DNA from: a virus | Lineage: Duplodnaviria > Caudoviricetes | Reading direction: 5' to 3' (one strand) | IMG/VR virus record: IMGVR_UViG_3300044982_000010 | Coordinates: 145 to 64,144 of that record | DNA: 64,000 nt | Shown: positions 1-64,000 of the stretch, one piece after another | Layout of the letters: the number at the start of each line of letters is the position of its first letter | How positions within the stretch are numbered: the stretch's first letter is position 1 | The notes under the pieces: generated by a model | The model's input: only the letters and a program-made list of their open reading frames with translations | Databases searched by the model: none | What the model was told of the DNA's origin: nothing | Position numbers and translations under genes: made by a program

Positions 1-119
1 GATATGATGCAGTTGGACATGGGTGCCATAGCCGATGATATGGACGCCTTGACCGATGCAGAGATGCAACGCCATCCAGAGCGGTTCCAATACCGGCACG
101 CGCCACGTGAGCAACAGAC

Positions 120-368
120 TTGCTTGTTTCGCCAAATCCTCCCCTTCATGCCGTGCTTGCCATGAACGCCTACGCCACCAAGCGCGCTGACGACATGCCG
201 ATGATGGCGACTGTGGTGCGCGAGCGCAAGTACCGCTACCGGGTGGTGATCAAGTTCACCAAGTCGCGCCGCATTTACTCCGATGAGTTGGTGTTCGCGC
301 GCACCGTCGCGCTGGCCAAGCGCCACATCCTCAAGATGTATCCGACCGTCAAGTTCAAGAAAGGATAA
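120..368 (+). CDS. Hypothetical early protein, basic (start uncertain)
   Basis: ORF in a tightly packed + strand chain, ending just before the RBS and start of the next ORF. Confidence 0.5.
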   Translation: MLVSPNPPLHAVLAMNAYATKRADDMPMMATVVRERKYRYRVVIKFTKSRRIYSDELVFARTVALAKRHILKMYPTVKFKKG

Positions 369-371
369 GCG

Positions 372-626
372 ATGAAGTCGCTTAAAGTGTTCAAGCTGCA
401 ACGCATCGAGCGCGCGATCACGAAGCGCGAACGCCGGGAAGAACTGGCGCTGCGCGAGGCGCGCATTAAAGCGGCGCTGGCGCTGCCGTTTGCCGAGGCG
501 CTGCCGCTGTTCCGTGAGGCGTGCAACGTGGACCCGAGCTTCGTGTTTCGTGACGACATCACCAGATGGTGCGCGCAGCACGCGAAGGAGATACTGGCGT
601 TTCATGAGGAGAGAAAGAAGGGATGA
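372..626 (+). CDS. Hypothetical early protein
   Basis: AAGGA RBS upstream; ATGA overlap with the next ORF. Confidence 0.7.
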   Translation: MKSLKVFKLQRIERAITKRERREELALREARIKAALALPFAEALPLFREACNVDPSFVFRDDITRWCAQHAKEILAFHEERKKG

Positions 627-901
627 CTAAGAATAACTTTACTGCGCTGGCGGCGGCGCTCAAGGCGACTAAGCCAACTGGTGACGCAGGATGGCTTGAG
701 CAATGGAACAACGACGTGATCGTGGTGATGAACATCTGCACCGTCATGAACCCGCGCTTCAACAAGGGCAAGTTCATCGCCGCCTGTGGCGTGCCGAACA
801 TTCTCGATGACGGTATTACTGCTGGGATGCGAAAAGGTGGTCGTCAACTATCACCAAAGCGACGATTGAATACAACTTACGCGTGTGTTGACAAGCGTTG
901 A
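623..901 (+). CDS. Hypothetical early protein
   Basis: Coupled start. NPRFNKGKFIAACG resembles a motif of small phage early proteins. Confidence 0.7.
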   Translation: MTKNNFTALAAALKATKPTGDAGWLEQWNNDVIVVMNICTVMNPRFNKGKFIAACGVPNILDDGITAGMRKGGRQLSPKRRLNTTYACVDKR

Positions 902-916
902 CAACCATGCTAGTAT
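888..916 (+). promoter_or_regulatory. Sigma70-type promoter
   Basis: TTGACA(888-893)-17 bp-TAGTAT(911-916). A palindrome copy lies at 937-952, just downstream. Confidence 0.75.
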
Positions 917-955
917 TCTGGTGTGGCAGTTTTTGCTAACTCAAGGGAGTAACGA

Positions 956-1216
956 ATGAACGACAGTACGTCGCGGGACGCGCTGATTGCGCGCAACCTG
1001 CGCTGGATTGAGAGCGAGGGGCTGCATCCTCGCGTCATTGACTATGCCAAGCAATACGCCAACCTGACGCATGGCGCGCTGAAGATCATGTCCGTCTACG
1101 AGACGGCGACCGACAGCGGTGACCCAGCGCAAGTGCGCCTCGCATGGGACGCGGTGATCCGCTACCTGCGCACCCTGAAGCCTGCCTTTGAGGAGAGCGG
1201 GCGCAAGGCGGCGTAA
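956..1216 (+). CDS. Hypothetical protein
   Basis: GGGAG RBS lies within the palindrome; 86 aa ORF. Confidence 0.75.
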   Translation: MNDSTSRDALIARNLRWIESEGLHPRVIDYAKQYANLTHGALKIMSVYETATDSGDPAQVRLAWDAVIRYLRTLKPAFEESGRKAA

Positions 1217-1366
1217 CGAACGTAGTCCGTCACCACCCCCCGTGACGGGCTGCTAGGGGCGGTGAGGCAATTCGTCATACGGTGCGTGTCGCTATGCGAT
1301 CACAATCCGACATTCGCAATCCTCACCGCCCCGCCTTTTCCCTCTAACCCACGAGAGTAAATACCG

Positions 1367-2482
1367 ATGAAGCTCAACCAACTGGAAGTCCGCTTGCCTG
1401 CGATGTACTACGCTGCATTGGAGGATGGCGGGCCATCGTATCTGGTCACCTCCGATCCCGGTCGAGGCAAGACCTCGATCTTTCGAAGGTTCAAGCGCAT
1501 TATGAAGCGCATTGATCCCGCCGCTAAGTGGGGCTTCGCGCTGATCAACGGAGCGAACTTCACCCTGATGACCGGCATGGGGTTCATGGTCCCGAGCAAG
1601 GACGCCAAGGGGCGCGAAGTCAGCAAGTTCCAACTGCCGTATTGGTATCACGACTACGACGAGCCTGACAAGACGCTCGATGAGTTCGACGGCGGCATCC
1701 TGCTGATCGATGAGTACGACAAGCTGGGGCTGGACGAGAAGAAGATCGTCGGCGAAGCGGCTCTGAGCAAGATGCTGGGCAATCATCGCTTGCCGCCCGG
1801 TTGGGTGGTGATGTTTGCGGGCAATCGGCTGACCAATCGTTCCGGCTCGACGCGCGATCTCGATCATATGATCATGCGGCGTATCTCGCTGGAAGTGACC
1901 GACGATGTGGAATGCACAGTCGAATACTTTCGTTCGATCAACGTGCTGCCCGAGGTGATCCAGTTCGCGGAGGAGAACCCGCAACTGTTGTTTGAGCCGC
2001 AGCCCGAGGATCAGCGGCCTCGTTGCAGCCCGCGCACGCTGCATCAAATCGACATCCACCTGCGCTCGTTGATGAGGGCGTTCGATACGGATCAAATCCC
2101 GACCGACCCGCTGACGCAAGAAGACATCACGGGCGGGATTGGCAAGTCTGCCTGCGCGCAACTGGTGAAAACCATACGCTTGGGTCAGGAGTTGAAGCCG
2201 TACGAGGAGTACATCAACAGCCCGAAGACGGTTACTCTGCCGAGTAAGCCCGACGCCCAACGGCTCTTGTCGTACAAGATCGCCGCACGGGTGAGCGTCA
2301 AGGACGCCAAGCCTGCGCTGGAGTTCATGGCCCGCATGCCCGAGGAGCATCAAGTCATGTTCGTGCGCATGGCGATCCAACGCAACTATCAACTGGCGTT
2401 CGAGCCGCATGTGGCCGAGTGGTGCGCCAAGAAGACGGCGCTGATCGCAGTCCTCAACCGGTATAAGGCCGAGAACAAGTGA
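1367..2482 (+). CDS. MoxR-like AAA+ ATPase
   Basis: Walker A SDPGRGKT, Walker B ILLIDE, sensor AGN and a later SPR motif; near a VWA gene. Confidence 0.85.
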   Translation: MKLNQLEVRLPAMYYAALEDGGPSYLVTSDPGRGKTSIFRRFKRIMKRIDPAAKWGFALINGANFTLMTGMGFMVPSKDAKGREVSKFQLPYWYHDYDEPDKTLDEFDGGILLIDEYDKLGLDEKKIVGEAALSKMLGNHRLPPGWVVMFAGNRLTNRSGSTRDLDHMIMRRISLEVTDDVECTVEYFRSINVLPEVIQFAEENPQLLFEPQPEDQRPRCSPRTLHQIDIHLRSLMRAFDTDQIPTDPLTQEDITGGIGKSACAQLVKTIRLGQELKPYEEYINSPKTVTLPSKPDAQRLLSYKIAARVSVKDAKPALEFMARMPEEHQVMFVRMAIQRNYQLAFEPHVAEWCAKKTALIAVLNRYKAENK

Positions 2483-2892
2483 GGGTCCATCGGCGGCGTG
2501 ATGCGTCCATCGACTTCGTAAGCAAAGATGGCGTGGAGTGGCTAGCAATCAATGCAACCCGCATGAAACTGCTCCACATCCCTCACCGCTCAATGCGCCA
2601 TCGGCGCTACGAGTTAAGTGTTGAACTCACTGAAATCAAAATGAAAGGTGACAAGATGCGCTGCGTATTCGAGACAAAGCTGGCCGTCGATATCGACGTG
2701 AATGATGACAAGCTCCGGTTGGCGTTCATCGAGATGGTGACTCAGACCGCCCGCAACATGTACGGCCCGACCGTGATGCTGGCGAAGAACGCGCCAGTCA
2801 TATCGCTGAGCATGACCACGCGATCCGGCAAGCAGGACATCCCGCTGTTCCCCGAGAACGTTACTCAGGAGAGTGACGATGACGAAACGTGA
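2479..2892 (+). CDS. Hypothetical protein (true start may be 2641 or 2656)
   Basis: ORF between the AAA and VWA genes, with phage-like codon usage in its 3' part. Confidence 0.55.
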   Translation: MRVHRRRDASIDFVSKDGVEWLAINATRMKLLHIPHRSMRHRRYELSVELTEIKMKGDKMRCVFETKLAVDIDVNDDKLRLAFIEMVTQTARNMYGPTVMLAKNAPVISLSMTTRSGKQDIPLFPENVTQESDDDET

Positions 2893-3056
2893 TCGTCAAG
2901 AGTTCGCAGGCTACCTGCGCAACTGCACCGACCGGCAGGTGGCTGGCGTCTGGCAGAAAGAACGTAAGGCGAAGCGTTGGGCATACGCTCGACTGGCTGA
3001 AACCGAAGCGTTGAAGCGAGGAATTAGCCTTTCCCTCTAACCCAAGAGAGTAAACA

Positions 3057-4460
3057 ATGCCGCTCGTTCAAACTGACATCAAGTCCCCGGTCGCTGGCGA
3101 CACCGGCAGGTGGAAGAAGCTGAGCCTCGACGCGATCCGCAACCAGCTATGGGCGGAAACCAAGGCTGGCATGCTGTGGGCTGTCCCTTCCTATGCCGAT
3201 ATTTGGTTGGCGATGATGGTGGATCGCGACGGCGAGCAGGCGTGGTTCACCGACCAAGTTGAAACCGCTGCGACCGACGACAAGTTCCTCTACATCAACA
3301 TGGAGTGGTTCTTTAAGCTCACGCTCGATGAGCGACTCTTTGTGGCGTGCCACGAGATCGCGCACGCGATGTATGGGCATGCCGGTCTGTTCTACATGCT
3401 GCAACTGGCTGGCGAGATACGTTACTCAGATGGGTTAGTGCTGCCAGCCAACGGCGAGATGCTCAACGTCGCTGCCGATTATGTGATCAACGATCAATTG
3501 GTGCAAGCCAAGATTGGCAAGATGCCTTCAGGCGGTTTGCATTGGCCGGGCATGATCAACGGCGACATGGGCGTGCTGGATGCGTATCGCATCTTGTACA
3601 AGATCAACAAGAGCCGCAAGCGCCGACCGGGTAATCAACCGGGTGATCAAGAGAGTGATCAACCGGGTGGGGGCAAGGTGGACGATGCGTGCAAGCGCAC
3701 CACCAAGGACGGCATACCGCAAGGCGAGGGCAGTGGCAAAGCCTTCGACAAAGTATTAAAGCCCGGTGGCGGTTCCGGCAAGAAGCCCAACAAGGCCATG
3801 TCGGAGAGATCGCAGGCCGAGTGGGACACGGCGGTCAACGCGGCGATGGAGAGCGCCAAGCTTCAGGGCAGGTTGCCCGCCAACTTGGAGCGGCTGTTTG
3901 TCAAGCGCTTGCAACCGAAAGCGGATTGGCGCGATCTCTATCGTCTCGCAGTCTCACGTAAAGTGGGCAACGATAGATACACATGGGATCGGCTAGAGCC
4001 GCAACTGATCTATCGCGGCATCGGCGCACCGGGGCGCTCTTCGTATGGTTGCAACATCATCGTGATCGTGGTCGATACTTCTGGATCGATTGACGAGAAT
4101 ACGTTCGCGGTGTTCATGGCCGAGACGACCTCGCTGCTGGAGCAGGCCAAGCCGAAGGCCATCGTGTTCGTCCAGTGCGACACCGACATCCAAGAGTGGG
4201 TGGAGATGGATGGGGTCAGCGATCTCTACCAATGCAAGCTCAAGATGGGCGGCGGCACCAGCTTCAAAGAGCCGTTCCAACGGATCAAGGATGAAGGGCT
4301 GGAGCCTGATCTGCTGGTGTACCTCACTGATCTGTATGGTGACCAAGAAGAGATCGCGCCGCCGAGCTACCCAGTGATCTGGGGCTGCATCAACGAGCGG
4401 AAGGCGACGTGGGGCGAAACGGTGCAAGTGCCAGCACAAACGGGAGAGGGATCGATCTGA
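3057..4460 (+). CDS. Metallopeptidase (HExxH) plus VWA domain protein, DUF2201-like
   Basis: TAATD...CHEIAH...N.AADYVIN peptidase signature; MIDAS DTSGS, GGGTSF and YLTDLYG. Confidence 0.88.
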   Translation: MPLVQTDIKSPVAGDTGRWKKLSLDAIRNQLWAETKAGMLWAVPSYADIWLAMMVDRDGEQAWFTDQVETAATDDKFLYINMEWFFKLTLDERLFVACHEIAHAMYGHAGLFYMLQLAGEIRYSDGLVLPANGEMLNVAADYVINDQLVQAKIGKMPSGGLHWPGMINGDMGVLDAYRILYKINKSRKRRPGNQPGDQESDQPGGGKVDDACKRTTKDGIPQGEGSGKAFDKVLKPGGGSGKKPNKAMSERSQAEWDTAVNAAMESAKLQGRLPANLERLFVKRLQPKADWRDLYRLAVSRKVGNDRYTWDRLEPQLIYRGIGAPGRSSYGCNIIVIVVDTSGSIDENTFAVFMAETTSLLEQAKPKAIVFVQCDTDIQEWVEMDGVSDLYQCKLKMGGGTSFKEPFQRIKDEGLEPDLLVYLTDLYGDQEEIAPPSYPVIWGCINERKATWGETVQVPAQTGEGSI

Positions 4461-4560
4461 GTTAGCTAGCAAGCTCAGATTGAAGGCGGGATGGATGGCG
4501 AGTGCGAGTCCGCGGAGCGTGCAGTGACCTGTTCATCCCGCCGCTAACTCAGGAGAGTAA

Positions 4561-5361
4561 GTGATGAGTGATAAGCCTCTCTTCAAGCTATGGCCACCGA
4601 CCACAACTATCACCTACGCCGATGCTGAAACGCGCGGCAAGCTGCGGCATTGGAAGAAGAAGCTGGCTGAGCGCTACGATGCGTTCGAAGCTGAGTATGC
4701 ACGCGCGGATCGCATGAGCGTCGTTGGCGACATGGTGCGCGGCAGCACCTCCACCCGCCAGCGCGCCTACCAGAAACTAAACAAGATGTTTGGCCCCGGC
4801 GCGGTCAACGAGGGCGTTACTCTCCAGAGAAACAAGTCGCTGGCGATTTGGTCTTATCTCAAGCCGCGCAACGCCGTCACCACTAAGACCAGCGATGATC
4901 TGAGCGAGGCTGAGCGCGCTTCGTTGATGCAGGACTGCGTGACGGTGAACTATGTCATTGCGGGCGTGATTGGCGCAAGGGTTTGTGCCGCAGACGGGTT
5001 GTGGACGTTGGAGGTTCCCGACCACGCGCTAGGCCGCGCCGTCGAGCGCAGCGGCTACCTCCAGCCCGAGGTGATCATCCGCGAAGCGCACATGAACCTG
5101 TTGTCGATGCCGGTGAGCCGGGTCAACGACATCCACTACATCAAGGCTGGGCCGGGATGCTTTGCGGGCGAGCTTATTGTCTCCGACAAGGAAGCGACCT
5201 ATCGCACCTCCATCCATGTGCGAGTGAAGACGTGGCTGGACGACAACATGATGGGCGACAACCAAGTGCCGATCACTGAAGTGGGGGCGCGAGGTCAGCG
5301 CTTGGGCGACAGCATCCTGCTGCCGCGTCCACTGTGGCTGCTTACTCAACGGAGTAAATAA
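4561..5361 (+). CDS. Hypothetical protein
   Basis: 266 aa ORF; AGGAG RBS supplied by the palindrome at 4545. Confidence 0.75.
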   Translation: MMSDKPLFKLWPPTTTITYADAETRGKLRHWKKKLAERYDAFEAEYARADRMSVVGDMVRGSTSTRQRAYQKLNKMFGPGAVNEGVTLQRNKSLAIWSYLKPRNAVTTKTSDDLSEAERASLMQDCVTVNYVIAGVIGARVCAADGLWTLEVPDHALGRAVERSGYLQPEVIIREAHMNLLSMPVSRVNDIHYIKAGPGCFAGELIVSDKEATYRTSIHVRVKTWLDDNMMGDNQVPITEVGARGQRLGDSILLPRPLWLLTQRSK

Positions 5362-5550
5362 ATGACCCTCGCTGAGTTCCTTGTCAAACGTCAAATGAAC
5401 CCAGAAACGTTTGCGGCGCAAGTCGGCGTGCATGCGACGACTATCTATCGGTTGTTGGCCTACCGTACGTTCCCCAAGAAACAGAACCTCAAACGCATTC
5501 TCGCTGCGACAGATGGCGAGGTTACGGTTACGGAGTTAATCCGGCTATGA
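5362..5550 (+). CDS. Cro/XRE-type HTH protein
   Basis: MTLAEFL...FAAQVGVHATTIYRLL...P...ILAATDGEVT is a typical Cro-like pattern. Confidence 0.8.
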   Translation: MTLAEFLVKRQMNPETFAAQVGVHATTIYRLLAYRTFPKKQNLKRILAATDGEVTVTELIRL

Positions 5551-5592
5551 CCCAAAGGGCTGGCTACGGTTGCCAGAAACACAGGAGTAAGC

Positions 5593-5790
5593 ATGTCAAC
5601 ACTCAGCCTTAATGCAGCTAACGTTTTCGAGCAATCGTTGACGGTTGACGAGATACGCAAAGCTATGGATGACGATGGCGCGGCGGAAAACCTGCACGAA
5701 AAGATCGAGCAGTGGCTTGACGAGGCGCAAGGGCTAGTGTTCACCAATGAACACAAGCGAAGTTATCTGGTGATCGAAATCACCAACTAA
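5593..5790 (+). CDS. Hypothetical acidic protein
   Basis: AGGAG RBS; 65 aa. Confidence 0.7.
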   Translation: MSTLSLNAANVFEQSLTVDEIRKAMDDDGAAENLHEKIEQWLDEAQGLVFTNEHKRSYLVIEITN

Positions 5791-5977
5791 GCTCCCTGCC
5801 AAGGGAACACTCTCGGCAGCGGGAGCGACGGCACCGGCTAGGTAGCGCCCCGTAGCTTACGGTAGAGCAGCGGGCAACGTGGAGCCTTCAAGATGGGGTT
5901 CGGGCCTTTGGCAGGGTCGCAGGCATAACTCCCGTGAAACCCCATAAACCGTCGCAACTAAAAACAAGAGACGACCA

Positions 5978-6826
5978 ATGAACACACATCTCGTGAGTTA
6001 CATCGACAAGAAGCTTGATGAGGCGGCTAACTTCGTCATCCGTTACATGCCGGTGAACATGCCGACCGACCGGATTTACGAAGACTTGGTGGGCGAGCCG
6101 CACGTGGCGGCGGCGTTCCGCGAAGCGGTCAAGTACCTGCCGCCATCGGCGCTCAACCGTCGTGCGATCCTCAAGCTGGGCGACCTGCTGCTCAACGTGT
6201 CGCTGCGGTTCGCTCCGACCGACGCCTATCCCGTGTTCCTGATGCCGAAGTATGATCTGGCGGTTACTCACGAGAGTGAGTTGGGGCAGTCGATGAGCAT
6301 GGCGATCCAAGTCACTCGCGAATGGGAGATGCTGATCAAGACGTGGGAGAAATTCAGAGAGGCCGCGCCTGATCCGCATACGCTTGGGTTCCTGTTCCCG
6401 TGGCTGCGCGAGATCATGCTCGACTTCCATGTCGGGCTGCTCGACGTGAGCATCAAGCGCAAAGCCGACCGTGAGAAGATCGAGCGCGAGGTGCGAGCGA
6501 TCCAACGGCGCTTCCCGCCCAAGAGCTTCCCACGTCTGAGCATCGAGCTTAACCGGGTATGCCAGTCGGGCAAGCGGTTGTTCGGGCAGTACCGGATGCT
6601 GGAGGCTTCAACCAAGGACACCGATCTGACCCGCGCCGCGCTCAGCATCGACCGGGTGACCAATCTAAGCCCGGCATGGTTGAACGAGCATATGGAAGAG
6701 TGCATTGCCGGTTGGTTTGAAGAGACAATGGCGATCACCCGGCAAGACGGCAGCGACATGACCGGGCGGCGGCGCAAGGCTTTCAAGGTCACCGTACCGT
6801 TCGTGACCCCACAGGAGAGAAGGTAA
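5978..6826 (+). CDS. Hypothetical protein
   Basis: 282 aa ORF; TAATG coupling to the next gene. Confidence 0.75.
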   Translation: MNTHLVSYIDKKLDEAANFVIRYMPVNMPTDRIYEDLVGEPHVAAAFREAVKYLPPSALNRRAILKLGDLLLNVSLRFAPTDAYPVFLMPKYDLAVTHESELGQSMSMAIQVTREWEMLIKTWEKFREAAPDPHTLGFLFPWLREIMLDFHVGLLDVSIKRKADREKIEREVRAIQRRFPPKSFPRLSIELNRVCQSGKRLFGQYRMLEASTKDTDLTRAALSIDRVTNLSPAWLNEHMEECIAGWFEETMAITRQDGSDMTGRRRKAFKVTVPFVTPQERR

Positions 6827-7137
6827 TGGCAGGTTTCACCTACAAGTCATACTCGTTTGTGGACAAAGACCCGATGATTGATCAGGTGCGGACAATCATT
6901 CTGGACAGCCACGACACTTATAAGCAAATAGCGGAGGCGAGTGGTGTCACCGAAGGCACCATACGCAATTGGCTGGACGGCGCAACGAAGAAACCGCAAG
7001 CCGCCACCTTCAACGCCGTGCTGCGAGCGTTGGGCTACAAACTTACTATCCGCCAGCTTGCTGAAGCTGAGACAGTCGCGCCAACTATCAGCATGCGTCA
7101 CGTGGTGCAGATGGCTAAATATCGGAAGCGCAAGTAA
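6826..7137 (+). CDS. XRE-family HTH protein
   Basis: YKQIAEASGVTEGTIRNWLDGATKKPQAATFNAVLRALG. Confidence 0.85.
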   Translation: MAGFTYKSYSFVDKDPMIDQVRTIILDSHDTYKQIAEASGVTEGTIRNWLDGATKKPQAATFNAVLRALGYKLTIRQLAEAETVAPTISMRHVVQMAKYRKRK

Positions 7138-7317
7138 CTCGGGAAAGTAAACAATGAGCGTGAACAATAAACGATCATACCCGTGTATTGAAGCACGCTT
7201 GAAGGAACTTGGCTACCTAGCGCGTGAACGCCAAAGGATCATCCACCGTGCGGCGAAGGGTTCTCCTAAGCATATCGAGTGGATCAGGCGCATGTATGTG
7301 CAACGCCATTGGAGAGC

Positions 7318-7794
7318 ATGATGCCGGTAAAATTTAAGGTCGGGTTCACCATCGACGCGCAGACGCTGTTCGCCATGATGTCCAAGCTTCTGCCGGTGGA
7401 CGACGTGACGGTGGAAGAACTGATCGAGCGCCCGCTGCCGTCCGACAGGCTGGTGCTACAACCTGTACCACCCGGCGCAATGGCGATCCTCAATGCCGCC
7501 AAGCAACAAACCAAGGCTAGGCTCAAGCCCAAACAATACAAGCGCCTACCGCGCAAACCTTTGGACTTGCATGCAGGGATAAATAGGATCATTATGGAGG
7601 CGTTGTCGGACGGCTTTGCGCACCGCTCTGTGGACTTTAAGTCGCTGCTCAAGAAGGGCGGCTACTCCGAGAACTCAGTTGGCTCACGGCTTCAGAACCT
7701 GCGCGAGCATGGCGTAGTCGAACAGATGGGTGACGGCACGTGGAGATTGGCAAACTTCCCCGCAACCGCCACGACCGGGGCTGGCCGCGAGTAG
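7318..7794 (+). CDS. Protein with putative C-terminal winged helix
   Basis: C-terminal IMEALSDG...YSENSVGSRLQNLREHGVVEQMGDGTWRL; GGAG RBS before 7318. Confidence 0.6.
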   Translation: MMPVKFKVGFTIDAQTLFAMMSKLLPVDDVTVEELIERPLPSDRLVLQPVPPGAMAILNAAKQQTKARLKPKQYKRLPRKPLDLHAGINRIIMEALSDGFAHRSVDFKSLLKKGGYSENSVGSRLQNLREHGVVEQMGDGTWRLANFPATATTGAGRE

Positions 7795-7917
7795 AGGTGA
7801 TCACGTTTGTTGTCGAGACTGATCAAAGCTGGCGCTTCTGCATTGAGCCAATGGGTTGGCGCGATGCTATATGGGAGCGTAGCGGTTACGTGGAAATTAT
7901 TGTTTGGAAACCGATCC

Positions 7918-8208
7918 ATGTTAAGAGTACAACGTAAGGCATGCGCCACCTGCGTCTACCGCGACGATAGCCCTATCAACGTGGCGGCGTTGGAGGCGCG
8001 CGTGCGCGATCCCTGTGGTGATTTCACCACATATCGTGTCTGCCATCACTCCGAGAATGCGTGCTGCCGTGGCTTCTGGAACCGGCATAAGTGGAAGTTC
8101 CCGCTTGGGCAGATTGCTCAGCGCCTGAAGATGGTCGAGTACGTGGACGACCACGAGGTCACTCAGGTGAGTAAGGATGTGGCCAAGATGTTCAAGGACA
8201 AGACATGA
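7918..8208 (+). CDS. Small Cys-rich protein
   Basis: CATC...CHH...CCRG putative metal-binding pattern. Confidence 0.65.
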   Translation: MLRVQRKACATCVYRDDSPINVAALEARVRDPCGDFTTYRVCHHSENACCRGFWNRHKWKFPLGQIAQRLKMVEYVDDHEVTQVSKDVAKMFKDKT

Positions 8209-8369
8209 TCAGTTGGATCATAGCCGGGGTATGGATCGGGTTCGTGCTTGGCTATGTCGCCTACCACGTCGGCTACTGGCGCGGCTACAAGGGCGGGCTG
8301 GCGTATGGCATGGATAAGCTAGCGGACTACCACGAGTATACGATAAAGAACTTGCGGGGCTTGAAGTAA
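8205..8369 (+). CDS. Small membrane protein (54 aa, not in ORF track)
   Basis: MISWIIAGVWIGFVLGYVAY...; coupled on both sides (ATGA and TAATG). Confidence 0.6.
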   Translation: MISWIIAGVWIGFVLGYVAYHVGYWRGYKGGLAYGMDKLADYHEYTIKNLRGLK

Positions 8370-8656
8370 TGCGCGATAGCCGGGTGCCGCCATCGAAGTG
8401 CTTAAACTGCGGTAAGCTCATGGATGCGGCGACAGATATCGAGAGCAACCATGTTCCGACGCCCGGCAGCATTGGCATATGCATGTATTACATGCACGTG
8501 ATGGCGTACGCGGACGACCTGACGCTGCGAGAACCAAACGACGAAGAGATCAAGGAGCTAGCCGGTCACCCGGAATTGTTGAAGCATATGAAGATGCTGG
8601 GTAGCTTTCACCAATGGAGGAAGTTGCGAAATGCCGCGAAAAAGAAAGCACCATGA
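8369..8656 (+). CDS. Hypothetical zinc-ribbon-like protein
   Basis: CLNCG...P.PGSIGIC. Confidence 0.65.
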   Translation: MRDSRVPPSKCLNCGKLMDAATDIESNHVPTPGSIGICMYYMHVMAYADDLTLREPNDEEIKELAGHPELLKHMKMLGSFHQWRKLRNAAKKKAP

Positions 8657-8927
8657 GACTTGCCCTTCGTGCGCGTTCATCCACGCGTACCGGCTCAAGT
8701 ACGGCAAGCACCGGCACGACGAGAAGCCGTTCAACCATATGGTGCATAGCGCCATCAAGATCGCTGCTATCGTCCTCTCCAAGCTGGAGAACGAACAGAA
8801 GGCGAAGTTCATCGCCAACATGCTGGCGTATGCGGCGCATCTTGAAGGGAAGGACGTGGGCGGCGTCCTCATTAAAGATGGTGAGGTGATCACGCCGTCC
8901 GAGGCCAAGGAGCCGACCAAGCATTAG
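8631..8927 (+). CDS. Hypothetical protein
   Basis: GGAGG upstream; CPSC motif. Confidence 0.6.
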   Translation: MPRKRKHHETCPSCAFIHAYRLKYGKHRHDEKPFNHMVHSAIKIAAIVLSKLENEQKAKFIANMLAYAAHLEGKDVGGVLIKDGEVITPSEAKEPTKH

Positions 8928-8928
8928 C

Positions 8929-9333
8929 ATGAGCAGCAACATCCCAGAGTATCATTCGTGGCAGATGATGAAGAACCGTTGCCTTAACCCCAATGCTGTA
9001 GACTATGCCTATTATGGCGGGCGCGGGGTTACGATTGATCCGCGTTGGCATTACTTCATGTTCTTCTTTGCCGACATGGGGCGACGACCAACACCTAAGC
9101 ATACGCTTGAACGTAAGAACAATGCGCTTGGTTACTCAGCGAGTAACTGTTGTTGGGCGACACGAGAGACGCAAGCTCGTAACCGACCATACAATACACT
9201 CGATATGGCGCTCGCTAATCAGATACGGGCGCTCTACGCTACGGGGCAATATCGGCAGGTTGATCTTGCCCGCCAGTTTGGCTGCACGCAAGTGCTTATC
9301 TCTCAGGTCGTACGTCGCCTCATCTGGCGATAG
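8929..9333 (+). CDS. HNH-type homing endonuclease with C-terminal HTH
   Basis: YHSWQMMKNRC...YGGRGV...W...TLERKNN..GY...NCCWAT...Q..N. Confidence 0.85.
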   Translation: MSSNIPEYHSWQMMKNRCLNPNAVDYAYYGGRGVTIDPRWHYFMFFFADMGRRPTPKHTLERKNNALGYSASNCCWATRETQARNRPYNTLDMALANQIRALYATGQYRQVDLARQFGCTQVLISQVVRRLIWR

Positions 9334-9347
9334 AAAGGCGGTGGAAT

Positions 9348-11238
9348 ATGTTACGCATATTCTTGGATTTTCGAAACGTTCTACGAGAACAAGACCTACA
9401 CGCTCAAGTCTTTATCGCCGGTAGAGTACATCCTCCACCCGCGCTGGGAAACGCTGGGCTGCGGCGTGGCCATCGAGCATGAGCCTGCCTTCCTCCTGCC
9501 GAAGGACGACGTGGCTCCGTTCCTGCGCGGGATCAAGCAACCGTATGCGGCGATCACGCACAACGCTTTGTTCGACGCCTGCATACTGGCGTTCCGCTAC
9601 GGCATACATCCCGCCGCCCTGCTTTGCACGCTCAGCATGGCGCGGGCGACGATCTGGCACAGCACGCCCAACGGCAGGTTGAGCCTCAAGGAGTTGCTTA
9701 AGTTTCTAGAGCTACCGCAGAAGGCCGACTTCATCCAGCAAATGTCGGGCAAGCATTACGCCGACCTAGAGAAAGACCCCGGCTTGCTGATGGGCTGGAC
9801 CGGCTACACCCTCAATGACGTGGAGGGATGTAGAGAAATCTTTTTCCGCCTGCGCAAGGACTTTCCGGGGCAGGAAGCGCTGGTGATGGATCGGGTGATC
9901 CGCATGGCGACTCAGCCGGTGCTGCATGTGAACATGGTGGTGTTGGACGACTACCGCGACATCGTGCGGCAGCGCAAGCGGGACTTACTCTCGCGGATAA
10001 GTCTGACCGATCCGGGGCAGCTTAGGTCGGACGAGAAGTTCGCCCAGTTGCTACTTCAGTATGGTGTTGACCCGCCAATGAAGACCAGCCCAACCAATTC
10101 GAGCAAGAAGATTTACGCCTTCGCCAAGACTGACTACGCGTTCACTGATCTGCTGGAGTACGAGGACGTTGAGGTGCAGGCGCTGGTGGCGGCGCGCTTA
10201 GGCGTCAAGACGACCATCGAGGAAACACGATCTACCCGGTTGATCAACATTGGGCTATGCACCAACAGCTTCCTCAAGGAACCTCTCCTGCCGGTCCCGC
10301 TCAAGTACGGCGGCGCGCACACGCATCGCTACTCGGGCGACTGGTTGCTCAACCTACAGAACCTGTCGGCGCGCAAGAGCAAGGAGATACGCACGGCGAT
10401 TGAAGCGCCGCCCGGCTACACCATCGTCGCTGTGGACGCGGCGCAGATTGAGGCGCGCATCGTGGCGTGGCTGGCAGGGGAAGAGGTTTTGCTGGAGATG
10501 TTCCGGCTGGGGCGGGACACCTACAAGGCGTTCGCCGCCATCATTTTCTCCACCCTGCTTACTCAGGTGAGTAAAGCTCAAAGATTTGTTGGCAAGACCT
10601 GCATCTTGGGGCTGGGCTTTGGCATGAGTGCCATCAAGCTGTGGCGCACCATCACCAACCTCGCGCGCGAGCAGGGGATCGAGATCGAGATCACACTGGA
10701 GAACTGCACCGAGTGGGTGGTGACCTATAGGTCTACGTATGTCGCCATCTGGCGCTGCTGGCAGGACATGGGCAACCTGATCCACGCCATCGTCAACGGC
10801 TATGGCGACGGCTGGGGTGTGGGGCCGTGCCATGTTGAAGGCACAACTATCATTTTGCCGAGCGGCCTGAAGCTATTCTACGACAATTTGCGCATGGAGG
10901 ACGGCGAGTACTGGTATGACCAAGCGCAGTTCCGGCGCAAGCTTTACGGCGCGAAGATGCTGGAGAACGTGGTGCAGGCGCTCGACCGGCAGCATGTGGT
11001 TGAAGCCGGGCTGCGCACCGAGGCCCGCGCACGGGAGCTAGGGATCGACGGCAGGGTGCTGCTCAACGTTCACGACGAAAACGTCCACTGCGTGCCTGAC
11101 GAGCAGGCGTACGTGCTGGCTGAGATCGCGCTAGAGGAGATGCGGCGCAACGAGCCGTGGTGCGCCACCCTCCCTCTTGCCGCCGAGGTGAAGCTGGGTA
11201 GGAACTTTGGCGAGATGGAAGAATGGAAGCCCTCATAG
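9348..11238 (+). CDS. polA: Family A DNA polymerase with a +1 frame break at 9368-9371
   Basis: ExoII HNALFD, motif A DAAQIEAR, motif B RFVGKTCILGLGFG, motif C NVHDE. The ExoI motif LDFET is restored only by joining ATG 9348 to the frame of ORF 9466. Confidence 0.9.
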
Positions 11239-11279
11239 GTTACAACTATAAGGCGAGTTAAATACAACCTCTACGGGTG

Positions 11280-11308
11280 TTGACAACAAGCGACACTTGT
11301 GTCATATT
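11280..11308 (+). promoter_or_regulatory. Possible sigma70 promoter
   Basis: TTGACA-17 bp-CATATT in an intergenic gap. Confidence 0.5.
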
Positions 11309-11335
11309 TGCGTCTTTGCGAGGTTTCAAAGGTCA

Positions 11336-11656
11336 ATGCAAATGGTGAACTTCATCACAGAGGAACCGGACATCGAAGTTCCCGCCGACATGCAGACTTT
11401 GATGCAGGTCTTTGGGCTGGCTCCGATGGAGGCGCGGTTCATGCAGAGCATGCTGGTGCGGGGCTGGTCTGGCAAGGAGGAGCTACCCGAGGTGAGCTTC
11501 AGCATCCGGCAGCAAATTTACAAGCTTCGCAAGAAGCTGGAACCCCGACGAGTTTGGATCATCAATGATGCCTCTGGACGATACTCCATTCCCCCGAGCA
11601 GCAAGCGAGTGGTGCGGCAGATTATTGAAGCGGCTCTCGCCAACTCAGGAGAGTAA
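11336..11656 (+). CDS. Winged-helix DNA-binding protein (resembles OmpR C-terminus)
   Basis: FGLAPMEARFM...IRQQIYKLRKKL...IIN...GRYSI. Confidence 0.65.
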   Translation: MQMVNFITEEPDIEVPADMQTLMQVFGLAPMEARFMQSMLVRGWSGKEELPEVSFSIRQQIYKLRKKLEPRRVWIINDASGRYSIPPSSKRVVRQIIEAALANSGE

Positions 11657-11657
11657 G

Positions 11658-12119
11658 ATGGCTGATGCCCACAAGCAAATGCTGAGCGTGCTGGGTTTGG
11701 AAGACTCGATCCTGCGCGGCGGCGTGGGCGCTGCCCCTGACATGTGGAAAATGATCAACGCGTCAGAAGACGCCATGCGAGCGCAGCTAGCGCAATCGAC
11801 AGAGCAGGCTGCGATGGTAGGCATGCAGGCGCAGAACTTTCCGCCCAACGTATCCCCGATTGGCCAGTTTCCAACCAACGGGAATGCAACTCAAGCATCG
11901 CTAGCGCCTCGCGCTCGCGAGATGTTCCTCAAGCGCATGGGCGGCATTCGTAACGAGTTGCGGATCGCTCCTGATGATTTCTTACAGTGTCATATTTATG
12001 GCGAGGTGGTGCATCTGTTCTATTGCTTTGGTGGTCGAGCGGGCGTTACTCAAGAGAGTATCGATCTGTTTCCCAGCGACACCCTGATCACGCAGTTCAG
12101 GATGGTTCTCTCCACATGA
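11658..12119 (+). CDS. Hypothetical protein
   Basis: ATG directly after the AGGAG-containing palindrome at 11641. Confidence 0.7.
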   Translation: MADAHKQMLSVLGLEDSILRGGVGAAPDMWKMINASEDAMRAQLAQSTEQAAMVGMQAQNFPPNVSPIGQFPTNGNATQASLAPRAREMFLKRMGGIRNELRIAPDDFLQCHIYGEVVHLFYCFGGRAGVTQESIDLFPSDTLITQFRMVLST

Positions 12120-12313
12120 CTAAGATCGAGTTCGTTGAGTTTGAAGAGAAGCCTGATCTCACCGGCTGGTATCTTGTCGAGTACGACAAGCTGGGAGGGG
12201 GGCCTACCGACAGCGTGGGGCCGTATGAAACTAAGACCGCAGCGCTGCGGATGTGGCGAGATCGTAAACCAGAGCCAAAGGAACTGAGCGATGCTGGACA
12301 CGATGACAACTAA
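12116..12313 (+). CDS. Hypothetical protein
   Basis: ATGA coupling; GWY...GPYET motif seen in small phage proteins. Confidence 0.6.
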   Translation: MTKIEFVEFEEKPDLTGWYLVEYDKLGGGPTDSVGPYETKTAALRMWRDRKPEPKELSDAGHDDN

Positions 12314-13034
12314 GGTCAGGTCGTTCTCTTGGAGCTACTCCAAACTCAAGAACTTTGAAACCTGCCCCCGGCGCTACAAAGCGGTGGACGTGGACAAGAC
12401 GGCTGAGCAGGGGCGCAGCGAAGCGCTGGACCGGGGCGACGAGTTGCACGAAGCGATGAAGAACCGGGTGGCAGGGTCTACGCCCCTACCTGCCCACTTC
12501 GTCTATATGGAGCGCTGGGCCGAAAAACTGACAAGGGTTTTACATCCGTTCCAGATCATCCAGTGCGAGTTGAAGCTCTCTTGCGACCGGCAGGGTAATC
12601 CAACTGGCTACTTCGACAAGACCACGTGGCTGCGCACCAAGATCGATTATCTTCGGTTCATGCCGGTAGAGGGGGACGGAAAGCCGGGCGAGAACCAAGA
12701 CTTTGCTCATGTGGTGGACTACAAGACCGGGCGACCACCCAAGTACTGGGATGGCACGCAGTTGTTGATCAACGCCCATCTGATCTTTGGACATTACAAG
12801 AGCATCGCTAAGATGCGGGTGGATTATCTGTGGACCGAGTACAACGACACCAACCACGAGACGTTCTCCAGAGACGACACTCCTAAGATGTTCGACGCCT
12901 TACTCCCGCGAGTGAGCGCGCTGGAGGAAGCGCATGCGACCGGGAACTTCCCGCCTAAGCCTTGTGGGTTGTGCGAGGAGTACTGCCCAGTGACGACGTG
13001 TGAACACTACGGCAAGAGGATGGGGCGAGGATAA
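12291..13034 (+). CDS. PD-(D/E)XK (Cas4/RecB-like) exonuclease
   Basis: WSYSKLKNFETCP, G..LH, KID...VVDYKTG, C-terminal C.LC..C....C. Confidence 0.85.
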   Translation: MLDTMTTKVRSFSWSYSKLKNFETCPRRYKAVDVDKTAEQGRSEALDRGDELHEAMKNRVAGSTPLPAHFVYMERWAEKLTRVLHPFQIIQCELKLSCDRQGNPTGYFDKTTWLRTKIDYLRFMPVEGDGKPGENQDFAHVVDYKTGRPPKYWDGTQLLINAHLIFGHYKSIAKMRVDYLWTEYNDTNHETFSRDDTPKMFDALLPRVSALEEAHATGNFPPKPCGLCEEYCPVTTCEHYGKRMGRG

Positions 13035-13183
13035 TGCCATCAAAAGCTGAATACCAAGCAAAGGCAAAAATTGTAATTGACGAGCTATTCCCCAAACTCA
13101 GCGCGGAGGCGAGGGCGGCTCTTACGTTTTTAGTCGTAGATTTTCTGATGAGTCTCGACGCCGCCGCGATGGGGGATCAATGA
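13034..13183 (+). CDS. Small hypothetical protein (49 aa, not in ORF track)
   Basis: MPSKAEYQAKAK...; fills the gap with overlaps on both sides. Confidence 0.5.
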   Translation: MPSKAEYQAKAKIVIDELFPKLSAEARAALTFLVVDFLMSLDAAAMGDQ

Positions 13184-13386
13184 CCAAAGAGGGTGAACTG
13201 GAGGTGAACGACATCATCGAGGTGCGGCGCATGCGGTATCTCAAGGACGACCAATGGATACCGGCGCGGGTTACCTACGTTGATGACCGCAAGATCGAGG
13301 TGCAGGCGCTCAGGGGTACGTTCGACGGCACCCATGACCTTGAGGCGCTGCCGAGGAACCAACAGCCGGGAAGGTTTTGGCGATGA
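13180..13386 (+). CDS. Small beta-rich (SH3/Tudor-like) hypothetical protein
   Basis: LEVNDIIEV...WIPARVTYV...IEV. Confidence 0.6.
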   Translation: MTKEGELEVNDIIEVRRMRYLKDDQWIPARVTYVDDRKIEVQALRGTFDGTHDLEALPRNQQPGRFWR

Positions 13387-13622
13387 TTAAGGCGACTGTG
13401 GTTACTCAAGAGGGTAAGTTGAGCCTGCTGGTGATAGGGCTGAGCTTCGGCAATTTGAACAAGTTCCTTAAGCAGCCGGGCGACACATACATCAAGATCA
13501 ACGGCAAGGAGATCAACGTCGATTTCGATGTGCTGCTGTTCTCTGGTCGAACCGAGGCCGAGATGGAAACGATGATGAAGCAGTTTATCGGCCCCAACAC
13601 CAAAGTGAAGGATACGCGATGA
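13377..13622 (+). CDS. Hypothetical protein (start 13377 or 13383)
   Basis: Coupled ORF in operon. Confidence 0.65.
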   Translation: MAMIKATVVTQEGKLSLLVIGLSFGNLNKFLKQPGDTYIKINGKEINVDFDVLLFSGRTEAEMETMMKQFIGPNTKVKDTR

Positions 13623-13897
13623 GTGGCGAACCGATAATGCTGGTGTGTACCAGATTGTCAGACATGACGGTGATGCACCCGAAGCAGATACAGGAGCTAT
13701 GCTCCAAGTGTCAGCACGTGGTCGGCATCTACCCGACCGGGCAAGAGATGATGAAAAGATATCCAAAGATGAAGCTGGTGTGCGTGGGCTGCGCCGACTT
13801 AGGCGCGTTTGGTCCTGACGACGAGATTATTCCTGCCGGAACCATCGACGAGATTATTCAAGAGAAGCGCGATAGCGTGCCATCGGGGAAAGCATGA
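13619..13897 (+). CDS. Zinc-finger-like hypothetical protein
   Basis: CSKC...CVGC. Confidence 0.65.
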   Translation: MSGEPIMLVCTRLSDMTVMHPKQIQELCSKCQHVVGIYPTGQEMMKRYPKMKLVCVGCADLGAFGPDDEIIPAGTIDEIIQEKRDSVPSGKA

Positions 13898-14268
13898 CGA
13901 CGCCAGAAGGCCGCACTAAGAAAAGCATCGACCGCGTGCTGGCGGCATTCGACTTCGTGTATGCGTTCAAGCCGGTGCAGATGGGGCTGGGCGCTGCCGG
14001 GTTGGACTACCATTGCGTGGCCGGGGTGGCGTTCCTGATTGACGGCGAGGTTTGTAACCTGCCGATTGCGTTCTTCATTGAGGCGAAGAAACCCGGTGGC
14101 GAACCGACCGGCAGGCAGGATACATTCCGCAAAGAGCGCAAGGAGAAGCAACACGCCAAGACGTTCGTGATCGATGACGACAACGCTAGCCTACAAGCGT
14201 TAGTCGAGTGGCTGGAACAGCTTGAGGCTCAGAATGAACGTACACGCGCCCTTGCCGACGACGTATAA
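13894..14268 (+). CDS. VRR-NUC family nuclease
   Basis: TPEG..K, G..GLD, FFIEAKKPG..PT.RQ. Confidence 0.8.
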   Translation: MTTPEGRTKKSIDRVLAAFDFVYAFKPVQMGLGAAGLDYHCVAGVAFLIDGEVCNLPIAFFIEAKKPGGEPTGRQDTFRKERKEKQHAKTFVIDDDNASLQALVEWLEQLEAQNERTRALADDV

Positions 14269-15631
14269 GTTCCCACCTTCTGCGTTCCTCGTGCAGAAGC
14301 TGACGGCGGCTTTGTTCATCGAGAACGAGCGCGCCTATTGCTTGAACGAGCTAGGGACCGGCAAGACAAGAAGCATCCTGTTCGCGTTCGACGCGCTCAA
14401 GAAGGCTGGCGTCGTTCAGCGGCTGTTGGTGATCTGCCCATTGACGGCGATGAAGCGCACATGGTGGCGCGAGGTCAAGCGCGAGTTCCCGTGGCTGACG
14501 GTGACCATACTCTATGGGTCTAAGCAACAGCGTGAGCAGAAGCTCATGCACAAGGCGGATGTCTACGTCATTAACCACGACGGGCTGAAGGTGTTGGAGA
14601 GCCAACTATCATCACGGCACGACATCAATGCAATATGCGCGGACGAGATCGCGGTGTACCGCAATGGCCGGGCCGAGCGCACTAAGATTTTTCGCGACTT
14701 CGTGCGTGGCAAGTTGTACGTGTGGGGGTTGACGGGTAGCCCGATCCCTCGCGCCGTTACCGACGTGTGGGGGCCATGCTCGTGCATCACCCCGCATACG
14801 GTGCCGAAGTGGTTCACCATCTTCCGTGATCAACTGATGATCAAGGCCACCCAGTTCAGGTGGGAGCCTAAGCCTCATGCCGAAGAGCGCGCGGTTGCCT
14901 GCATGCAGCCCTCTGTGCGCTTTCGCTTGGACGAGGTGACCGAGTTACCCCCGAGAGTGATCAACTACTATGATGCACCGCTATCTCCCAAGCAGGAATA
15001 TGTCTATGAAAGCATGCGCAAGGGCGCGTTGGCGCTCGTTGGCAGCGACAAGATCGACGCACTCAACGCCGGGGCTATACTTAGTAAACTCTTACAAATT
15101 GCCATCGGATATGTTTACACCCGCGATGGTAAGACTGTGGCGCTACCAAATACGCCACGGCTTCAGCTTATCCTCGATTTGATCGATAGCACGGCGCACA
15201 AGGTTCTCCTGTTCGCGCCCTACAAGAGCGTGGTGAAAGCGTTGAGCCAGATGCTGGCGGACAACCAGATCGACCATGCCGTCATTACCGGCGATACTCT
15301 CCTGAGTAAGCGCAACGAGATTTTCAACGCGTTCCAAGAAACGCGCGACCTTAAAGTGATTTGCGCCCATCCGGCGTGCATGGCGCATAGTCTCACGCTC
15401 ACCCGCGCCACGACGACGATCTGGGCCGGGCCGGTTACGTCGTTGGAGATTTTCACCCAAGCCAACGCCCGCACCTACCGGGTGGGGCAACAGCACAAAA
15501 CTCTGATTGCGATGGTGGGCGGCACACCGGCAGAGAGAAAGATTTACAAACTCCTAGGTCGCAACGAGGCGCTGCAAAATCGCTTCTTGGAGATCATGGA
15601 AGACATTACAGAGGATTACGCTCTTGAGTAA
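14234..15631 (+). CDS. SNF2-like superfamily 2 helicase
   Basis: ELGTGKT, ADE, LTGSP, Q.NAR.YRVGQ. Confidence 0.9.
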   Translation: MNVHAPLPTTYKFPPSAFLVQKLTAALFIENERAYCLNELGTGKTRSILFAFDALKKAGVVQRLLVICPLTAMKRTWWREVKREFPWLTVTILYGSKQQREQKLMHKADVYVINHDGLKVLESQLSSRHDINAICADEIAVYRNGRAERTKIFRDFVRGKLYVWGLTGSPIPRAVTDVWGPCSCITPHTVPKWFTIFRDQLMIKATQFRWEPKPHAEERAVACMQPSVRFRLDEVTELPPRVINYYDAPLSPKQEYVYESMRKGALALVGSDKIDALNAGAILSKLLQIAIGYVYTRDGKTVALPNTPRLQLILDLIDSTAHKVLLFAPYKSVVKALSQMLADNQIDHAVITGDTLLSKRNEIFNAFQETRDLKVICAHPACMAHSLTLTRATTTIWAGPVTSLEIFTQANARTYRVGQQHKTLIAMVGGTPAERKIYKLLGRNEALQNRFLEIMEDITEDYALE

Positions 15632-15636
15632 CTCAC

Positions 15637-15843
15637 ATGAGTAAGTTCGATTGGGAGGAAATCGAAGTGACTTACCTCCATCATACCGATAGTGCGGTCT
15701 TGGTCAACATTACCGGCAACCTGCAAGGTGGCGTGTGGCTCCCTAGGTCGCAAGTCAAGTGGGAGGTCGAGGAGTATCCCAGAGGCACGACGATTACGAT
15801 TATGGCCCCGGAGTGGCTATTGGAGAAGGAAGGTTTGATTTAA
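15637..15843 (+). CDS. Small phage protein
   Basis: TDSAVLV...VWLPRSQ...PEWLLEKEGL. Confidence 0.75.
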   Translation: MSKFDWEEIEVTYLHHTDSAVLVNITGNLQGGVWLPRSQVKWEVEEYPRGTTITIMAPEWLLEKEGLI

Positions 15844-15933
15844 CATAGTTAAAAGTGGGATCACTTTTTTACCTTGAAAAATTTTTCAGGGTTTTGGAAG
15901 CCTAATAGGCGAAAAAAGAAGGAGCAGTGAACA

Positions 15934-16428
15934 ATGACGTTTGATTTGGGAACCCGCATCAAGCAGGTGCGGGCGGCGGAAGCCAAGATGAAGGCCGAGG
16001 AAGCCGAGCTTGAGGCGAAGCAGAAGCCGCTCAAGGATTGGGCTGCGACGGCGCGAGCGGAAATCCTTGAGTTCCTCAACGCCACCAACCAGAAGAGCGC
16101 CAACACCGAGTGGGGAACGACCTATTGGAAACCAAAGGTCACCTACCGGGTGGTGGACAAAGACGAGTTCCGGCGTCATGTCATTGGCGTGGAGGCATGG
16201 GAGCTTGTGACGTGGGGTGCTGCGGGCAACGCCGCCGAGGCGTTCACTGAGGAGCATGGCACGCCGCCACCGGGATGCGAGCGCAACAGCGTGCGCATTC
16301 TCTACATCAACCCTCCGGTCAAGCCGCGCACGCGGGTGACCAAGGCCAGTGAAAGCAACGGGAGCGCACCGACAACGGAGGAAGAGACGGACGAGATGGC
16401 TGGCGAGCCTGCTAACGCACCCGAGTAA
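15934..16428 (+). CDS. Hypothetical replication-module protein with N-terminal coiled coil
   Basis: AGGAG RBS; SANTEWGT...PPG pattern. Confidence 0.75.
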   Translation: MTFDLGTRIKQVRAAEAKMKAEEAELEAKQKPLKDWAATARAEILEFLNATNQKSANTEWGTTYWKPKVTYRVVDKDEFRRHVIGVEAWELVTWGAAGNAAEAFTEEHGTPPPGCERNSVRILYINPPVKPRTRVTKASESNGSAPTTEEETDEMAGEPANAPE

Positions 16429-16464
16429 CCCACCTGAGTAAGTGGCAACCAAAAGAGGATAGAC

Positions 16465-17637
16465 ATGAACCAAGTTGTACAGAAGCCGCCCACGGGGCCG
16501 GTCGCGATCTCTGGCCGGTGGGCGAAAGTCCCACGGGACAACACCGACCTGTCGCAGGGCGTAGCCCTTAGCTTTCCTATCTTGGCGATAGGCACCAACC
16601 AATGGGTGGTGAGGTGGAAGGGCGAAGATAGATTGGTCAAAATCCCCAACACGGAATACCCCGCTCCGTTCGTGGACGTAGTGGTCCTCAAGGCGCAGAA
16701 GGATATGTCGCGGGTGTTCTACGCCAGCGGCTACGTGCAGGGGGTGCGTGGGAAGAAGCCCGACTGCTGGTCGAGCGACGGGGTGCGGCCCGACGAGACG
16801 GTCGCCCAGCCGGTCAACTCGGTCTGCGCCACCTGCCCCAACGCCCAGTGGGGGTCAGGCGGATCCGCCGCCGCGCCTAAGGCGCAAGCCTGCCAGCAGC
16901 GCAGGAGGACGGTCGTAGTGCCGTACAACCAGCAGCCCTATGACCTCACCAACGAGGCCGAGGGTGGCCCCATGCTTCTCTCTGTGCCGCCCGGCTCGCT
17001 CACCAACTTGGTGCGCTACAGCGAGCAGTTGGACGCGATGGACTTGGCGGACGGCAGCAAGGGCATGCCTTACGCAGCCTGCGTTACTCGCCTGAGTTAC
17101 GAGCCGCTGTTGAAGTTCTCCAAGGTGGTGTTCCAATATATCAAACCCTTGGACGACGCCGAGAGCGACGTGATCATCGCCTTGCAGGATGCCGAGGCGG
17201 TCAATCGCATCTTGCAGTCGAAGATCAACATCGACGGCGGCGAGGTGGACCACGCGGACGGCGGCGCGGCAGGTGGGGGAGGGGGCCAGTCGCAGGTGCA
17301 GGCTCCTCCGAGGCCGTCGCAGGGGGTGCCGAGGCAGGGAGCGCAAGCGCAGCCAGCACCCGCACCCGCACCCGCACCGGAAGCGCAGGCCCCGCCGCCG
17401 CCGCCGCCCCCAGCGCCGCAGAAGGTGGGTGGGCATGGGATCACCGAGGCTGTCTCCAAACCAGCCACGCCGCCCACGTCTACGCGTACGGTCAACACCG
17501 CCAAGCCAGCGCAGCCCGCGCCTCACAAGGTGACTGCGCCAGTGGACGATGAGACGGTGGATGAGGTTACCCCTCCCCCTGCCGGGTCGATTGCCGATAA
17601 AATGTCGGCTATGTTCGACAAGCTGATGGGAGAGTAA
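16465..17637 (+). CDS. Putative ssDNA-binding/recombination protein with Cys cluster and Pro-rich tail
   Basis: PDCWSSDG..PD...CATCP...WGS...KAQAC; lies between helicase and primase. Function is inferred from position only. Confidence 0.55.
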   Translation: MNQVVQKPPTGPVAISGRWAKVPRDNTDLSQGVALSFPILAIGTNQWVVRWKGEDRLVKIPNTEYPAPFVDVVVLKAQKDMSRVFYASGYVQGVRGKKPDCWSSDGVRPDETVAQPVNSVCATCPNAQWGSGGSAAAPKAQACQQRRRTVVVPYNQQPYDLTNEAEGGPMLLSVPPGSLTNLVRYSEQLDAMDLADGSKGMPYAACVTRLSYEPLLKFSKVVFQYIKPLDDAESDVIIALQDAEAVNRILQSKINIDGGEVDHADGGAAGGGGGQSQVQAPPRPSQGVPRQGAQAQPAPAPAPAPEAQAPPPPPPPAPQKVGGHGITEAVSKPATPPTSTRTVNTAKPAQPAPHKVTAPVDDETVDEVTPPPAGSIADKMSAMFDKLMGE

Positions 17638-17698
17638 CTCTCGTGAGTAAGGGGCGGGCCATGCACCCGCCCCATCACACCGTTCTGGGGAGAACAAG

Positions 17699-20650
17699 GT
17701 GGATAAAGATGGTTTGGATTTTCTAGCGCAAGCTGCCGTCATTGATAGTGGGTCTTGGTTCAACGTCCATCGCCGGTTGACGTTTCAGGATGGTCGCCCG
17801 GCCATCATGCCGGGCAGTGCGCATCAATCACTTCGTACGGCGGCGCAGGACGCGGACTATTGGTCCCAGCGTAAAGGCCAGTGCGTCTACCTCGCACAGG
17901 GCATTTTTCGTAACGCCGGGGAGATGGGCCGGTACTATCCGAAGGCGATCCGGCAGGAGCCGAACCTTATCGGCTGCAAGAACCTGTACATGGACATGGA
18001 TGTGAAGGCGGGAGCGTACGCCTCGCATCGCGAGGTGCTGAAAGCGATCCACGACTTCATTCGTCAGAGCAACCTGCCGTGGCCCAACTTGTTGGTGGGC
18101 AGCGGCAACGGTGGGGTGCATAGCTACTGGACCTTGGACACTGACTTTGATGTGCGCGAGTTCCGCCGCATGGCGGCGCAATTGGTCGCCGCCGTCAACC
18201 AGCACGGGCTGATCATCGACCAGAACTGCACCAGCGATCCCGTCCGCCTGATGCGAATGCCGGGAACGTGGAACTTTAAATACGCCACGCACGACGGCAG
18301 CGTACTACCGACGCCGGTCACGCTCCTGTTCCGCGAGCCGAAGCTCACGCCCCTGTCTACGATGCAGAAGGAGTTGAACCGCTTCAAGCCAGTGGCGACG
18401 GCGAGCGCAGGAGGTACTCAGCAGAGTAAGCCGGGCCTCAACGACGATCTATCTGGGGGCATGAAGGGTGGCTACGCTCCTGCAAACATTGACATGGTGG
18501 CTACGTTCTGCCCCTTCATTCGTGAGACACTGGACAAGGCTGGCTCCAATCTTGTTGGCGAGCCGCACTGGAAGCTGGTTGCTGGTCTATCTTGTCACTG
18601 CGATGATCCATCTACGACTGTGCATCGCTTGGCGGGCAAGCATCCAAACTATACGCACGAAGGCACAGAAGATAAGCTGGCAGTGGCATTACAGGCGCGG
18701 GCGAACCGCCCGAGCATTGGCCCAGAGAAATGCGCCACCATCCACAACACTTACAAAATCCCTCAATGTGCAACCTGCCCTCACCTTAATTTGGGCACCA
18801 CCCCACTATCAATTCAGTTTAAGCAGCCCAACAATTCAGCTTTTACGGGGTCCGCCGCCAACCGTAGTCCCAACTCAATAGACTTGCCGAGAGGTTACTA
18901 TCGTGGCAACGACGACCTGATCTACAAGTCCATCATTCTAGACAAGGGCGGCGGCACGGAGCAGGTTCTGGTATTCGAGTATCAGATCATGCCGGGAACC
19001 GCCCACATCGAGGCAGGCAAACCGTTCCAGTTTGTGTTCGACACCGTGCAGGGGGGTAAGCGGGTCACCAAGCGGTTCGACATGACGATCATTGCCGACA
19101 ATACCGCCTTTGCCAAGGCGTTCGCCGCCGAGGGGCTACCGATCACCATCAAAGTCGATCTTCCGAGGATGCTCGTGGCAAACTACCTGAAGGAACTACA
19201 GAAGAAGCCAGAGACGCTGGTCGATGTGCCAGCCTTCGGCTGGAGCCAAGACTATAAGGGCGATATGGGTTTCGCCTTCGCCGGGAAGTTCTTCTCCCCT
19301 GCCGGTGACTTCAAAGCCAACCGTCCCGGCGACGGGGTAGAGGATTACCGGGTGACCGGCACCGAGAGGCCGTGGCGGGCGCTATCAAGGATTTTACTCA
19401 CGTCCGAGCGGCCTGACCTGTGCTGCATGGCGGCTTCGACATTCGCCGCACCGCTGGTGGACATGACCGGACACGCCGGGTTACTCCTTGGGTTAATCTC
19501 AGGCAAGTCCGGCATCGGGAAATCAACCACGCTTCTCTTCGGTCAAAGCGTGTGGTCGAAGCCGGTCGTGGGTGGTCTGAGCGACACTGTGATCTACACC
19601 TTTGCCAAGTGCGCCATGCTGCGGCACCTGCCTCTGTTCTATGACGAGATCAAGGGCGAGAAGCAGATGAAGGCGATGACCGAGTTGGCGTTTCAGTTGA
19701 CCGGGGGCCGCGAGAAGGGCCGCGCCAACCGCATGGGCAACATGCGGGCGATCAAAGAGTTCCGCACCCTGTGCGGGTACTGCGCCAACGCGTCCATCGT
19801 CAACGCCGTACGCGAGGAGGACAAGGGAACGGACGCCTCGTGGTTGCGCATGTTTGAGATGCAGGCGATAGACGCGCCGAACACCGAGAAGGAATTTGCC
19901 TATGAGGTGAACGAGCATCTGACGGCGTTGCACTTCAACTATGGCGGCGTCGGATTGATCTACGCCAAGCACCTTGGTGAGAACCACGAGACGATCTCCA
20001 AGATGCTGGTCGCCATGCAGCGGCGGGTATCGCAAGACCTTGGCGCGGACCCCAAGATACAGCGCTATTGGATCGACGCCATATCCACCGTGCTGCTGGG
20101 CGCAATGATCGCCAACCTGCTGGGGCTGGGCATGTTCCCTGTCGAAGCGATGAAGACCTATATGTACTGGGAGTTCCGGCGCATGGCGCAGGAGATGGCG
20201 GAAAACCCGAACGACTACGGCACCGACATTGCTCTGGTGAGTACGTTGGGCGCGTTCCTCAACGAGAAGCTGCCGCGCAACACCATCGTGCTTAGTCGTA
20301 CACAAATTGGTCCGGGCAAGCCGAGCAACGACATCAAGATCATCAACGACGCGATGAACAAGCAGTGGGGCGCGCTGGAGGTGCAGCTATCGGGTAGCCC
20401 GTTGCTGCTGCGCATCACCGACAGTTCGCTGAGCGCGTGGTGCAAGCGCACCGGACGACCCAAGTCTAACTTGTGCGCGGCGATGAAGAAGCGCCTGAAC
20501 GCCAAGATGCTGAACGTCGTCATTGGCGCTGGCACCAAGATGGCTGGGGCGAAGGAGAACTCGTGGGTCATCGAAGCGACCGGCACGGTGTTGGAGGACA
20601 CGCTTGAGTACATCATAGCCCACGGCAAGTTTGAACCCAACAGTCCCTAA
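17699..20650 (+). CDS. Primase-helicase fusion (AEP/RepB-like N-terminus, DUF927-like NTPase)
   Basis: DMD...SGNGGVHSYW...D..RLMRMPGT.N primase motifs; GKSGIGKST Walker A, YDE, GGREKGR. Confidence 0.85.
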   Translation: MDKDGLDFLAQAAVIDSGSWFNVHRRLTFQDGRPAIMPGSAHQSLRTAAQDADYWSQRKGQCVYLAQGIFRNAGEMGRYYPKAIRQEPNLIGCKNLYMDMDVKAGAYASHREVLKAIHDFIRQSNLPWPNLLVGSGNGGVHSYWTLDTDFDVREFRRMAAQLVAAVNQHGLIIDQNCTSDPVRLMRMPGTWNFKYATHDGSVLPTPVTLLFREPKLTPLSTMQKELNRFKPVATASAGGTQQSKPGLNDDLSGGMKGGYAPANIDMVATFCPFIRETLDKAGSNLVGEPHWKLVAGLSCHCDDPSTTVHRLAGKHPNYTHEGTEDKLAVALQARANRPSIGPEKCATIHNTYKIPQCATCPHLNLGTTPLSIQFKQPNNSAFTGSAANRSPNSIDLPRGYYRGNDDLIYKSIILDKGGGTEQVLVFEYQIMPGTAHIEAGKPFQFVFDTVQGGKRVTKRFDMTIIADNTAFAKAFAAEGLPITIKVDLPRMLVANYLKELQKKPETLVDVPAFGWSQDYKGDMGFAFAGKFFSPAGDFKANRPGDGVEDYRVTGTERPWRALSRILLTSERPDLCCMAASTFAAPLVDMTGHAGLLLGLISGKSGIGKSTTLLFGQSVWSKPVVGGLSDTVIYTFAKCAMLRHLPLFYDEIKGEKQMKAMTELAFQLTGGREKGRANRMGNMRAIKEFRTLCGYCANASIVNAVREEDKGTDASWLRMFEMQAIDAPNTEKEFAYEVNEHLTALHFNYGGVGLIYAKHLGENHETISKMLVAMQRRVSQDLGADPKIQRYWIDAISTVLLGAMIANLLGLGMFPVEAMKTYMYWEFRRMAQEMAENPNDYGTDIALVSTLGAFLNEKLPRNTIVLSRTQIGPGKPSNDIKIINDAMNKQWGALEVQLSGSPLLLRITDSSLSAWCKRTGRPKSNLCAAMKKRLNAKMLNVVIGAGTKMAGAKENSWVIEATGTVLEDTLEYIIAHGKFEPNSP

Positions 20651-20665
20651 CTCAGGAGAGTAACA

Positions 20666-20914
20666 ATGAACGAAAGCCAAGAACCCGCACGCCCCGTACT
20701 CCCCGCTATGCCATCCCGCATGTCTCACTTCGATGACATAGGTGATATCGCTAAGAAGTCCGTTGGTATGCGCTCGCTACGGCGGGCGGCGGCAGTCAAC
20801 GCCGTGGTGATGGCGCGTGAGCATGCCCAGCGCGCATTGGAGCCGTTCACTCAGTCTGATGCCGATGTGATCATGGCGATCATGGAGCTACTGGAGAAGG
20901 TCGCCGGGGCATGA
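20666..20914 (+). CDS. Hypothetical protein
   Basis: RBS supplied by the palindrome at 20648. Confidence 0.65.
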   Translation: MNESQEPARPVLPAMPSRMSHFDDIGDIAKKSVGMRSLRRAAAVNAVVMAREHAQRALEPFTQSDADVIMAIMELLEKVAGA

Positions 20915-21153
20915 CAGACTTACCTCCCAACTACCTAGAAAAGCAAGCGAAGTGGGTCAAGCGCATGCAGAAAGCTGGGCTATTCCCACCTGATCCTCCC
21001 GCTGTCCCTACCGAACCATCTCTGCCGGAAGGCCAGTGGCGGATGACGAGCCAGCCTGATGGTATGGTGTTCGTTGAAGTCAACAACGTCCCTGTTCCAA
21101 CAGAGGTAGCGAAGAAACTTTTCGACCTCGTGATGGGAACAGAAGCGTCGTGA
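20911..21153 (+). CDS. Hypothetical protein
   Basis: ATGA coupling. Confidence 0.6.
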   Translation: MTDLPPNYLEKQAKWVKRMQKAGLFPPDPPAVPTEPSLPEGQWRMTSQPDGMVFVEVNNVPVPTEVAKKLFDLVMGTEAS

Positions 21154-21440
21154 GGGCGTCAACTATCATCTTACTCGCGGGGGTAGGCTATGCCCACGTT
21201 CAACCAGTTTACGCTCAGCATTGCTATAGTCGCTGGCATTATCCATATCCGCAACGCTGTGGCTTATACGCGCGGACGAGCGTCCCTGTACGGGTTCTAC
21301 CAAGCAGCGTTACTCCTCCCCATCATATTGATAATCATATACCACTGCCTGACATGAGCGCGGCATGGAACGTTGACGATCTTAGCGAAGGGATGCAGCG
21401 CCTCAAGGCGCTGCGTTCGCTTACTCAGGAGGGTAACTGA
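21150..21440 (+). CDS. Hypothetical protein, possible signal peptide
   Basis: Hydrophobic N-terminus, then HCYSRWHYPYPQRC. Confidence 0.55.
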   Translation: MRASTIILLAGVGYAHVQPVYAQHCYSRWHYPYPQRCGLYARTSVPVRVLPSSVTPPHHIDNHIPLPDMSAAWNVDDLSEGMQRLKALRSLTQEGN

Positions 21441-21634
21441 TGGGAAATTTTTCAGCTATGACTGAAGAAGAAATTATGACCTACTTTATGAACCACATGG
21501 AGACTAATGGTCAATACGCTATAGCGTTCGCCATTATGGCGCTCAAGACTGAACTTGCAGGCCAGCTTACGGATATCTATGAGATGCTTGACGGCATAAC
21601 CACTCAAATTAAAGTTCTTGCCGATAACGTTTAG
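21440..21634 (+). CDS. Hypothetical protein
   Basis: AGGAGG RBS from the palindrome at 21421; last gene of the rightward arm. Confidence 0.65.
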   Translation: MGNFSAMTEEEIMTYFMNHMETNGQYAIAFAIMALKTELAGQLTDIYEMLDGITTQIKVLADNV

Positions 21635-21639
21635 GTAAT

Positions 21640-21673
21640 AAAAAGGGTGGGCCACGGGAGTAGCCCACCCAAG
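21640..21673. terminator. Intrinsic terminator between convergent arms
   Basis: AAAAA-GGGTGGGC...GCCCACCC; the U-tract reads on the - strand. Confidence 0.7.
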
Positions 21674-21706
21674 TGTACGTAAGCCCCAATGAACGAAAGC
21701 TTACGA

Positions 21707-22372
21707 TTAGAATACCTCGCGCAACTCCCGTCGCTTGCGCATGCCCAAGAACGCCAAGCCGCCGAACCCCAGCAGGAGCATCGCCCACGTCGAGGGTTCA
21801 GGCACCCCAGTGGTCAACTGGATCGAGCCGCCAAACGACTGACGCGGCGCAGTGAAGTCCACCGCGAACTGCGTCTCGTCCGAACTGAACGCGCCGGTCG
21901 CCGCCGACACCGGGCCGAACGAACCATCGAGCAACGCCACCGGGAAGGTATGCGTGGCCAGCAACCCGCCATTGGCGAAGGTGCTTTCAGTCGTCGGGCC
22001 GGGGTCGTTGGTCAAACCGTTAACCGTGAACGTGCTGAGCGTGTTGCCAAGCCCAAGGATCGCGCTCTGAATAACGTCCACCGTCAGCGTGTGCGCGCCG
22101 CTGAAGCCTGCCGCTGCGGTGGCGTCGAGGGTGACGCTGGACAAGTCGGCGTTGGGCAGGATGGGACTGCCCTGCGCAGCGATGGTGATGTTGGCGAAGT
22201 TGGCGTCGTTGGCGGTGAGGCTCGCCGCACCCGTGGTGACTCCGGTAATATTGTCGATCAGTGCGCCGTTGTCGAACACTTCGATCTGCAACGTCGCACT
22301 CGCGGGGGTAACCCCTACAGCGGCTAGCACCGCCGCACTCATTAGAAACCTATTCATCTGTCCGATCTCCAT
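21707..22372 (-). CDS. PEP-CTERM (PEPxxWA subtype) exosortase-target surface protein
   Basis: Signal peptide (MNRFLMSAAVLAAVGVTPASA), Thr/Gly/Asn-rich body and C-terminal VPEPSTWAMLLLGFGGLAFLGMRKRR. Confidence 0.92.
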   Translation of the reverse strand: MEIGQMNRFLMSAAVLAAVGVTPASATLQIEVFDNGALIDNITGVTTGAASLTANDANFANITIAAQGSPILPNADLSSVTLDATAAAGFSGAHTLTVDVIQSAILGLGNTLSTFTVNGLTNDPGPTTESTFANGGLLATHTFPVALLDGSFGPVSAATGAFSSDETQFAVDFTAPRQSFGGSIQLTTGVPEPSTWAMLLLGFGGLAFLGMRKRRELREVF

Positions 22373-22405
22373 TCCCCAGAGGCGAACCTTTCGCCAATGC
22401 GCAAA

Positions 22406-22434
22406 AGTATAACATAATGGTGTGAATGTGTCAA
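22406..22434 (-). promoter_or_regulatory. Sigma70 promoter of the PEP-CTERM gene
   Basis: Minus-strand TTGACA(22434-22429)-17 bp-TATACT(22411-22406). Confidence 0.8.
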
Positions 22435-22437
22435 GAC

Positions 22438-22465
22438 ACTGGCGGGAATTAGTTTTCCCGCCAGT
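22438..22465 (-). terminator. Hairpin ending the late operon
   Basis: 11-bp inverted repeat ACTGGCGGGAA / TTCCCGCCAGT. Confidence 0.6.
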
Positions 22466-22473
22466 TCATGTTG

Positions 22474-22998
22474 TCACTCTAGATCGACAATCGCGTTCTC
22501 GTTCTTCATCCAACGCTTCTCAGGTCCGCCACCCTCCCTGCCGCTGCCCACGGTGGGGAAACCGCGCATGCGGATAACGCTCTCGCTATCGTCCGGTGCA
22601 GGAACCGCCGCCGTGGTCGGGTCGATGGGAGTACGATATGCGCCGGTCGTGGTGGTCAGTCCCGGCACCGCGTCGGGAAGCGGCTGTTCTTTTGCCGGGC
22701 TGGCGCGGGTCACGTCGGCACCTAGCGCCAACAGCTTGTCGCGCAGGTCTTCGTCGTCACCCACCCCCATCGTCGCGCGCTCGTAAGCCGCGTCGTCGGC
22801 GCGCTTGAACGCTGCGGCGGCTTCCTCAGCGCGCTGGCGCAACGTCTCTTCCGTCGAGCGCTTGGGCGGGCCGTTGGCGGGCATAGGTCCGCCACCGCCG
22901 CCCTTGGTGCGCTCCATATCCCTTGTGGCGTTGGGATTGTCCATCTGCTCGCGGGTCAGCGGCGGGGGTCGGGATGGTGTCTGTGGTGCTTGTGCCAT
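22474..22998 (-). CDS. Hypothetical protein, probably disordered
   Basis: AGGAG RBS; 174 aa. Confidence 0.7.
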   Translation of the reverse strand: MAQAPQTPSRPPPLTREQMDNPNATRDMERTKGGGGGPMPANGPPKRSTEETLRQRAEEAAAAFKRADDAAYERATMGVGDDEDLRDKLLALGADVTRASPAKEQPLPDAVPGLTTTTGAYRTPIDPTTAAVPAPDDSESVIRMRGFPTVGSGREGGGPEKRWMKNENAIVDLE

Positions 22999-23016
22999 AT
23001 CGCTTCTCCTACGGCC

Positions 23017-23238
23017 CTATGACGAACCGGAAGGCGGGCCGTGCGCGCTTCCGTTATCCTTGCCTCTGCTGAACCAATAGCCCATGATGATGGCGCTACC
23101 GGCAGGGATGGTGATCAGAAGTCGATCAACGATCTTCTGATTGTGGATGATCTCCGTGCCACACAGAACGAGCGTGATCATCGCCCCGACTGCCCAGATG
23201 ATGGTGACGATAAGATCAGGGCGAAAGTTTTTCATCAT
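23017..23238 (-). CDS. Putative holin
   Basis: Two hydrophobic helices ending in MGYWF; overlaps the endolysin stop. Confidence 0.65.
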   Translation of the reverse strand: MMKNFRPDLIVTIIWAVGAMITLVLCGTEIIHNQKIVDRLLITIPAGSAIIMGYWFSRGKDNGSAHGPPSGSS

Positions 23239-23696
23239 GCAAATCCGTGGCGCGTGCCTTTAGTGTCGATAGTCAGGGCCATGTGGCGCGGCTCGCCCGC
23301 GCTCAGCCCGAGATGCACCCAAGTGTCATATTCGTGGATCAACTGATCGATGCCAAGCTTCTTCATGTGTGAGTGCAGATGCTTGCAAATCTGAAGAGGG
23401 GTGCCGAAACCCGGACACGAGAAGTCAACCGCCAGCCCGCTCATGTGGGCGCTGTTCTTGCTCCCTCCCACTGCCGCATTGACTTGCGGAGAACGATAGC
23501 CGGAACTGATCAACACTGGATGATCGCCAAGCAGCGTGCGCACGTCCTCCATCACTTCGGCAGTGCGTTGGAGGCTGGCCCGTTCTGGACTGCCCATTGG
23601 CGGCACATTGTTCAAGCCCATGCGCGCCGCCGTCTGGCTGTCGGTCATCTCTTCCAAAGTGAAGTGCGGCGTAAGCTCCGTCACTTCTGCCCCCAT
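23235..23696 (-). CDS. Endolysin, peptidase M15A (D-Ala-D-Ala carboxypeptidase-like)
   Basis: LTPHFTLEEM..S.TA, SSGYRS..VN.AVGG...SAH..G.A.D, WVH. Confidence 0.88.
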   Translation of the reverse strand: MGAEVTELTPHFTLEEMTDSQTAARMGLNNVPPMGSPERASLQRTAEVMEDVRTLLGDHPVLISSGYRSPQVNAAVGGSKNSAHMSGLAVDFSCPGFGTPLQICKHLHSHMKKLGIDQLIHEYDTWVHLGLSAGEPRHMALTIDTKGTRHGFA

Positions 23697-23854
23697 CGCT
23701 TCCAGCCGCCTGTGGCGGGCTTGACCCCGCCGCGTGCGACTGCGCCGCCCTTGGCCAGCTTGGGGCTGGGGCCGGGGTAGACCAAGGCTTCCGCCTTGTT
23801 GTTCTCGAACGCTTGGTGAGCGGAGCTTTCTTCCTTGCTTTTACCCTTGTTCAT
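23681..23854 (-). CDS. Small basic protein (57 aa, not in ORF track) with LAKGG/ARGG
   Basis: MNKGKSKEESS...PKLAKGGAVARGGVKPATGGWKRWGQK; ATGA-coupled to the upstream gene. Confidence 0.55.
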   Translation of the reverse strand: MNKGKSKEESSAHQAFENNKAEALVYPGPSPKLAKGGAVARGGVKPATGGWKRWGQK

Positions 23855-24111
23855 GTCTTCCTCGCCCGGTTAGTCTTGCTGTTGTATTTGAAGTCGGATG
23901 GTTTCCCACCAGAGTAACTCGCCTGCCGGTCCTTGGCCCGCTCGCCCGGCGTCATCTCGCCGCGCTTCGCGCCCTTGGCGGTCGCTTCTTGCGTGCCGGG
24001 CTTGAGGTTGCCCGACTTCTGGAGCGCGCTGGTGGCGATGGCGAAGGCGTTAGCCTTGGGCTTGCCCTTCGCTTCCAACTGACCCACTAGCCTGTCCAGT
24101 ATCTTCGGCAT
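23851..24111 (-). CDS. Small basic phage protein
   Basis: MPKILDRLV.QL...AFAIAT..LQKSG; RBS from the palindrome at 24117. Confidence 0.7.
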   Translation of the reverse strand: MPKILDRLVGQLEAKGKPKANAFAIATSALQKSGNLKPGTQEATAKGAKRGEMTPGERAKDRQASYSGGKPSDFKYNSKTNRARKT

Positions 24112-24162
24112 GCGACTTACTCCCGTGGGTAACGGGAGGGGTTGCCCCCTCCCGCTTAGTTG

Positions 24163-24816
24163 TTAGCGTCCGAGCCGTGACTTCGGCTGCGCGGTCGGCG
24201 GCAGACCATGATCGGGCTGCGGGGGCTGAGTTTCCGGCCCCTCGCCTTCATCGGGGAGGCCCTGATCCGGCGACGGCGGCTTGATCTCGACTACGATGTA
24301 GCGATAACCAACCCCTTGGATCGCCGCCAGCACCAGCGCTTTGCCAGTGGGCGCAGCACCCGGAGGAAGCGGGGGCCACACCGTACCCGGAGGCGGGTCA
24401 GTCGGGGGAAGCGGATGGCCCGGCACAGGGGGAAGGCCCTGATCCGGTCCAATCGGCCACACTGGAAGTTGTCCAGCGCTGCCGCCCTCACCGTCCTCGT
24501 CTACGCCCCACCCCGGATCGACCGGACGACCCGGACGCGGCGGACGGTTGCCTACATGCGGCGGACGGCCCGAACCCGGAGGCCGGTTGCCGGGGCGCGG
24601 CGGACGCCCCTGACCCGGAAGCCCCTGATCGGGGTGACCGGGGAAGCCGCCCCAACCCGGAGGCAAGCCGTGATCGGGATGTTCCCCCAGACCCGGAAGC
24701 TCCTGATCGGGGTAACCCCCTTCGTCAATGCCCCAGTCAGGAGGACCACCTCCACCGGGGCGACCGCCACTGGGGCGCTCGACAAACTGAATATACGCCC
24801 ATGAACCTTTTGGCAT
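24163..24816 (-). CDS. Pro/Gly-rich protein with PD(Q/H)GLP repeats
   Basis: GGAG RBS before ATG 24816; repeated PDQELP/PDHGLP/PDQGLP units. Confidence 0.7.
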   Translation of the reverse strand: MPKGSWAYIQFVERPSGGRPGGGGPPDWGIDEGGYPDQELPGLGEHPDHGLPPGWGGFPGHPDQGLPGQGRPPRPGNRPPGSGRPPHVGNRPPRPGRPVDPGWGVDEDGEGGSAGQLPVWPIGPDQGLPPVPGHPLPPTDPPPGTVWPPLPPGAAPTGKALVLAAIQGVGYRYIVVEIKPPSPDQGLPDEGEGPETQPPQPDHGLPPTAQPKSRLGR

Positions 24817-24862
24817 TGCGTTTTCTCCACTGTTGACCCACCCCAATTGGTGCGTCGAACCT

Positions 24863-25039
24863 CTATCGTATATACCCTAACAGCAACAGAACGATGACGA
24901 TGATTAACAACACCCCCACGATCCCGATGCCGTAGTTCCCGCCGCCGTAGCCGTATGGCACGCCGAAGCGAGTTCCGCCGAAGCCCCCTAGTAAGATTAG
25001 CACTAGTAAAACTACTAGGAGAAGGCCCAGCGGAGACAT
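24863..25039 (-). CDS. DUF3309-like small membrane protein (58 aa, not in ORF track)
   Basis: MSPLGLLLVVLLVLILLGGFGG...GYGGGNYGIGIVGVLLIIVIVLLLLGYIR; AGGAGG RBS. Confidence 0.75.
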   Translation of the reverse strand: MSPLGLLLVVLLVLILLGGFGGTRFGVPYGYGGGNYGIGIVGVLLIIVIVLLLLGYIR

Positions 25040-25164
25040 TAAACCCTCCTATACTTAGCTAGCTGGCGTCGGCATATCGTACGTCCTCGTCGCAGCGTCA
25101 CGACAAACCCACGATTTCTACGACAGCGACAAGTAAACGCCTCCCTCATCTTAACTCTCCTGAG

Positions 25165-25446
25165 TTACTTGTCAACCGGCACGTGGTATTTGGTTTGCCC
25201 GGCTCGCCACGAGCGGTTCTTCTTCGCGCTCTCAACGCGCTCATTGGAGAGCTTGTTCGCTCCACCTCCCGCAAGCGGCGTAATGTGAGCCACATCGCCA
25301 GACGGAGCGTGACCCAGCTTCTTAGTCTCCGCTCGGCGCGCTTCATTGCGCTCCGCACGGTGCTTGATCTGCTCGGGCCGTCCCTGATACTCGGCGTACT
25401 CATGCTTGTAGTTCCTTTTGCTCGGTGGGTTCTTACTGGTAGGCAT
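25165..25446 (-). CDS. Small HNH-like protein
   Basis: RNYKHEY...RAERNEARR...DVAH..PL..GG.N...N.RV......NR. Confidence 0.75.
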   Translation of the reverse strand: MPTSKNPPSKRNYKHEYAEYQGRPEQIKHRAERNEARRAETKKLGHAPSGDVAHITPLAGGGANKLSNERVESAKKNRSWRAGQTKYHVPVDK

Positions 25447-28400
25447 GCTCGTACTCCTGCGCTAACCCGCCCTCTTTTCTCGGCACCTTCACCCCCAGCA
25501 CGGTCTTCTCGCGTGAGGCATGCTTGGCCTTGAGCGCCGCGCCCACGCTCTGCCGCGCAGCCTCGTCCGCCTTCATCGCTTTCTGCAAGGCGAAATGCCC
25601 GGCCAGCAAGCGCTCGCGCTCGACGCCTGAGAAGCCCAGCATCTGAAGCAACTCGTCGCCCATCGAACCGGGCTGAGTGATCTGCTGCTTGCCCGCCATC
25701 TGCCCCTCGGTCGCCAGCCGGTAGGTCTTGAACATATCCTTCAGAGTGCCGGGCAGGAAGCTCTCGCCCGCCCGCTCGTAATCCCCCTGCTCGGCGTCAT
25801 GCAGAGCTTGCAACCACTCCACCCCCATGCCGACTGACGCGCCCGCCAGCGACTTGGCGGTGTAAGCATACAGATCATCTGGTCTGTCCGACGATGGCTC
25901 ACCAAACAGGAACCCAGCGTCGAACCCGGTGCGATGGCCCAAGCTAGGTCCGTACGGCCCCATCATCCCCGGTAGGCCGTCATGGATCGCCTTCGCCGCC
26001 GTCTCGCCAAGGTTACTCACCAGAGTACGGTAGAACCTGTCGTCCCAGTCGGCAGGGGAAGGCCCACCCAAGGCTTGCCCGCCCAGTCCGACCAGCTTGG
26101 GCAAGTCCATCGGCATGCCGCCCATGCCGCCCAGCGCCGCAGCGGTTCCCAGTTGGTAGGCCAGCGTCCAGCGCGCTTCGTTGTCGCCCGCGCCGCCCAT
26201 CTTCTCGGGCAGCGACTTGGCGATGTTGCGGTACATCATGATGGCGAGGTTCATCGGCTGCTGCCGGAACTGCATGATCGGGCGGATGATCGGGTTCTTG
26301 AACGCAGTCGCCGCGTTGGTAGGCGAGAACACGCCATGCGTCTGCTCGATCACCCGGCGCGAGTAAGCCAGCGCGTTGGCGTTGCCCGCATCCTTGCCCT
26401 TGTGCATGTCACGCTCAAGCCGGTAGGCGTTCAAGGCTGTGGACAACCTGTTGTTCGCCTCCATCGCGTCGGTGAATTGCCTGACGATGGCGTTGGTGCG
26501 GTCCATGCCGGAACCACTGAACACGGACGCATCGAAGGCGCTATGCAGATGCTCGGTTTCCCACATCTTCATCAGCGCATCGCGCTCGTCCTTGTGCTTG
26601 AGGCCATTGATCATGCGCAGCACCGGGTCCACCCCGTGCGCCATCGCCACCGCCTTGTCGATGTTCTGCTCGCCGCCCGACTTGTAGACCTTGACCCCGG
26701 CCCGCACCCCTTCCATCAGATTGTGGCCCATGCCGCCCAAGTCTCTCATCGCTTGGCGCTGGCCCTGTAGCGACTTCCAATAGCCGTGCCGCGCCGCCAT
26801 CATCGGCACCGAATAAATGTAGGGATGGATTTGCGACAACAGGATGTGCGACGGCCTTGCGAGGAAGTTGATGAACGCCCACGTCATCATCTTATGCATG
26901 AACGGCGAGGATGTGGACCCCATCGGGCTGGCGTCCCGGCCATAGACCCGGTTCATGTACTCGTGCGCGACGATGCTTCGTCTGAGCGCGTTGTCCGGGT
27001 CGACGCTGCGCATCGCTCGCTCGTGCGCGTCGAGCCGGTCCATCGCCTCGTTCAGTTCCGGCGCGTGCGACTGCCGGGCGATATGGAAGTTGATCGCCTT
27101 GGCGTAGGCATGCAGCCCCGCCGCCGTGTCGAACTTCGCCCCGGCCACCTTGCGGGCTTGGATCATGTGCGACGACATGCCGCCTCTGGACGAGAGCATC
27201 ATCTGCCGGGTGATATCCTTGAGGTGCTGCTTCTCCGCGTCGGTGAAGTTCTCATTGCTGTCGATCTTATGCTCGATGATCTTCTGATCAGCGCTGTTGA
27301 TCTTTGACCACGCCTGCTCGTCGCGCTTGTCCATCACCCCCGACAAGTTCTCAACTCCATCCGCCGCCATCGCCTGCCGGTTGCGCTCGGCCTCGGCCCT
27401 TGAGGTCGCAGTCTGGTAGTTCTGACGCTCAAGCGACACACGATATTTAGACGTGATATCCCCGACTGACGCCGCTTCCTCGCCGGTCACCCGCGTGATC
27501 TCACCAGTGGACGTGTCCTTGTGGTAATTGATCTCGCGCACCGTGGCTTTCATCCGGGTGCCGGTGGCGTAAGCGTGCGCCTGCGCCTCGGTGTCGAACT
27601 CGCGCACGTGGTCAGGGAGTTCCTCACCTGAGTAAGCCACCTCCTTCCCACCCTTTGGCATCGGGTAATAGCCGTTGACCACCTGCCTGCCATCACCACG
27701 TTGCGAGTTGAAGAACACGTCCTTGCCGTTCTGCAAGCGGTAGGCTTCGTGCAACTGATCAGCCACGCCCAGTTTCTCGTAGTGGGTCCAATCGGCCTCG
27801 GTCATCTCGTTGGTGCGGGCGCGGGTCATCACTTCGTCGCGAGTCGAACCCTTGGGGGCGGGGAACAACGGCAGCACGTTCTCCACGATGATCCTCGCCG
27901 CCTCGCCCTGCTTGTCCATGTAGTACTTCTTCTCGGCCCGGTAGCGCTTCTGAAGCTCTTCCGGCAGGTGACGATAGAGCGCCCGCGCCTCGTCGCCAAA
28001 CTTGTCCCGCTGGTAGTAGCGCCGCGCCGCATCCGCTGGGTTCTTCGGCACTGCGGGCGCTTCCCGGTCGGCATGGATATTGTAGCGTAGCGACATGTCC
28101 AAGAGTTTTGCGTAGTTGGGCATAGAGGAAGCGTAGGTCTTGTCCAACATGTAGCCGCGATTGATGATGTCCGTGTCCTTGCCCATCAATTGCGAGTAGG
28201 TGCGCGACACCTTGTCGCGGGCGTGGTTGATCGCCTCCAGAATTTTACCCCTAGCGTCCTCAAACAGATGCCCGTGCATGTCGTTCAGCCACGTCCCGCT
28301 AAGCAGCTTGGCGGTGCCGCGCATGATGCTGCCGCCCAGATTGTGGATCGTGTCCTTGCCGTACTGCTTCACCAATGTGCGGTCGATATCCTTGACCCGC

Positions 28401-31400
28401 GACAGCGCCTCCTTGGGCGAGCGATAGAACGCTTCTTGGTCGCGCTCGGGCGGCGCTTCCTGCCGCGCCCATTTCGGTCGCGCAACCCGATCCTCGCCCG
28501 CCTCCATCTGGCGTTTTGCCAATCGGCCTGTCGCCGCCATCAGGTCGCCCGCGCCGCGTGGATCGCGCCACATCAGTTGCTCACCCAGCGACATCGCTGC
28601 CTCGATGGCGCTCACATCGCGTGGCCCCAGCCCCAACGCATCGCGGATGATCGCCAGCGCCCCTTCCCACATCGTCATCTTGCGCCACTTGGAGATGCCG
28701 ATATCGTTCGCCAGTTGATCGCTGATCTTTACTCCCTTGAGTAACTCCTGCATCTTCGGGTGGGTCATCATGCCAGTCAGAAATTCTTTACGGCTGGACA
28801 GATAATAACCGATCTGACTGCGCTCCTTCGTCGTCATGTCGGGGAGGTTCTTCAGCACCTCGACCCGTAGCCGCTCCATCAGCTTGCCAAGGCCGGGATT
28901 CTCGGAGATCGCGATCTCGGTGGCGGCGTGGAACGCCTCGTGCAGGGGCGTGTCGGGCGAAATATGGTCGGCATTGAGAATAATGACCGGCTTGCCGTCA
29001 AGCCCTTCGGGATGGAACGCGCCATAGGTCACCTGTCCGGGCCGGTTGCCCATCACCCGGTTCATCTCGTCGTTGCTGAGATAATGCACAGGCGTGTCGC
29101 CCGCGATCCTGACCACCATATCGCGTAATTTACCCATTGCCTGCGCTGCGCCAGACGCATAGCGGCCTACCTTGTAAGTCTCCTTGATCGCTTGCTCAGC
29201 GTCGGTGGTGCGCGACGGGCGGACGTTGACCTTGCCCAGCGCGCCATCCAGTTGGATTTCCCCCTTGCCGGGCGGGCCTTCGTCCTCCCGCAACCCCTTA
29301 AGATAATACTCGGGGCCGACTAGCTCTTCCTCCTTGCTCCATTTGCCCCGGCTCTTGCGCACCTCGGTCTGGAACCCGGTCGCCTGCTTGACCGGTGTGT
29401 AATGCTCACCCTCTTCCACTTCGATGGGCGGACGCTCCTGCGGCGCAGTGCGCGTTTCCTCCCGCGCCAAGCGCTCACGCGCCACCCGGTCTTGATCCAT
29501 CAACTTGGCGCGAGCAGGCGAGATAATCTCAGGCTCAGTGGGAAGAGCGCGCTTCTTGAGGTCGGCTTCGGCCTTCAGCTCGGCTTGGCGCTTGGCCTCT
29601 TTCTCTCGGGCTTCCCGTTCTTGCGCTTCCTTCTCTTTGAGCCGCTCGCCCATCGTGCGCTTGGCTTCTAGGGCTTTTTCGAGTTCGCGCTCGTGCGCCT
29701 CGTCGGCTGTCTCTTCCGCCTCAGTTCCCTTGGTGGCTTCTACATCCTCGACGCCTGTCTCCTTCACTCCCTTGCCGCGCTCGGCGGCTGTCTCGCGCCC
29801 ACTCTGAGCGCGTTCGCCCAGCACTTCGTTGTAGGCGTCCTCGCCGCCCGTCAACAAGCGATGCTCGTTATGCAAAAACCGCATGTAGTCTTCAGTCTTC
29901 GCCTTGGCTCCCTTGCCCAAGAGTAATTTCGCTTCGTACAGGATCAGCGCTTTGTTGGAGTGCCGCGCCCCCTCGTCGGTTCGATGCTTGGCCTTCTGCA
30001 TCATCTCGTACTTGGAGGTCTTGGCGTCCTCCAGCATCTCCTTGAGGCGGGACATAAGCGCCGCCCGCGCGCCCTTGCCACCCTCTTTGGAGGGATCAAT
30101 CGCTCTGGCTTCAATCTCCTTCGACGGATGACGGTTCACCACCTCGTCAGCGATGCGGTTGTTGGCGGCTTGCGCCTCGTTGCGCTTCTTGTCCTTGCTC
30201 GGCTTCATCTCCTCTTTGGGCTTGATCACCTTGGCCGTGGGTTGCTCGGTCGCCACCCGCTCGGCGGCGGCGCGGTCGGCTTCCGCCTGCCGTGCGGCGG
30301 CTTCTCGTTCCTCAGGCGTCTCGCTACGAAGAACTCTTCCTTTGGGTTCGGCAGGGGGAGTTTCTTTCGCCAGACCGATACGCGCCGCCTCGGCGTCTGC
30401 CGCCTCACGGATTTTATCCGCCTCGGATTTCTCTGGGACGTAACCCTCAGTGCCGAAATATTCGTGGAACAGCAGCTTGGCGGTGTCCTCCCCCATCGGC
30501 ATCGGGTCTTTACCGGGGGCGACCTTGAGATAGGGCTTACCCTCCGGGTCCGGGTTGCGATAGAGTTTTATCCCAGCCTTGTTCTCAGCCAGCAACTCAG
30601 GCTCGGGTGGCTTACTCGCTTGAGTAACCGGCTCTTCACGCGTTTGTGATACATCCGTAGGTTGTACAGATGGCTCCTGTACTTCTGTAGGTTGTGCCTC
30701 CACCCCAGCCCCCGGCGCTTCTGCACGCTCGGGAGCCGGGGCGGGCTTTGCTCCAGCCACGGGAGAGGGTTCAGGGGCCTTCGCCGCCTGTGCGTCGATC
30801 TTATCACGAAGCGTACCGTCCTGCGCGGCAGCTTTGAGCGTGTCCTTGGTCCATTTGCTCCCTCGGCTATGGTCGTAGAGCACCGTGCCGCCGTCATCGG
30901 GCAGCTTGAGCTTGCCATAGCGCCACTTTTCTTGAGCAATATCAGGGACTTGCGCTCCTTTGGGGACGATCACCGCATCGCGCGGGTGGCTCGGGTCGAG
31001 AAGCTCGGCGTGCTGCTGGGCCAGCACGGCGGGATCGACCGGAGCCGGGGCAGGGCCGGGCGCTGGCTGGGGTCCAGTGGTCGGCTGAGAGGGTGATGGC
31101 CCGGCAGGGACTTGGGCCTCTGGCGGCCCTCTCTGTGGCTCCTGAGCGCTTTCTCCTGTAGGTTGTGCAACCGGAGGCGGTTGTACTACAGTCTCAGCCT
31201 GTGGTTTACTCTCTTGAGTAACGTCAGCAGGGGTAGAAATAGGGACGCTTTTTGTCCCCGCTTCTAGCGTCGGGTCGGCAAGAGGAGAAGTCGGAGGGGC
31301 TGGCCCAGCGGCAGTTTCGTCTTTGGGCGGGGCGGTCTTAGCTCGCTCCTTACTCTCAGTGGCGACCTGCTCGGGTGGCGTGCGCGGAACAGTAGCTTTC

Positions 31401-32242
31401 CCCCCTGTTTGGGTTGGGTCGCGATGTGCGCCGCTATGCGCCGCCTTGAACGCTGCGCCCTGCTCTGCTCCCTCTTCACCAGCGCCAATGATGGCGGATG
31501 GATCGTACTCTTTTCGCTTACCGGCAGCGATCTCAGATTGCTGCGATGCAGCTTCACCCCCTGCCGCACCCGCGCCGAACGTCGCCGCGCCTTCCGCCAC
31601 GCCAAGCGCCCTATCGACAATGGGCGTGGTGACGATCTTACCCGTCAGGCCAAGCTCGGGTATCAAACCCGTCGCCGCGCCAATGCCGAACTGCGTGAGT
31701 TTTTGTGCTGGCGTCAGTTCATAACCCTGTCCCACCGCCCGGTTCTGCGCTGTCCCGAGTTGCTGCCCACCCATCAGCCCGCCAACAACCACAGGAGCGA
31801 ATGGACCGGCTAGCGCCGCAGGCGCAGCTATGGCTGCAACACCGGGAGCCGCCTCGGCGGCGGACACTAACGGATGCTTAAAGAACCCCGGCGCTTGCGC
31901 GGCTGGCGTCATGCCCTGCTCGGCTTCACGCGCAGCTTGCTCTTGGCTAAAGGCGAAAGATTGCGTCGCCGCTTGTGGCGCACCCGGCTCCTGCACCGCC
32001 GCCACAGCGCCAGCCGCTTCCGCTGCTACATCATGTCCGCCAGCTTTAACACCCTGCCACACATCGCCCCATGTCGGACGCCCGCCCGCCGCCACATAAC
32101 CCGATACGCTCGCACCGGGGTCGGCAAGGAGAGGTTTGGTCAGGATATCATAGGGATCAGGCGGCTCGATGGGCGCAGTTGGAGGTGCAGACGGCGCTAA
32201 CGGCGTCATCAAGCTGACATATGGATCGCTGGCGTCAGCCAT
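25433..32242 (-). CDS. Giant internal virion/DNA ejection protein (2269 aa) with HExxH motif
   Basis: Position after the tail genes, very large size, YGAF...IILN...LHEAFHA zincin-like motif and helical C-terminus. Confidence 0.7.
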   Translation of the reverse strand: MADASDPYVSLMTPLAPSAPPTAPIEPPDPYDILTKPLLADPGASVSGYVAAGGRPTWGDVWQGVKAGGHDVAAEAAGAVAAVQEPGAPQAATQSFAFSQEQAAREAEQGMTPAAQAPGFFKHPLVSAAEAAPGVAAIAAPAALAGPFAPVVVGGLMGGQQLGTAQNRAVGQGYELTPAQKLTQFGIGAATGLIPELGLTGKIVTTPIVDRALGVAEGAATFGAGAAGGEAASQQSEIAAGKRKEYDPSAIIGAGEEGAEQGAAFKAAHSGAHRDPTQTGGKATVPRTPPEQVATESKERAKTAPPKDETAAGPAPPTSPLADPTLEAGTKSVPISTPADVTQESKPQAETVVQPPPVAQPTGESAQEPQRGPPEAQVPAGPSPSQPTTGPQPAPGPAPAPVDPAVLAQQHAELLDPSHPRDAVIVPKGAQVPDIAQEKWRYGKLKLPDDGGTVLYDHSRGSKWTKDTLKAAAQDGTLRDKIDAQAAKAPEPSPVAGAKPAPAPERAEAPGAGVEAQPTEVQEPSVQPTDVSQTREEPVTQASKPPEPELLAENKAGIKLYRNPDPEGKPYLKVAPGKDPMPMGEDTAKLLFHEYFGTEGYVPEKSEADKIREAADAEAARIGLAKETPPAEPKGRVLRSETPEEREAAARQAEADRAAAERVATEQPTAKVIKPKEEMKPSKDKKRNEAQAANNRIADEVVNRHPSKEIEARAIDPSKEGGKGARAALMSRLKEMLEDAKTSKYEMMQKAKHRTDEGARHSNKALILYEAKLLLGKGAKAKTEDYMRFLHNEHRLLTGGEDAYNEVLGERAQSGRETAAERGKGVKETGVEDVEATKGTEAEETADEAHERELEKALEAKRTMGERLKEKEAQEREAREKEAKRQAELKAEADLKKRALPTEPEIISPARAKLMDQDRVARERLAREETRTAPQERPPIEVEEGEHYTPVKQATGFQTEVRKSRGKWSKEEELVGPEYYLKGLREDEGPPGKGEIQLDGALGKVNVRPSRTTDAEQAIKETYKVGRYASGAAQAMGKLRDMVVRIAGDTPVHYLSNDEMNRVMGNRPGQVTYGAFHPEGLDGKPVIILNADHISPDTPLHEAFHAATEIAISENPGLGKLMERLRVEVLKNLPDMTTKERSQIGYYLSSRKEFLTGMMTHPKMQELLKGVKISDQLANDIGISKWRKMTMWEGALAIIRDALGLGPRDVSAIEAAMSLGEQLMWRDPRGAGDLMAATGRLAKRQMEAGEDRVARPKWARQEAPPERDQEAFYRSPKEALSRVKDIDRTLVKQYGKDTIHNLGGSIMRGTAKLLSGTWLNDMHGHLFEDARGKILEAINHARDKVSRTYSQLMGKDTDIINRGYMLDKTYASSMPNYAKLLDMSLRYNIHADREAPAVPKNPADAARRYYQRDKFGDEARALYRHLPEELQKRYRAEKKYYMDKQGEAARIIVENVLPLFPAPKGSTRDEVMTRARTNEMTEADWTHYEKLGVADQLHEAYRLQNGKDVFFNSQRGDGRQVVNGYYPMPKGGKEVAYSGEELPDHVREFDTEAQAHAYATGTRMKATVREINYHKDTSTGEITRVTGEEAASVGDITSKYRVSLERQNYQTATSRAEAERNRQAMAADGVENLSGVMDKRDEQAWSKINSADQKIIEHKIDSNENFTDAEKQHLKDITRQMMLSSRGGMSSHMIQARKVAGAKFDTAAGLHAYAKAINFHIARQSHAPELNEAMDRLDAHERAMRSVDPDNALRRSIVAHEYMNRVYGRDASPMGSTSSPFMHKMMTWAFINFLARPSHILLSQIHPYIYSVPMMAARHGYWKSLQGQRQAMRDLGGMGHNLMEGVRAGVKVYKSGGEQNIDKAVAMAHGVDPVLRMINGLKHKDERDALMKMWETEHLHSAFDASVFSGSGMDRTNAIVRQFTDAMEANNRLSTALNAYRLERDMHKGKDAGNANALAYSRRVIEQTHGVFSPTNAATAFKNPIIRPIMQFRQQPMNLAIMMYRNIAKSLPEKMGGAGDNEARWTLAYQLGTAAALGGMGGMPMDLPKLVGLGGQALGGPSPADWDDRFYRTLVSNLGETAAKAIHDGLPGMMGPYGPSLGHRTGFDAGFLFGEPSSDRPDDLYAYTAKSLAGASVGMGVEWLQALHDAEQGDYERAGESFLPGTLKDMFKTYRLATEGQMAGKQQITQPGSMGDELLQMLGFSGVERERLLAGHFALQKAMKADEAARQSVGAALKAKHASREKTVLGVKVPRKEGGLAQEYEHAYQ

Positions 32243-32281
32243 TGTTACTCACGCGAGTAAGTCGCCCGGTGATGGTAGACA

Positions 32282-35200
32282 TCATTGATTTAACTCCGGG
32301 TACAACTGCCTCTGTTCAGGCGGCATTTGCTCAACTGGCACACGCTCTGGCAATTTCAGGGATGGCCCCGGCCCTGCCGCTGGACGCCCGCCGCTCCAGA
32401 AATCAGGTCCGGTCGGCCCCGGTAGGGCGCGAGGTGGCGCGGCGGCGGGTGCGGCAGGCGCGTTTGGCGTCGGCTTCGGTTGAGCGTTGGCGAACTCCTG
32501 CTTGATACTGGCGATCTTATAACCATCCTGCCTCGGCAGGAACAGTCTGACGCCGGGGTCGCCTTGCTGCTGGTGAACGACAAACTGATCCAACTCCTGC
32601 CCGTGCCGGGTCACCGGCGTCGGCCTGCCGTCTATCGTGTACACCCCACGCGCCAACCCATCCACCAGATCATGCACGTCGCCAAGCGCCATATGCGTGT
32701 TCCACGTCACTGCATCGCTGGCGATATTAACCACTGTGGTCGCTCGTTGTAGACCTCCGGTGGCTGCGGCTCCGGGCGTTGGCGGAAGGTCGTAGGCTTT
32801 ACCCAGTGCTTGCGCCGAAGCGTGTTCATCCAAACTACCATCACTCTTGTACACGGCGTAGCGAGGCAGCGATGCCGTCACCGCCATCGGGGTCGTGTCC
32901 TTATAGGTTTCACCTCGTTGCGTTGGGGTTAGTGGCGCTTGCTCCTCGTAAGTCCGCGTCGTCCCTACGTCCGTGCGCTTGTTCTCCTCAATCTTAGCCG
33001 CCGCAGCAATTTGATCTTGAGTGCGCTTGTCTGCGGCTGCATCGGCGCGAGTCTGTTTAGTCAGGTCACGCCGCGATGTAATGTCTGAGGCGATATCACG
33101 TCGCCGTGCGTCAATATCGTCTTGCATCAATTTTTGGTTCTGCTGCACCGCCGCTTGGTACTGTTGCTCGCGCTCGCGATACGCGGCTTGAACTTGCGGC
33201 GCATAGCTCTTGAAAGTTACTTGATCGATAGGCGGCGGCGAGCGTAGCACACGTCCGCCAACGATAGGCCGCATATCGGCAGTGAAGTACTTAGCGCTAC
33301 CATCAGGGTTCATGTTCGCCTGAATAGGCACTTGCTGGTAAGCGACGCTATGCTCAAAGTCCACGTCCTGACTGCCCGCTGCCGGAATGTCGGCGGTGGA
33401 TGGCGTCGTCGGCGCAGCCGGTATGCCATGCCTCCCAGCACCGGGTACAGGCGCAGCCGCCGCTATACTACTATCGGAAGTCGGCGGTGGGGCGGCGGTT
33501 TGCGCCGTGGTCGTGTCGGGGCTGCGACCGGGCGACGGCGCAGGAGCCGTTGCGGCTGTCTCCGGGGATGCAGGCGCGGCTCCCGGTCCGGGCAGGGCAG
33601 GCTTACTCACGGGAGTAAGCACAGGCGGCGCATTGGCAGGGGCAGTTGGCGGCGCAGTTTGGTCGTCGTACGTCGGTCCCATCGCAGTAATCTGTTCGTT
33701 CGCTTGCGCCTGCGCTGCTTTATCAGCGTCTTCCTTGCCCTGCGCGATAGCGTTGGCGCGGCGGTTGGTTTGCGCTTCCGCGAATGTGTGATCATATTTG
33801 GCCGCTTGGCTCTCCAGCGCGTTCCACTGAAGCTTGCCGAGACGCCCCAGCGAGGTCGCCCGCTCAAGAATTTGCACCGCCGCACCCTGCTGCTGCCACA
33901 GCACTTGGCCGTTGAGGTTCTTGCCCTGCACCGTCACCGTCTTGCCGTCAGGGTTGAGCGTCATGTGAACCAGCCGCCCGTCAGGCACCGCGTCAGACGC
34001 TTGGTTGGCGTAGTCGATGGCCTTATGGATGTCACCGTTGTACAACGCCTTGGAAGCTTGGTCGGACAGGTTCTGCGAGGCGAACACCGAATAGTGCAGA
34101 ATGCTCGCAGCCAACCTGCCTGCGGTCGCGTCGTCGCCGCGCGCCATCGCCCACTTCCAACCCTGCTCCAATCCGAGAATGTTGCGATAAGAGGTCTGAA
34201 GCTCGTGGTTGGGATCGTTAATGTCGTTAAGCTCCTCCGCGTTCTGATGCGTAAAATACGTCGCGCCATCCGGGGAATTGGTGGCGAATTGCTGCCGGTT
34301 GGTCTGCGTGTCCGGGTTGGTGGCGATAGCCGGGTGCGCCTGCGCCCCACTCACAAGGCCCAGATGCTCGCCCAGCCAGTGCAACCCAGAAGTGATCGCG
34401 CCGATCAAACCTCTGGAAGGATTGCCAGCGTCGTCCTTGCCTTGCGGCATGGTCTGATCAGGCGGCGGGTTGTTGTCATGCAACTGACCCGCGCCCTGTG
34501 CGGGTTGTGCGGGTTGTGCAGATTGCGCGCTGATGTCCTGCGGGTTAATGTACCAACCGGGGTCTTTATCAGAAGTGGGCGTCGGCGGCGAGGCGGACTG
34601 CGCGCTCCCTGCATCCTCCCGCTCATCTTGCGCATCCATGAACGCCATGCTTTGCAAAGTGCCCATATCGCCAGCGCCGGGGTCCACCCCGCCGCCGTCA
34701 TCGAACGCCACCACGCCGCCGCGCGCCATCGGCAGGGAAGGGATAGCGCCAGCGGTGTACACTGGGGCAGAAGTCTGGGTCACCCCCTTGCCGACCGGTG
34801 CGCCCGCGCCCGCATAAGTCGCCGGGTTGTAGTAATAAGGCGGAATTTGCTGCTGACCGCCACCAGACAGGCCGGGCGGCATGCCCAACGCGCTCGGGCT
34901 GACATCGCCGGATTGATCCACCCCGCCGCCCATGTCGAAGCGCTTAGTTACTCGCTTGAGTAAGGGGCCTCCCTTGGCCGAGAGTATTGTGCTGTTACTG
35001 TTCTGAGTGCCGGAAATCTGGCCGGGAGAAGTTTGGTTGAGGAGATCGTTCGACCCTACACTGTAGTTGGTGCCGCCCGTGCTTGAAGTGTTGGCGAACC
35101 CAGCCCCGGTTTGCGCGTCCACGTTGGGATCGTAGCTCTTGGCTTGGATCGCATTGGGAAGTCCCGGCGCACCCGTGGTGGTGGTCGCCGTGGGGTCGAT

Positions 35201-38200
35201 GGTAGCGACATCGACAATGGGTTGGCCCTGATTGACGATGCTCTGCGGTGCAGGCGCTGGCTCGCTCAGAGGCGTCGGTGCAGTTGGCGCAGTCGGCCAG
35301 ACCGCGTTCGGCATGATGCTAAACTGAGAGAACGCGCCCGCGCCAAAGGGGTCGCCGCTTCCGCCTGCGGCGTAATAGGCGGAAGCCTGCTGCCCTTGCT
35401 GGCCCTCCAGCGTGACCGCTTGCTGTTGCTGATCGGCCCACGCCTGCTGATTGGGCGCAAGCTGACTCTCGGGCGTGCCTGACCAGCCGCCGCCAATATC
35501 TGGCCCAACATATTGAGGGCTGAAATAATATTGCTCTGCCGGGGTCCGTGACCCCTGATAGCCGACAGGGGTGTAAGGGACCGTGCCAGCGTCAGCGAAC
35601 TTCAACGTCGGGCGCGCGGGTATCCCGCCTTTGGCAAGCTTCTGACGAGGAATAGGCCCGCCCTTGCGCGACAGGATCGTCCCACCTGCACCGGAAATCT
35701 GACCGGGGCTAGTCTGTTGCAACAGGTCGTTCGACCCTACGCTGTAGTTGGTGCCACCTGCGTTCGACGTGTTAGCGAACCCGGCCCCGGTTTGCGCGTC
35801 CACGTTGGGGTCGTAGCTTTTCGCCTGCACCGCGTTCGGCACTCCCGGCGTGCCGGTCGTAGTCGTAGTGGTCGGATCAACAATCGTCGTCGCCGCAGGC
35901 ATGTTGGTGATGTTCTGCACCGAAGGCGGATTGATGACCGGCGCAGGGGCGGGCGCAGGCGCGGGCGTTGGCGCGGCAGGAGCAGGCGCAAGAGGTTGCC
36001 ACGTGCCAGCCAGCATCGCGTTATATTGCGACAATTGATCCGGGGTCATCTTTGACCAATCAGTGGTCAAAGTCTGCCCACCCGGCCCGCCTTGCCCCGG
36101 CCCATAGGATGTATAGTAGGGTGCGCTTTGCCCAGTGAGATCGACCGGCGTCATACCGGGTAGACCAGTCATATACTGATCCGCCGCTAACGTATTTCCC
36201 GATAAGCCGCTCGTAGGCGTTGCCGGGGCGGCTGGCGTATAGGATGGATATTGCGAAGATACCGGCGCAGTCCCACCGCCTTGCAGCTTGATCGTCGGAC
36301 GCGAGGGTATCCCTCCTTTAGCGAACTTCTGGATCGGCCCGCCCTTGCGCGAGGCGGTGGCGATGTCACCCAGATCATCTGGACGAATGGGTGGCATCGG
36401 GGCAGGGACAGACTGCCCGCCGCGCGCTCCTTGGCCCTGAGTGAGGACGATGTTGCCGGATGGGTTCATCGTCGGGCCGGGATACGGCGTCGGCCCGCCA
36501 CCGGGTGGCGATAGGATTTCTCCCTGTGCCGGTGACGAAGGCGCACTCGGTTGCACCGGCTGCGGCGCACGCTGTGCCAATGGCGGGTTTGGCCCCCACA
36601 AGTGTGACAAATCCAACGCCGTCGTCAAAAGTGCGCCGCCTCGCACATTGGTTGGATCGGCGTTGGGCCGGGCCACCGTGGTGAACATGCCGCCGCCCGG
36701 TTGGTTACTCGGCTGAATAACTGCGGGACCGGCAGGGGAGGATACTGGCTGAGCGGCAGGGGAAGGCTTATCGGCGTCAGTCGGCGCACCTACCGCAGTT
36801 TGACCCCGTACATTCTGTTGCGGTGGCATGTGGCTGTAGGTGAGCGGCAGGGTGGTGCGCCCCGGCCCTTCCGGCCCCATCTGTGAGGGAGGAACAGGCA
36901 CGGACGACGGCGTAATCCCCACGTTGGGCGGCGCACCCGTACGCTGGGGCGGACCCATAACCGGACGGTTTGGAATGGCCGAAGGCGTGATCCCCACATT
37001 GGGCGGCGCACCCGTTCTCTGGGGTGGGCCTTGCTGCGGGCCGGGTCCGTAGGGTGTCGTGCGCGGATCGAGGTTGGTGGTGGCGATGGCGTGCGGCGGG
37101 ATCGCCGGTCCCGGTCGCTGGTGAACAGAAGTGGCAACGCCAGAGGACGGCTGGTCGGAAGGTGACAGGGGCCTCGTATTGTACACATTTTGATCGGGCG
37201 GCGCATAAGGACTTTCCGGTCCCTCCTGCGTCGTTGGCGGCGGCGGCAGTTCAGACGGGCGGCGGATGGTGGTATCCGGTTCCGGCGCTTCGTGCGGGCC
37301 GGGAGGCGGCGGCTCATCCGCTTCTCTGAGACCGGGTGGCACATCAAACTGAGGTTGCGCCCGGTGCGCCTCCAAGTCCCTGCGCGCCTTCTCAGCCTGC
37401 TCGGGGGTCAGTGCGATGTCGGTGTCGCCCGCCACCTGATAAGAACCATCAGCCCGCGCCGTCGTAACCGGTTTAGAGGCAGACGACCCATCAGCTTGCG
37501 TATCCCCCGGCACTGCGCGACGAGCGCTGTAATTGGACAGCGGCACCCAGCGCTCGCCCACTTTGCCAACTTGAGCGCGTGGGATAACCCGACCCGACTG
37601 CATCGTGTAGCTGCCGGGCGTGCCTCTGGTATCCGTCTCGTTGCCAGCGATGATCTTGACTTCAGGACCATTCCGTCCCTGCCGAATTGGTCCCTCAGCA
37701 AAGCCGACATGAGAACCATCGTTGGCGACGATGACATCGCCTGCTTGAATGCCCTTCGACTCGACGGCGCTGCCCCACGTTCGGTAATCCCCGGCGACCG
37801 CCCCCGGACCCGTCTCAGTGCCGGGGCGCACCGTCGTTGGAATGGGCAGGCCGTTCTTATGCAGAGCAGCGCTGACGAAAGAGGCGCACCATGCGCTCTT
37901 GTGCGGATCGAGGTCTTGCCCGCCATTATGCAGAAAATCCATAACCTCCTGATGGTCAGGCACCTCGCCCTTACCCAACATCGACTTGGCGTCTTTAAGG
38001 GCGTTCTGGACTGCCGCCACCGCTTCCGGCTTCTTGTCGGCAAGCTCCGGGCTGTTCAACGGCGATTGCTGTTGTTGCTGGTTTTGCGCAGTCCGAATGG
38101 GCTGACTCAAATCCTGCGGCAGCGCCTTGTCATAGGCGACCGCACGAGCGATATGCTGTGCAAACGCCGGTATGCCGGGGCCACCCTCAGTCATGCCCTC

Positions 38201-38821
38201 AAAGTGATGCTCCCATGAATTGGCTGCACCCTCGACCGTGTTCTCTTTTTTGAGTTCTTCGATGGCTTGAGCATATTTAGGGTTGGTGTCGATCTCGCGC
38301 TGGAGGTTACCCCAGTTCGCCTCGTAGCTGCTCGTGTCGAGATTATTGGCTTTGGCGTAATTTTCAAAGTCAGTGCGACGTGGGCTACCTTCCGTATCGG
38401 TCCATTGCGCGTAACCCAGCCCAGAGTGCGGGCCGGAATGTCCCACCTCCTGCATCACCTTGAAGTCGCCACTCTCATAACCCATAGTGCCGACCGCACC
38501 AACCGCCTGATCACGAGTCAGGTGATATTTCTGCGCCATGTCGCTGGCAAGCCGCTGCGCGGTGTCCATCCCACCACCGCCGCCTCCACCGCCACCGCCG
38601 CCCCCACCCAACGCGCCTCGGCCTTGAGCGATCTGGTTTTGAAGCTCAGCGTCTTTTTGTTGCTGCGCGGTTAACTTAGGGTGCGTAGCCGCCCAACCCC
38701 GGTCCTTATAGTACTGGGCGCGAGCTTGGTACAATTGCATCGTCATGCCAAGCCGCATCATGGCGATGAGGCTATCGGAAAAACCCTTGGCGAACGATCC
38801 GTAGTGTTTGCCCATAGGCAT
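32282..38821 (-). CDS. Giant internal virion protein (2179 aa) with phage tail lysozyme-like and CHAP-like domains
   Basis: A.G.VG.MGYESG...GLGYAQWT...RR (lysozyme-like); AWCASFV...GDV...HVGF...AGN (CHAP/TIGR02594-like); long Pro/Gly/Thr tracts. Confidence 0.75.
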   Translation of the reverse strand: MPMGKHYGSFAKGFSDSLIAMMRLGMTMQLYQARAQYYKDRGWAATHPKLTAQQQKDAELQNQIAQGRGALGGGGGGGGGGGGGMDTAQRLASDMAQKYHLTRDQAVGAVGTMGYESGDFKVMQEVGHSGPHSGLGYAQWTDTEGSPRRTDFENYAKANNLDTSSYEANWGNLQREIDTNPKYAQAIEELKKENTVEGAANSWEHHFEGMTEGGPGIPAFAQHIARAVAYDKALPQDLSQPIRTAQNQQQQQSPLNSPELADKKPEAVAAVQNALKDAKSMLGKGEVPDHQEVMDFLHNGGQDLDPHKSAWCASFVSAALHKNGLPIPTTVRPGTETGPGAVAGDYRTWGSAVESKGIQAGDVIVANDGSHVGFAEGPIRQGRNGPEVKIIAGNETDTRGTPGSYTMQSGRVIPRAQVGKVGERWVPLSNYSARRAVPGDTQADGSSASKPVTTARADGSYQVAGDTDIALTPEQAEKARRDLEAHRAQPQFDVPPGLREADEPPPPGPHEAPEPDTTIRRPSELPPPPTTQEGPESPYAPPDQNVYNTRPLSPSDQPSSGVATSVHQRPGPAIPPHAIATTNLDPRTTPYGPGPQQGPPQRTGAPPNVGITPSAIPNRPVMGPPQRTGAPPNVGITPSSVPVPPSQMGPEGPGRTTLPLTYSHMPPQQNVRGQTAVGAPTDADKPSPAAQPVSSPAGPAVIQPSNQPGGGMFTTVARPNADPTNVRGGALLTTALDLSHLWGPNPPLAQRAPQPVQPSAPSSPAQGEILSPPGGGPTPYPGPTMNPSGNIVLTQGQGARGGQSVPAPMPPIRPDDLGDIATASRKGGPIQKFAKGGIPSRPTIKLQGGGTAPVSSQYPSYTPAAPATPTSGLSGNTLAADQYMTGLPGMTPVDLTGQSAPYYTSYGPGQGGPGGQTLTTDWSKMTPDQLSQYNAMLAGTWQPLAPAPAAPTPAPAPAPAPVINPPSVQNITNMPAATTIVDPTTTTTTGTPGVPNAVQAKSYDPNVDAQTGAGFANTSNAGGTNYSVGSNDLLQQTSPGQISGAGGTILSRKGGPIPRQKLAKGGIPARPTLKFADAGTVPYTPVGYQGSRTPAEQYYFSPQYVGPDIGGGWSGTPESQLAPNQQAWADQQQQAVTLEGQQGQQASAYYAAGGSGDPFGAGAFSQFSIMPNAVWPTAPTAPTPLSEPAPAPQSIVNQGQPIVDVATIDPTATTTTGAPGLPNAIQAKSYDPNVDAQTGAGFANTSSTGGTNYSVGSNDLLNQTSPGQISGTQNSNSTILSAKGGPLLKRVTKRFDMGGGVDQSGDVSPSALGMPPGLSGGGQQQIPPYYYNPATYAGAGAPVGKGVTQTSAPVYTAGAIPSLPMARGGVVAFDDGGGVDPGAGDMGTLQSMAFMDAQDEREDAGSAQSASPPTPTSDKDPGWYINPQDISAQSAQPAQPAQGAGQLHDNNPPPDQTMPQGKDDAGNPSRGLIGAITSGLHWLGEHLGLVSGAQAHPAIATNPDTQTNRQQFATNSPDGATYFTHQNAEELNDINDPNHELQTSYRNILGLEQGWKWAMARGDDATAGRLAASILHYSVFASQNLSDQASKALYNGDIHKAIDYANQASDAVPDGRLVHMTLNPDGKTVTVQGKNLNGQVLWQQQGAAVQILERATSLGRLGKLQWNALESQAAKYDHTFAEAQTNRRANAIAQGKEDADKAAQAQANEQITAMGPTYDDQTAPPTAPANAPPVLTPVSKPALPGPGAAPASPETAATAPAPSPGRSPDTTTAQTAAPPPTSDSSIAAAAPVPGAGRHGIPAAPTTPSTADIPAAGSQDVDFEHSVAYQQVPIQANMNPDGSAKYFTADMRPIVGGRVLRSPPPIDQVTFKSYAPQVQAAYREREQQYQAAVQQNQKLMQDDIDARRRDIASDITSRRDLTKQTRADAAADKRTQDQIAAAAKIEENKRTDVGTTRTYEEQAPLTPTQRGETYKDTTPMAVTASLPRYAVYKSDGSLDEHASAQALGKAYDLPPTPGAAATGGLQRATTVVNIASDAVTWNTHMALGDVHDLVDGLARGVYTIDGRPTPVTRHGQELDQFVVHQQQGDPGVRLFLPRQDGYKIASIKQEFANAQPKPTPNAPAAPAAAPPRALPGPTGPDFWSGGRPAAGPGPSLKLPERVPVEQMPPEQRQLYPELNQ

Positions 38822-38839
38822 CGAAGTTACTCGCGTGAG

Positions 38840-40144
38840 TTAAGCGGGCATGCTGGGGATCGCGCCCCGCGTCGTACCCATGTGCGGCGGACGGGAGACG
38901 AACGCGGGCTGCTGGGGTATCGCCTGTGTCGGCTCGCCGCCGATGTCGTCGCGCTGAGTAAACTGTTGCTGACTCCTGCGCGCCATATCGATCTGCTTGG
39001 CAAAGTATTCATGACCCTTCCACGTCGCCACGTCCTTGGGAATGACGAACTCGTTGGCGGTGAGCAACGCAGGCACGTCGTCGGTCACCTGTCCGTTAGA
39101 TGGGCTGGCATGGGCTGGCACCCCACCGCCCGGCGTAGCATCGCTGGGAAGCGCACCGGGCGGGTATTGCGCAGGCGGCATAGGTGAGGGTGGTATGCCG
39201 GTCGCACCCCCTCCTTGCGTGGGCGTGAGTTGCGGATCGGTCGGCCCGCCATCGTCAAATTTATAAATCGACCCACCCTTAGCGGCCCGTAAAAATCCTC
39301 CGGGCATCGCCCCTAACCCAACCAAGCTTCCTAGCGCACTGCCAAACCCAGCCATCTCGGTCGCGCCCGCTTGCGCGAACTCGGCTTGAGATTGATTGTA
39401 GCCGTTGACTGCACCGACGTAGGAGTTCATCGCCCCGGTGCCAGCGTTGAACCACGCTGTCGGGTTGGTCATCGCAGTCGAACCGGTGGACAGATTGCTC
39501 TGCGATGTGCCTGCCGCCCCGGACGCCAATCCTCCTGCCGTGCCTGCCGCCCCCGTGCCTGCTTGAGTCAATCCTTCAGTGGCGTTGACCAGCCCGCGCC
39601 CAGTGTTGATCGCCTGTCCTTCCAACCCCATCTGCTGCATGCGCAAGGTCTGCGCCGCCGTGGTGCCAGCGGCGGCTTCCGCCGCGCCCAGCATCGGTTG
39701 AGTGGAAGCAAACAAGCTCGCGTATTTTGGCGACCCTACGTTGACACCATAGCCCCTAAGCGTCTCGGCGGCGGTGTTGACCCCCGCCATGCCCTGCTCA
39801 GCCACGTCGCCCATCGCCTGCCCACGCGCCTCGGCAATGGCGCTGGGCGAGGCCCAAGTCTCGGCTTGGCCCGCGAACTGCTGCTCAAGCGGCGCATAAG
39901 TCTGCTGGTACTCCTGCCACTGCGCCGCGCTCTCAGCCTGTGATTGCGCGAGCGACTGCGCTTCCTGATTGGAAAGGTCGATCTGCGCCTGCTCAGACTG
40001 ATCGACCAGCGGCTGTTCTTGGTTCCAGACGCTCTGCGTCCATTGCAACTGCTGCTCACCAAGCGCGTAAGCTTGCTGCGCAGCTTGAGCAGACGCCATC
40101 GCTTCCATCATGCCGGATTGATCTGCGCTGCCCTTATCACCCAT
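38840..40144 (-). CDS. Internal virion/pilot-like protein
   Basis: Ala/Gln/Gly-rich; C-terminal DDVPALLTANEFVIP.D. Confidence 0.65.
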   Translation of the reverse strand: MGDKGSADQSGMMEAMASAQAAQQAYALGEQQLQWTQSVWNQEQPLVDQSEQAQIDLSNQEAQSLAQSQAESAAQWQEYQQTYAPLEQQFAGQAETWASPSAIAEARGQAMGDVAEQGMAGVNTAAETLRGYGVNVGSPKYASLFASTQPMLGAAEAAAGTTAAQTLRMQQMGLEGQAINTGRGLVNATEGLTQAGTGAAGTAGGLASGAAGTSQSNLSTGSTAMTNPTAWFNAGTGAMNSYVGAVNGYNQSQAEFAQAGATEMAGFGSALGSLVGLGAMPGGFLRAAKGGSIYKFDDGGPTDPQLTPTQGGGATGIPPSPMPPAQYPPGALPSDATPGGGVPAHASPSNGQVTDDVPALLTANEFVIPKDVATWKGHEYFAKQIDMARRSQQQFTQRDDIGGEPTQAIPQQPAFVSRPPHMGTTRGAIPSMPA

Positions 40145-40169
40145 TTGTGTTACTCACTTGAGTAAGGCT

Positions 40170-40673
40170 CTACTGCATCATGCCGACTGTAGACATGCCC
40201 GCCAACGGCAGGTTAATATCGTTGGTTCGTTCCGGTGGCGCGTACTCGATATAGGGCATCTGCATGTCGAGCCATTTGCACTCTTCCCGGCGCATGCTCA
40301 TGATGTACATGCCGTTCATGGGGCCATTGTACACGTCTTCCAGCAAATATTCATCCTTGAAACCCAGCTTGAGGTTGGCGTTGCGCGCTCGCACGTTGCT
40401 CTCTGGCACCAACCCTATGAGTTTTTTCACCTTGAGTTGGTTAAACGGATAGTCGAACGCCAGATAGATCATCTCCCGGTTCACCCAGTGCGGGTCGAAC
40501 CCAGCCATGTGGATCGCCACCGAGCCGCCCCGATACTCGGTGAACAGCACACCCCCCAGCAAGCGATCCGTCTCGTTGTAGCGCGCGATGCAATGGTGCA
40601 GCGTCGGCACGAACTGAATGTGCGCGGCGCGGGCAATCGCCTTGATCGCGTGAACGTCATCGATCCGCATCAT
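40170..40673 (-). CDS. GNAT-fold acetyltransferase-like virion assembly protein
   Basis: F.YPF.QL.V..LIGLV..SN..A......LGF..E..L. Confidence 0.75.
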   Translation of the reverse strand: MMRIDDVHAIKAIARAAHIQFVPTLHHCIARYNETDRLLGGVLFTEYRGGSVAIHMAGFDPHWVNREMIYLAFDYPFNQLKVKKLIGLVPESNVRARNANLKLGFKDEYLLEDVYNGPMNGMYIMSMRREECKWLDMQMPYIEYAPPERTNDINLPLAGMSTVGMMQ

Positions 40674-41002
40674 GGGAGCCTCACCGACCTGACGATGGGC
40701 GGCAGGGGAAAGGTTCGCCTCACGCGAGGAGCCTTCCCCAGCGCGGCGCTGGCGGCGGCGGGCGTAGCCGCCGCACCCACTGCGCTCTTGCTGGCGGCGA
40801 TCTGATTGGCGACGAACGAAGTCAGCCCCGCGTTAGTGACGAAGATTTGCGCCGCCGACGAAGGTGTGTAGTTCGTGTTCGGCTCCTGCGCGTTCATGAT
40901 GATCATGGTCATCGACTGACGCACGGCGTCGAGAGTCGCCCGGATCGAGTCCATATCATTACCGGGCGACGGAATGCTTGGATAGATGCTCTTGCCTGCC
41001 AT
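40670..41002 (-). CDS. Small tail-associated protein
   Basis: PSIP.P start; coupled to the tail gene. Confidence 0.55.
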   Translation of the reverse strand: MAGKSIYPSIPSPGNDMDSIRATLDAVRQSMTMIIMNAQEPNTNYTPSSAAQIFVTNAGLTSFVANQIAASKSAVGAAATPAAASAALGKAPRVRRTFPLPPIVRSVRLP

Positions 41003-43314
41003 TACGCCGCCTTAAGCTCTTTAACTGAAGAAGCAACTTTGAAGAACCGCATCGCAATCTGACCCTCGAATTGAAACTCCCATAGCTCGGCTTTGAGGCC
41101 ATTGGTGATCAACAGCACCTCACCCGACTTCTGGATTTCCCGGACCACAATCTCATTGCCGTCCGCGTACACCCGGCAGATCAGATACTGAGTCGTCGGG
41201 TCGAAAACTTGCGCCTGATCGGTATTCCGCGCGCCCAACGTAATCTGCACCTCGGGCGGCACGTCGAACAAGGTCATGAACGCCTTAAACTGCTGCGGCG
41301 CGGTGAAGCGGAACTTCTTGGTCTTCCACTGCCAGCTTCTCAGCGTCGTCGCGCCGGGGTTGCCTTGCGGCGGGTTCCACTGCATCACCGCCCCACCCCC
41401 CTCCAAGACAAAAAGCTGCCCAGATAACTCATCTGAGTAACAATTGACGACCTCAGTGCTAGAAGGGGTCGGGCGCAAATAGGTAAACGGCACGTTCGGC
41501 ACCGAGCTATCGATGACAAAACCCAGATACCCCAACCCGTCGTCGCTGGGAATGGGCGCACTCTTGATGAACCCGGCGTAGCTCGATCCATACTTGCCCG
41601 CCGCCCACTGGGGAGGGAGAAGCGAATAATGGAACTCTTTCTCGTAAATCTGAAGGGTGATGTTCTGAGTGCCGCCCGTGTTCAAAAGCTGGATGCCGTT
41701 GGGCGAAGCATAATACGCGCCCTCGCCCGCCGCCACGATGGACCCACGCGAGATGCATGGTTCGTTGGCGGTGATCTTACCGATGGTCATGGTGTCAGGA
41801 GTGACGCCGGTCGCAATAAACGGCGAACCCTCGGTCATCACGTTGAGCGAGGTGCCGTTGGCGGTCAGCCCGACGATGGGATAGTCCACCGTCAGCGCGT
41901 ACTGAGGTGGCCATGCGTGAGGGAGGTAAGCTGCTGAAAACCACACCTCGCGCTTATCAGTGCCGGTAAACCCGGCTGCGATGCCGTTGGCCATCATCAC
42001 CACGCCCTGCAAACCCGCTGGGGGAGGGGCATAGCCAATTGTATCGAGGACGAGATTGGCGGTGATACTGGCGTCCGACGCGCTATCGGTGATCGTCACC
42101 GTGCCAGCCGGATTGATCGGCACCTCGGTGACTTGGTAATAAGTGGCGTTACCCGAAGAGTCGGTGACGGTCCTATATAACCTATAGTGACCGGGGTTCA
42201 TCGCCCGTCCGGTATTGTAGCCCGGTGGAGGGGCCGGAATAACGATGACCCACGTCCCGTTGCCGTCACCCGACGCCACGGTCGCCGGGGAGGGTTGCCC
42301 TTCCTCGGAAAAGTCGTTGACGTAAGTGTAGACGTAAGCGCGCGTCTCTGGCAACGAAGTGAGAAACTGGATGGTGTCGCCAGCCTGCACGCCAGCGCCA
42401 ACCACGGCGTTGCTGATCGTCACCTGCCCGGCAGGGTTGTTGATCGTCTCGACCGTGCAGCCGGATACAAGCTGGTTGCTGTTGTCGAACTGGAAAGTGT
42501 CGCCAGCATTCACCGGGTCAAGCAGATTGACGCTGATCACCACTTGGGTGGCGTTGACGGCGGAAACCACCGTACCGGGAAAGACCGCTGCCGGGTTGGA
42601 CGTGCATATGCAGGTCATGCCGGGGGCGATATTGTTCGGCGCAGTGCCGGTGCTGGAGAAGTTCAGCGTCGTCGTGCCAACGGCGCTTGGCAAGGTCGTC
42701 GCAGCGGTCAGCCGGTGGTCCGTTAGATCAACGACGTTCATGCCAACAGTGACGGAGCCAAGCGTGTTAGCGGTGAACTGCAACACTTCGCTACCCACGG
42801 CGGAAGCGCCAGTGGTCGTCATGACAATCGAAGATGACGGCGGGGTGACGGTGGGCGGCGTGCCGGGCGCGGGAATGCCCAAGATGTAGCCCGGCAGGGG
42901 AGGATCGGCCTGCATGTTCGCCAGCGTGTTGTACATTGGTGGCGGCACGGCGGCAGGCCACGCCGGGTTATCGCCTGTGCTAGTGTATTGGTCGCTGGGG
43001 AAGAAGTAATATCGGTTGTAGGTATCGCCCACCGTAGGGTTGCGGATGGTGGTCATGTAGGGGTCGGGGAACTCCAGCCACAGTGACCCAGCGCTGGAGA
43101 AGTCGGGCGGGTTGGCGGTGTTGGTGGGTATCCGGTAGACTTGCTCGGTGTCGGTATACTGAGCATTGAACACCGGCTGGGCGGCGCGGAAGCCGCGCAC
43201 CTGTCCACGATACAGCCAACAGTTATTCGCCAACTGCCCGTTGTTGTCGGGCAGAAGGACCGGATCGCGCAGCGGCAGCATGCCGCTGAAATCTGCCACC
43301 ATCACCGTGGGCAA
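41002..43314 (-). CDS. Tail nozzle / packaged-DNA stabilisation protein
   Basis: 770 aa beta-rich; RAYVYTYV...EEG.PS, WFS...PHAWP..Y, WKTK.F. Confidence 0.7.
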   Translation of the reverse strand: MPTVMVADFSGMLPLRDPVLLPDNNGQLANNCWLYRGQVRGFRAAQPVFNAQYTDTEQVYRIPTNTANPPDFSSAGSLWLEFPDPYMTTIRNPTVGDTYNRYYFFPSDQYTSTGDNPAWPAAVPPPMYNTLANMQADPPLPGYILGIPAPGTPPTVTPPSSSIVMTTTGASAVGSEVLQFTANTLGSVTVGMNVVDLTDHRLTAATTLPSAVGTTTLNFSSTGTAPNNIAPGMTCICTSNPAAVFPGTVVSAVNATQVVISVNLLDPVNAGDTFQFDNSNQLVSGCTVETINNPAGQVTISNAVVGAGVQAGDTIQFLTSLPETRAYVYTYVNDFSEEGQPSPATVASGDGNGTWVIVIPAPPPGYNTGRAMNPGHYRLYRTVTDSSGNATYYQVTEVPINPAGTVTITDSASDASITANLVLDTIGYAPPPAGLQGVVMMANGIAAGFTGTDKREVWFSAAYLPHAWPPQYALTVDYPIVGLTANGTSLNVMTEGSPFIATGVTPDTMTIGKITANEPCISRGSIVAAGEGAYYASPNGIQLLNTGGTQNITLQIYEKEFHYSLLPPQWAAGKYGSSYAGFIKSAPIPSDDGLGYLGFVIDSSVPNVPFTYLRPTPSSTEVVNCYSDELSGQLFVLEGGGAVMQWNPPQGNPGATTLRSWQWKTKKFRFTAPQQFKAFMTLFDVPPEVQITLGARNTDQAQVFDPTTQYLICRVYADGNEIVVREIQKSGEVLLITNGLKAELWEFQFEGQIAMRFFKVASSVKELKAA

Positions 43315-43319
43315 AGCGC

Positions 43320-43685
43320 TTACTCTTCTTTACTCTCTTGAGTAACTCTCGGGCGATTAAGCTTGTCAATCAGCTTCTTCCCATAGTCATGCTCGGCTTG
43401 GGTGCGCTTGGCGTACACCGCCAGCGCCTCCTTGCCCGCCTGCATCTCGGCTTCAGTCGCCTCGTTCACCCTCTCTTCGTCAACGTTGGGAGGCGGGGCC
43501 ATATTGGGCGCGGGCGGGATGCCGTGGATGTTCATCCGCATCAAAGGCGGCTGCTCAGGCGGCACGGTCGCCGCCGCGACATGCGCGCCAGTCAGGGGAG
43601 CGCTGGGCGGCGCGACGGGCTTTGGAGGAGACGGTGCAACGTGGGTTGCGCCATGCAGCGGGTTGGGCCTCGGAGGTTGCGCCAT
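43320..43685 (-). CDS. Pro-rich hypothetical protein
   Basis: ORF in the structural operon; ends VTQESKEE at a palindrome. Confidence 0.6.
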   Translation of the reverse strand: MAQPPRPNPLHGATHVAPSPPKPVAPPSAPLTGAHVAAATVPPEQPPLMRMNIHGIPPAPNMAPPPNVDEERVNEATEAEMQAGKEALAVYAKRTQAEHDYGKKLIDKLNRPRVTQESKEE

Positions 43686-43686
43686 G

Positions 43687-45024
43687 TTATCGTCCTTTGG
43701 TTACCGTAATGGAGGTCGGAGAAGAGTTCTCTATCGCTTCAAGCCTCGCGTCGAGGTCTTTGACCGCGTTAACCAGCGTCGCAATCAGCGGCATGAGTTC
43801 GATAGCAAGCGTGTTCTCGTCGTGATCCCGCACGGCGTGCGGCAGTGCCTCTTGCATTTCCTGCGCGACGAAGCCCAATTCCTCGCGATCCGGCACGGAC
43901 CATGTCACGTCGGCGGGCGGATCGTCATGGATGGTGCGATGGTAGCGCCGGGGCCGCATCAGCCTGACTTGCTCGATCCCATCTGGGGCGTCCGTGATGT
44001 CCCGCTTGAGATCAACGTCTGAGCCTTGGCCCAGCACGCCAGAAATTGAGAGGTTGCCAGCAGGATCGCAGACCATAACTGCGCGGCTGTTGCTGTCGTA
44101 CCAAAGTCGCGTCCCACTCGCCTTGTCGAAAATATACCGCCAGCTTGTACCTGTCCGAATATCGGCGCTCTCGCCGAACCCCCAAGAGCCAGTGTCAGAA
44201 TAGACGTTACAAGTACCATACATTGCGATATTTGAGCCGTTGTTTGGGATATTTATAACCGTGCCAACACTAAGGGTTGAAGCGACTGCCACAGTACCGG
44301 CATTAAGGTCTATCTCATTAGCCGGACCCATCGTAATGTTCGCGCTACTATACACATCAACGAGAGTGGTTTGCCCAGTCGCAACATTGAAATACAACAC
44401 CAAACGATTGGTGCTGCCATCAGTCATAAATATAACTGGATTAACGCCTCCTGCCGGGCCGGGAGGAATGACGATCTGCCCACCCGGCACCCCCAAAGAC
44501 CCACCAATATTTGCATTGCCAGTAATCCCCAAGGCACCAGCATTAAGATTGCCAGAAAAAATTCCGCTCGGCCCACTAAGGTTGCCACTTAATGCGCCAC
44601 CCGCAAGCGGCAAATAGGTCGCTACTGCTGAGTCCACGTATTGCTTCGGCGCGGCTCCCAAAGCTGACACCGGATTGGCGTTCAGGATCAGCGCGCCGGT
44701 CATCGTTCCGCCTGACACTGGCACGTATGTGCCAGTGACATCGGCCATCGTCGCCACTTGCGACCATTGGTTGGCGGTGAAAGGACCGGGCGAGATCACG
44801 GCGATGGCGCGCTGAATGCGCCCACCTTGAATGACGTGATCGCCAATCGCATAAGACGTAGCATTGGAGAAAAATCTCACACCGATCAAATCTTGCGCTG
44901 TGTTTGCCGCGTTAACCACGCCAAGTTGCGCGTCGGCAAAGTTGGCGTAAAGCTCACCCGGCTGACGCCCAGTAGGACGACTACCAGCGGTGCTGGAGCG
45001 GAGGGATTGAACGCGTCCGGTCAT
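43687..45024 (-). CDS. Tail fibre/spike with C-terminal intramolecular chaperone (peptidase S74-like)
   Basis: GGTMTGAL...A.K.YVD fibre repeats; SD..LK..I...GFVAQE...L..AVK.L..RL. Confidence 0.85.
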   Translation of the reverse strand: MTGRVQSLRSSTAGSRPTGRQPGELYANFADAQLGVVNAANTAQDLIGVRFFSNATSYAIGDHVIQGGRIQRAIAVISPGPFTANQWSQVATMADVTGTYVPVSGGTMTGALILNANPVSALGAAPKQYVDSAVATYLPLAGGALSGNLSGPSGIFSGNLNAGALGITGNANIGGSLGVPGGQIVIPPGPAGGVNPVIFMTDGSTNRLVLYFNVATGQTTLVDVYSSANITMGPANEIDLNAGTVAVASTLSVGTVINIPNNGSNIAMYGTCNVYSDTGSWGFGESADIRTGTSWRYIFDKASGTRLWYDSNSRAVMVCDPAGNLSISGVLGQGSDVDLKRDITDAPDGIEQVRLMRPRRYHRTIHDDPPADVTWSVPDREELGFVAQEMQEALPHAVRDHDENTLAIELMPLIATLVNAVKDLDARLEAIENSSPTSITVTKGR

Positions 45025-45039
45025 GGCTATATAGCCCTT

Positions 45040-46977
45040 TCAAAACGTACCACAATCAATATTGAGCGTGGTTAGACTGTTATCGACATATTGCTTCGGC
45101 GCGGCGTCGAGCGGGTTGACCGGGTTACCCACGAGAGTTAAAATCCCGGTCATGGTGCCACCCGCTATCGCCAGTCTTGTCGTATCGGTTGGGTGAACGT
45201 GGTCGCCGCGCGTAAACGCAGGCGCGGACCCGGACGACCCTACGCCATTCATCGCAGGCACAGCATTCGACGCCACTGGCACGTTGGCGACCAACGCATA
45301 AGGCGCAAGCGCGTTAGCGACTTGCGCCGCCGTCTGGTAGCCCGCTGGATTGGTCGCCGCGTAGCGCGAGGTATCGACCGGATGCACGTGATCGGCTCGC
45401 GCCCATGTCGTCGCTACACCAATCGCGTTCACCCCGTCCATCAACGGAAACGTCGTCGCGCCAAGCGGCACCTGCGTGATCAGCGCGTAAGGCGCAAGCA
45501 GGGCGCTGGTCGCTGCATCCCAATCGGTGATATCGCTAGTGTCAATGTTTGCCCACGTGGCGTCGATACGCACATAGGCCGTGCCATCCTGCGGCGCTTC
45601 GGGAAGCCCCGCGCCGCTGGCAGTCGCCACCCACGCGCCATTCTGCCGTGCATAGGCCACGCCATCGAGCGGCGCTTCAGTTGGCGGCGCGGGTATCCAC
45701 CCCAACGTGCTTGAAGTATTCAAGGCAGCAAGAATTTGCCCCGGCTGACCGCCATTGATTTGCAATGATGCCGGGCCGTTAGGGATAATCAAGCCGGGGG
45801 CGCTGATCGCGCCGGTAAACGTACCGCCACGCAAGGGCATGAACGCCGACAGCGCCGTCGCTACGTTAGCGGCGCTCTGATAATTGTTCGGGTTGCTCGC
45901 CGGATAAGCCGCTGTCCAACCTGCGTTCAACCGCCCATACAGCGTGCCATCGAAGGGCGCGTCGTACTCAATGCCGGAATAAGGCGTCGGGAGCCAAGCG
46001 TTGTTATTGCGACTATAAAAATTACCATCGGCTGGCGCGTCAGCCTGAATAGGCGTCACCAGCCAATTGCTATTACTCCGTGAGTAAAGCAGCCCAGTAC
46101 TAGGCGCGTCAGGCATGATCGGCGGAAGCAGGGACCACCCGCCACCGCTACGCGCATAAAGATTGCTATTGACCGGCGCATCGACTTGGATCGCGTCCGC
46201 TTGCCACGTGCCGTTGTAGCGTCCAAACCGGATGCCGCCACCCGGCGCTTCCGTGACATACTGGGGAAGTTGAAGCCACGCATTGTTGCGGCGCGTGTAC
46301 ATCGTGCCGTCAGCAGGCGCATCAGACTGAATAGGGTCTGGCACCCAATTGCCGTTATAACGACTGAAAATAATATTGCTGCTCGGCGCGTCAGTCACTA
46401 GATCAGTTGACGCCAACGTCTCCCAGAACAGGTTCACGCCATCCGTCGCCCACTCATACAATATCTGGGTATTCGAGTTGTACCACTGATCCATCACATT
46501 GGGATTGGCGGGCGGCGCGCTGCCCCAGAAATAGCGCACGGCGCTATTCACATAACCCTGCGACCCCAACGGCAGTTGCGTGTACAGCCACGGCACTGGA
46601 TTGATTTGCGCGCAGTCACAGTCGCCAGCCGAGGGAATGTTGATCACCAGCACGTCGGCGCGCGGGCCGCTCTCAGTGCTGGCGTTGACCGAAATCTGAT
46701 ATTGCTGCCCCTCGATCCCACCACTGAGCAAGAACGTCAAGACATTCCCCGCCGCGTTAAGCTGCGGGTAAGCCACCACCAGTTGCGGATTGCTGGCTAC
46801 GTCAACGCTGAAAGTGTAACTCTCAAGCGTGACAGTCGGCTCAAGCTGACTGTAGTCCAGCACCACCAGCGTCTGATCGCTTAGCTGCTTGATGTACGGG
46901 CCAAACGCCTGCGTGTCGTCAGCGTAAAAGTAAACGCTATCGGTATTGATGACGCCAGATGGCAGAGCAAAGCCCAT
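45040..46977 (-). CDS. Fibre protein with tandem (D/E)APxDG..Y.R...W repeats
   Basis: About nine such repeats, plus ARADHVHP and A.K.YVD motifs. Confidence 0.8.
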   Translation of the reverse strand: MGFALPSGVINTDSVYFYADDTQAFGPYIKQLSDQTLVVLDYSQLEPTVTLESYTFSVDVASNPQLVVAYPQLNAAGNVLTFLLSGGIEGQQYQISVNASTESGPRADVLVINIPSAGDCDCAQINPVPWLYTQLPLGSQGYVNSAVRYFWGSAPPANPNVMDQWYNSNTQILYEWATDGVNLFWETLASTDLVTDAPSSNIIFSRYNGNWVPDPIQSDAPADGTMYTRRNNAWLQLPQYVTEAPGGGIRFGRYNGTWQADAIQVDAPVNSNLYARSGGGWSLLPPIMPDAPSTGLLYSRSNSNWLVTPIQADAPADGNFYSRNNNAWLPTPYSGIEYDAPFDGTLYGRLNAGWTAAYPASNPNNYQSAANVATALSAFMPLRGGTFTGAISAPGLIIPNGPASLQINGGQPGQILAALNTSSTLGWIPAPPTEAPLDGVAYARQNGAWVATASGAGLPEAPQDGTAYVRIDATWANIDTSDITDWDAATSALLAPYALITQVPLGATTFPLMDGVNAIGVATTWARADHVHPVDTSRYAATNPAGYQTAAQVANALAPYALVANVPVASNAVPAMNGVGSSGSAPAFTRGDHVHPTDTTRLAIAGGTMTGILTLVGNPVNPLDAAPKQYVDNSLTTLNIDCGTF

Positions 46978-46980
46978 GAC

Positions 46981-47838
46981 CTACTCTTTCATCGTACTGG
47001 CTGAAGGCGACGCGAACCACAGCATGAACACCATGCTGTCTGCGCCCGGCGCTTGAGCAAAGGTGATCTTATTGTCTACCGCCGTATATTGGGTGGTGGC
47101 GTCCTGCCACACGCCGTCCACCGACACGAACAGGGTGTTTGATCCGTTGATCGTCACCGGCACCCCGATCACCGCTGATATCGTGAACGTCGTCGTCACC
47201 CCATCCGGCAGAATAGGCGTAATGTTGAGAATGTTGGCGCTGCCACCCGCACCACCGCCAGTGGCCGACAGCGACCAGAAGCTGGTCAACCCGTTGCTGA
47301 CGAAATCCCACAGCACAGCAGTCGAGGTGTCATACCAGCGGTCCAGCAAATTCGCCCCCACCGGGGGCGTAGCGCTGACAAAAAACCGTGGCGCGGTGTT
47401 CACAGTGATCGAACCATCGCCGCTGGTCGCCCCGCCACCGCCCGGAAGCGGCCAAGGCGACGGAAGGACCATGCAGCACTCACCCTCGCCAAGCACGTTG
47501 ACCGTCAGTACGTCAGTGCGTATCTCAGTATCTGCGAGCGTCGTGTTGATAATGATCTCGTAAGCGCGTCCGCCGATACCCCCCTCGACATAGAACGTCA
47601 GGAGGGTGTCAGTCGTATCGATAGCCGGGCTGTCAATCCATAACTGCGGCGAGCCACCCGGCCTAACCCGGAACGAGTAACTCAGGAGAGTAACCGCAGG
47701 GATAAGCTGACTATAGTCCACGCTGATCAACGAGCGCGCGTCTAAAGGCTTGGTGTAAGAGCCAAGCTGACCCAATGCGCTAGCGACGAACGACGTTGGA
47801 TCGGCCTGCACGCCCGGTATGAGATAAGGATAATTCAA
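46981..47838 (-). CDS. Fibre-associated structural protein; N-terminus paralogous to the next gene
   Basis: Likely TTG start overlapping the upstream stop. Shares DYSQL.P.VTL.SY.F.V...PQL...LTF...GG..G..Y.I with 45040..46977. Confidence 0.7.
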   Translation of the reverse strand: MNYPYLIPGVQADPTSFVASALGQLGSYTKPLDARSLISVDYSQLIPAVTLLSYSFRVRPGGSPQLWIDSPAIDTTDTLLTFYVEGGIGGRAYEIIINTTLADTEIRTDVLTVNVLGEGECCMVLPSPWPLPGGGGATSGDGSITVNTAPRFFVSATPPVGANLLDRWYDTSTAVLWDFVSNGLTSFWSLSATGGGAGGSANILNITPILPDGVTTTFTISAVIGVPVTINGSNTLFVSVDGVWQDATTQYTAVDNKITFAQAPGADSMVFMLWFASPSASTMKE

Positions 47839-48593
47839 GACACGTACCCCGTATAAGAGCCGAAGTACCTGAAGCGACTGTTCCACCCGGTGGGGAAGTT
47901 CCAGCGCTGCGCGCCGAAGCTGAACATGTTCCTGATTTCTGTACGAGCCAGCCCAACCGCCTCGTTGAACTTGCGCCCGTGATATTGCGACCCCGGCACG
48001 GAGGAGTAAGGCTTGCCCGGTTGCAGCATCAGATGGCAAATCACCCCTGACGCCAACCCGGACAGGTACTTCTCCATGATCCAATCAGGCGGGGTGACGA
48101 ACCCGTCCGGGTCGGTAGGGTCGCAGGTGTTGAGCGCCACCGTGGCGATCCACGTCTCGTTGACATAAGGGTTCTGAAAGATGCGCAAGATCGGACACTT
48201 GGAGCCAGCATTCAAAAGTGCCCCCGCGCGCTGCGTCCGAAAGATCGGGTTCTGGGCCTCTGTATAGGGCTGATCCTCACTCTGCGTCACCGAGAGGTAC
48301 TGGGGAGGACACATCGGTACGTATTGAGGAGGCCAAGGTCCAACGGGCGGCGGGGGCGAGCGCGGGCGAGCCAACCCCATCAGCCGGTTCACCACCACGT
48401 TCTGCCCGGTGGTTAGCTGATAGTCGTTGGTCTGCGGAATAATGTAAATAGGCAACTCCAAGAGCCAGATATTGGTGCGCTGGAAAAACTCCTTGAGAGT
48501 TTCATAAATCTGCATACGGACCATGCCGTCGAGCGCACCCGGCGCATTGATCCGCACGATGTCACTCAAACGCGCCATGTTGGTGGTGGTCAT
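47835..48593 (-). CDS. Head-tail adaptor (tail tubular A-like)
   Basis: EF...T..W...GV...L..QPGKPYS; position after the capsid genes. Confidence 0.6.
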   Translation of the reverse strand: MTTTNMARLSDIVRINAPGALDGMVRMQIYETLKEFFQRTNIWLLELPIYIIPQTNDYQLTTGQNVVVNRLMGLARPRSPPPPVGPWPPQYVPMCPPQYLSVTQSEDQPYTEAQNPIFRTQRAGALLNAGSKCPILRIFQNPYVNETWIATVALNTCDPTDPDGFVTPPDWIMEKYLSGLASGVICHLMLQPGKPYSSVPGSQYHGRKFNEAVGLARTEIRNMFSFGAQRWNFPTGWNSRFRYFGSYTGYVS

Positions 48594-48600
48594 AGCGCCC

Positions 48601-48996
48601 TCATGCCGCGTTCAACATCAGGATATGCTGCTGGAACTTCGCCATGAAGCCCTGCGCGCGTTGATCTTGCGTGTCGGCCACATCGTACATTTGCAGCCAA
48701 CCGGTGATAAACCAATAGATCGAAGTGACATATTTGGAAGGAACCGGCACCAAAGTGTCAGTATCCGTGGTCGTATACCCGCCCGGTATGCCGTCGCCAA
48801 TGTCGCCCTTGGTCAGCGGGCGCTGATACTTCAAGTCCAAGAAGATATCGGGCCGCAGCCGTTGCATCTCAGACACGGCGATATTGAGCGCGCCCACGAT
48901 ATCCGCATCGGCATACCTGTAAGGCGCAACCAAGTCCTGCAACAGGCTGCGCGCTATCGCCATGTACTCGCTTACGGGTGCATAGGTCTGCGCCAC
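48601..48996 (-). CDS. Head completion/adaptor protein
   Basis: AR.LLQD...RY.D......LN.......LRPD.F. Confidence 0.65.
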   Translation of the reverse strand: MAQTYAPVSEYMAIARSLLQDLVAPYRYADADIVGALNIAVSEMQRLRPDIFLDLKYQRPLTKGDIGDGIPGGYTTTDTDTLVPVPSKYVTSIYWFITGWLQMYDVADTQDQRAQGFMAKFQQHILMLNAA

Positions 48997-49016
48997 ACTT
49001 ACTCTCCTGAGTGAGC

Positions 49017-49050
49017 GGCCCCGGCGCTACGAGCATCAAGCGCCGGGGCC
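49017..49050 (-). terminator. Hairpin downstream of the capsid gene
   Basis: 12-bp inverted repeat GGCCCCGGCGCT / AGCGCCGGGGCC, adjacent to the palindrome at 48999. Confidence 0.55.
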
Positions 49051-49088
49051 TGACAGGCGGCGTACGTCAACGACGGGAGGTCGGACGC

Positions 49089-50081
49089 CTACGGACCCGC
49101 CTGCGTCACGATGGCCTGCGCGATAGCCTTGTTGTCCAAGACCTGCCGACCATAGACCTGCAACCCACGGAGGATTTGGCCGAACGTCCGCTCCGAACGG
49201 ATCGTCTCGACGTTGGTCATCTGCGAGGCGAAGGTCAGTCCATGTGCGTGACCGCCATAGATCACCCACTCGCCCGCCGCCAGCCCGGCAGCAACGCCGA
49301 ACGGCAGCAGGTTGGACGCGTAGATGGTGAACCGGTCAATCTGGCCGAACTTGCCGTTACGCAAGATACTGACCTGATCACCCGAGACGAACACCTCGCG
49401 CAATTCCGAACGCTTGAGTTGGAACGTCGCCCACGTCGGCATGACGACCCAGCGTCCGGTTTCAGGGATGTTAAGCTCATCCAACGCCTGCCCAATCCGC
49501 AACAGCACGTCGATGATTTCGACCTGCCCAGTGGCTGGGTTGCGCCCGACTGTGGCGACCGGGTTGCCGGTGACGCCGAGGTTGATGTTGCCCGAGATCG
49601 CCCCAGCGGCCACGCCCATGTTGGCGGGGTTGGCTTGGTTCATCAGGAACAACAGCACGTCGGTATCGACGGTGATCTTCATCTGCTCGGACGCGTCATC
49701 CGCCCAGATGGAGAGGTTGTTGATGTCCGACTGCTTCTCAATCACGTCATCCAAGATCGCGGCGAAATACTTGCCTTGGTCGATAGTGAGTTCCACCGCA
49801 TTGCCAGCGGGTCGCTGAAGGGCGAGGTCGCCGTTGACCAAGTAGTTGTTGATCACCAGCGTCGGCTTGGTGCGAATCTTGACTCTATCGCCGTAGGACT
49901 TGATCTCGCCTTCGTAGTCGGTGTTGCTGATCGCCGCCAGAACCGTGGCGGCGTAGAACTTTTCGATCAGCTTGCCCGACCAGATTTCGGGAATAAAACC
50001 AGCGGCGACATAGTCAGTCGAAGTGCTACCCGAAGGGTAGATAGGGGGTTGTGTCGCGGAACCCGCGAGGCCGAGAGCCAT
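49089..50081 (-). CDS. Major capsid protein
   Basis: FIPEIWSGKL...NTDYEGEI...GD.V.I...RGLQVYG..V; follows the scaffold-like gene. Confidence 0.88.
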   Translation of the reverse strand: MALGLAGSATQPPIYPSGSTSTDYVAAGFIPEIWSGKLIEKFYAATVLAAISNTDYEGEIKSYGDRVKIRTKPTLVINNYLVNGDLALQRPAGNAVELTIDQGKYFAAILDDVIEKQSDINNLSIWADDASEQMKITVDTDVLLFLMNQANPANMGVAAGAISGNINLGVTGNPVATVGRNPATGQVEIIDVLLRIGQALDELNIPETGRWVVMPTWATFQLKRSELREVFVSGDQVSILRNGKFGQIDRFTIYASNLLPFGVAAGLAAGEWVIYGGHAHGLTFASQMTNVETIRSERTFGQILRGLQVYGRQVLDNKAIAQAIVTQAGP

Positions 50082-50109
50082 GATACATCTCCGTTAGGCT
50101 CGATTGATC

Positions 50110-51285
50110 CTAGCGGATACGTCCCTCATTTCCCGCGCTAAAGAGAGCGGCTTCAATTGCCGCCGCTTCAGCTTCTCGTCCAGCGTATTTGCCAGCCGTC
50201 TTGTCGCGGTAGAATTGGGTTATATCCGCACGTGCGAAGATCGGCTTCTCGGGGGGGACAGTCGTTTGCCCCGTCTTGGCTCTGCCCGGCGCTGCAAATT
50301 GCATGAGGTCAACCTGCGGGGTGGGGGCGGGTAACTCTCGTGAGTAACCTGCTCCATTGCCCGGTTGTTGACCTGCGCCATTCGCAGGGCTACGTGCAGC
50401 CACATCAGATAGGAAGCTTCTGAAAATGTCCACAACCTGACCTGTCTGGTTTGAGTTGTGGGCAGCATCCAAAAAAGTCCGTCGTGTCCGGTGCGAGATC
50501 GGATCGATCTGATCCAGCCACGCCCCAAACTGTGGGCTATGGTTTATTGCATCCCAGTTCGGCACCTCCTGTGCTAGGTCTTTGTACATCTGCACGCGAG
50601 CGTCGTAGACGACGGTGTTCTGCACCCCGCCGACCTGACGCTTAACCTGTTGAAGCTCGCCCACCACTTGCTGGAGCAGCGGTTCGTAAACTTCCGCTGC
50701 TCGCCGCCCCATCACATCCATAAGCTCGGGGCCAAACTCCTCAATCTCTTTTTGCGTGACCCGCCTGCCGGGCGGTGGGGGTCTAACGTCAAATCTTACC
50801 CCTGATCCTTCTGACGTAGGCGGCGGGGTCACCTGCGCCATCAACCGCTGCATATCGGTGACCTGTTGGGTCAGCCTGCGCTTATCTTCCGTCTCCCGGT
50901 CGTAGCGCCCCTTGAGCGACTTGAACTGATGTTCCCAATCCTCTGGCGTCTGCGGCTGGGGAGGCGTAGGCGCAGGCGGCGGGGTAGTTCGCGATTGCAG
51001 CCGAGGGTCGTTCGGATCGGGCGGATTGGGCGAGCGCGGGTCAAAGTCGGCAGTGATCACAGTGCTAGGCGGTGTATTCGGCACGGGAGGTCTGGTGGTA
51101 GCGCCAATGGGCTGATCCGCGCCAGACGCCGCGTTGGCGGCTTTCGCCTCCTTGGCCTGCTGCACCAGCGCGTTGGCGCGCTCAGTGGCGGCGCGCACCC
51201 CATCAGGAACTTTCACGCTGGTGTCGGGTTTACCGCGCGCCGTTGCGCCGCCGATTGCTTCATGCCCTTGGATCGTGTCCGCCAT
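50110..51285 (-). CDS. Scaffolding protein
   Basis: Coiled coil WEHQFKSLKGRYD, PNW..IN....F..WL, C-terminal EGRIR; directly upstream of the capsid gene. Confidence 0.7.
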   Translation of the reverse strand: MADTIQGHEAIGGATARGKPDTSVKVPDGVRAATERANALVQQAKEAKAANAASGADQPIGATTRPPVPNTPPSTVITADFDPRSPNPPDPNDPRLQSRTTPPPAPTPPQPQTPEDWEHQFKSLKGRYDRETEDKRRLTQQVTDMQRLMAQVTPPPTSEGSGVRFDVRPPPPGRRVTQKEIEEFGPELMDVMGRRAAEVYEPLLQQVVGELQQVKRQVGGVQNTVVYDARVQMYKDLAQEVPNWDAINHSPQFGAWLDQIDPISHRTRRTFLDAAHNSNQTGQVVDIFRSFLSDVAARSPANGAGQQPGNGAGYSRELPAPTPQVDLMQFAAPGRAKTGQTTVPPEKPIFARADITQFYRDKTAGKYAGREAEAAAIEAALFSAGNEGRIR

Positions 51286-51286
51286 T

Positions 51287-51523
51287 TTATTTCTTCAGTT
51301 TGCTCGCCAAGTTTTCGATATGGATGAAGTCGTCCCGCAAATCTCTCATTCTTCGGTTCATGCCGACGTTAACCTGAGACTCCAACGCATTCGCTGACAG
51401 CGCCCGCTCGTACTCATACAACGTGAACGCCTTGAACGCCTCTATGAACGTCGCCCACGCATCAGGACTAACCTTACTTAGTGAGTAAGTCGCCCTGAGA
51501 TACTCATCCCGCTCCTCGCTCAC
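51287..51523 (-). CDS. Hypothetical protein
   Basis: Likely GTG start (MSEERDEYLRA). Confidence 0.55.
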   Translation of the reverse strand: MSEERDEYLRATYSLSKVSPDAWATFIEAFKAFTLYEYERALSANALESQVNVGMNRRMRDLRDDFIHIENLASKLKK

Positions 51524-51536
51524 GTCATAACTCAGG

Positions 51537-51815
51537 TCAAAACACTCTACGAGGCTTCGAGGTATTGAGGAGCGGCGGCCCATGTTCAATGATCGCATCT
51601 ATCAGATCGGGCTTCTCGCCCTTTTCGCCCGGCTCCTCCTTGCAATAGCAGTTGGTCATGATCCGCTCGGGACCAAGCCCAACCACCTCCTTGCCGACGA
51701 TGCTCCACAGGCCGGGAAGCTGCTCGCGCTTGCCGCCCGCGCCATAATCGTGAACGCCAATATCGGTGTCGCCGCACTCTTTGCTGTCCTTGCGTTGCTC
51801 GGATTTCTTATCCAT
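51537..51815 (-). CDS. Hypothetical protein
   Basis: GGAG RBS; MDKKSEQRK start. Confidence 0.5.
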   Translation of the reverse strand: MDKKSEQRKDSKECGDTDIGVHDYGAGGKREQLPGLWSIVGKEVVGLGPERIMTNCYCKEEPGEKGEKPDLIDAIIEHGPPLLNTSKPRRVF

Positions 51816-52086
51816 CCACGTTCTCCCAATCGTCCGCCAGCAAGTCGGCCTGCGAACACAACCAAGGCACCACATACCCCTGCGCCGTTTTCATGTCCAC
51901 ATGGGCGTGGTAGTCAACCTCCTTGCCGACCAACTCAGGACACGCCTTGCCCATCGGCCTGTCAGCCTCGACCTTAAACGTGGAGCCGGGAACGAGAAAG
52001 AGATACATCCCCTTGCCGTTCCACCCCGCGCGCCGGATGCGCCCGCCGCTCCTCAACCTGTTCACCGCCTGCCCGATATCCATCAC
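51808..52086 (-). CDS. DUF2829 / Tad2-like anti-defence sponge protein
   Basis: A...L..G..I.R.GWNGKGMYL...PW..SQ.DLLA.DW family signature. Confidence 0.85.
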   Translation of the reverse strand: MMDIGQAVNRLRSGGRIRRAGWNGKGMYLFLVPGSTFKVEADRPMGKACPELVGKEVDYHAHVDMKTAQGYVVPWLCSQADLLADDWENVDG

Positions 52087-52099
52087 TTACTCAACCGAG

Positions 52100-52459
52100 T
52101 TAGAGTTCCTCAATGATCGCGTTCAATGTTTCCGCGATCTCCCGCGTCAACGGGACAAAGCGATGATAATCCATGTTGTCGCCGGGCATCGCCAGCAGGG
52201 GGGTATCGATCCCCTGCGTCAGGATGACGGTGTTAATGTATTCGACGCACGGACGCAAGAAATATAACGGCATCCGCTCATCAATGTTCGACTGCGCCGG
52301 AACCAACACCTTAGAGCTTTCCAGCCCAAAGCAGTACTCCAAAATCTCGTTAGTCCTATCGCATATCCTTGCGACGATCTCCCGCCGCTCGCTCAGACCG
52401 CAATCAGCGTGAACCACCGCCAGCGGCGGCTTGGGAAAATTGCGCAGCACCACGTTCAT
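52100..52459 (-). CDS. Hypothetical protein
   Basis: Coupled ORF. Confidence 0.55.
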   Translation of the reverse strand: MNVVLRNFPKPPLAVVHADCGLSERREIVARICDRTNEILEYCFGLESSKVLVPAQSNIDERMPLYFLRPCVEYINTVILTQGIDTPLLAMPGDNMDYHRFVPLTREIAETLNAIIEEL

Positions 52460-52977
52460 GGGATCGCCACCCCGCCACTGGTAGCGCTGGCAGTGCCTTG
52501 CGGATTAAGCGCAGTGCAGGTGACGGTCAGCGTCGTGCCTTGATCGGCGGCAACAATGGCGTGGGTGGTGCCGCTGCCACCGTCAATCAGCGCACCATTG
52601 CGCCGCCAGCCGTAAGTATAGGTGTTCGGCCCATTGTCCCACTGCCCCGGCGCGGCGGTCAGCACGTCGCCCACCGCCGTACCCCCAGTAGCGTCAATCG
52701 TCGGCAGAGCGGTATTGACGGGCGGACCCACTTGGCCCGCCTCCGACAGCAGCGCGTTGAGCGCCGGAAGGAACCCGCTATAGTCCAAATCAGGCAGTGC
52801 AGGCAGCGCCTTGGCGACCCGCGCCACATTGATCCAGTGCAGGTAATTCCGCTGACTATTGGCCATCGTCGGCGCGGGCATCTGGTTGGGAGCCAGCCCT
52901 ATCGCCGCGCCTACGGCGCGAAGGGCAACCACCCGCGAGCCAAAGTCTACGTCGAGGATTTCGTCCATCGCAGCCAT
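52456..52977 (-). CDS. Protein with C-terminal Ig-like domain (possible head decoration)
   Basis: PPVNTALPTI...VGDVLTA.PG.W...YTY.W.RNG..I.G....H....ADQG..L...TA.N. Confidence 0.65.
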   Translation of the reverse strand: MAAMDEILDVDFGSRVVALRAVGAAIGLAPNQMPAPTMANSQRNYLHWINVARVAKALPALPDLDYSGFLPALNALLSEAGQVGPPVNTALPTIDATGGTAVGDVLTAAPGQWDNGPNTYTYGWRRNGALIDGGSGTTHAIVAADQGTTLTVTCTALNPQGTASATSGGVAIP

Positions 52978-53089
52978 ATCACATTCCCTAAAGTTTATGC
53001 CCGTGACATATCAGAACAGTACGGGAACAGACTTACTCTACCGTGAACGAATCAGGTACGCACGTCCCACGCACACAAAAGAGAGCTTG

Positions 53090-53416
53090 TCAACCCTCTT
53101 GAGTAGCTTTTCCTGAAATTCCCGGCACTTTCTTGCCCGCGTGACCCTTGCCGAACATCTCGCTCGACCCGCCGCCATCGGCCATCCGCACGCCCTCGGT
53201 GTAGGCTTCCTTCTCGGGGCCGATCCGATCCGCCACTACGCCGTCCGCGCCGCCGTTGGAACTCTTCCCCGACACGCCGCTTTCAGCTTCGTGCGCGGTG
53301 CCTTTGCCGAACATCTTGGTCGATCCGCCTTTGGCAAAGAAGTCAGGCTTCTCCGACCGGCTCATTTCTTTGGGCATCTCTCTGTCTCCTAGATCGAGTT
53401 CTAGTTGCTTACTCAC
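53090..53416 (-). CDS. Small Gly/Lys-rich protein with FAKGG and MFGKG repeats
   Basis: Coupled ORF; internal duplication MFGKG...SGK. Confidence 0.65.
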   Translation of the reverse strand: MSKQLELDLGDREMPKEMSRSEKPDFFAKGGSTKMFGKGTAHEAESGVSGKSSNGGADGVVADRIGPEKEAYTEGVRMADGGGSSEMFGKGHAGKKVPGISGKATQEG

Positions 53417-53607
53417 GAGAGTTTGCTCTCGTTGCCTCCGCGCGCCTTAGCCGCTCGCGGTTTGGCGTCAGGCCCGCCAATCCCTTTGGCGTCACGCTTG
53501 TCACGCACCACTGGCACGTCCTTGGGCATCTTGTCCACCCCGCCATGCTTAAGCGGCTTTGAGCTTAAGTTCTGAGTCGAGGTGAACGGACGCGCCTTAG
53601 CCATCAC
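53413..53607 (-). CDS. Small basic protein
   Basis: Coupled ORF; LKHGG and KARGG. Confidence 0.55.
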   Translation of the reverse strand: MMAKARPFTSTQNLSSKPLKHGGVDKMPKDVPVVRDKRDAKGIGGPDAKPRAAKARGGNESKLS

Positions 53608-53972
53608 TCGAAACTCCCCTGCGGCTTGACACGAGCCTTGGTGTCACCCTTGCTCTCTCCCCTGACAGAACCGCCTTTCTCGAATTTCTTCGCCCCCAAC
53701 CCTACGGTTCCTCCTTTGGCAAAGCCGCCAGAACCACCCATGCCGCCGCCACCCGGCATCGGAGGAGGGCCGGAGCCACCCGGCATCGGGGAAGCAGCGC
53801 CCGCGCCCATCGGCGGTTTGGGAGCGGGCGGTCTGGGAGGAGCCGCGCCGATAGCGGGCGGGGGGCCTCCCATCGGCTTGCCCGCCATCGCTGTTGGAGG
53901 TGCGCCCGGTTTGCGTCCGCCGCCGCCCATCTTCGCCATTCCCGGTCCCTTCATTCCTCTAATTCTCGGCAT
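53604..53972 (-). CDS. Pro/Gly/Met-rich protein with FAKGG/FEKGG
   Basis: GGAG RBS; low complexity. Confidence 0.6.
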   Translation of the reverse strand: MPRIRGMKGPGMAKMGGGGRKPGAPPTAMAGKPMGGPPPAIGAAPPRPPAPKPPMGAGAASPMPGGSGPPPMPGGGGMGGSGGFAKGGTVGLGAKKFEKGGSVRGESKGDTKARVKPQGSFE

Positions 53973-54414
53973 TTGGCTTTCTCCGTCCCATATTCACGGG
54001 AGTGCCGTCAAGAAGCGGAAGGCCAAGCGCATCCTCCCAATCCTCCCGCGCCGTCACGCGCATGTTCTCGACCCTCGTCACCGGCACCGTGCTGAGACGA
54101 TCCCGCACGTCACGCCAATCCGCAGGCACGCCGGTCAGCATGCGGTACGCCCACAAATCAACCTCATCGAAGGCATAACAGATCAGATTGCCCACCTTGA
54201 GCGGGCGCGGCCCCGACTGCCCGCTCTCAAACGCCTCCAGCTTCTGACTGGTCAGCGCCTTGCCAAACCGTTGCCTGAGATACAAAACCGCATCATCTGA
54301 CGCGACATAACCAGACGGGATCGCTTCCGGCCATTGCTCGATCAGCGGGCGGCGTTCTTGCGCCTGCTTTCTAAGCTGTTCGTCCCTCATCGCGTCAGCT
54401 AGGCTACGGTTCAT
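53959..54414 (-). CDS. Excisionase/AlpA-like winged-helix protein
   Basis: DAVLYL...L.......GPRPLKVGNLICY...VD.W; ATGA-coupled to the portal. Confidence 0.55.
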   Translation of the reverse strand: MNRSLADAMRDEQLRKQAQERRPLIEQWPEAIPSGYVASDDAVLYLRQRFGKALTSQKLEAFESGQSGPRPLKVGNLICYAFDEVDLWAYRMLTGVPADWRDVRDRLSTVPVTRVENMRVTAREDWEDALGLPLLDGTPVNMGRRKPNAEN

Positions 54415-56948
54415 TGTGGCCCTCCTCCTATCGGCGCACCGCCGCCGTAGTTCGGATTGACTGTATTTGTTCTTGGTCCTTGATCGCGGTTTACGCCCAT
54501 CGGGCCTTGCGGCTGACCGGGCGGCGGTTGGGGGGGTCCGCCGCCACCCGGCGCACCGCCCGGTGGACGGCCAGCTTGCGGTGAGCCGGGCTGTCCACCT
54601 TGTGCAGGCGGTCCATTCGGCCCCATTGCATGGCCGACCATGCCCTGCTGCTCGGCCATCGCTTGGGCCTGCTTTTCCTTCTGATCCATCTCTTGCTCGG
54701 AAGGAACGATATTCTCGCCCGGCAGACCGATCTCGGTGGCGACGTTTCTCAAGACTTGGGCGCGGCCCTTCGGCCCAATGATCTGCATGTCAATCGGGTT
54801 AGCGGTCAACTGGAGGAACTCAAGCTGACGGGCGCGTTGCGTCTCACGTTGCTGAGCCACTGCCACGCCCAGCACCCTGATCTTCTCTTCGCCCGTCAGC
54901 AAGCCGTCCGTGTCGGTCAGCATCACCATATCCAGAAGCCCGTTCAACACCCCATCGATGACATCCCTATCGATGTTCGACGCCACCGTCTGGAGTATCT
55001 TGGACGAGTTCTGCATCAGCATCGACAGCCCGCTCGCCGTGCGGCCTAAGCCACCGGCAGGCGGGTTGCCGGTCATGAACTTCGGGATCGCTGAGTGTTC
55101 ATCAGCCAGACCAGAGAACGCCATATAGACTTGAAGAAGCTCCTGAGAGTTCGACGCCGGGGAGAAAAACTCGACGGCTTTCTCGGTGTTGTTCCCGAAC
55201 GGATCAGATTTGACATGCCAGCGCTTCCACGGGTACATGGCTTCGCCGTCCTCGCCATCCGAGAGACGGTCGTCGTTGATCACCGCTTGTGGGCCAGAAG
55301 AGATCGAGAGGTTATTGACCAGCGCCCTCAAGGTGGCGTTCATCACACTGGCGATATCGCTCAGCAGATCGGGAAGCCCGTTCCCACATGGATTGCCCGG
55401 CACCTTCTCGAAAGAAGTCAGATAGTAATTGTGACGCTTACGCGGAGAAAGCGCTAGCTGGACCTTGATAATGTGCCTGCCAATAAGCCACGCGTTGATG
55501 AAATAGTCTCTAAGCGGATCGGGTATGCTGGCGGGGTCCATGCCGATCTCCAAAAGGTATCGGCCTTGGCAATTCCCTTGGAACTCTAAGCATGCGATAA
55601 GACCACTCTGGTTGAACCTTGGGTCTTCACGACTTTCAAGAATGGCGCGCTCAGCATCCGTTTGGTCCCAGTTATCGACCAAACCGCCTCGACCATATTC
55701 GTCAAGGACCGCTCGCACCTCATCGGTGTTGAAGCCCGGCAGGTCCAAGAGGTCGTTAATTTCAGATCGAGTAAGACGCGAGCGCTGGATGATGTTGGCA
55801 TCGGCTATGTCCGATACGCCGGGGGTCCAATAAATGTCGAATGGCGATACCCGCTCCCAGCATAGCATCGGCATGTCCACAACTTGTGGCTTAGCGATCT
55901 GCGGTTGTTTGGGAGGGTTACTCGCCTGAGTAAGTGGGCCACCCATCGGCCCCTGAGTGGAAGGCGCACTGGGGCCGGGCAACGCCTGTTGCGGTTGCCC
56001 CGACCACGGCGCTTGATCTTTCGACCATTTGACTTGGGTCTTGATGCGGACGGTCGGGCCTTTGATACACGCATACGGAAAAAGCGGAAGGTCCACCAAG
56101 AACTCTGCTAGTGCAGTGTAGAAACCCCCTTGAGCAAGATGTTCCTGTAGTTTGTCCTCCGCGATCTTTGCTTGTTGCACCGCCTTGCGCTTAGCTTGTT
56201 CTTTGGCATCCTCCATCATCGCATCGTAGACATCTCTGACTGCGGAGGGATCGGGTAGAGGTGGAGGCGGGGGAGGGGGAGGCAGGCCCGCACCGGGACC
56301 GGGAGGCGCAGGTATGCCCGGAGGTATAGCCCCAGCATGTGCGCCCTGAGACGGCCCCGACGCGTGCGAGGGTATACTGGCGTCAATGAAACTTGGATGT
56401 ATACCGGCTTGCTGTCCATAGGCATGCGCCGCCGCCGTTCCGATCTGGTGCGCCGCTTGGGCTTGGGCTGCTTGGAAGTGCGCTTGTACCGCTTGTTGCA
56501 CAGTCTCTGAGATGTGCTGACCAATCGCCTGAATGATCTCAGGCGGCACTTCCGGGTCGCTGCTCGGCTCAATCCCCCACGGGCGATCGGTGCCTAGGTA
56601 GACATCTCGCAGTAGGGAACTTGTTCCCCTACACTTCATCGCGATGGTGCGGGCGTACACGTTCGAGCCGCCGAAGCGCTTGATCTCTTCGATCACGTTC
56701 GACTCGTACACCCCGTCGAACGCTCTTAACGCAGCGAGCAACCGATCCGACCAGCCACGACCGACAGTATCGCGGTGTCGTCGCATCAGCGTATATTGAT
56801 CAGTGACGAAACCGGCGAGGCCCTGCGGGGGTGCGCTCTCAGGTGGCGCGTACGCCTGTGCGCGTGCCGCGTCCATCACTTGTTGAGCCTGCGCTGTGCC
56901 GTCCCGCCCTACGACGCGCAAAGCCGGTGCGCCCGGCAGCGCCGCCAT
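54411..56948 (-). CDS. Portal protein
   Basis: ERVSPFDIYW, G.GLPDLL.D...NA..RALVNN.S..SGPQ, RTASGLSML; likely start MAALPG. Confidence 0.85.
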   Translation of the reverse strand: MAALPGAPALRVVGRDGTAQAQQVMDAARAQAYAPPESAPPQGLAGFVTDQYTLMRRHRDTVGRGWSDRLLAALRAFDGVYESNVIEEIKRFGGSNVYARTIAMKCRGTSSLLRDVYLGTDRPWGIEPSSDPEVPPEIIQAIGQHISETVQQAVQAHFQAAQAQAAHQIGTAAAHAYGQQAGIHPSFIDASIPSHASGPSQGAHAGAIPPGIPAPPGPGAGLPPPPPPPPLPDPSAVRDVYDAMMEDAKEQAKRKAVQQAKIAEDKLQEHLAQGGFYTALAEFLVDLPLFPYACIKGPTVRIKTQVKWSKDQAPWSGQPQQALPGPSAPSTQGPMGGPLTQASNPPKQPQIAKPQVVDMPMLCWERVSPFDIYWTPGVSDIADANIIQRSRLTRSEINDLLDLPGFNTDEVRAVLDEYGRGGLVDNWDQTDAERAILESREDPRFNQSGLIACLEFQGNCQGRYLLEIGMDPASIPDPLRDYFINAWLIGRHIIKVQLALSPRKRHNYYLTSFEKVPGNPCGNGLPDLLSDIASVMNATLRALVNNLSISSGPQAVINDDRLSDGEDGEAMYPWKRWHVKSDPFGNNTEKAVEFFSPASNSQELLQVYMAFSGLADEHSAIPKFMTGNPPAGGLGRTASGLSMLMQNSSKILQTVASNIDRDVIDGVLNGLLDMVMLTDTDGLLTGEEKIRVLGVAVAQQRETQRARQLEFLQLTANPIDMQIIGPKGRAQVLRNVATEIGLPGENIVPSEQEMDQKEKQAQAMAEQQGMVGHAMGPNGPPAQGGQPGSPQAGRPPGGAPGGGGPPQPPPGQPQGPMGVNRDQGPRTNTVNPNYGGGAPIGGGPQ

Positions 56949-56989
56949 CCCTCGCTGTCCTTGTACCCACTTGCCACGGTAACATAAGA

Positions 56990-57018
56990 GGTATACCATG
57001 CTCACATAACACTGTCAA
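56990..57018 (-). promoter_or_regulatory. Promoter for the portal/structural operon
   Basis: Minus-strand TTGACA(57018-57013)-17 bp-TATACC(56995-56990). Confidence 0.65.
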
Positions 57019-57032
57019 GTAGGGTGTGAAAA

Positions 57033-57566
57033 ATGTTTAATTTGACAGCGGACGACGAGCAACGGCTGCGCGCACTCGCTGCCGGATTAGCCAAGGATAT
57101 GGAAGACACCGACAAGCTGCTGGAGCGACTCGGGTTTACACGCGAAGACTACAACGAACTGGCGGAAACCCGCGCGTTCAAGACTGTCCTCAATCAAGCC
57201 CTGAGCGAATGGGAGGGCGCGAGCAACACGCATAAAAGAATACGCCTGAAAGCAGCGACCAACATCGAGCAGGCTCTCCCCCATTTTTTCCACGCCATGA
57301 CCGACGACAAAGAGCCGTTAAGCTCGCGGGTGAAAGCGTTCGAGATCGTCGCCCGCGTCGGCAACCTCGGCAACCCGGACGTGATCCCACCGGGCGGGGG
57401 CCAGTTCTTCAAGCTGGAGATCAACCTCGGCGGCGGTCGCGCGCCACTGGTGTTCGACAACGTGACGGACACACTGACGGATATTGAATCGGGGGTCGAG
57501 ACTTACTCACCTGAGTTACCCCAGATCAGCCGGGCATGGACCGGCAGGGAGAGGGAGCCGCTATGA
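57033..57566 (+). CDS. Hypothetical protein, possibly terminase small subunit-like
   Basis: Helical N-terminus and C-terminal F.LEINLG strand; lies between TerL and portal but on the opposite strand. Confidence 0.5.
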   Translation: MFNLTADDEQRLRALAAGLAKDMEDTDKLLERLGFTREDYNELAETRAFKTVLNQALSEWEGASNTHKRIRLKAATNIEQALPHFFHAMTDDKEPLSSRVKAFEIVARVGNLGNPDVIPPGGGQFFKLEINLGGGRAPLVFDNVTDTLTDIESGVETYSPELPQISRAWTGREREPL

Positions 57567-57880
57567 TGGACAATAAGCCCGAACTGAAGACGATCCCCCG
57601 CGTCCTAGACCCCAATCAGAAGCTGATCAACCTCGTGCGGGAAGTTCTCAAGGACGCCAAGGAGGGCAAAATCCACGCTCTCGGCATTGCGGTCGGAAGA
57701 GTGGATGACAACGCTGGCTCCGACAACGGGCGCTGCACCGAAACAATATGCGCTGCGTCTGACGGCTGGCTTCATACGCTGGCCACGGCAGTGAACGGAT
57801 TGGCGTTTCGGATGAACTACGAGCGCTACAGCCAAGGCAGCAAGCTGCCGGTGGCGGAAATGGACGACAAGGATGAGTGA
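57563..57880 (+). CDS. Hypothetical protein
   Basis: L.EVL.DAKEGKI..L.IAV; coupled start. Confidence 0.6.
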   Translation: MMDNKPELKTIPRVLDPNQKLINLVREVLKDAKEGKIHALGIAVGRVDDNAGSDNGRCTETICAASDGWLHTLATAVNGLAFRMNYERYSQGSKLPVAEMDDKDE

Positions 57881-58166
57881 GTTTCACGTCGGTGATCGTG
57901 TGATCAAGCGCGGCGAAGATAGCCAGTTTGAGGGCGAGGTGGTGGCGCTGTTCACCAAGCGCAACGGCAAAACCCTGCGCTACGTGATCGAGAACGACGA
58001 CGGCGTGCTGCATATCGCCGGGCCGAAGCAACTGCACTGGATCGCCAAAGGCTTTATCGTCACGTCCACGCTAGCGAAGAAATTGGGCGTCGAACCGGAC
58101 GAGGGGGTCGCAACCGGCTCACCACACGCCCCAGCACCCACGCATAAGCCCCTTGGTTGCCGGTGA
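57873..58166 (+). CDS. Small SH3/KOW-like hypothetical protein
   Basis: FHVGDRV.K.G....FEG.VV..F......RYV.E...G.LHI. Confidence 0.65.
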   Translation: MSEFHVGDRVIKRGEDSQFEGEVVALFTKRNGKTLRYVIENDDGVLHIAGPKQLHWIAKGFIVTSTLAKKLGVEPDEGVATGSPHAPAPTHKPLGCR

Positions 58167-59604
58167 CCAAGCAGGCATACTGAAGACAGTCCGCGACATC
58201 GCTCCACGGATGAAGTTTCTCAGGCACGGTTTTTTGGTACGTGCCGCCCGACTTATCCTGATCCACTTCAAACTTATACTGCCCGTTCAAGGCCGAGACG
58301 AGGGTGGGACATCGTGTCCCGTCGATCAGTATGGCGGGTCCACCCGCGACGTTGCGCCCGAAGAAGCTCTCCACCCCTCGTATGCGCGGGTCAAGGTCGT
58401 TGGTCGGCGCTGGCTCGGCGTTCAACCCGCACCCTTTCAGGAGATCAAACGCGTTCATCTCAAACAGGCTGTCTCGGGCCATGCCGGTCGGGTCGCCCAC
58501 CAGCACGACGGGACGGCCAGCGTAGCGTTGCTGGATCAGCACCGGGATCAGGTTTTGCCTGATGTGAAGCTGTAAGCCGATGTTGTCGCCGGTCGGCCCA
58601 CGCCCCGGAATTTCTTCTAGGACCAAGAGGCGACCAGAGTGGTCGAGTTGAGTGATGAGCGACCACGGCGACCGCCCGAAATCCTGCCCCACCACAAGCA
58701 TGCGGCTATACACAGGGTCCAGAGGAGTGGGGCTGACATGGTAGTCATATTTGAAGCTCTCCGCGAACACCGCCGCGCCGGATGGATCGCGCCCGAACTG
58801 CGACCACACATACCTCCTGATGTAGTCAGGCGAGCCAACGCTCAAGAGCCGGTTGTAGTATCCCATGCCCTGCTGGATGCGGCGCGGGTCGTTCTCGTCC
58901 AAGAGCATCGTCTCGGCGGTCTGATTGAGATGGGCAAGGTTTTCCGCCCCGTCGATCTGCTCCCCGGTCACCGGGTCAAAGCTGGGGTAGACATGCCCGC
59001 CCGGCTGATGGAACACCTGCCACTCGGGCGGCGGCTTGTCGAGGAAATTCGCCCACGGCGTATGAATGATCGGGGCGTTGGTGTCCATCCAGATGCCTGA
59101 CCACGTGCAGGCCCCGAACTCGTTATTGGGATAACGCCCGACGCGCCCGGCGATATCGCTGAGCAGATCAATGTCAGTCTCGATGCACTCGTTGACGTAC
59201 GCCGCCGTAAGTTGCAAGCTCAAGAGCCGCTTCACGTCGTCAGGCTCATCCAACGGGATGAACGGCCATTCGGACACCACATCGCCGTACTCGATGTACA
59301 ACGTACTTTCCGACACTTTCCAGTCCGCCAAGCACCCAAACCAGCCGCGCACGTCCTTGAGGACCGTGGCTTTTGCGTCCTTCAGGCTCTGTCGGATGAT
59401 CGCGATGCGGGAATAGCGCCTGCCATCGGCATGGGAGGGGGCCTGCTCGGCCATCCTCCGGGCGGCCTCCACGATGCACGCGGTGGTCTTGCCTGATCCG
59501 ACCGGACCCCAGATCAGCCGTCCAAACGCACTAGACTGAAGGAACGAGGAGATGGTGGGCGGGGCGTTATAGGTCCACTGCTGCCGTACTGATCCAGTTC
59601 GCAT
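58060..59604 (-). CDS. terL: Terminase large subunit
   Basis: GPVGSGKT Walker A, YVNE, DTN.P; nuclease GQDFG, GDP.G, H.WSDVADCLQY. Confidence 0.92.
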   Translation of the reverse strand: MRTGSVRQQWTYNAPPTISSFLQSSAFGRLIWGPVGSGKTTACIVEAARRMAEQAPSHADGRRYSRIAIIRQSLKDAKATVLKDVRGWFGCLADWKVSESTLYIEYGDVVSEWPFIPLDEPDDVKRLLSLQLTAAYVNECIETDIDLLSDIAGRVGRYPNNEFGACTWSGIWMDTNAPIIHTPWANFLDKPPPEWQVFHQPGGHVYPSFDPVTGEQIDGAENLAHLNQTAETMLLDENDPRRIQQGMGYYNRLLSVGSPDYIRRYVWSQFGRDPSGAAVFAESFKYDYHVSPTPLDPVYSRMLVVGQDFGRSPWSLITQLDHSGRLLVLEEIPGRGPTGDNIGLQLHIRQNLIPVLIQQRYAGRPVVLVGDPTGMARDSLFEMNAFDLLKGCGLNAEPAPTNDLDPRIRGVESFFGRNVAGGPAILIDGTRCPTLVSALNGQYKFEVDQDKSGGTYQKTVPEKLHPWSDVADCLQYACLVTGNQGAYAWVLGRVVSRLRPPRPVRRPISSLAWT

Positions 59605-59703
59605 TCGCTTGCCACGTCTTTCTCGTTCTCCCCCACCCCTTAATCCCCCACCCCTTAATCCGGCAGGGTAAGGTTTAACTTCAAGCCTTCAGAACGAAAG
59701 TTA

Positions 59704-59746
59704 CCCCCAGCCCAAGGGACAGACATCTTGGGACTGGGGGTTTTTT
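59704..59746 (+). terminator. Hairpin with + strand U-tract in the terL leader
   Basis: CCCCCAGCCCAAG...CTTGGGACTGGGGG-TTTTTT. Confidence 0.55.
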
Positions 59747-59821
59747 GCCGCAAGGGTCTTTTGTGATTGCACCCTTGGTGTTCCCTTCGCCCGTGGCAGG
59801 AGCGCGAGTCCACTAATCCTG

Positions 59822-59850
59822 ATTATAGTATGGCGCATGTTGTTTGTCAA
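59822..59850 (-). promoter_or_regulatory. Consensus sigma70 promoter upstream of terL
   Basis: Minus-strand TTGACA(59850-59845)-17 bp-TATAAT(59827-59822). Confidence 0.85.
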
Positions 59851-60120
59851 GAGGCTAGGATGCTTTGGAGTGACTTACTCACATGAGTTTGAAGACTTGA
59901 GGGCGGGTTCGGCTTTACTGTATTTACTTGGTGAATACTTGTCAAGTCGGTCTTCTGGCTACGATATATCGTAAACTCATATCGATGGGTGGTATTCATA
60001 TTGTACAGTGGGGGAGTGTGCGATGTTCCCTGACCCAATATTTTGTGCGTTCACCTAAACGCGCCCACCCCGGTGCCACCCCCCGGTCCAGATGGGGTGG
60101 CCACCCCCTGCTTCCCCCCA

Positions 60121-60478
60121 GAGTAGGCTACGAGGTGGAAACACGTAAAGCCGCAGTATCCGGCGAAACCTCGGAGACGACCCCTCCACGGGCAGGGTTC
60201 GCGGCGCTAGTGCGCTAAGTCGGTGCGTCCGACGAATGTCACTCAGGGGAGTTAGAAAACGGTGGAGCGCCACCCCTGAAACAACAATGATCTACGCCCA
60301 TGCCTTGTCCAACGATAAGCTGAGAATGGTGCAAATTCCCACGGTAAGCGGATGATGACAAACAAGGCATGACGATGGAAGTGACCAGCCCCGATTAGTT
60401 AGCGAGGGCGGATCGTGAGACATCGTGAAGAGTAACTGTGAGGCGGCGCGGCTTAACCGCGCCGCCTTCAGTTGTTCT
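60121..60478 (+). ncRNA. Candidate structured non-coding RNA
   Basis: Nested stems, a GAAA tetraloop and a closing GC hairpin; no convincing ORF. Confidence 0.35.
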
Positions 60479-60528
60479 TCCAAGCTAACTCACGTGAGTT
60501 AGTTTCGAGGAACAACTGGAGAAAGCTC

Positions 60529-60768
60529 ATGAAAATCCACAAAGGTATGGTGAACGCCAGAGTAGTCACGCAAGTGACCGCTCACTATCGCCATGCGGTC
60601 TATCAGACGCAAGACGCGACAGGAACACTTCCTGCGTTTGGCGTGCAACACGTCATGCCCGCGCGTGCAGTGAACACGATACACATTCCGACTGCAACCG
60701 AGTCCGCACGTAAGTGCAAACTCGTAAAGTCGGGTGGCAAGCTCGTTCGTCGGGTGACCTACCGATGA
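60529..60768 (+). CDS. Hypothetical early protein
   Basis: GGAG RBS before ATG 60529. Confidence 0.5.
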   Translation: MKIHKGMVNARVVTQVTAHYRHAVYQTQDATGTLPAFGVQHVMPARAVNTIHIPTATESARKCKLVKSGGKLVRRVTYR

Positions 60769-61113
60769 ACGACGCGCCCAATCGTGAACAGGAAGAGTTG
60801 GAGCGCTACGACGCGCTTCAACGCTGGCTTGACGCGCAAATTGCGCGCTGAACACCGGCATGAGGGTGATTTCTGTAAATCTCCCTCATTCCAGTATTCA
60901 GTTAAGGCATAATTTCGGGTTATGAGAACCCGGCAGGGAAAAGTGTCAGTTATCACTGAGACTTAGCACATATGAGTGTGTAATTCATTATTCATATATA
61001 TATATAAAGACCCTAGGCAAAATTTTTTGCTTATGGGCCTACGGCATGGGGCGCGTAACTCACGCGAGTAACCTCCCTAGAGCTTTCATTGCGCTGGCGA
61101 TAATGAATTAGCG

Positions 61114-61126
61114 TAAGTCATTGATA
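61114..61126 (-). promoter_or_regulatory. IHF consensus site
   Basis: Minus-strand TATCAATGACTTA matches WATCAANNNNTTR; next to an AT-rich tract. Confidence 0.5.
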
Positions 61127-61181
61127 TCGTTACACATTCAGCTCATGGTTGTAATGAATAAGCCATGCAATCGCTGGTTAG

Positions 61182-61210
61182 TTGATATATACAGTAGTTG
61201 TGTATACACT
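61182..61210 (+). promoter_or_regulatory. Early sigma70-type promoter
   Basis: TTGATA-17 bp-TACACT, then AGGAG and ATG 61236. Confidence 0.65.
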
Positions 61211-61235
61211 ACTCATGTACACAGGAGTTGTATAC

Positions 61236-61442
61236 ATGAAAACCAATCCACGCTTAGTGTTGTCCCGCATGTACGTTGACGCTCAACGCCTGAAGGCTTG
61301 GGCGGACGATAGCGGTTCGACTAAACAGCAACAGCTTGCTGACTTCTTTGTCCAAGCTCTGTTCCGTCTATGCGCTACAGATACGTTCCCTTTAACCAAC
61401 AACATGGAGAGTGATGACAATGCTGAACATAAGCTACCGTAA
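61236..61442 (+). CDS. Hypothetical early protein
   Basis: AGGAG RBS. Confidence 0.55.
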   Translation: MKTNPRLVLSRMYVDAQRLKAWADDSGSTKQQQLADFFVQALFRLCATDTFPLTNNMESDDNAEHKLP

Positions 61443-61605
61443 GGTGGGCGGACTTCGGTTCGTTAAGATCGGACGCCTCACCTTCATGTGGTGCGTGTCG
61501 CGCAGGTACTCGCAAGCTCGCAGCAAACCTCTCCATGCCGGATCGCGGCGGCGCACCCAGCGCGCACAACCCGTGCAACCTCTCTTGTTGACGGGACTCA
61601 GGTGA
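61411..61605 (+). CDS. Small basic early protein
   Basis: GGAG RBS; ISYRKVGGLRFVKIGRL. Confidence 0.55.
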   Translation: MMTMLNISYRKVGGLRFVKIGRLTFMWCVSRRYSQARSKPLHAGSRRRTQRAQPVQPLLLTGLR

Positions 61606-61699
61606 GTAAGCTCGACGCCCTTCTCATCATCGCGCTCGTGGTGTTCTGCATCATGCCATGCGGCGCTGTTCTCCTCGATGCACTGGGAGTTCTACCGTA

Positions 61700-61975
61700 A
61701 TGTATCGAACCACCAATCCGCCCGGCATTGGCATACGCGGGCGCACTAACAACGGACGCGCGGCGTGCTGGGCGCTCATGCTCATGGACAAGCGCATCGA
61801 ACTGCCTGTTCACACCGACTGGTGGATGCGCGGCGCGCGCTACGGCAAGGTGACATCCATCGGCAAGGATGCGCGCTGGGTCTATGTCAAGCTCGACGCG
61901 CTGCCCACTAAGCACAAGCGCATCAAGCTGTGGGCCATCGACTACGAGTACGCTAAGATCAACCCCGCGCTCTAA
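61700..61975 (+). CDS. Hypothetical early protein
   Basis: RIELPVHTDWWMRGARYGKVT.IG; GGGAG upstream. Confidence 0.6.
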   Translation: MYRTTNPPGIGIRGRTNNGRAACWALMLMDKRIELPVHTDWWMRGARYGKVTSIGKDARWVYVKLDALPTKHKRIKLWAIDYEYAKINPAL

Positions 61976-62133
61976 TACTGAGCGCGCTCACACACCACAG
62001 GAGGTTGCCATGCAACCCGCGCACTAAACATGCGCGCGACAGCAAGAGCGTAACTCAGCATTGATAGCGTCCACGTCGGCACGAGCAGTCGAATGGGCGC
62101 TATCAGTAGTGAGTTAACTCAGGAGAGTAAGAT

Positions 62134-62343
62134 ATGCGCACAATGCCGAAGCGCGCAACCAAGCGCGAGCTACCCACGGATGGCACGGTGCTGGTGATCA
62201 ACGACAGTCGTGACGCCACACAGGACTATTACCTGCCCGCCGAGCGCGCCGAGCGCCTGTTCGACATGGGCAAGCTTTGCATGGTCATGGTCTACTCAGG
62301 CAAGTGGGACTATGCAACCGCCGATGGGCATAAGGTATACTGA
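62134..62343 (+). CDS. Hypothetical early protein
   Basis: RBS from the palindrome at 62115. Confidence 0.65.
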   Translation: MRTMPKRATKRELPTDGTVLVINDSRDATQDYYLPAERAERLFDMGKLCMVMVYSGKWDYATADGHKVY

Positions 62344-62450
62344 GCAACCCAAAGGCGTAACAACCAGCGCAACTATCAACACGCGCGATATGTGTGCTGC
62401 GTATGCAAGTACACATACGCAATAAGTGTCATTTGGTGTAACTTTACCAC

Positions 62451-62479
62451 TTGACATGCGCTATCAGGCGTGCCATCAT
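62451..62479 (+). promoter_or_regulatory. Possible promoter
   Basis: TTGACA-17 bp-CATCAT. Confidence 0.5.
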
Positions 62480-62564
62480 TAACCCTTTCACTGCCGGTCT
62501 ACAAGACCAGTATGGATCACTGGTGACGAGTGTTTACAGTCACAGAAAGCACGAGGTATTGGAT

Positions 62565-63566
62565 ATGGCGCGTAAGGCATTGAATACCGGCAACGAGGTT
62601 GACGAGGCCGAAATTGTCACTGAGAACCCCGAGGCGGTCGTGGATCAGGAGTGGAACGCTGCCGATCCGGACGCGGCGGCGGTCGAACACGAGAGCGAAG
62701 TCACTCAGGAGAGTGAGGTGACTAACCCCGCTCCGACTGAGCAGGAGATCGCGGATCAGGAAGCCGCAGGCGTGAACGTCGATGCGGCCGACGCCAAGCG
62801 CACCACGGCTCGCCAGAAGAAGGCGCTGCTGAAGAAGATCGGTGACATTGGCGAGGCGTACGGCGCTGGTAAAACGTCGATGATCGAACTCGCTCAAGAA
62901 GTGACCGAGGCGGCCGTCAACAAGACCGTGGGCGAGAGCGATGCCGAGGACTTATACAAGACCTTCAAGGCTCGCGCCGACAAGCGCTCCACCATTGCCG
63001 CCGAGAATGGCGGCGTCGTGGTACCTGACGAGGTGGCCGTGATCGGCTCGCTCGATCAGCAGGTCAGCAAGGTGCGGACGTTCATCAAGCTGGGCAACAC
63101 CTTCGATGACGGCGTCGATATCGTTGAGCGCGCCATCGCCGTTCACCTCGCGGCCAAGGCGGCGGCGAGCAATCCCAAGGCGGTGATGTCGGGATCGACC
63201 TACACCGTGATCGGCTCCATCGCCACCGAGCAACTCAAGGATAAGTGGGGCGGCGCGGCGATGAGCAACGCGCAAATGCACGAGCATATCGCTCGCAGCG
63301 TCACCGAGCAGGGTCCGCCGACAGGGGCGGACAAGGTGCGGCAGGCGCTCGACAGCGCGATCAGCGCACGCAAGGGCGCAAGCTCGCAGAAGTCGCATCG
63401 TCCTCCGGTCGAGAGCCAGCACTTGGACGACGCCATCGACGCGCTCTATCGGGCGCTGGGTGACGCCTCGCCAGCGGCTCAGGCGGCGTTCGACAAGGAG
63501 CAGGAAGACGCCAAGGCAAAAGCTGAGGCGGCGGAAGCGCGGAAGGCCAGCAAGAAGGCCGCGTAA
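62565..63566 (+). CDS. Hypothetical protein with acidic N-terminus and KAA-type basic tail; own transcription unit
   Basis: GAGG RBS before ATG 62565, with a promoter upstream and a terminator downstream. Confidence 0.8.
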   Translation: MARKALNTGNEVDEAEIVTENPEAVVDQEWNAADPDAAAVEHESEVTQESEVTNPAPTEQEIADQEAAGVNVDAADAKRTTARQKKALLKKIGDIGEAYGAGKTSMIELAQEVTEAAVNKTVGESDAEDLYKTFKARADKRSTIAAENGGVVVPDEVAVIGSLDQQVSKVRTFIKLGNTFDDGVDIVERAIAVHLAAKAAASNPKAVMSGSTYTVIGSIATEQLKDKWGGAAMSNAQMHEHIARSVTEQGPPTGADKVRQALDSAISARKGASSQKSHRPPVESQHLDDAIDALYRALGDASPAAQAAFDKEQEDAKAKAEAAEARKASKKAA

Positions 63567-63628
63567 CAACTTACTCGCAAGGGTAAAGAGTAACTCCGCG
63601 CTGCTCTCCCCAGACAGCGCGGGGCTTG

Positions 63629-63665
63629 CGCCGTCGCTTGGTTAATTCTAGGCGGCGGCGTTTTT
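63629..63665 (+). terminator. Intrinsic terminator
   Basis: CGCCGTCGCTTGG / CTAGGCGGCGGCG stem followed by TTTTT. Confidence 0.75.
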
Positions 63666-64000
63666 GTGAGCGCAACTATCAACAAAGCTTCGCGTGCGCA
63701 CAGGCTCTTCGCAGTGGGTCACCGCGCCAACCCCTAGCCATGGAGTGGGACTGTCATGTTACCCGTGCGGCGGTGAGCGCCGCCCCCGTACACTCGGCCC
63801 TCATAGCGGCCACATCTCACCAGCCGCAGTCCTCTCCTAAATCATCACGGTTCACTCGCTAGACCAGTGTCCTGCACTGTGATGCGTTTGCAACCATATC
63901 CAGCCATCTAGGGGCGGATGAAACGCCCCACACCTTTCACTCAAGCGAGTAACCCTGCCATGAAAGCCATCCTCTTCTCTGCCGTCCTATGCGCAGCTAC

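What the first reader, a model, noticed from the sequence alone, without database searches (positions are those of the whole stretch)
937..63952. Genome-wide lattice of about 65 copies of a 16-bp palindrome (TTACTC-N4-GAGTAA), roughly one per kb
Seen: about 65 exact or near copies (listed under features) cover both arms, with no gap above about 2.8 kb in my reading. The half-sites are AT-rich in a GC-rich genome, so they are unlikely to be chance matches. Half-site sequence is conserved and the spacer varies. I saw no compensatory base changes, which favours a dimeric DNA-binding protein over an RNA hairpin. Known analogues: mycobacteriophage L5 stoperators (many but asymmetric) and the palindromic chromosome organisers parS, NBS, matS and SBS. 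The perfect copy at 60485-60502 shares the central TCACGTGA with parS (TGTTTCACGTGAAACA). Inference: this is a phage-wide cis-acting system, for example genome silencing, condensation or segregation of a non-integrated genome, self-marking against a nuclease, or stepwise ejection or packaging. This is my best candidate for an undescribed system.
Basis: partly seen in the sequence, partly recalled or inferred. Interest (0 to 1): 0.93.

Follow-up and report, generated by a model that had tools for sequence, protein, structure and literature searches.

The report
Evenly spaced palindrome lattice in phage
A soil phage genome carries about 66 evenly spaced copies of a short palindrome that evolution keeps even inside genes, and related phages carry their own versions, so it looks like a genome-wide recognition mark whose reader and purpose are still unknown.

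Summary
TTACTC-N4-GAGTAA occurs 12 times exactly and 66 times at up to 2 mismatches, against 0.86 expected.

- **Spacing.** Sites are more even than random: CV 0.65 against 0.98, largest gap 2553 bp.
- **Selection at the DNA level.** Synonymous-codon shuffles inside genes give 3.9 sites against 39 observed. Codons in the arms are conserved only in relatives with the same arms.
- **Family-wide, lineage-specific.** Rhizobium phage RHph_TM3_14A has 43 copies of TTACCT-N4-AGGTAA. Other relatives use TTACCC-N3, TTACTC-N3 or TCACTA-N4. Sites often keep their place while the arms switch.
- **Not a host motif.** 0 copies in 642 kb of Rhizobium etli DNA.
- **Not a plain hairpin.** Deviations break pairing and show no sense-strand wobble bias.

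Best reading: duplex-DNA sites for an unidentified lineage-specific protein, serving a genome-wide role rather than promoter control. Mixed N3/N4 spacers keep a stem-loop reading alive. Two HTH candidates were tested and rejected.

Closest precedents are the unexplained Cluster O palindromes and the Cluster A stoperators. I file it as a new variant of a known kind.

The parts
275..290 (.). site, 2 mismatches, inside ORF 120-368
937..952 (.). site, 1 mm, 3 nt before start of ORF 956
1345..1360 (.). site, 2 mm, 6 nt before start of the ATPase gene 1367
2232..2247 (.). exact site inside the ATPase gene; kept in place in G002, G008, G004, G006, with arms switched in G006
2861..2876 (.). site, 1 mm, near the end of ORF 2479-2892
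3038..3053 (.). site, 2 mm, 3 nt before start of gene 3057
3422..3437 (.). site, 2 mm, inside gene 3057-4460; place kept in TM3_14A with that phage's own arms
4545..4560 (.). site, 1 mm, abuts start of ORF 4561; spacer AGGA
4817..4832 (.). site, 1 mm, inside ORF 4561-5361
5342..5357 (.). exact site, 4 nt before start of ORF 5362
6264..6279 (.). site, 1 mm, inside ORF 5978-6826
7135..7150 (.). site, 2 mm, at the end of ORF 6826-7137
8159..8174 (.). site, 1 mm, inside ORF 7918-8208
9132..9146 (.). exact site with a 3-base spacer
9985..10000 (.). site, 2 mm, inside the DNA polymerase gene
10559..10574 (.). exact site inside the DNA polymerase gene; place kept in G002, G004, G006
11641..11656 (.). 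site, 2 mm, at a gene junction (stop plus Shine-Dalgarno)
12046..12061 (.). site, 1 mm, inside ORF 11625-12119
12900..12915 (.). site, 1 mm, inside the PD-(D/E)XK nuclease gene; place kept in G002, G007, G004, TM3_14A
13402..13417 (.). site, 1 mm, inside ORF 13377-13622
14945..14960 (.). site, 2 mm, inside the helicase gene; place kept in G002, G004, G006
15294..15309 (.). site, 1 mm, inside the helicase gene
15616..15631 (.). site, 1 mm, at the gene end; overlaps the next site by 3 bases
15629..15644 (.). site, 1 mm, second of an overlapping pair (13-bp offset)
16413..16428 (.). site, 2 mm, at the gene end; first of an overlapping pair
16426..16441 (.). site, 2 mm, second of an overlapping pair
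17084..17099 (.). site, 1 mm, inside ORF 16465-17637
17635..17650 (.). site, 1 mm, at the end of ORF 16465-17637
18414..18429 (.). site, 1 mm, inside the primase-helicase gene
19481..19496 (.). site, 2 mm, inside the primase-helicase gene
20229..20244 (.). site, 2 mm, inside the primase-helicase gene (weak)
20648..20663 (.). site, 1 mm, stop plus Shine-Dalgarno junction, 2 nt before start 20666
21171..21186 (.). site, 2 mm, between called ORFs
21421..21436 (.). site, 1 mm, 3 nt before start 21440
23902..23917 (.). site, 2 mm, inside ORF 23851-24111
24117..24132 (.). site, 1 mm, 5 nt before start of ORF ending 24111 (- strand)
25152..25167 (.). site, 2 mm (symmetric TAACTC..GAGTTA), at a gene end
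26013..26028 (.). site, 1 mm, inside the 2269-aa gene
27620..27635 (.). site, 1 mm, inside the 2269-aa gene
28729..28744 (.). exact site inside the 2269-aa gene
30612..30627 (.). exact site inside the 2269-aa gene
31206..31221 (.). exact site inside the 2269-aa gene
32245..32260 (.). exact site, 2 nt before the start of the 2269-aa gene
33603..33618 (.). exact site inside the 2179-aa gene
34948..34963 (.). exact site inside the 2179-aa gene; G004 and G006 have an N3 site of their own class here
36705..36720 (.). site, 1 mm, inside the 2179-aa gene
38827..38842 (.). site, 1 mm, 5 nt before the start of the 2179-aa gene
40150..40165 (.). exact site, 5 nt before the start of gene 38840-40144
41425..41440 (.). 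site, 1 mm, inside the internal virion protein gene
43330..43345 (.). exact site at the gene junction 43314/43320
45125..45140 (.). site, 2 mm, inside gene 45040-46977
46073..46087 (.). exact site with a 3-base spacer
47678..47693 (.). site, 1 mm, between called ORFs
48999..49014 (.). site, 1 mm, 2 nt before start of ORF 48601-48996
50332..50347 (.). site, 1 mm, inside gene 50110-51285; a site stands at this place in 6 of 7 relatives, each with its own arms and spacer
51474..51488 (.). site with a 3-base spacer, 1 mm
52087..52102 (.). site, 1 mm, abuts the start of ORF 51808-52086
53409..53424 (.). site, 2 mm, at a gene junction
55918..55933 (.). exact site inside the portal gene
57503..57518 (.). 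site, 1 mm, inside ORF 57033-57566
59875..59890 (.). site, 2 mm, non-coding, 25 bp beyond the -35 of a consensus sigma-70-like promoter on the - strand (59850-59822)
60239..60254 (.). site, 2 mm, non-coding control region
60486..60501 (.). symmetric variant; core of the 18-bp perfect palindrome 60485-60502; spacer ACGT
60950..61010 (.). AT-rich stretch between sites 60486 and 61056: possible replication origin (inference only)
   Evidence: in relatives, arrays of perfect sites lie beside the matching AT-rich stretch
61056..61071 (.). site, 1 mm, non-coding, just right of the AT-rich stretch
61594..61609 (.). site, 2 mm, non-coding, directly after a TTGACG hexamer
62115..62130 (.). site, 1 mm, 3 nt before start 62134; spacer AGGA
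62701..62716 (.). site, 2 mm (symmetric TCACTC..GAGTGA), inside ORF 62451-63566
63571..63586 (.). site, 1 mm, just after the stop of ORF 62451-63566
63937..63952 (.). site, 1 mm, lies in the terminal repeat (same as record position 41-56)

Best explanation
The palindromes are cis-acting recognition sites on the phage's double-stranded DNA. A trans-acting, lineage-specific protein reads two inverted 6-bp half-sites, tolerating a spacer of 3 to 5 bp. Selection keeps a site about every kilobase over the whole genome. Sites are placed where they cost least: at stop/Shine-Dalgarno junctions and in one reading frame of genes. The even coverage, the many intragenic sites and the absence from host DNA point to a genome-wide function: marking the phage's own DNA for a process that runs along the whole molecule, such as replication, packaging, protection or compaction. 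Control of individual promoters fits poorly. Shown: enrichment, even spacing, selection at the DNA level, family-wide lineage-specific variants, switching of arms in place, absence from the relative's host. Inferred: that a protein reads duplex DNA, that it is phage-encoded, and what the lattice is for. The reader protein was not identified.
For: (1) Real and strong: 66 sites against 0.86 expected. Inside genes 39 sites against 3.9 in 200 synonymous-codon shuffles, largest 10. (2) The pair is the unit: lone half-sites are at or below expectation. (3) Even spacing: CV 0.65 against null 0.98 (0 of 10,000 simulations as low); largest gap 2553 against null mean 4541 (P=0.0007). Similar in G002, G007 and TM3_14A; G004 only at up to 2 mismatches. 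(4) Purifying selection tied to the motif: among identical amino acids the same codon is used in 81 of 103 arm codons against 59% elsewhere in G002 (Fisher 3e-5), and 69 of 87 against 58% in G003 (4e-5). There is no excess in relatives with other arms or spacing: G004 22/47, G006 14/34, G007 7/22. (5) A changeable trans-acting reader. Motif classes across relatives: TTACTC-N4, TTACTC-N3, TTACCC-N3, TAACTC-N3, TCACTA-N4, TTACCT-N4 and others. Of G000 sites in genes that could be mapped, 27 of 34 have a site at the same place in G002. 13 of 24 in G004 and 11 of 18 in G006 have a site of the other class there. Background is 4-6%. (6) Sequence rather than structure: of 589 deviating pairs in 7 genomes, 307 cannot pair, 134 are G.T on the sense strand, 128 are G.T on the antisense strand, and 20 are compensated. 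Flanks do not extend the pairing in G000: 15 of 47 against 26% by chance. The arms are AT-rich in a 57-63% GC genome. (7) Non-coding arrays in relatives use a fully symmetric 16-mer with 21-bp spacing. (8) Phage-specific: 0 matches at up to 1 mismatch of either motif in the 642,517-bp R. etli replicon p42f, against 36 in the 60.9-kb phage.
Against: Spacer length is mixed within genomes. Counts at up to 1 mismatch: G000 N4 44, N3 3; G008 N4 36, N3 9, N5 4; G007 N3 45, N4 10; G004 N3 51, N4 16; TM3_14A N4 36, N3 16. A rigid dimer on duplex DNA should not accept this, whereas a stem-loop would. No reader was found. The HTH_3 protein's recognition helix does not follow motif class. The winged-helix protein's helix does, but a profile of it found it in only 2 of 30 further family records. 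27 of 33 viral contigs that encode it show no lattice, and one of them has the same helix as G000. The 10 of these contigs that I compared share almost nothing else with G000. Motif classes change the minimum possible 7 times on MCP, portal, TerL and TerS-like trees alike (20 taxa, 8 classes), so no structural-module protein stands out. 15 of 66 sites sit 0-6 nt before a called start codon, often with a Shine-Dalgarno-like spacer, so part of the set may also act in RNA. The host of this uncultured phage is unknown; the host test was done only for the cultured relative's host species and only on one replicon.
Confidence: 0.5

Rival explanations
1. The functional form is a short stem-loop in single-stranded DNA, read by a phage replication protein. 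For example, it could be a loading or priming signal for the 983-aa DUF927 primase-helicase. It would be available on both strands because the arms are palindromic, and spaced at about Okazaki-fragment length.
For: Spacers of 3, 4 and 5 bases coexist in one genome and the spacer sequence is free. Spacing is even, about 1 kb, with the largest gap 2.5 kb. The primase-helicase is a core gene of the family, present in 7 of the 9 relatives compared including TM3_14A (the other two are incomplete contigs), and evolves faster than the polymerase: 52% against 66% identity to G004. It carries DUF927. Its only match among solved structures (E 4e-6) is a chain deposited as 'Pathogenicity island protein'. 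Sites flank an AT-rich stretch in the control region, and relatives have arrays of perfect sites there. RSF1010 RepB' primase with its hairpin ssi sites is a precedent (recalled, not checked here).
Against: 435 of 589 deviating pairs do not pair on the sense strand, and only 20 are compensated. 22 of 66 G000 sites have 2 mismatches, which leaves 4-5 pairs of an AT-rich 6-bp stem. Exact sites fold at only about -5 kcal/mol as RNA. The primase-helicase C-terminal region differs greatly between G000 and G007 although their arms are the same. No strand bias of wobble pairs.
Confidence: 0.2
2. The element works in mRNA. A hairpin holds the Shine-Dalgarno sequence at gene junctions, for translational coupling or control by an RNA-binding protein, and the intragenic copies are by-products.
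For: 15 of 66 sites end 0-6 nt before a called start codon. The same share, 15-25%, is seen in six relatives. Spacers on the sense strand are purine-rich in G000 and G002 (AGGA, AAGA). In the TTACCT class the right arm plus spacer reads GGAGGTAA before ATG. The left arm often starts with the upstream gene's TAA stop.
Against: 34 of 66 sites are well inside genes, are conserved in place and at synonymous positions, and fill the two 6.5-6.8-kb genes at 0.6-2.1 kb intervals. There is no sense-strand preference for G.U pairs: 134 against 128. Non-coding arrays use the self-complementary spacer ACGT, which has no meaning as a loop. Loops in the TTACCC class are AT-rich and not Shine-Dalgarno-like. 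No Rfam family matches at gathering score.
Confidence: 0.1
3. A stoperator-like silencing system: a phage repressor binds all sites and blocks transcription along the genome during a carrier or lysogenic state. Motif variants would then be immunity types.
For: Cluster A mycobacteriophages have up to about 30 repressor sites across the genome, and their motifs vary with the repressor between subclusters (PMC6550527, passages read). Here the motif also varies by lineage. Several classes occur in contigs whose record names share one metagenome number. Two predicted regulators are encoded at 6826-7794.
Against: No integrase or partition gene was seen in the proteins scanned. The two regulators do not track the lattice. 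Stoperators are asymmetric and face one way relative to transcription, whereas these sites are symmetric. Half the sites are inside genes and evenly spaced, which a roadblock model does not need.
Confidence: 0.1
4. A host protein, such as a nucleoid or regulatory protein, reads the sites. Motif variants would reflect different hosts.
For: No phage reader was found. Relatives span 42-63% GC and so probably several hosts.
Against: 0 sites in 642 kb of R. etli DNA. G000 and G006, whose capsid proteins are 92% identical, differ in motif.
Confidence: 0.06
5. A selfish or mutational repeat, a REP-like mini-palindrome that spreads by insertion or slippage, with no function for the phage.
For: G001 has three tandem 21-bp copies where G002 has two sites and G000 none. 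Some sites coincide with indels between relatives.
Against: Most sites align with relatives without indels and arise by substitution. Spacing is more even than random. Synonymous positions are conserved only where the motif is shared. No transposase-like domain was found in the proteins scanned.
Confidence: 0.04

Closest known systems
Cluster O mycobacteriophage 17-bp palindromic repeats (TGTTCGG-N3-CCGAACA; Corndog and relatives; PMC4351075, section 8 read)
   Same: A short inverted repeat with a free spacer. More than 30 copies across about 70 kb. A mix of intergenic, start-proximal and intragenic sites (14, 10 and 10 of 34). Mostly the same places in related phages. Absent from host genomes. 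The authors suggest a dimeric DNA-binding protein, doubt a transcriptional role, and leave the function unknown.
   Different: Unrelated sequence, host (Actinobacteria) and virion type. There the arms are invariant and the spacer length is fixed. Here the arms are degenerate, the spacer length varies, the density is about twice as high, the spacing is shown to be even, and related lineages have switched motif. No lineage variants or spacing test appear in the parts of that paper that I read.
Cluster A mycobacteriophage stoperators (L5, Bxb1; PMC6550527 passages read; PMC9283540 abstract start seen)
   Same: Many sites for one phage protein spread over the whole genome. The motif differs between related lineages together with the protein.
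   Different: Stoperators are asymmetric, face one way relative to transcription, and belong to the immunity repressor of temperate phages. PMC9283540's title and abstract start describe a monomeric repressor that recognises an asymmetric sequence. Here the sites are symmetric, half are intragenic, and no repressor or lysogeny module is tied to them.
Streptomyces phage phiC31 conserved inverted repeats (recalled; the papers were not found in the library)
   Same: Palindromic repressor sites repeated in many intergenic places of a phage genome.
   Different: About 18 sites, intergenic and linked to early promoters, in a temperate phage. Nothing was checked here.
ParB-parS, Noc-NBS, SlmA-SBS, MatP-matS chromosome organisers (consensus sequences recalled)
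   Same: Palindromic sites of 12-16 bp dispersed on a replicon and read by a dimer that organises DNA rather than single promoters. One site (60485-60502) shares a central TCACGTGA with the recalled parS consensus.
   Different: Those sites have a fixed centre. Here the centre is free and 3-5 bp long. No ParB-type domain was found in the proteins scanned. The density is far higher.
Cluster K start-associated sequences (PMC3203893, search listing and abstract start only)
   Same: A conserved motif immediately upstream of start codons of a subset of phage genes.
   Different: By name those sequences are tied to gene starts; that they are asymmetric and confined to starts is recalled, not read here. 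Here 34 of 66 sites are inside genes.

Membership tests
Cluster O-type dispersed phage palindromes (a descriptive class) | Short inverted repeat with a free spacer, tens of copies over the whole genome, far above chance | tested here: met
   66 sites against 0.86 expected
Cluster O-type dispersed phage palindromes (a descriptive class) | Sites both between and inside genes, at the same places in related phages | tested here: met
   34 intragenic, 15 before a start, 17 other; 27 of 34 mapped sites kept in G002
Cluster O-type dispersed phage palindromes (a descriptive class) | Absent from the host genome | tested here: inconclusive
   0 in 642 kb of R. etli p42f for both motifs, but the host of this phage is unknown and only one replicon of the relative's host species was searched
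Cluster O-type dispersed phage palindromes (a descriptive class) | Sequence homology with the Cluster O repeat | tested here: not met
   Different arms and unrelated phages. The likeness is of kind, not of descent.
Stoperators (Cluster A mycobacteriophages) | Asymmetric site in one orientation relative to transcription | tested here: not met
   The arms are a palindrome. Only the spacer is biased, and coding and Shine-Dalgarno needs explain that.
Stoperators (Cluster A mycobacteriophages) | Cognate immunity repressor encoded by the phage and co-varying with the motif | tested here: inconclusive
   Two regulators were tested. Neither tracks presence of the lattice. Other proteins were not excluded.
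ParB-parS / Noc-NBS | Conserved palindrome centre with fixed half-site spacing | tested here: not met
   1 of 66 sites has ACGT. Spacer length is mixed N3, N4 and N5.
ParB-parS / Noc-NBS | ParB-type (ParBc) protein encoded nearby | tested here: inconclusive
   No such Pfam hit in the 45 ORF translations scanned with Pfam. Many structural-arm proteins were scanned with PHROGs only or not at all.
Conserved RNA hairpin element | Pairing kept by compensatory or wobble changes on the transcribed strand | tested here: not met
   20 compensated of 589 deviating pairs; 134 sense against 128 antisense wobble; no Rfam match
Start-associated sequences (Cluster K) | Confined to the bases just upstream of start codons | tested here: not met
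   15 of 66 sites
REP elements with RAYT transposase | Extragenic palindromes plus a cognate HUH transposase gene | tested here: inconclusive
   Half the sites are intragenic. No Y1 transposase domain in the proteins scanned, but not all proteins were scanned.
Chi-like host recombination hotspot | Abundant in the host chromosome | tested here: not met
   0 in 642 kb of the cultured relative's host replicon. The host of G000 itself is unknown.

The most novel reading that the evidence does not exclude
The lattice is a phage 'self-identity code'. Evenly spaced palindromic marks are read by a lineage-specific core protein of the replication or packaging machinery, for instance the DUF927 primase-helicase or the small-terminase-like protein. 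That machinery then replicates, packages or spares from a phage nuclease only DNA that carries its own mark. The code diversifies among co-occurring relatives so that they cannot exploit each other. It would be a virus-encoded analogue of uptake sequences or Chi, but written and rewritten by the phage itself.
Probability: 0.25. Interest if true: 0.9.

Novelty: new variant of a known kind. Interest (0 to 1): 0.72.

Why it matters
Dispersed palindromes in phage genomes have been noted before, for example in Cluster O in 2015, and left unexplained. This case adds a large uncultured and cultured family: at least 503 capsid relatives in IMG/VR. In the relatives examined the motif exists in at least eight lineage-specific versions, sites switch in place, spacing is even, and selection acts on synonymous positions. 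That turns a curiosity into a testable system. Cultured Rhizobium phages (RHph_TM3_14A and kin) carry their own version, so the reader protein and the phenotype can be sought at the bench. If the marks restrict replication, packaging or nuclease protection to own DNA, this would be a new principle of virus self-recognition and of competition between related phages. It would also give a compact set of orthogonal protein-DNA pairs.

Tried and rejected
**Near-identical cultured phages.** A megablast of 20 kb of the window against the phage collection found none.

Rejected. Its recognition helix varies freely within one motif class. The gene lies in unrelated phages without a lattice.

- For it: the C-terminal domain folds as a winged helix (pLDDT about 90). 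All top Foldseek rows are winged-helix repressors, though with weak E-values of 0.04-0.2. The helix is conserved in TTACTC genomes, including distant G007, and differs in TTACCC genomes.
- Against it: a profile finds it in only 2 of 30 further family records, and it is not seen in TM3_14A. 27 of 33 viral contigs encoding it show no lattice, including one with the same helix. The 10 of these contigs that I compared share almost nothing else with G000.
- So the correlation is probably phylogenetic.

**Protein 5978-6826.** It had the highest share of class-discriminating columns. It has no Pfam or PHROG hit, no PDB sequence hit and no Atlas lead. The AF2 model is confident (pLDDT 83.5), but Foldseek gives nothing clear and VIA-align gives Z at most 4.8. 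No function could be assigned.

**Small protein 51537-51815.** Class-discriminating, but absent from G007 and TM3_14A. Dropped.

**Virion RNA polymerase with hairpin promoters (N4-like).** No PDB or Pfam support in the 2269-aa protein.

**Trees.** Motif class changes the minimum 7 times on each of the four trees (MCP, portal, TerL, TerS-like), so they have no discriminating power.

**Family members without a lattice, as negative controls.** G013 and G015 looked empty in the capsid region. Whole-genome scans found 40 and 30 degenerate sites, so no true negative control exists.

**More distant cultured podophages.** CRP-212 has none. Aeromonas phage MQM1 has a different palindrome.

**Sequencing runs.** Two soil-metagenome holders were listed, kept as contigs only, and no RNA holder was listed. 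Read laying was therefore not used, because contigs cannot show ends or nicks.

**Literature.** No paper in the library names RHph_TM3_14A, TM27A or TM29. A broad search for dispersed phage inverted repeats returned only the Cluster O paper as relevant. The phiC31 papers were not found. Figures S1b and S1c of PMC6550527, on stoperator numbers and orientation, could bear on the comparison.

**Not used.** Complex prediction, the search of protein representatives and read laying.

Full report
**What the window is.** It covers positions 145-64144 of a 64,144-bp IMG/VR virus record with terminal repeats. GC content is 55-63%.
- Genes on the + strand up to about 21.6 kb encode replication functions: ATPase, a vWA-type protein, DNA polymerase, PD-(D/E)XK nuclease, helicase, and a 983-aa primase-helicase with DUF927.
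- Genes on the - strand from 21.7 to 59.6 kb encode lysis and virion proteins: two internal proteins of 2269 and 2179 aa, tail fibres, capsid, portal and terminase.
- 59.6-62.4 kb is a mostly non-coding control region.
- The closest cultured phages are Rhizobium phages RHph_TM3_14A, TM27A, TM27B and TM29, with 66.5% capsid identity.
- Two soil metagenomes hold parts of the sequence as contigs.

TTACTC-N4-GAGTAA occurs 12 times exactly against 0.00 expected, and 66 times at up to 2 mismatches against 0.86 expected, largest 5 in 100 shuffles. Three more sites have a 3-base spacer. The pair is the unit: unpaired half-sites number 5 and 8 against about 9.7 expected each.

**Where the sites lie.** By my own rough gene calls, 34 of 66 sites are well inside genes. 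15 end 0-6 nt before a called start codon. 17 lie at gene ends or in non-coding DNA. My caller is crude, so some boundaries may be off by a class. The junction form is typically TAA (upstream stop), CTC, a Shine-Dalgarno-like spacer, GAGTAA, a few bases, then the start. Most intragenic sites use the frame xTT ACT CNN NNG AGT AAx. The frame that would read TAA occurs only with mutated arms or at gene ends.

**Selection acts on the DNA.**
- Shuffling synonymous codons within each gene keeps every protein and the codon usage. It leaves on average 0.03, 0.72 and 3.9 sites (at up to 0, 1 and 2 mismatches) against 10, 27 and 39 observed. The largest shuffle values were 1, 3 and 10 in 200.
- Among aligned identical amino acids, the same codon is used in 81 of 103 arm codons in G002 (59% elsewhere; Fisher 3e-5). 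In G003 it is 69 of 87 (58% elsewhere; 4e-5), and in G008 13 of 18 (47% elsewhere; 0.055).
- Relatives whose arms or spacing differ show no excess: G004 22/47, G006 14/34, G007 7/22. That is an internal control.

**Spacing is even.** The 65 gaps have CV 0.65 against 0.98 for random placement; 0 of 10,000 simulations were as low. The largest gap is 2553 bp against a null mean of 4541 (P=0.0007). The same holds in G002, G007 and TM3_14A, and in G004 only at up to 2 mismatches. The two giant genes are filled at intervals of 0.6-2.1 kb. A preference for junctions would cluster sites, not spread them.

**The feature belongs to a family and comes in versions.**
- Three related UViGs with about 70% primase identity carry the same motif: 48 sites in 32.8 kb, 67 in 65.9 kb and 49 in 48.7 kb.
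- RHph_TM3_14A lacks it (3 matches, control 2). It has 13, 36 and 43 copies (at up to 0, 1 and 2 mismatches) of TTACCT-N4-AGGTAA, usually flanked g...c. G000 has none of these.
- A capsid profile finds at least 503 relatives in IMG/VR.
- A mismatch-tolerant de novo scan of the best 80 loci gave these classes: TTACTC-N4, TTACTC-N3, TTACCC-N3, TAACTC-N3, TCACTA-N4, TTACCT-N4, TTACCT-N3, ATCACTC-N2, a GTCAYA type and a CGTTACG type. Shuffled G000 and host DNA give only GC-rich noise of 4-7.
- Loci that looked empty proved to hold degenerate sites once the whole genomes were scanned: G013 40 sites, G015 30.
- On trees of four proteins each class arose once: 7 changes for 8 classes in 20 taxa.

**Sites stay while arms switch.** Of the G000 sites in genes that could be mapped through the protein alignment, 27 of 34 have a site at the same place in G002 (background 3.6%). 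13 of 24 in G004 and 11 of 18 in G006 have a site of the TTACCC class there (background 5-6%; binomial 1e-11 and 8e-10). The figures are 3 of 16 in TM3_14A, 4 of 17 in G007, 3 of 14 in G008 and 2 of 19 in G005. At 2232 the series runs from the G000 form, through a half-switched form in G004, to a fully switched form in G006. At 50332 six of seven relatives have a site, each with its own arms and spacer. Most such sites align without indels. They were therefore remade by substitution. This speaks for a trans-acting reader whose specificity changed, and against insertion of a mobile repeat.

**Not a host motif, as far as could be tested.** The 642,517-bp replicon p42f of Rhizobium etli CFN42 has 0 matches at up to 1 mismatch of either motif. 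The host of the window's phage is unknown.

**Duplex DNA, stem-loop or RNA?**
- Against a structural hairpin. Of 589 deviating pairs in seven genomes, 307 cannot pair, 134 are G.T on the sense strand, 128 are G.T on the antisense strand, and 20 are compensated. Flanks do not extend the pairing in G000. Exact sites fold at about -5 kcal/mol as RNA. Sites with two mismatches are still real members.
- Against a sense-RNA element. There is no wobble bias. Half the sites are intragenic. Rfam gives nothing. Arrays in relatives use the self-complementary spacer ACGT at 21-bp spacing.
- Against a rigid duplex-binding dimer. Spacer length is mixed within genomes, and orthologous sites change between N4 and N3 across lineages.
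- I therefore favour a protein that reads two half-sites on duplex DNA with a flexible link (0.5). I keep a protein-read stem-loop in single-stranded DNA as the main rival (0.2). The junction sites may in addition affect translation.

- Pfam and PHROGs on about 60 ORFs gave two predicted regulators: 6826-7137 (HTH_3) and 7279-7794 (winged helix).
- The first does not track motif class.
- The second has a recognition helix conserved in TTACTC genomes and changed in TTACCC genomes.
- However, this two-gene cassette sits in 10 of 10 otherwise unrelated, non-lattice contigs compared. 27 of 33 contigs with the winged-helix gene show no lattice. A profile finds the winged-helix protein in only 2 of 30 further family records.
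- Both candidates are rejected. Core proteins remain: the primase-helicase, the TerS-like protein, and 16465-17637, 15934-16428 and 13894-14268. None could be singled out.

**Comparison with what is known.**
- The nearest precedent is the 17-bp palindrome of Cluster O mycobacteriophages. It has 34 copies, split 14/10/10 between intergenic, start-proximal and intragenic places, and is absent from the host. Its authors found a transcriptional role unlikely and left the function open (PMC4351075, section 8 read).
- Cluster A stoperators share the genome-wide spread and the lineage-specific motif. They are asymmetric, oriented, and tied to an immunity repressor (PMC6550527, passages read; PMC9283540, abstract start only).
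- phiC31 inverted repeats, parS, NBS, SBS and matS are recalled analogues. The parS likeness rests on one site.
- I found no paper in the library on the Rhizobium phages by name.

**Verdict.** This is a real, strongly selected, evenly spaced and family-wide lattice of palindromic marks with lineage-specific versions. The kind, a dispersed phage palindrome of unknown function, is known. The even spacing, the switching in place and the breadth of the family are new. The function is open. The most novel reading that the evidence allows is a self-identity code for replication, packaging or protection.

Noticed in passing
window 6826-7794: The adjacent HTH_3 and winged-helix genes form a cassette. 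It also occurs in 10 of 10 otherwise unrelated viral contigs examined, at 46-60% and 29-49% identity. It looks like a mobile regulatory module.
   Followed up: partly
window 21707-22372 (- strand): A PEP-CTERM protein (Pfam PF07589) has 87-89% identical copies in unrelated viral contigs L137, L150 and L145. It looks like a shared moron and a hint that these phages have hosts in common.
   Followed up: partly
window 5978-6826: A 282-aa protein found only in this phage family. Its AlphaFold model is confident (pLDDT 83.5), but there is no clear fold match in the PDB: Foldseek E above 0.8, VIA-align Z at most 4.8.
   Followed up: partly
G001 26874-26981 and G002 28500-28554 (loci L014, L010): G001 has three tandem 21-bp repeats, each holding a perfect 16-bp palindrome, written into the tail of a tiny ORF as ALTHVSN three times. 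G002 has two sites there and G000 none.
   Followed up: partly
window 15616-15644 and 16413-16441: Two pairs of sites overlap by 3 bases (13-bp offset), sharing a TAA, at gene junctions. G002 has the same arrangement at 10922/10935.
   Followed up: no
window 59822-59850 (- strand): A perfect sigma-70 consensus (TTGACA, 17 bases, TATAAT), 12 of 12, faces the terminase gene. An AT-rich stretch lies at about 60950-61010.
   Followed up: no
window 8929-9333: A 134-aa ORF with weak HTH_7 hits and the look of a homing-endonuclease-type gene. It is present only in G005 and partly in G006 among the relatives.
   Followed up: no
locus L178 (Aeromonas phage vB_AsaP_MQM1, first 50 kb): A distant podophage has 13-14 copies of another palindrome built on AACGGACAC and its complement. 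Roseobacter phage CRP-212 has none.
   Followed up: no
window 1335-1360 and 3028-3053: The ATPase gene and the vWA-type gene are preceded by nearly the same leader (C/T-rich run, then the TAACCC variant of the site).
   Followed up: no

Follow-up and report, generated by a model that had tools for sequence, protein, structure and literature searches.

A genome-wide DNA palindrome as the best explanation for a VTQES-like peptide in unrelated podophage proteins

Distribution of the palindrome

The DNA analyzed here, hereafter the window, is a 64,000-nucleotide stretch that comprises almost the whole 64-kb genome of a soil podophage. A short palindrome recurs along its entire length. Exact ACTC-N4-GAGT cores number 45, compared with an average of 0.53 across 30 second-order Markov simulations, and the runner-up palindrome of the form X4-N4-rc(X4), GCGC, has 10 copies. 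Modeled with a symmetric 18-bp weight matrix, the site reads S-TTACTCAC|GTGAGTAA-S, and 63 sites score at least 12, compared with 0.3 in 10 simulations. Lone TTACTC hexamers are found 22 times where 12.6 are expected; the enrichment concerns the whole palindrome, not the half-site. Sites occur about once per kb along the whole genome with no gap larger than 2.5 kb, and the coefficient of variation (CV) of the gaps is 0.625 vs. 0.98 under random placement (0 of 5000). Even spacing was also found in all eight genomes tested (CV 0.57-0.80, P<=0.043).

Non-coding DNA and positions no more than 30 nt from a gene end together make up 15.6% of the window and contain 32 of the 63 sites (p=8e-11), with the proviso that gene calls are rough and the class of a few gene-edge sites hinges on start-codon choice. 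In the start-proximal class (18/63), the right arm stops 0-8 nt upstream of the start codon, and the spacer and GAG act as a Shine-Dalgarno sequence. The spacer is AGGA at 6 of these 18 sites, and 8 overlap the upstream TAA stop codon. Perfect palindromes concentrate in the non-coding control region, and relatives carry three perfect copies at 21-bp spacing. The gene-edge and non-coding sites are as follows.

936..62134: start-proximal sites, first part, cores 939, 1347, 3040, 4547, 5344, 11643, 15618/15631, 20650 and 21423
936..62134: start-proximal sites, second part, cores 24119, 32247, 38829, 40152, 49001, 52089, 53411 and 62117
7134..52106: stop-overlapping sites with a TAA-CTC left arm, cores 7137, 15631, 16428, 17637, 20650, 25154, 38829 and 52089
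7134..52106: stop-overlapping sites with a GAG-TAA right arm, cores 11643, 15618 and 16415
59874..61613: 2-kb non-coding control region with five cores, 59877, 60241, 60488 (perfect, ACTCACGTGAGT), 61058 and 61596
59850-59822 (-): sigma-70 promoter in the control region, 12/12 consensus match
63570..63956 (+): downstream of gene 62451-63566, cores 63573 (variant) and 63939, the latter within the 104-bp terminal redundancy of the contig

Sites inside genes

The sites inside genes are as follows.

2231..2248 (+): frame 0, VTLPSK, ATPase gene 1367-2482; identical in all three relatives
2860..2877 (+): frame 0, VTQESD, gene 2479-2892, whose stop lies 18 nt further; arms identical in relatives G002 and G001/G003
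6263..6280 (+): frame 0, VTHESE, 282-aa early protein gene 5978-6826
8158..8175 (+): frame 0, VTQVSK, gene 7807-8208
10558..10575 (+): frame 0, LTQVSK, family-A DNA polymerase gene 9466-11238
12045..12062 (+): frame 0, VTQESI, gene 11658-12119
13401..13418 (+): one-mismatch site (GGGT arm), VTQEGK, 27 nt inside ORF 13377-13622, whose start is uncertain
15293..15310 (+): frame 0, DTLLSK, SNF2 helicase gene; AGGAG spacer on the antisense strand
17083..17100 (+): frame 0, VTRLSY, gene 16465-17637
18413..18430 (+): frame 0, GTQQSK, gene of the 983-aa DUF927 primase-helicase-like protein
26012..31225 (-): five sites in the 2269-aa virion protein gene, cores 26015 (RTLVSN), 30614 (VTQASK) and 31208 (VTQESK) in frame 0, 27622 (frame 1, variant) and 28731 (frame 2, LLKGV) off frame
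33602..36724 (-): 2179-aa virion protein gene, cores 33605 (LTPVSK), 34950 (frame 2, LLKRV) and 36707 (variant, VIQPSN)
43329..43346 (-): frame 0, VTQESK, gene 43320-43685, whose stop lies 12 nt further
45124..47697 (-): frame 0 in tail-fibre-like genes, cores 45127 (LTLVGN, variant), 46819 (weak, VTLESY) and 47680 (VTLLSY)
50331..50348 (-): frame 1, GYSREL, gene 50110-51285
55917..55934 (-): frame 0, LTQASN, portal gene 54411-57005
62700..62717 (+): frame 0, VTQESE, gene 62451-63566
274..57522: remaining internal sites, cores 277, 3424, 41427 and 57505 in frame 1 (Y-S-x-E/G-L), 9987 and 12902 in frame 2, 4819 (frame 0 variant) and 23904 (weak)

The site in the 282-aa early protein falls in the loop that joins strand 94-96 to helix 101-129, and its position is retained in relative G004 with that lineage's own motif (IDPEGK). 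The polymerase peptide LTQVSK aligns with Taq 'PREAVD', between the motif-A region and the O-helix region. The ATG of a 53-aa ORF lies 4 nt downstream of the 2860..2877 site.

With the edge sites held fixed, the internal sites (n=30) fill gaps better than random coding positions do (P(CV)=0.0002), and none of 5000 random trials matched the observed largest gap. This spacing constraint accounts for sites deep inside 6-7 kb genes, which the original prediction had considered beyond the reach of promoter control alone.

The peptide imprint

Internal sites prefer one reading frame. Frames 0:1:2 are used 19:7:4 in the window, where codon usage alone predicts about 25:68:7%, and 18:4:3 in G002, 21:0:1 in G006, 29:2:9 in G008 and 13:0:4 in Rhizobium phage RHph_TM27A (TM27A); the ratio of 7:1:5 in G007 is not significant. 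Motifs with an odd-length N3 spacer divide between two half-good frames. Unrelated proteins share a VTQES-like peptide because the palindrome is written in one frame where no intergenic gap is available. VTQES itself occurs five times in 19,429 residues vs. a mean of 0.01 in 1000 residue shuffles, each time at a site, and the pattern [VLI]T[QHLPR].S[KNDE] matches 12 times against 0.65 expected, again exclusively at sites (12/12).

The original prediction listed 12 examples of such a peptide in unrelated proteins. All 12 can be read as placed and 11 lie in the frame of the called gene; the exception, QVTHESY (50332), belongs to an overlapping frame, and the real, conserved 391-aa gene at 50110-51285(-) has G-Y-S-R-E-L there. 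The position of that site is nonetheless retained in G004, G005 and G007, each with its own motif. The peptide's codons, described earlier as atypical, are indeed minority codons in genes whose GC3 is 0.726: ACT provides 18% of Thr, AGT 9% of Ser and GTT 13% of Val codons, and 22 of 118 AGT codons fall in sites. A suggestion that the peptides would lie in variable loops gained no overall support, with a mean conservation percentile of 0.48 and 13 of 24 sites under the median.

Conservation in relatives and lineage-specific motifs

Frame-0 coding sites were aligned to two relatives of 70-85% nucleotide identity, G002 and G001/G003. Synonymous third positions in the arms are identical at 56/64 (p=6e-6) and 59/71 (p=1e-4) positions, respectively, vs. 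a background of 62%, whereas the spacer third position is kept at 8/16 and 6/17. A G002 site lies at most 12 nt away for 25 of 34 mapped coding sites (0.9 expected). Even G004 keeps 6 of 22 positions (0.26 expected), though its motif is TTACCC-N3-GGGTAA. The converse pattern, a kept peptide with a broken palindrome, was named in the original prediction as the mark of a protein-level signal; the comparison did not refute the DNA-level reading, and only two such cases were seen (15296 in G002; 12048 in G001/G003).

Related lineages, cultured Rhizobium phages among them, each have their own palindrome and their own peptide. These lineage peptides match the respective motif and are found at sites only: VT..GN in G008 and TM27A, VT..SD in G006, and IDPEGK in G004. 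The TM27A motif is GTTACCT-N4-AGGTAAC, and the motifs of G006 (TCACTAT) and G007 (TAACTGC) are unlike Shine-Dalgarno sequences, with the architecture unchanged. Across lineages, the peptide tracks the motif type and is not conserved in itself.

Selection on DNA, protein or RNA

The best explanation is that the VTQES-like peptide is a by-product of a selected 18-bp DNA palindrome, not a protein signal, and we hold with high confidence that DNA-level selection causes it. The earlier proposal that selection on the DNA site outweighs codon and protein preference is supported, with the qualification that the cost to the protein still influences the form in which a site is written. It would be extremely improbable for selection to keep the peptide as a cleavage, modification or interaction motif, with the palindrome incidental. 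Residues E99 and S100 are invariant in all 15 aligned homologs of the 282-aa early protein, down to 34% identity, and the sites at 15296 and 12048 agree with such a signal. However, gene edges and non-coding DNA hold 32 of the 63 sites, 11 of the 30 internal ones use a frame other than 0, synonymous arm positions are well above background while spacer residues change, and the peptide shifts with each lineage's motif. The carrier proteins, among them polymerase, portal, helicase and virion proteins, are also unrelated.

An mRNA hairpin, UUACUC-NNNN-GAGUAA, could hide the Shine-Dalgarno sequence, either to couple translation or to act as operator for an RNA-binding repressor. The geometry of the 18 start-proximal sites, with their AGGA spacers and overlapped TAA codons, is of the coupling type, and the 'start-associated sequences' of Cluster K mycobacteriophages provide, in the available part of the source, a precedent for repeats at ribosome-binding sites (PMC3203893). 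Yet the two half-sites change independently of each other: the counts are 14/27/23/19 for single T5>C or A12>G variants and 1/1/2/2 for compensated doubles. Neither is the U.G-compatible variant favored on the sense strand (5 vs. 4 in the window; 14 vs. 17 in G002). Without compensatory arm changes or a sense-strand bias, an RNA hairpin is very unlikely. The remaining wobble variants lack enrichment and the outer flank pairs lack covariation; predicted folds in six contexts are weak (-3.4 to -9.8 kcal/mol, z +0.1 to -2.6), no Rfam family matches, and the same architecture occurs in lineages whose motifs do not resemble Shine-Dalgarno sequences (G006 and G007). A single-stranded DNA hairpin read sequence-specifically, as a primase or initiator signal, is compatible with the absent covariation and may be considered as well.

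A putative duplex site and its possible functions

The site is rather more probably than otherwise the duplex site of a putative dimeric protein, and the combined reading, in which DNA-level selection causes the peptide and such a protein binds the duplex, appears likely. A symmetric dimer would bind each site as duplex DNA and read the two half-sites independently. Gene edges are used where possible, TAA ends doubling as stop codons and the spacer plus GAG as a ribosome-binding site, and in long genes additional copies are written into coding sequence, filling gaps. In the preferred coding phase, the 18 bp would form six codons, (G/C)TT-ACT-CNN-NNG-AGT-AA(G/C), giving [V/L]-T-[Q/H/L/P/R]-x-S-[K/N]. 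The least protein cost is expected of this frame because it contains no stop codon and its invariant residues are only small or polar; its price would be the rare codons ACT, AGT and GTT. The candidate binder is most likely phage-encoded, would need to sit on the chromosome, or load onto it, at regular short distances, and would diverge jointly with the site between lineages. Its candidate roles are genome-wide marking, coating or roadblock, or a replication loading site.

Across the 13 relatives compared with the window, no protein shows an identity pattern that follows motif class. The HTH_3 protein (6826-7137), considered as a binder, does not covary with the motif and is missing from G009, G011, G008 and TM27A. 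The parS sites of ParB and OB sites of KorB are palindromes of 13-16 bp from which bound dimers spread or slide, and the inner half of the window consensus (TCAC|GTGA) resembles the center of common parS. In contrast to these systems, the window has tens of sites, not a few, its outer half-site differs, and no ParB-like domain was found among its 74 ORFs.

Any one downstream function can be proposed only tentatively. A replication signal is a possible though doubtful reading, in which the sites, as duplex or as a lagging-strand-template hairpin, serve the 983-aa DUF927 primase-helicase-like protein for loading or priming, with the main origin at the non-coding cluster. In eukaryotic viruses, palindromic origins are where SF3 helicase initiators assemble. 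A spacing of roughly 1 kb, the absence of gaps above 2.5 kb and a strand-identical site would allow priming whichever way the fork moves; the perfect sites are concentrated in the non-coding region, and relatives have three copies at 21-bp phasing. A module of 164-aa, 390-aa and 983-aa proteins is, moreover, the fastest-evolving part of the conserved core, with switches at 27%, 11% and 12% of otherwise conserved columns vs. 0-5% in polymerase, helicase, capsid and terminase. Against this, G007 keeps the palindrome architecture, yet a tblastn search of its contig, which is 94% complete, gave no match to any of the three module proteins. Motif class is not followed by any sub-domain of the 983-aa protein, and we know of no precedent for some 60 such sites in one phage. 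Less probable, and in our view unlikely, is that the sites mark the DNA for nicking, cleavage or base modification, or that the small terminase reads them for packaging. T5, tf and phiKMV-like phages are known to carry localized nicks at short consensus sequences, and one of the few DNA-binding candidates shared by all 13 relatives compared is a terminase-small-subunit-like protein whose N-terminal domain is helical. Nicking at a palindrome would cut both strands, however; the window yielded no methyltransferase or modification gene, and the terminase-like protein has few lineage-specific switches (1/24 conserved columns). A stoperator-like or KorB-like network, with a repressor bound throughout the genome as a global transcriptional silencer or roadblock, is a tentative candidate on a par with the replication signal. 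Size and symmetry are typical of operators bound by dimers, there are sites that overlap sigma-70-like promoters (core 25154 sits between -35 and -10 elements), and cores 939 and 59877 are close to predicted start points. The majority of sites nevertheless lie away from promoters, roadblocks need not fill the interiors of long genes, and scans against PHROG and Pfam returned neither an integrase nor an immunity repressor nor a partition gene. Motif divergence between lineages recalls heteroimmune repressor/stoperator pairs, as described in the available part of the source (PMC6550527), but stoperators are asymmetric and oriented with transcription.

Comparison with known systems

The statements on published systems below refer to the available parts of the cited papers. 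The stoperators of Cluster A mycobacteriophages, 20-30 repressor sites in a genome of about 50 kb, share with the window a genome-wide, mostly off-promoter distribution and a consensus that varies by subcluster and co-evolves with the binding protein (Mavrich and Hatfull, 2019, PMC6550527). They differ in being 13-bp sites of a monomeric immunity repressor in temperate phages, whereas the window sites are palindromic and fill long genes, with neither repressor nor integrase found. The SAS/ESAS of Cluster K likewise lie 3-7 bp before start codons, have an AGGAG core, sometimes overlap the upstream stop codon, and had their function left open; unlike the window sites, SAS are asymmetric, in a single orientation, confined to the non-structural genome half and absent from gene interiors (Pope et al., 2011, PMC3203893). 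Uptake sequences (USS/DUS) are also short DNA-selected motifs, about one per kb, with preferred coding frames, whose encoded peptides become commoner while conservation of the residues otherwise roughly equals that of the remaining protein (Findlay and Redfield, 2009, PMC2817400). However, USS are asymmetric, belong to competent bacteria, are read by the uptake machinery, and have preferred frames that correlate with preferred codons (PMC2817400), whereas the window motif is a phage palindrome in a rare-codon frame with about half of its sites at gene edges.

Among the published descriptions available, a 17-bp dyad-symmetric repeat in Cluster O mycobacteriophages, 5'-TGTTCGGNNNCCGAACA, comes closest as a precedent (Cresawn et al., 2015, PMC4351075). 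The 34 sites of Corndog comprise 14 intergenic, 10 near gene starts and 10 mid-gene; the authors suggest sites for a dimeric protein and leave the function open (PMC4351075). Both systems have more than 30 genome-wide copies, two invariant arms, a short variable spacer, positions mostly common to relatives and a majority of sites off promoters. Cluster O phages are Mycobacterium siphoviruses; sequence, phage type and host all differ, and the available part of that paper describes no frame bias or peptide imprint, spacing statistics or lineage motif switching (PMC4351075). The present analysis documents all three, the frame bias with its peptide imprint, the spacing statistics and the lineage-specific switching of the motif, across a large podophage family.

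A recurrent palindrome in a podophage-like genome

The sequence ACTC-N4-GAGT occurs 45 times in the window, against a mean of 0.53 in simulations, and the second most frequent palindrome of the form X4-N4-rc(X4) reaches 10 copies. The half-site logo reads S-T-[T/A]-A-C-T-C-[A]-[C] and the consensus is TTACTCAC-GTGAGTAA, which makes the whole element a palindrome of 18 bp, S-TTACTCAC-GTGAGTAA-S, in which two arms flank a variable spacer. A symmetric weight matrix identifies 63 sites in 64 kb (0.98 sites per kb), where 0.3 would be expected. Of the possible single mismatches, only T>C at the third arm position and its mirror, A>G, are enriched (7 and 7 copies versus about 0.9 each). The same motif is present in 37, 29 and 26 copies in three related IMG/VR contigs, whose nucleotide identity is 70-86%.

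The window represents nearly all (positions 145-64144) of a single 64,144-bp contig, the first 104 bases of which are repeated at its end. This redundancy (genome 1-104 = 64041-64144; window 63897-64000) includes one palindrome site and may reflect either overlap from a circular assembly or a direct terminal repeat of short length. Part of the window sequence also occurs in contigs assembled from two soil metagenome runs, and no RNA data set is listed for it. Our own ORF calls, scanned with PHROG and Pfam, give a podophage-like gene content:

Left arm, + strand: MoxR-like ATPase, DUF2201 metallopeptidase/VWA protein, family-A DNA polymerase
Left arm, further, + strand: PD-(D/E)XK exonuclease, VRR-NUC-like protein, SNF2 helicase, 983-aa DUF927 primase-helicase-like protein
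Right arm, - strand: M15 endolysin, giant virion proteins of 2269 and 2179 aa, tail-fibre genes
Right arm, further, - strand: major capsid protein, SU10-like portal
After the right-arm genes: large terminase subunit, then a 2-kb non-coding region

No integrase, repressor, partition gene or RNA polymerase was recognised by PHROG/Pfam among the 71-74 ORFs, many of the small early ones being unannotated. Several individual loci were recorded alongside:

1367-4460, +: the MoxR-like ATPase and DUF2201 metallopeptidase/VWA pair, present in every relative whose contig spans the region
21707-22372, -: 221-aa protein with a PEP-CTERM motif at its end (E=2e-7), an unusual feature in a phage that may hint at the kind of host
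33482-33560, +: tRNA-Pro(GGG) call by ARAGORN, antisense inside the 2179-aa gene and probably a false positive
51808-52086, -: 92-aa protein with a Tad2-like (Thoeris anti-defence 2) domain (E=2.7e-23) in the head-gene region, its ribosome-binding site covered by a palindrome site

Reading frame and the peptide imprint

The original prediction held that the palindrome is written into unrelated proteins as a VTQES-like peptide. All twelve of its example peptides can be read at their positions, 11 of them in the frame of a called gene. The exception is QVTHESY (50332), which lies in the wrong frame, the conserved 391-aa gene having GYSREL at that spot. VVTQEGK (13402) is readable as described, but belongs to a variant site near an uncertain gene start. 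The sharing of the peptide by unrelated proteins is well borne out: VTQES occurs five times in 19,429 residues versus 0.01 in shuffled sequence, each time at a site, and a looser hexapeptide pattern occurs 12 times (0.65 expected), likewise always at sites (12/12). The codons are atypical, as had been proposed, and rare: in a genome with a GC3 of 0.73, ACT accounts for 18% of Thr codons, AGT for 9% of Ser codons and GTT for 13% of Val codons.

Among the 30 sites well inside genes, frames 0, 1 and 2 are used in the ratio 19:7:4 (p=0.002 against uniformity), frame 0 being the phase in which the 18 bp are read as six whole codons. Codon usage alone predicts approximately 25:68:7%, favouring frame 1 (p=8e-7). 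In frame 1 the TAA would fall in frame, and sites in this phase therefore carry GAGTTA or GAGTTG instead; frame 2 encodes L-L-x-[G/R]-V using the rare TTA, GTA and NGA codons. We infer that frame 0 is the cheapest phase. The frame preference extends to relatives whose motifs are of even length: the ratio for internal sites is 18:4:3 in G002, 21:0:1 in G006, 29:2:9 in G008, 13:0:4 in the cultured Rhizobium phage RHph_TM27A (TM27A) and, without reaching significance, 7:1:5 in G007 (G001-G013 denote related IMG/VR contigs). Odd-length N3 motifs are divided between two phases, each with one arm in the good frame (8:16:2 in G004; 14:14:6 in G005). Each lineage has its own peptide. For example, [VLI]T..G[NK] occurs 19 times in G008 (19/19 at sites) and 12 times in TM27A (11/12), and [VLI]T..S[DE] occurs 13 times in G006 (13/13), whereas shuffled proteins contain 1.2-1.7 copies of such lineage peptides.

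The expectation that the peptides fall in variable loops found no general support, as sites do not lie in less conserved stretches overall (mean percentile 0.48; 13/24 below the median). In the DNA polymerase, LTQVSK aligns to 'PREAVD' of Taq, between the motif-A and O-helix regions. For the 282-aa early protein, the one carrier protein modelled, a confident model (pLDDT 84) places the hexapeptide within the loop that joins a strand to a long helix.

Selection on the DNA site

Background identity to relatives amounts to 84% for first, 89% for second and 62% for third positions of codons. At frame-0 sites, in contrast to the 62% background, arm third positions are identical in 56/64 and 59/71 cases, whereas the spacer third position is identical in only 8/16 and 6/17. 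Spacer residues vary freely (Q to P, H or R; E to V, G or A), and T and S are kept. A G002 site lies within 12 nt of 25 of the 34 mapped coding sites of the window, compared with 0.9 expected. The conservation of arms at synonymous positions supports the proposal that selection is for the DNA site and not for the peptide.

Several other accounts of the array were considered. Chance or base composition is excluded by Markov simulations and by a reversed-pattern control, which occurs once in each of the three relatives, versus 26-37 copies of the motif. A Chi-like role for isolated half-sites was rejected: outside palindromes they reach only 1-2.4 times expectation in eight genomes, and 22 versus 12.6 expected in the window. 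Singly, half-sites are barely enriched; the unit is two of them together. A mobile 18-bp element inserted in frame is likewise rejected, as orthologous stretches lacking a site mostly differ by substitutions and have no clean 18-bp gaps, with short length differences at three such stretches in relatives (8161, 17637, 20650).

Transcripts of the sites might alternatively act as RNA hairpins or translational operators. Unlike in such elements, pairing in the window sites is not kept by compensatory or wobble changes. Single arm variants outnumber compensated doubles by 14:1, 27:1, 23:2 and 19:2 in four genomes, and the variant that keeps a U.G pair in the mRNA is not commoner than the C.A one (5:4 and 14:17). 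Flank positions show no covariation, predicted RNA folds are weak (z versus shuffled sequence from +0.10 to -2.57 in six contexts), and no Rfam family matched. These patterns of variation suggest that the element acts as duplex DNA and that an RNA hairpin is unlikely; a DNA hairpin read sequence-specifically may take the place of the duplex site.

Placement and spacing of sites

Sites are concentrated around gene boundaries. Non-coding sequence and the 30 nt next to gene ends together make up 15.6% of the window but contain 32 of the 63 sites (p=8e-11); the other 31 are inside genes. Eighteen sites end 0-8 nt upstream of a start codon, where the spacer and the GAG of the right arm supply the ribosome-binding sequence (the spacer is AGGA in 6/18). 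The stop codon of the upstream gene is provided by TAA-CTC at eight sites and by GAG-TAA at three. The non-coding control region holds five sites, one of them a perfect ACTCACGTGAGT. A few sites overlap sigma-70-like promoters; most do not. The following arrangements were noted:

15615-15645 and 16412-16442: doublets of overlapping sites at gene ends, offset by 13 bp, in both of which TAAC is common to the right flank of one site and the left arm of the next
59850-59822, -: perfect 12/12 sigma-70 consensus promoter (TTGACA-17-TATAAT) directed toward the large terminase gene, with a palindrome site approximately 50 bp upstream and another promoter-like site at 59945-59917
G001:C1:26926-26979: three perfect ACTCACGTGAGT copies at exact 21-bp spacing in a non-coding region
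G002:C1:28502-28552: two ACTCACGTGAGT copies 39 bp apart in a non-coding region

The ACTCACGTGAGT copies of G001 and G002 resemble an origin or an array of operators. Identical alignment statistics against the window suggest that G001 and G003 belong to a single phage.

Sites are more evenly spaced than expected from random placement. The coefficient of variation (CV) of the gaps is 0.625 versus 0.98 for random placement, none of 5000 random sets is as even, and the largest gap is 2509 bp. When the 33 edge and non-coding sites were held fixed and the 30 internal sites were placed randomly in coding sequence, the observed evenness was matched in 0.02% of trials and the largest gap never. Internal sites fall in the long gaps between edge sites; the 2269-aa gene holds five of them and the 2179-aa gene three. 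Across eight genomes to which weight matrices were applied (the window, G002, G004-G008 and TM27A), sites occur at 0.67-1.43 per kb and are more even than chance (CV 0.57-0.80, P<=0.043). No significant period between 100 and 1500 bp was detected in five genomes.

Motif types and in-place switching among relatives

Scanning IMG/VR with the capsid protein yielded 292 relatives, and 80 loci were retained; 13 relatives were analysed as whole or near-whole contigs. The family is large and mostly uncultured, with Rhizobium phages as its cultured members. At least six motif types occur among the relatives: ACTC-N4, ACTC-N3, ACCC-N3, ACTA-N4, ACTG-N4 and ACCT-N4.

Table. Palindromes of the window and its relatives.
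TTACTC-N4-GAGTAA: the window, G002, G009, G010, G011
TTACTC-N3-GAGTAA: G005, G012
TTACCC-N3-GGGTAA: G004, G013
TCACTAT..ATAGTGA: G006
TTAACTGCT-AGCAGTTAA: G007
GTTACCT-N4-AGGTAAC: G008, TM27A

Site positions are retained although the motif differs. Six of 22 mapped coding sites of the window coincide with a G004 site of the other motif type (0.26 expected), and at window position 50334 the same spot of the same protein bears the local motif in G004, G005 and G007. The hexapeptide of the 282-aa early protein is V-T-[H/Q/R]-E-S among its close homologues, I-[N/D]-P-E-S among those with 35% identity and I-D-P-E-G-K in G004. RHph_TM27A is distant from the window phage (capsid 66%, primase-helicase 29% identity), and its palindrome copies often lie directly 5' of ATGs. 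Annotations in the Rhizobium phage record were also noted:

L013 (MN988461.1) 42248-45331: homologue of the DUF927 primase-helicase-like protein labelled 'putative integrase', a label not supported by the homology found
MN988461.1 24636-24649 and 56680-56693: attL/attR marked inside genes

Search for the binding protein

By identity pattern, lineage-specific switches or windows of the 983-aa protein, no protein tracked motif class. An HTH_3 protein was rejected as the binder:

6826-7137, +: HTH_3 protein, unusually conserved for an early gene (56-80% identity versus 20-38% for its neighbours)

Its recognition helix is near-identical in G006 and G007 despite their different motifs and differs between the window and G002, which share a motif; the protein was not detected in G008, G009, G011 or TM27A, and several of the relatives without it are complete. 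The replication module (164-aa, 390-aa and 983-aa proteins) is the fastest evolving, and its proteins were not found by tblastn in G007, which still has a palindrome. A 177-aa protein adjoining the portal is probably the small terminase subunit, although its matches to small terminases are only weak (E about 0.1); it is present in 13/13 relatives compared. For the 390-aa and 177-aa proteins, a protein atlas offered weak leads and named no relative beyond these. The 282-aa early protein had no fold match (Foldseek best E=1.0; VIA best Z=4.5), and no ParB-like Pfam family was found at E<=1e-3 in 74 ORFs, a threshold that a divergent protein could escape.

Comparison with known systems

The nearest precedent for the array is found in Cluster O mycobacteriophages, whose 17-bp dyad repeat has 34 inter- and intragenic copies and no assigned function (PMC4351075). 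Like this repeat, the window has tens of 15-18 bp inverted repeats with a short variable spacer, distributed genome-wide, between and inside genes, at positions common to relatives. In contrast to TGTTCGG-N3-CCGAACA of Cluster O, however, the window consensus is TTACTCAC-GTGAGTAA, and among the matches listed, capsid matches to Mycobacterium phages reach only about 26% identity. The imprint on proteins has a parallel in the uptake sequences of competent bacteria (USS/DUS), which, unlike the window motif, use preferred codons in their preferred frames (PMC2817400). The window motif resembles them in its density of about 1 per kb, its frame bias and the raised frequency of the encoded peptide, but it is not that of a competent bacterium, because it resides in a phage genome of 64 kb that encodes portal, capsid and terminase.

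Stoperators are asymmetric, oriented sites that are numerous and co-evolving (PMC6550527). The motif of the window family likewise differs between related lineages, but the site is palindromic rather than asymmetric in one orientation; co-orientation is limited to the spacer and is explained by coding and Shine-Dalgarno use. Start-associated sequences sit at the ribosome-binding site (PMC3203893); unlike them, the window sites are symmetric and also lie inside genes. Literature searches on over-represented phage palindromes and on the Rhizobium phage names turned up no account of the motif or of these phages.

Implications for the phage family

The original observation is confirmed and its interpretation supported. 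Novel aspects are the frame rule together with peptides specific to each lineage, spacing that fills gaps, motifs that switch in place, and the spread of the feature through a large family of soil phages. Even spacing, gap-filling in 6-7 kb genes and in-place switching suggest a function requiring coverage of the entire chromosome and recognition specific to the lineage, which none of promoters, operators, stoperators or pac sites explains well. One tentative, rather unlikely reading is a fast-diverging cis-trans 'genome marking' in this soil podophage family, in which a putative dimeric protein would need its own palindrome at least every 2.5-3 kb along the chromosome, a function new for phages. 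The need would be strong enough to place in-frame sites in polymerase, portal, helicase and giant virion genes, and a change in specificity would convert sites in place (ACTC-N4 to ACCC-N3, etc.). Such sites might load a protein that spreads along the entire genome or shields it, or might serve as a self-recognition signal telling apart co-infecting relatives.

With related Rhizobium phages available as cultures, both binder and function are directly testable. As the same rule recurs in six or more lineages, with six different palindromes, the signature is practical for finding hidden site arrays in metagenomic phages. More broadly, this is a clear, controlled case in which a non-coding DNA requirement overrides codon choice and leaves a peptide signature in unrelated phage proteins, an imprint so far documented mainly for the uptake sequences of competent bacteria.
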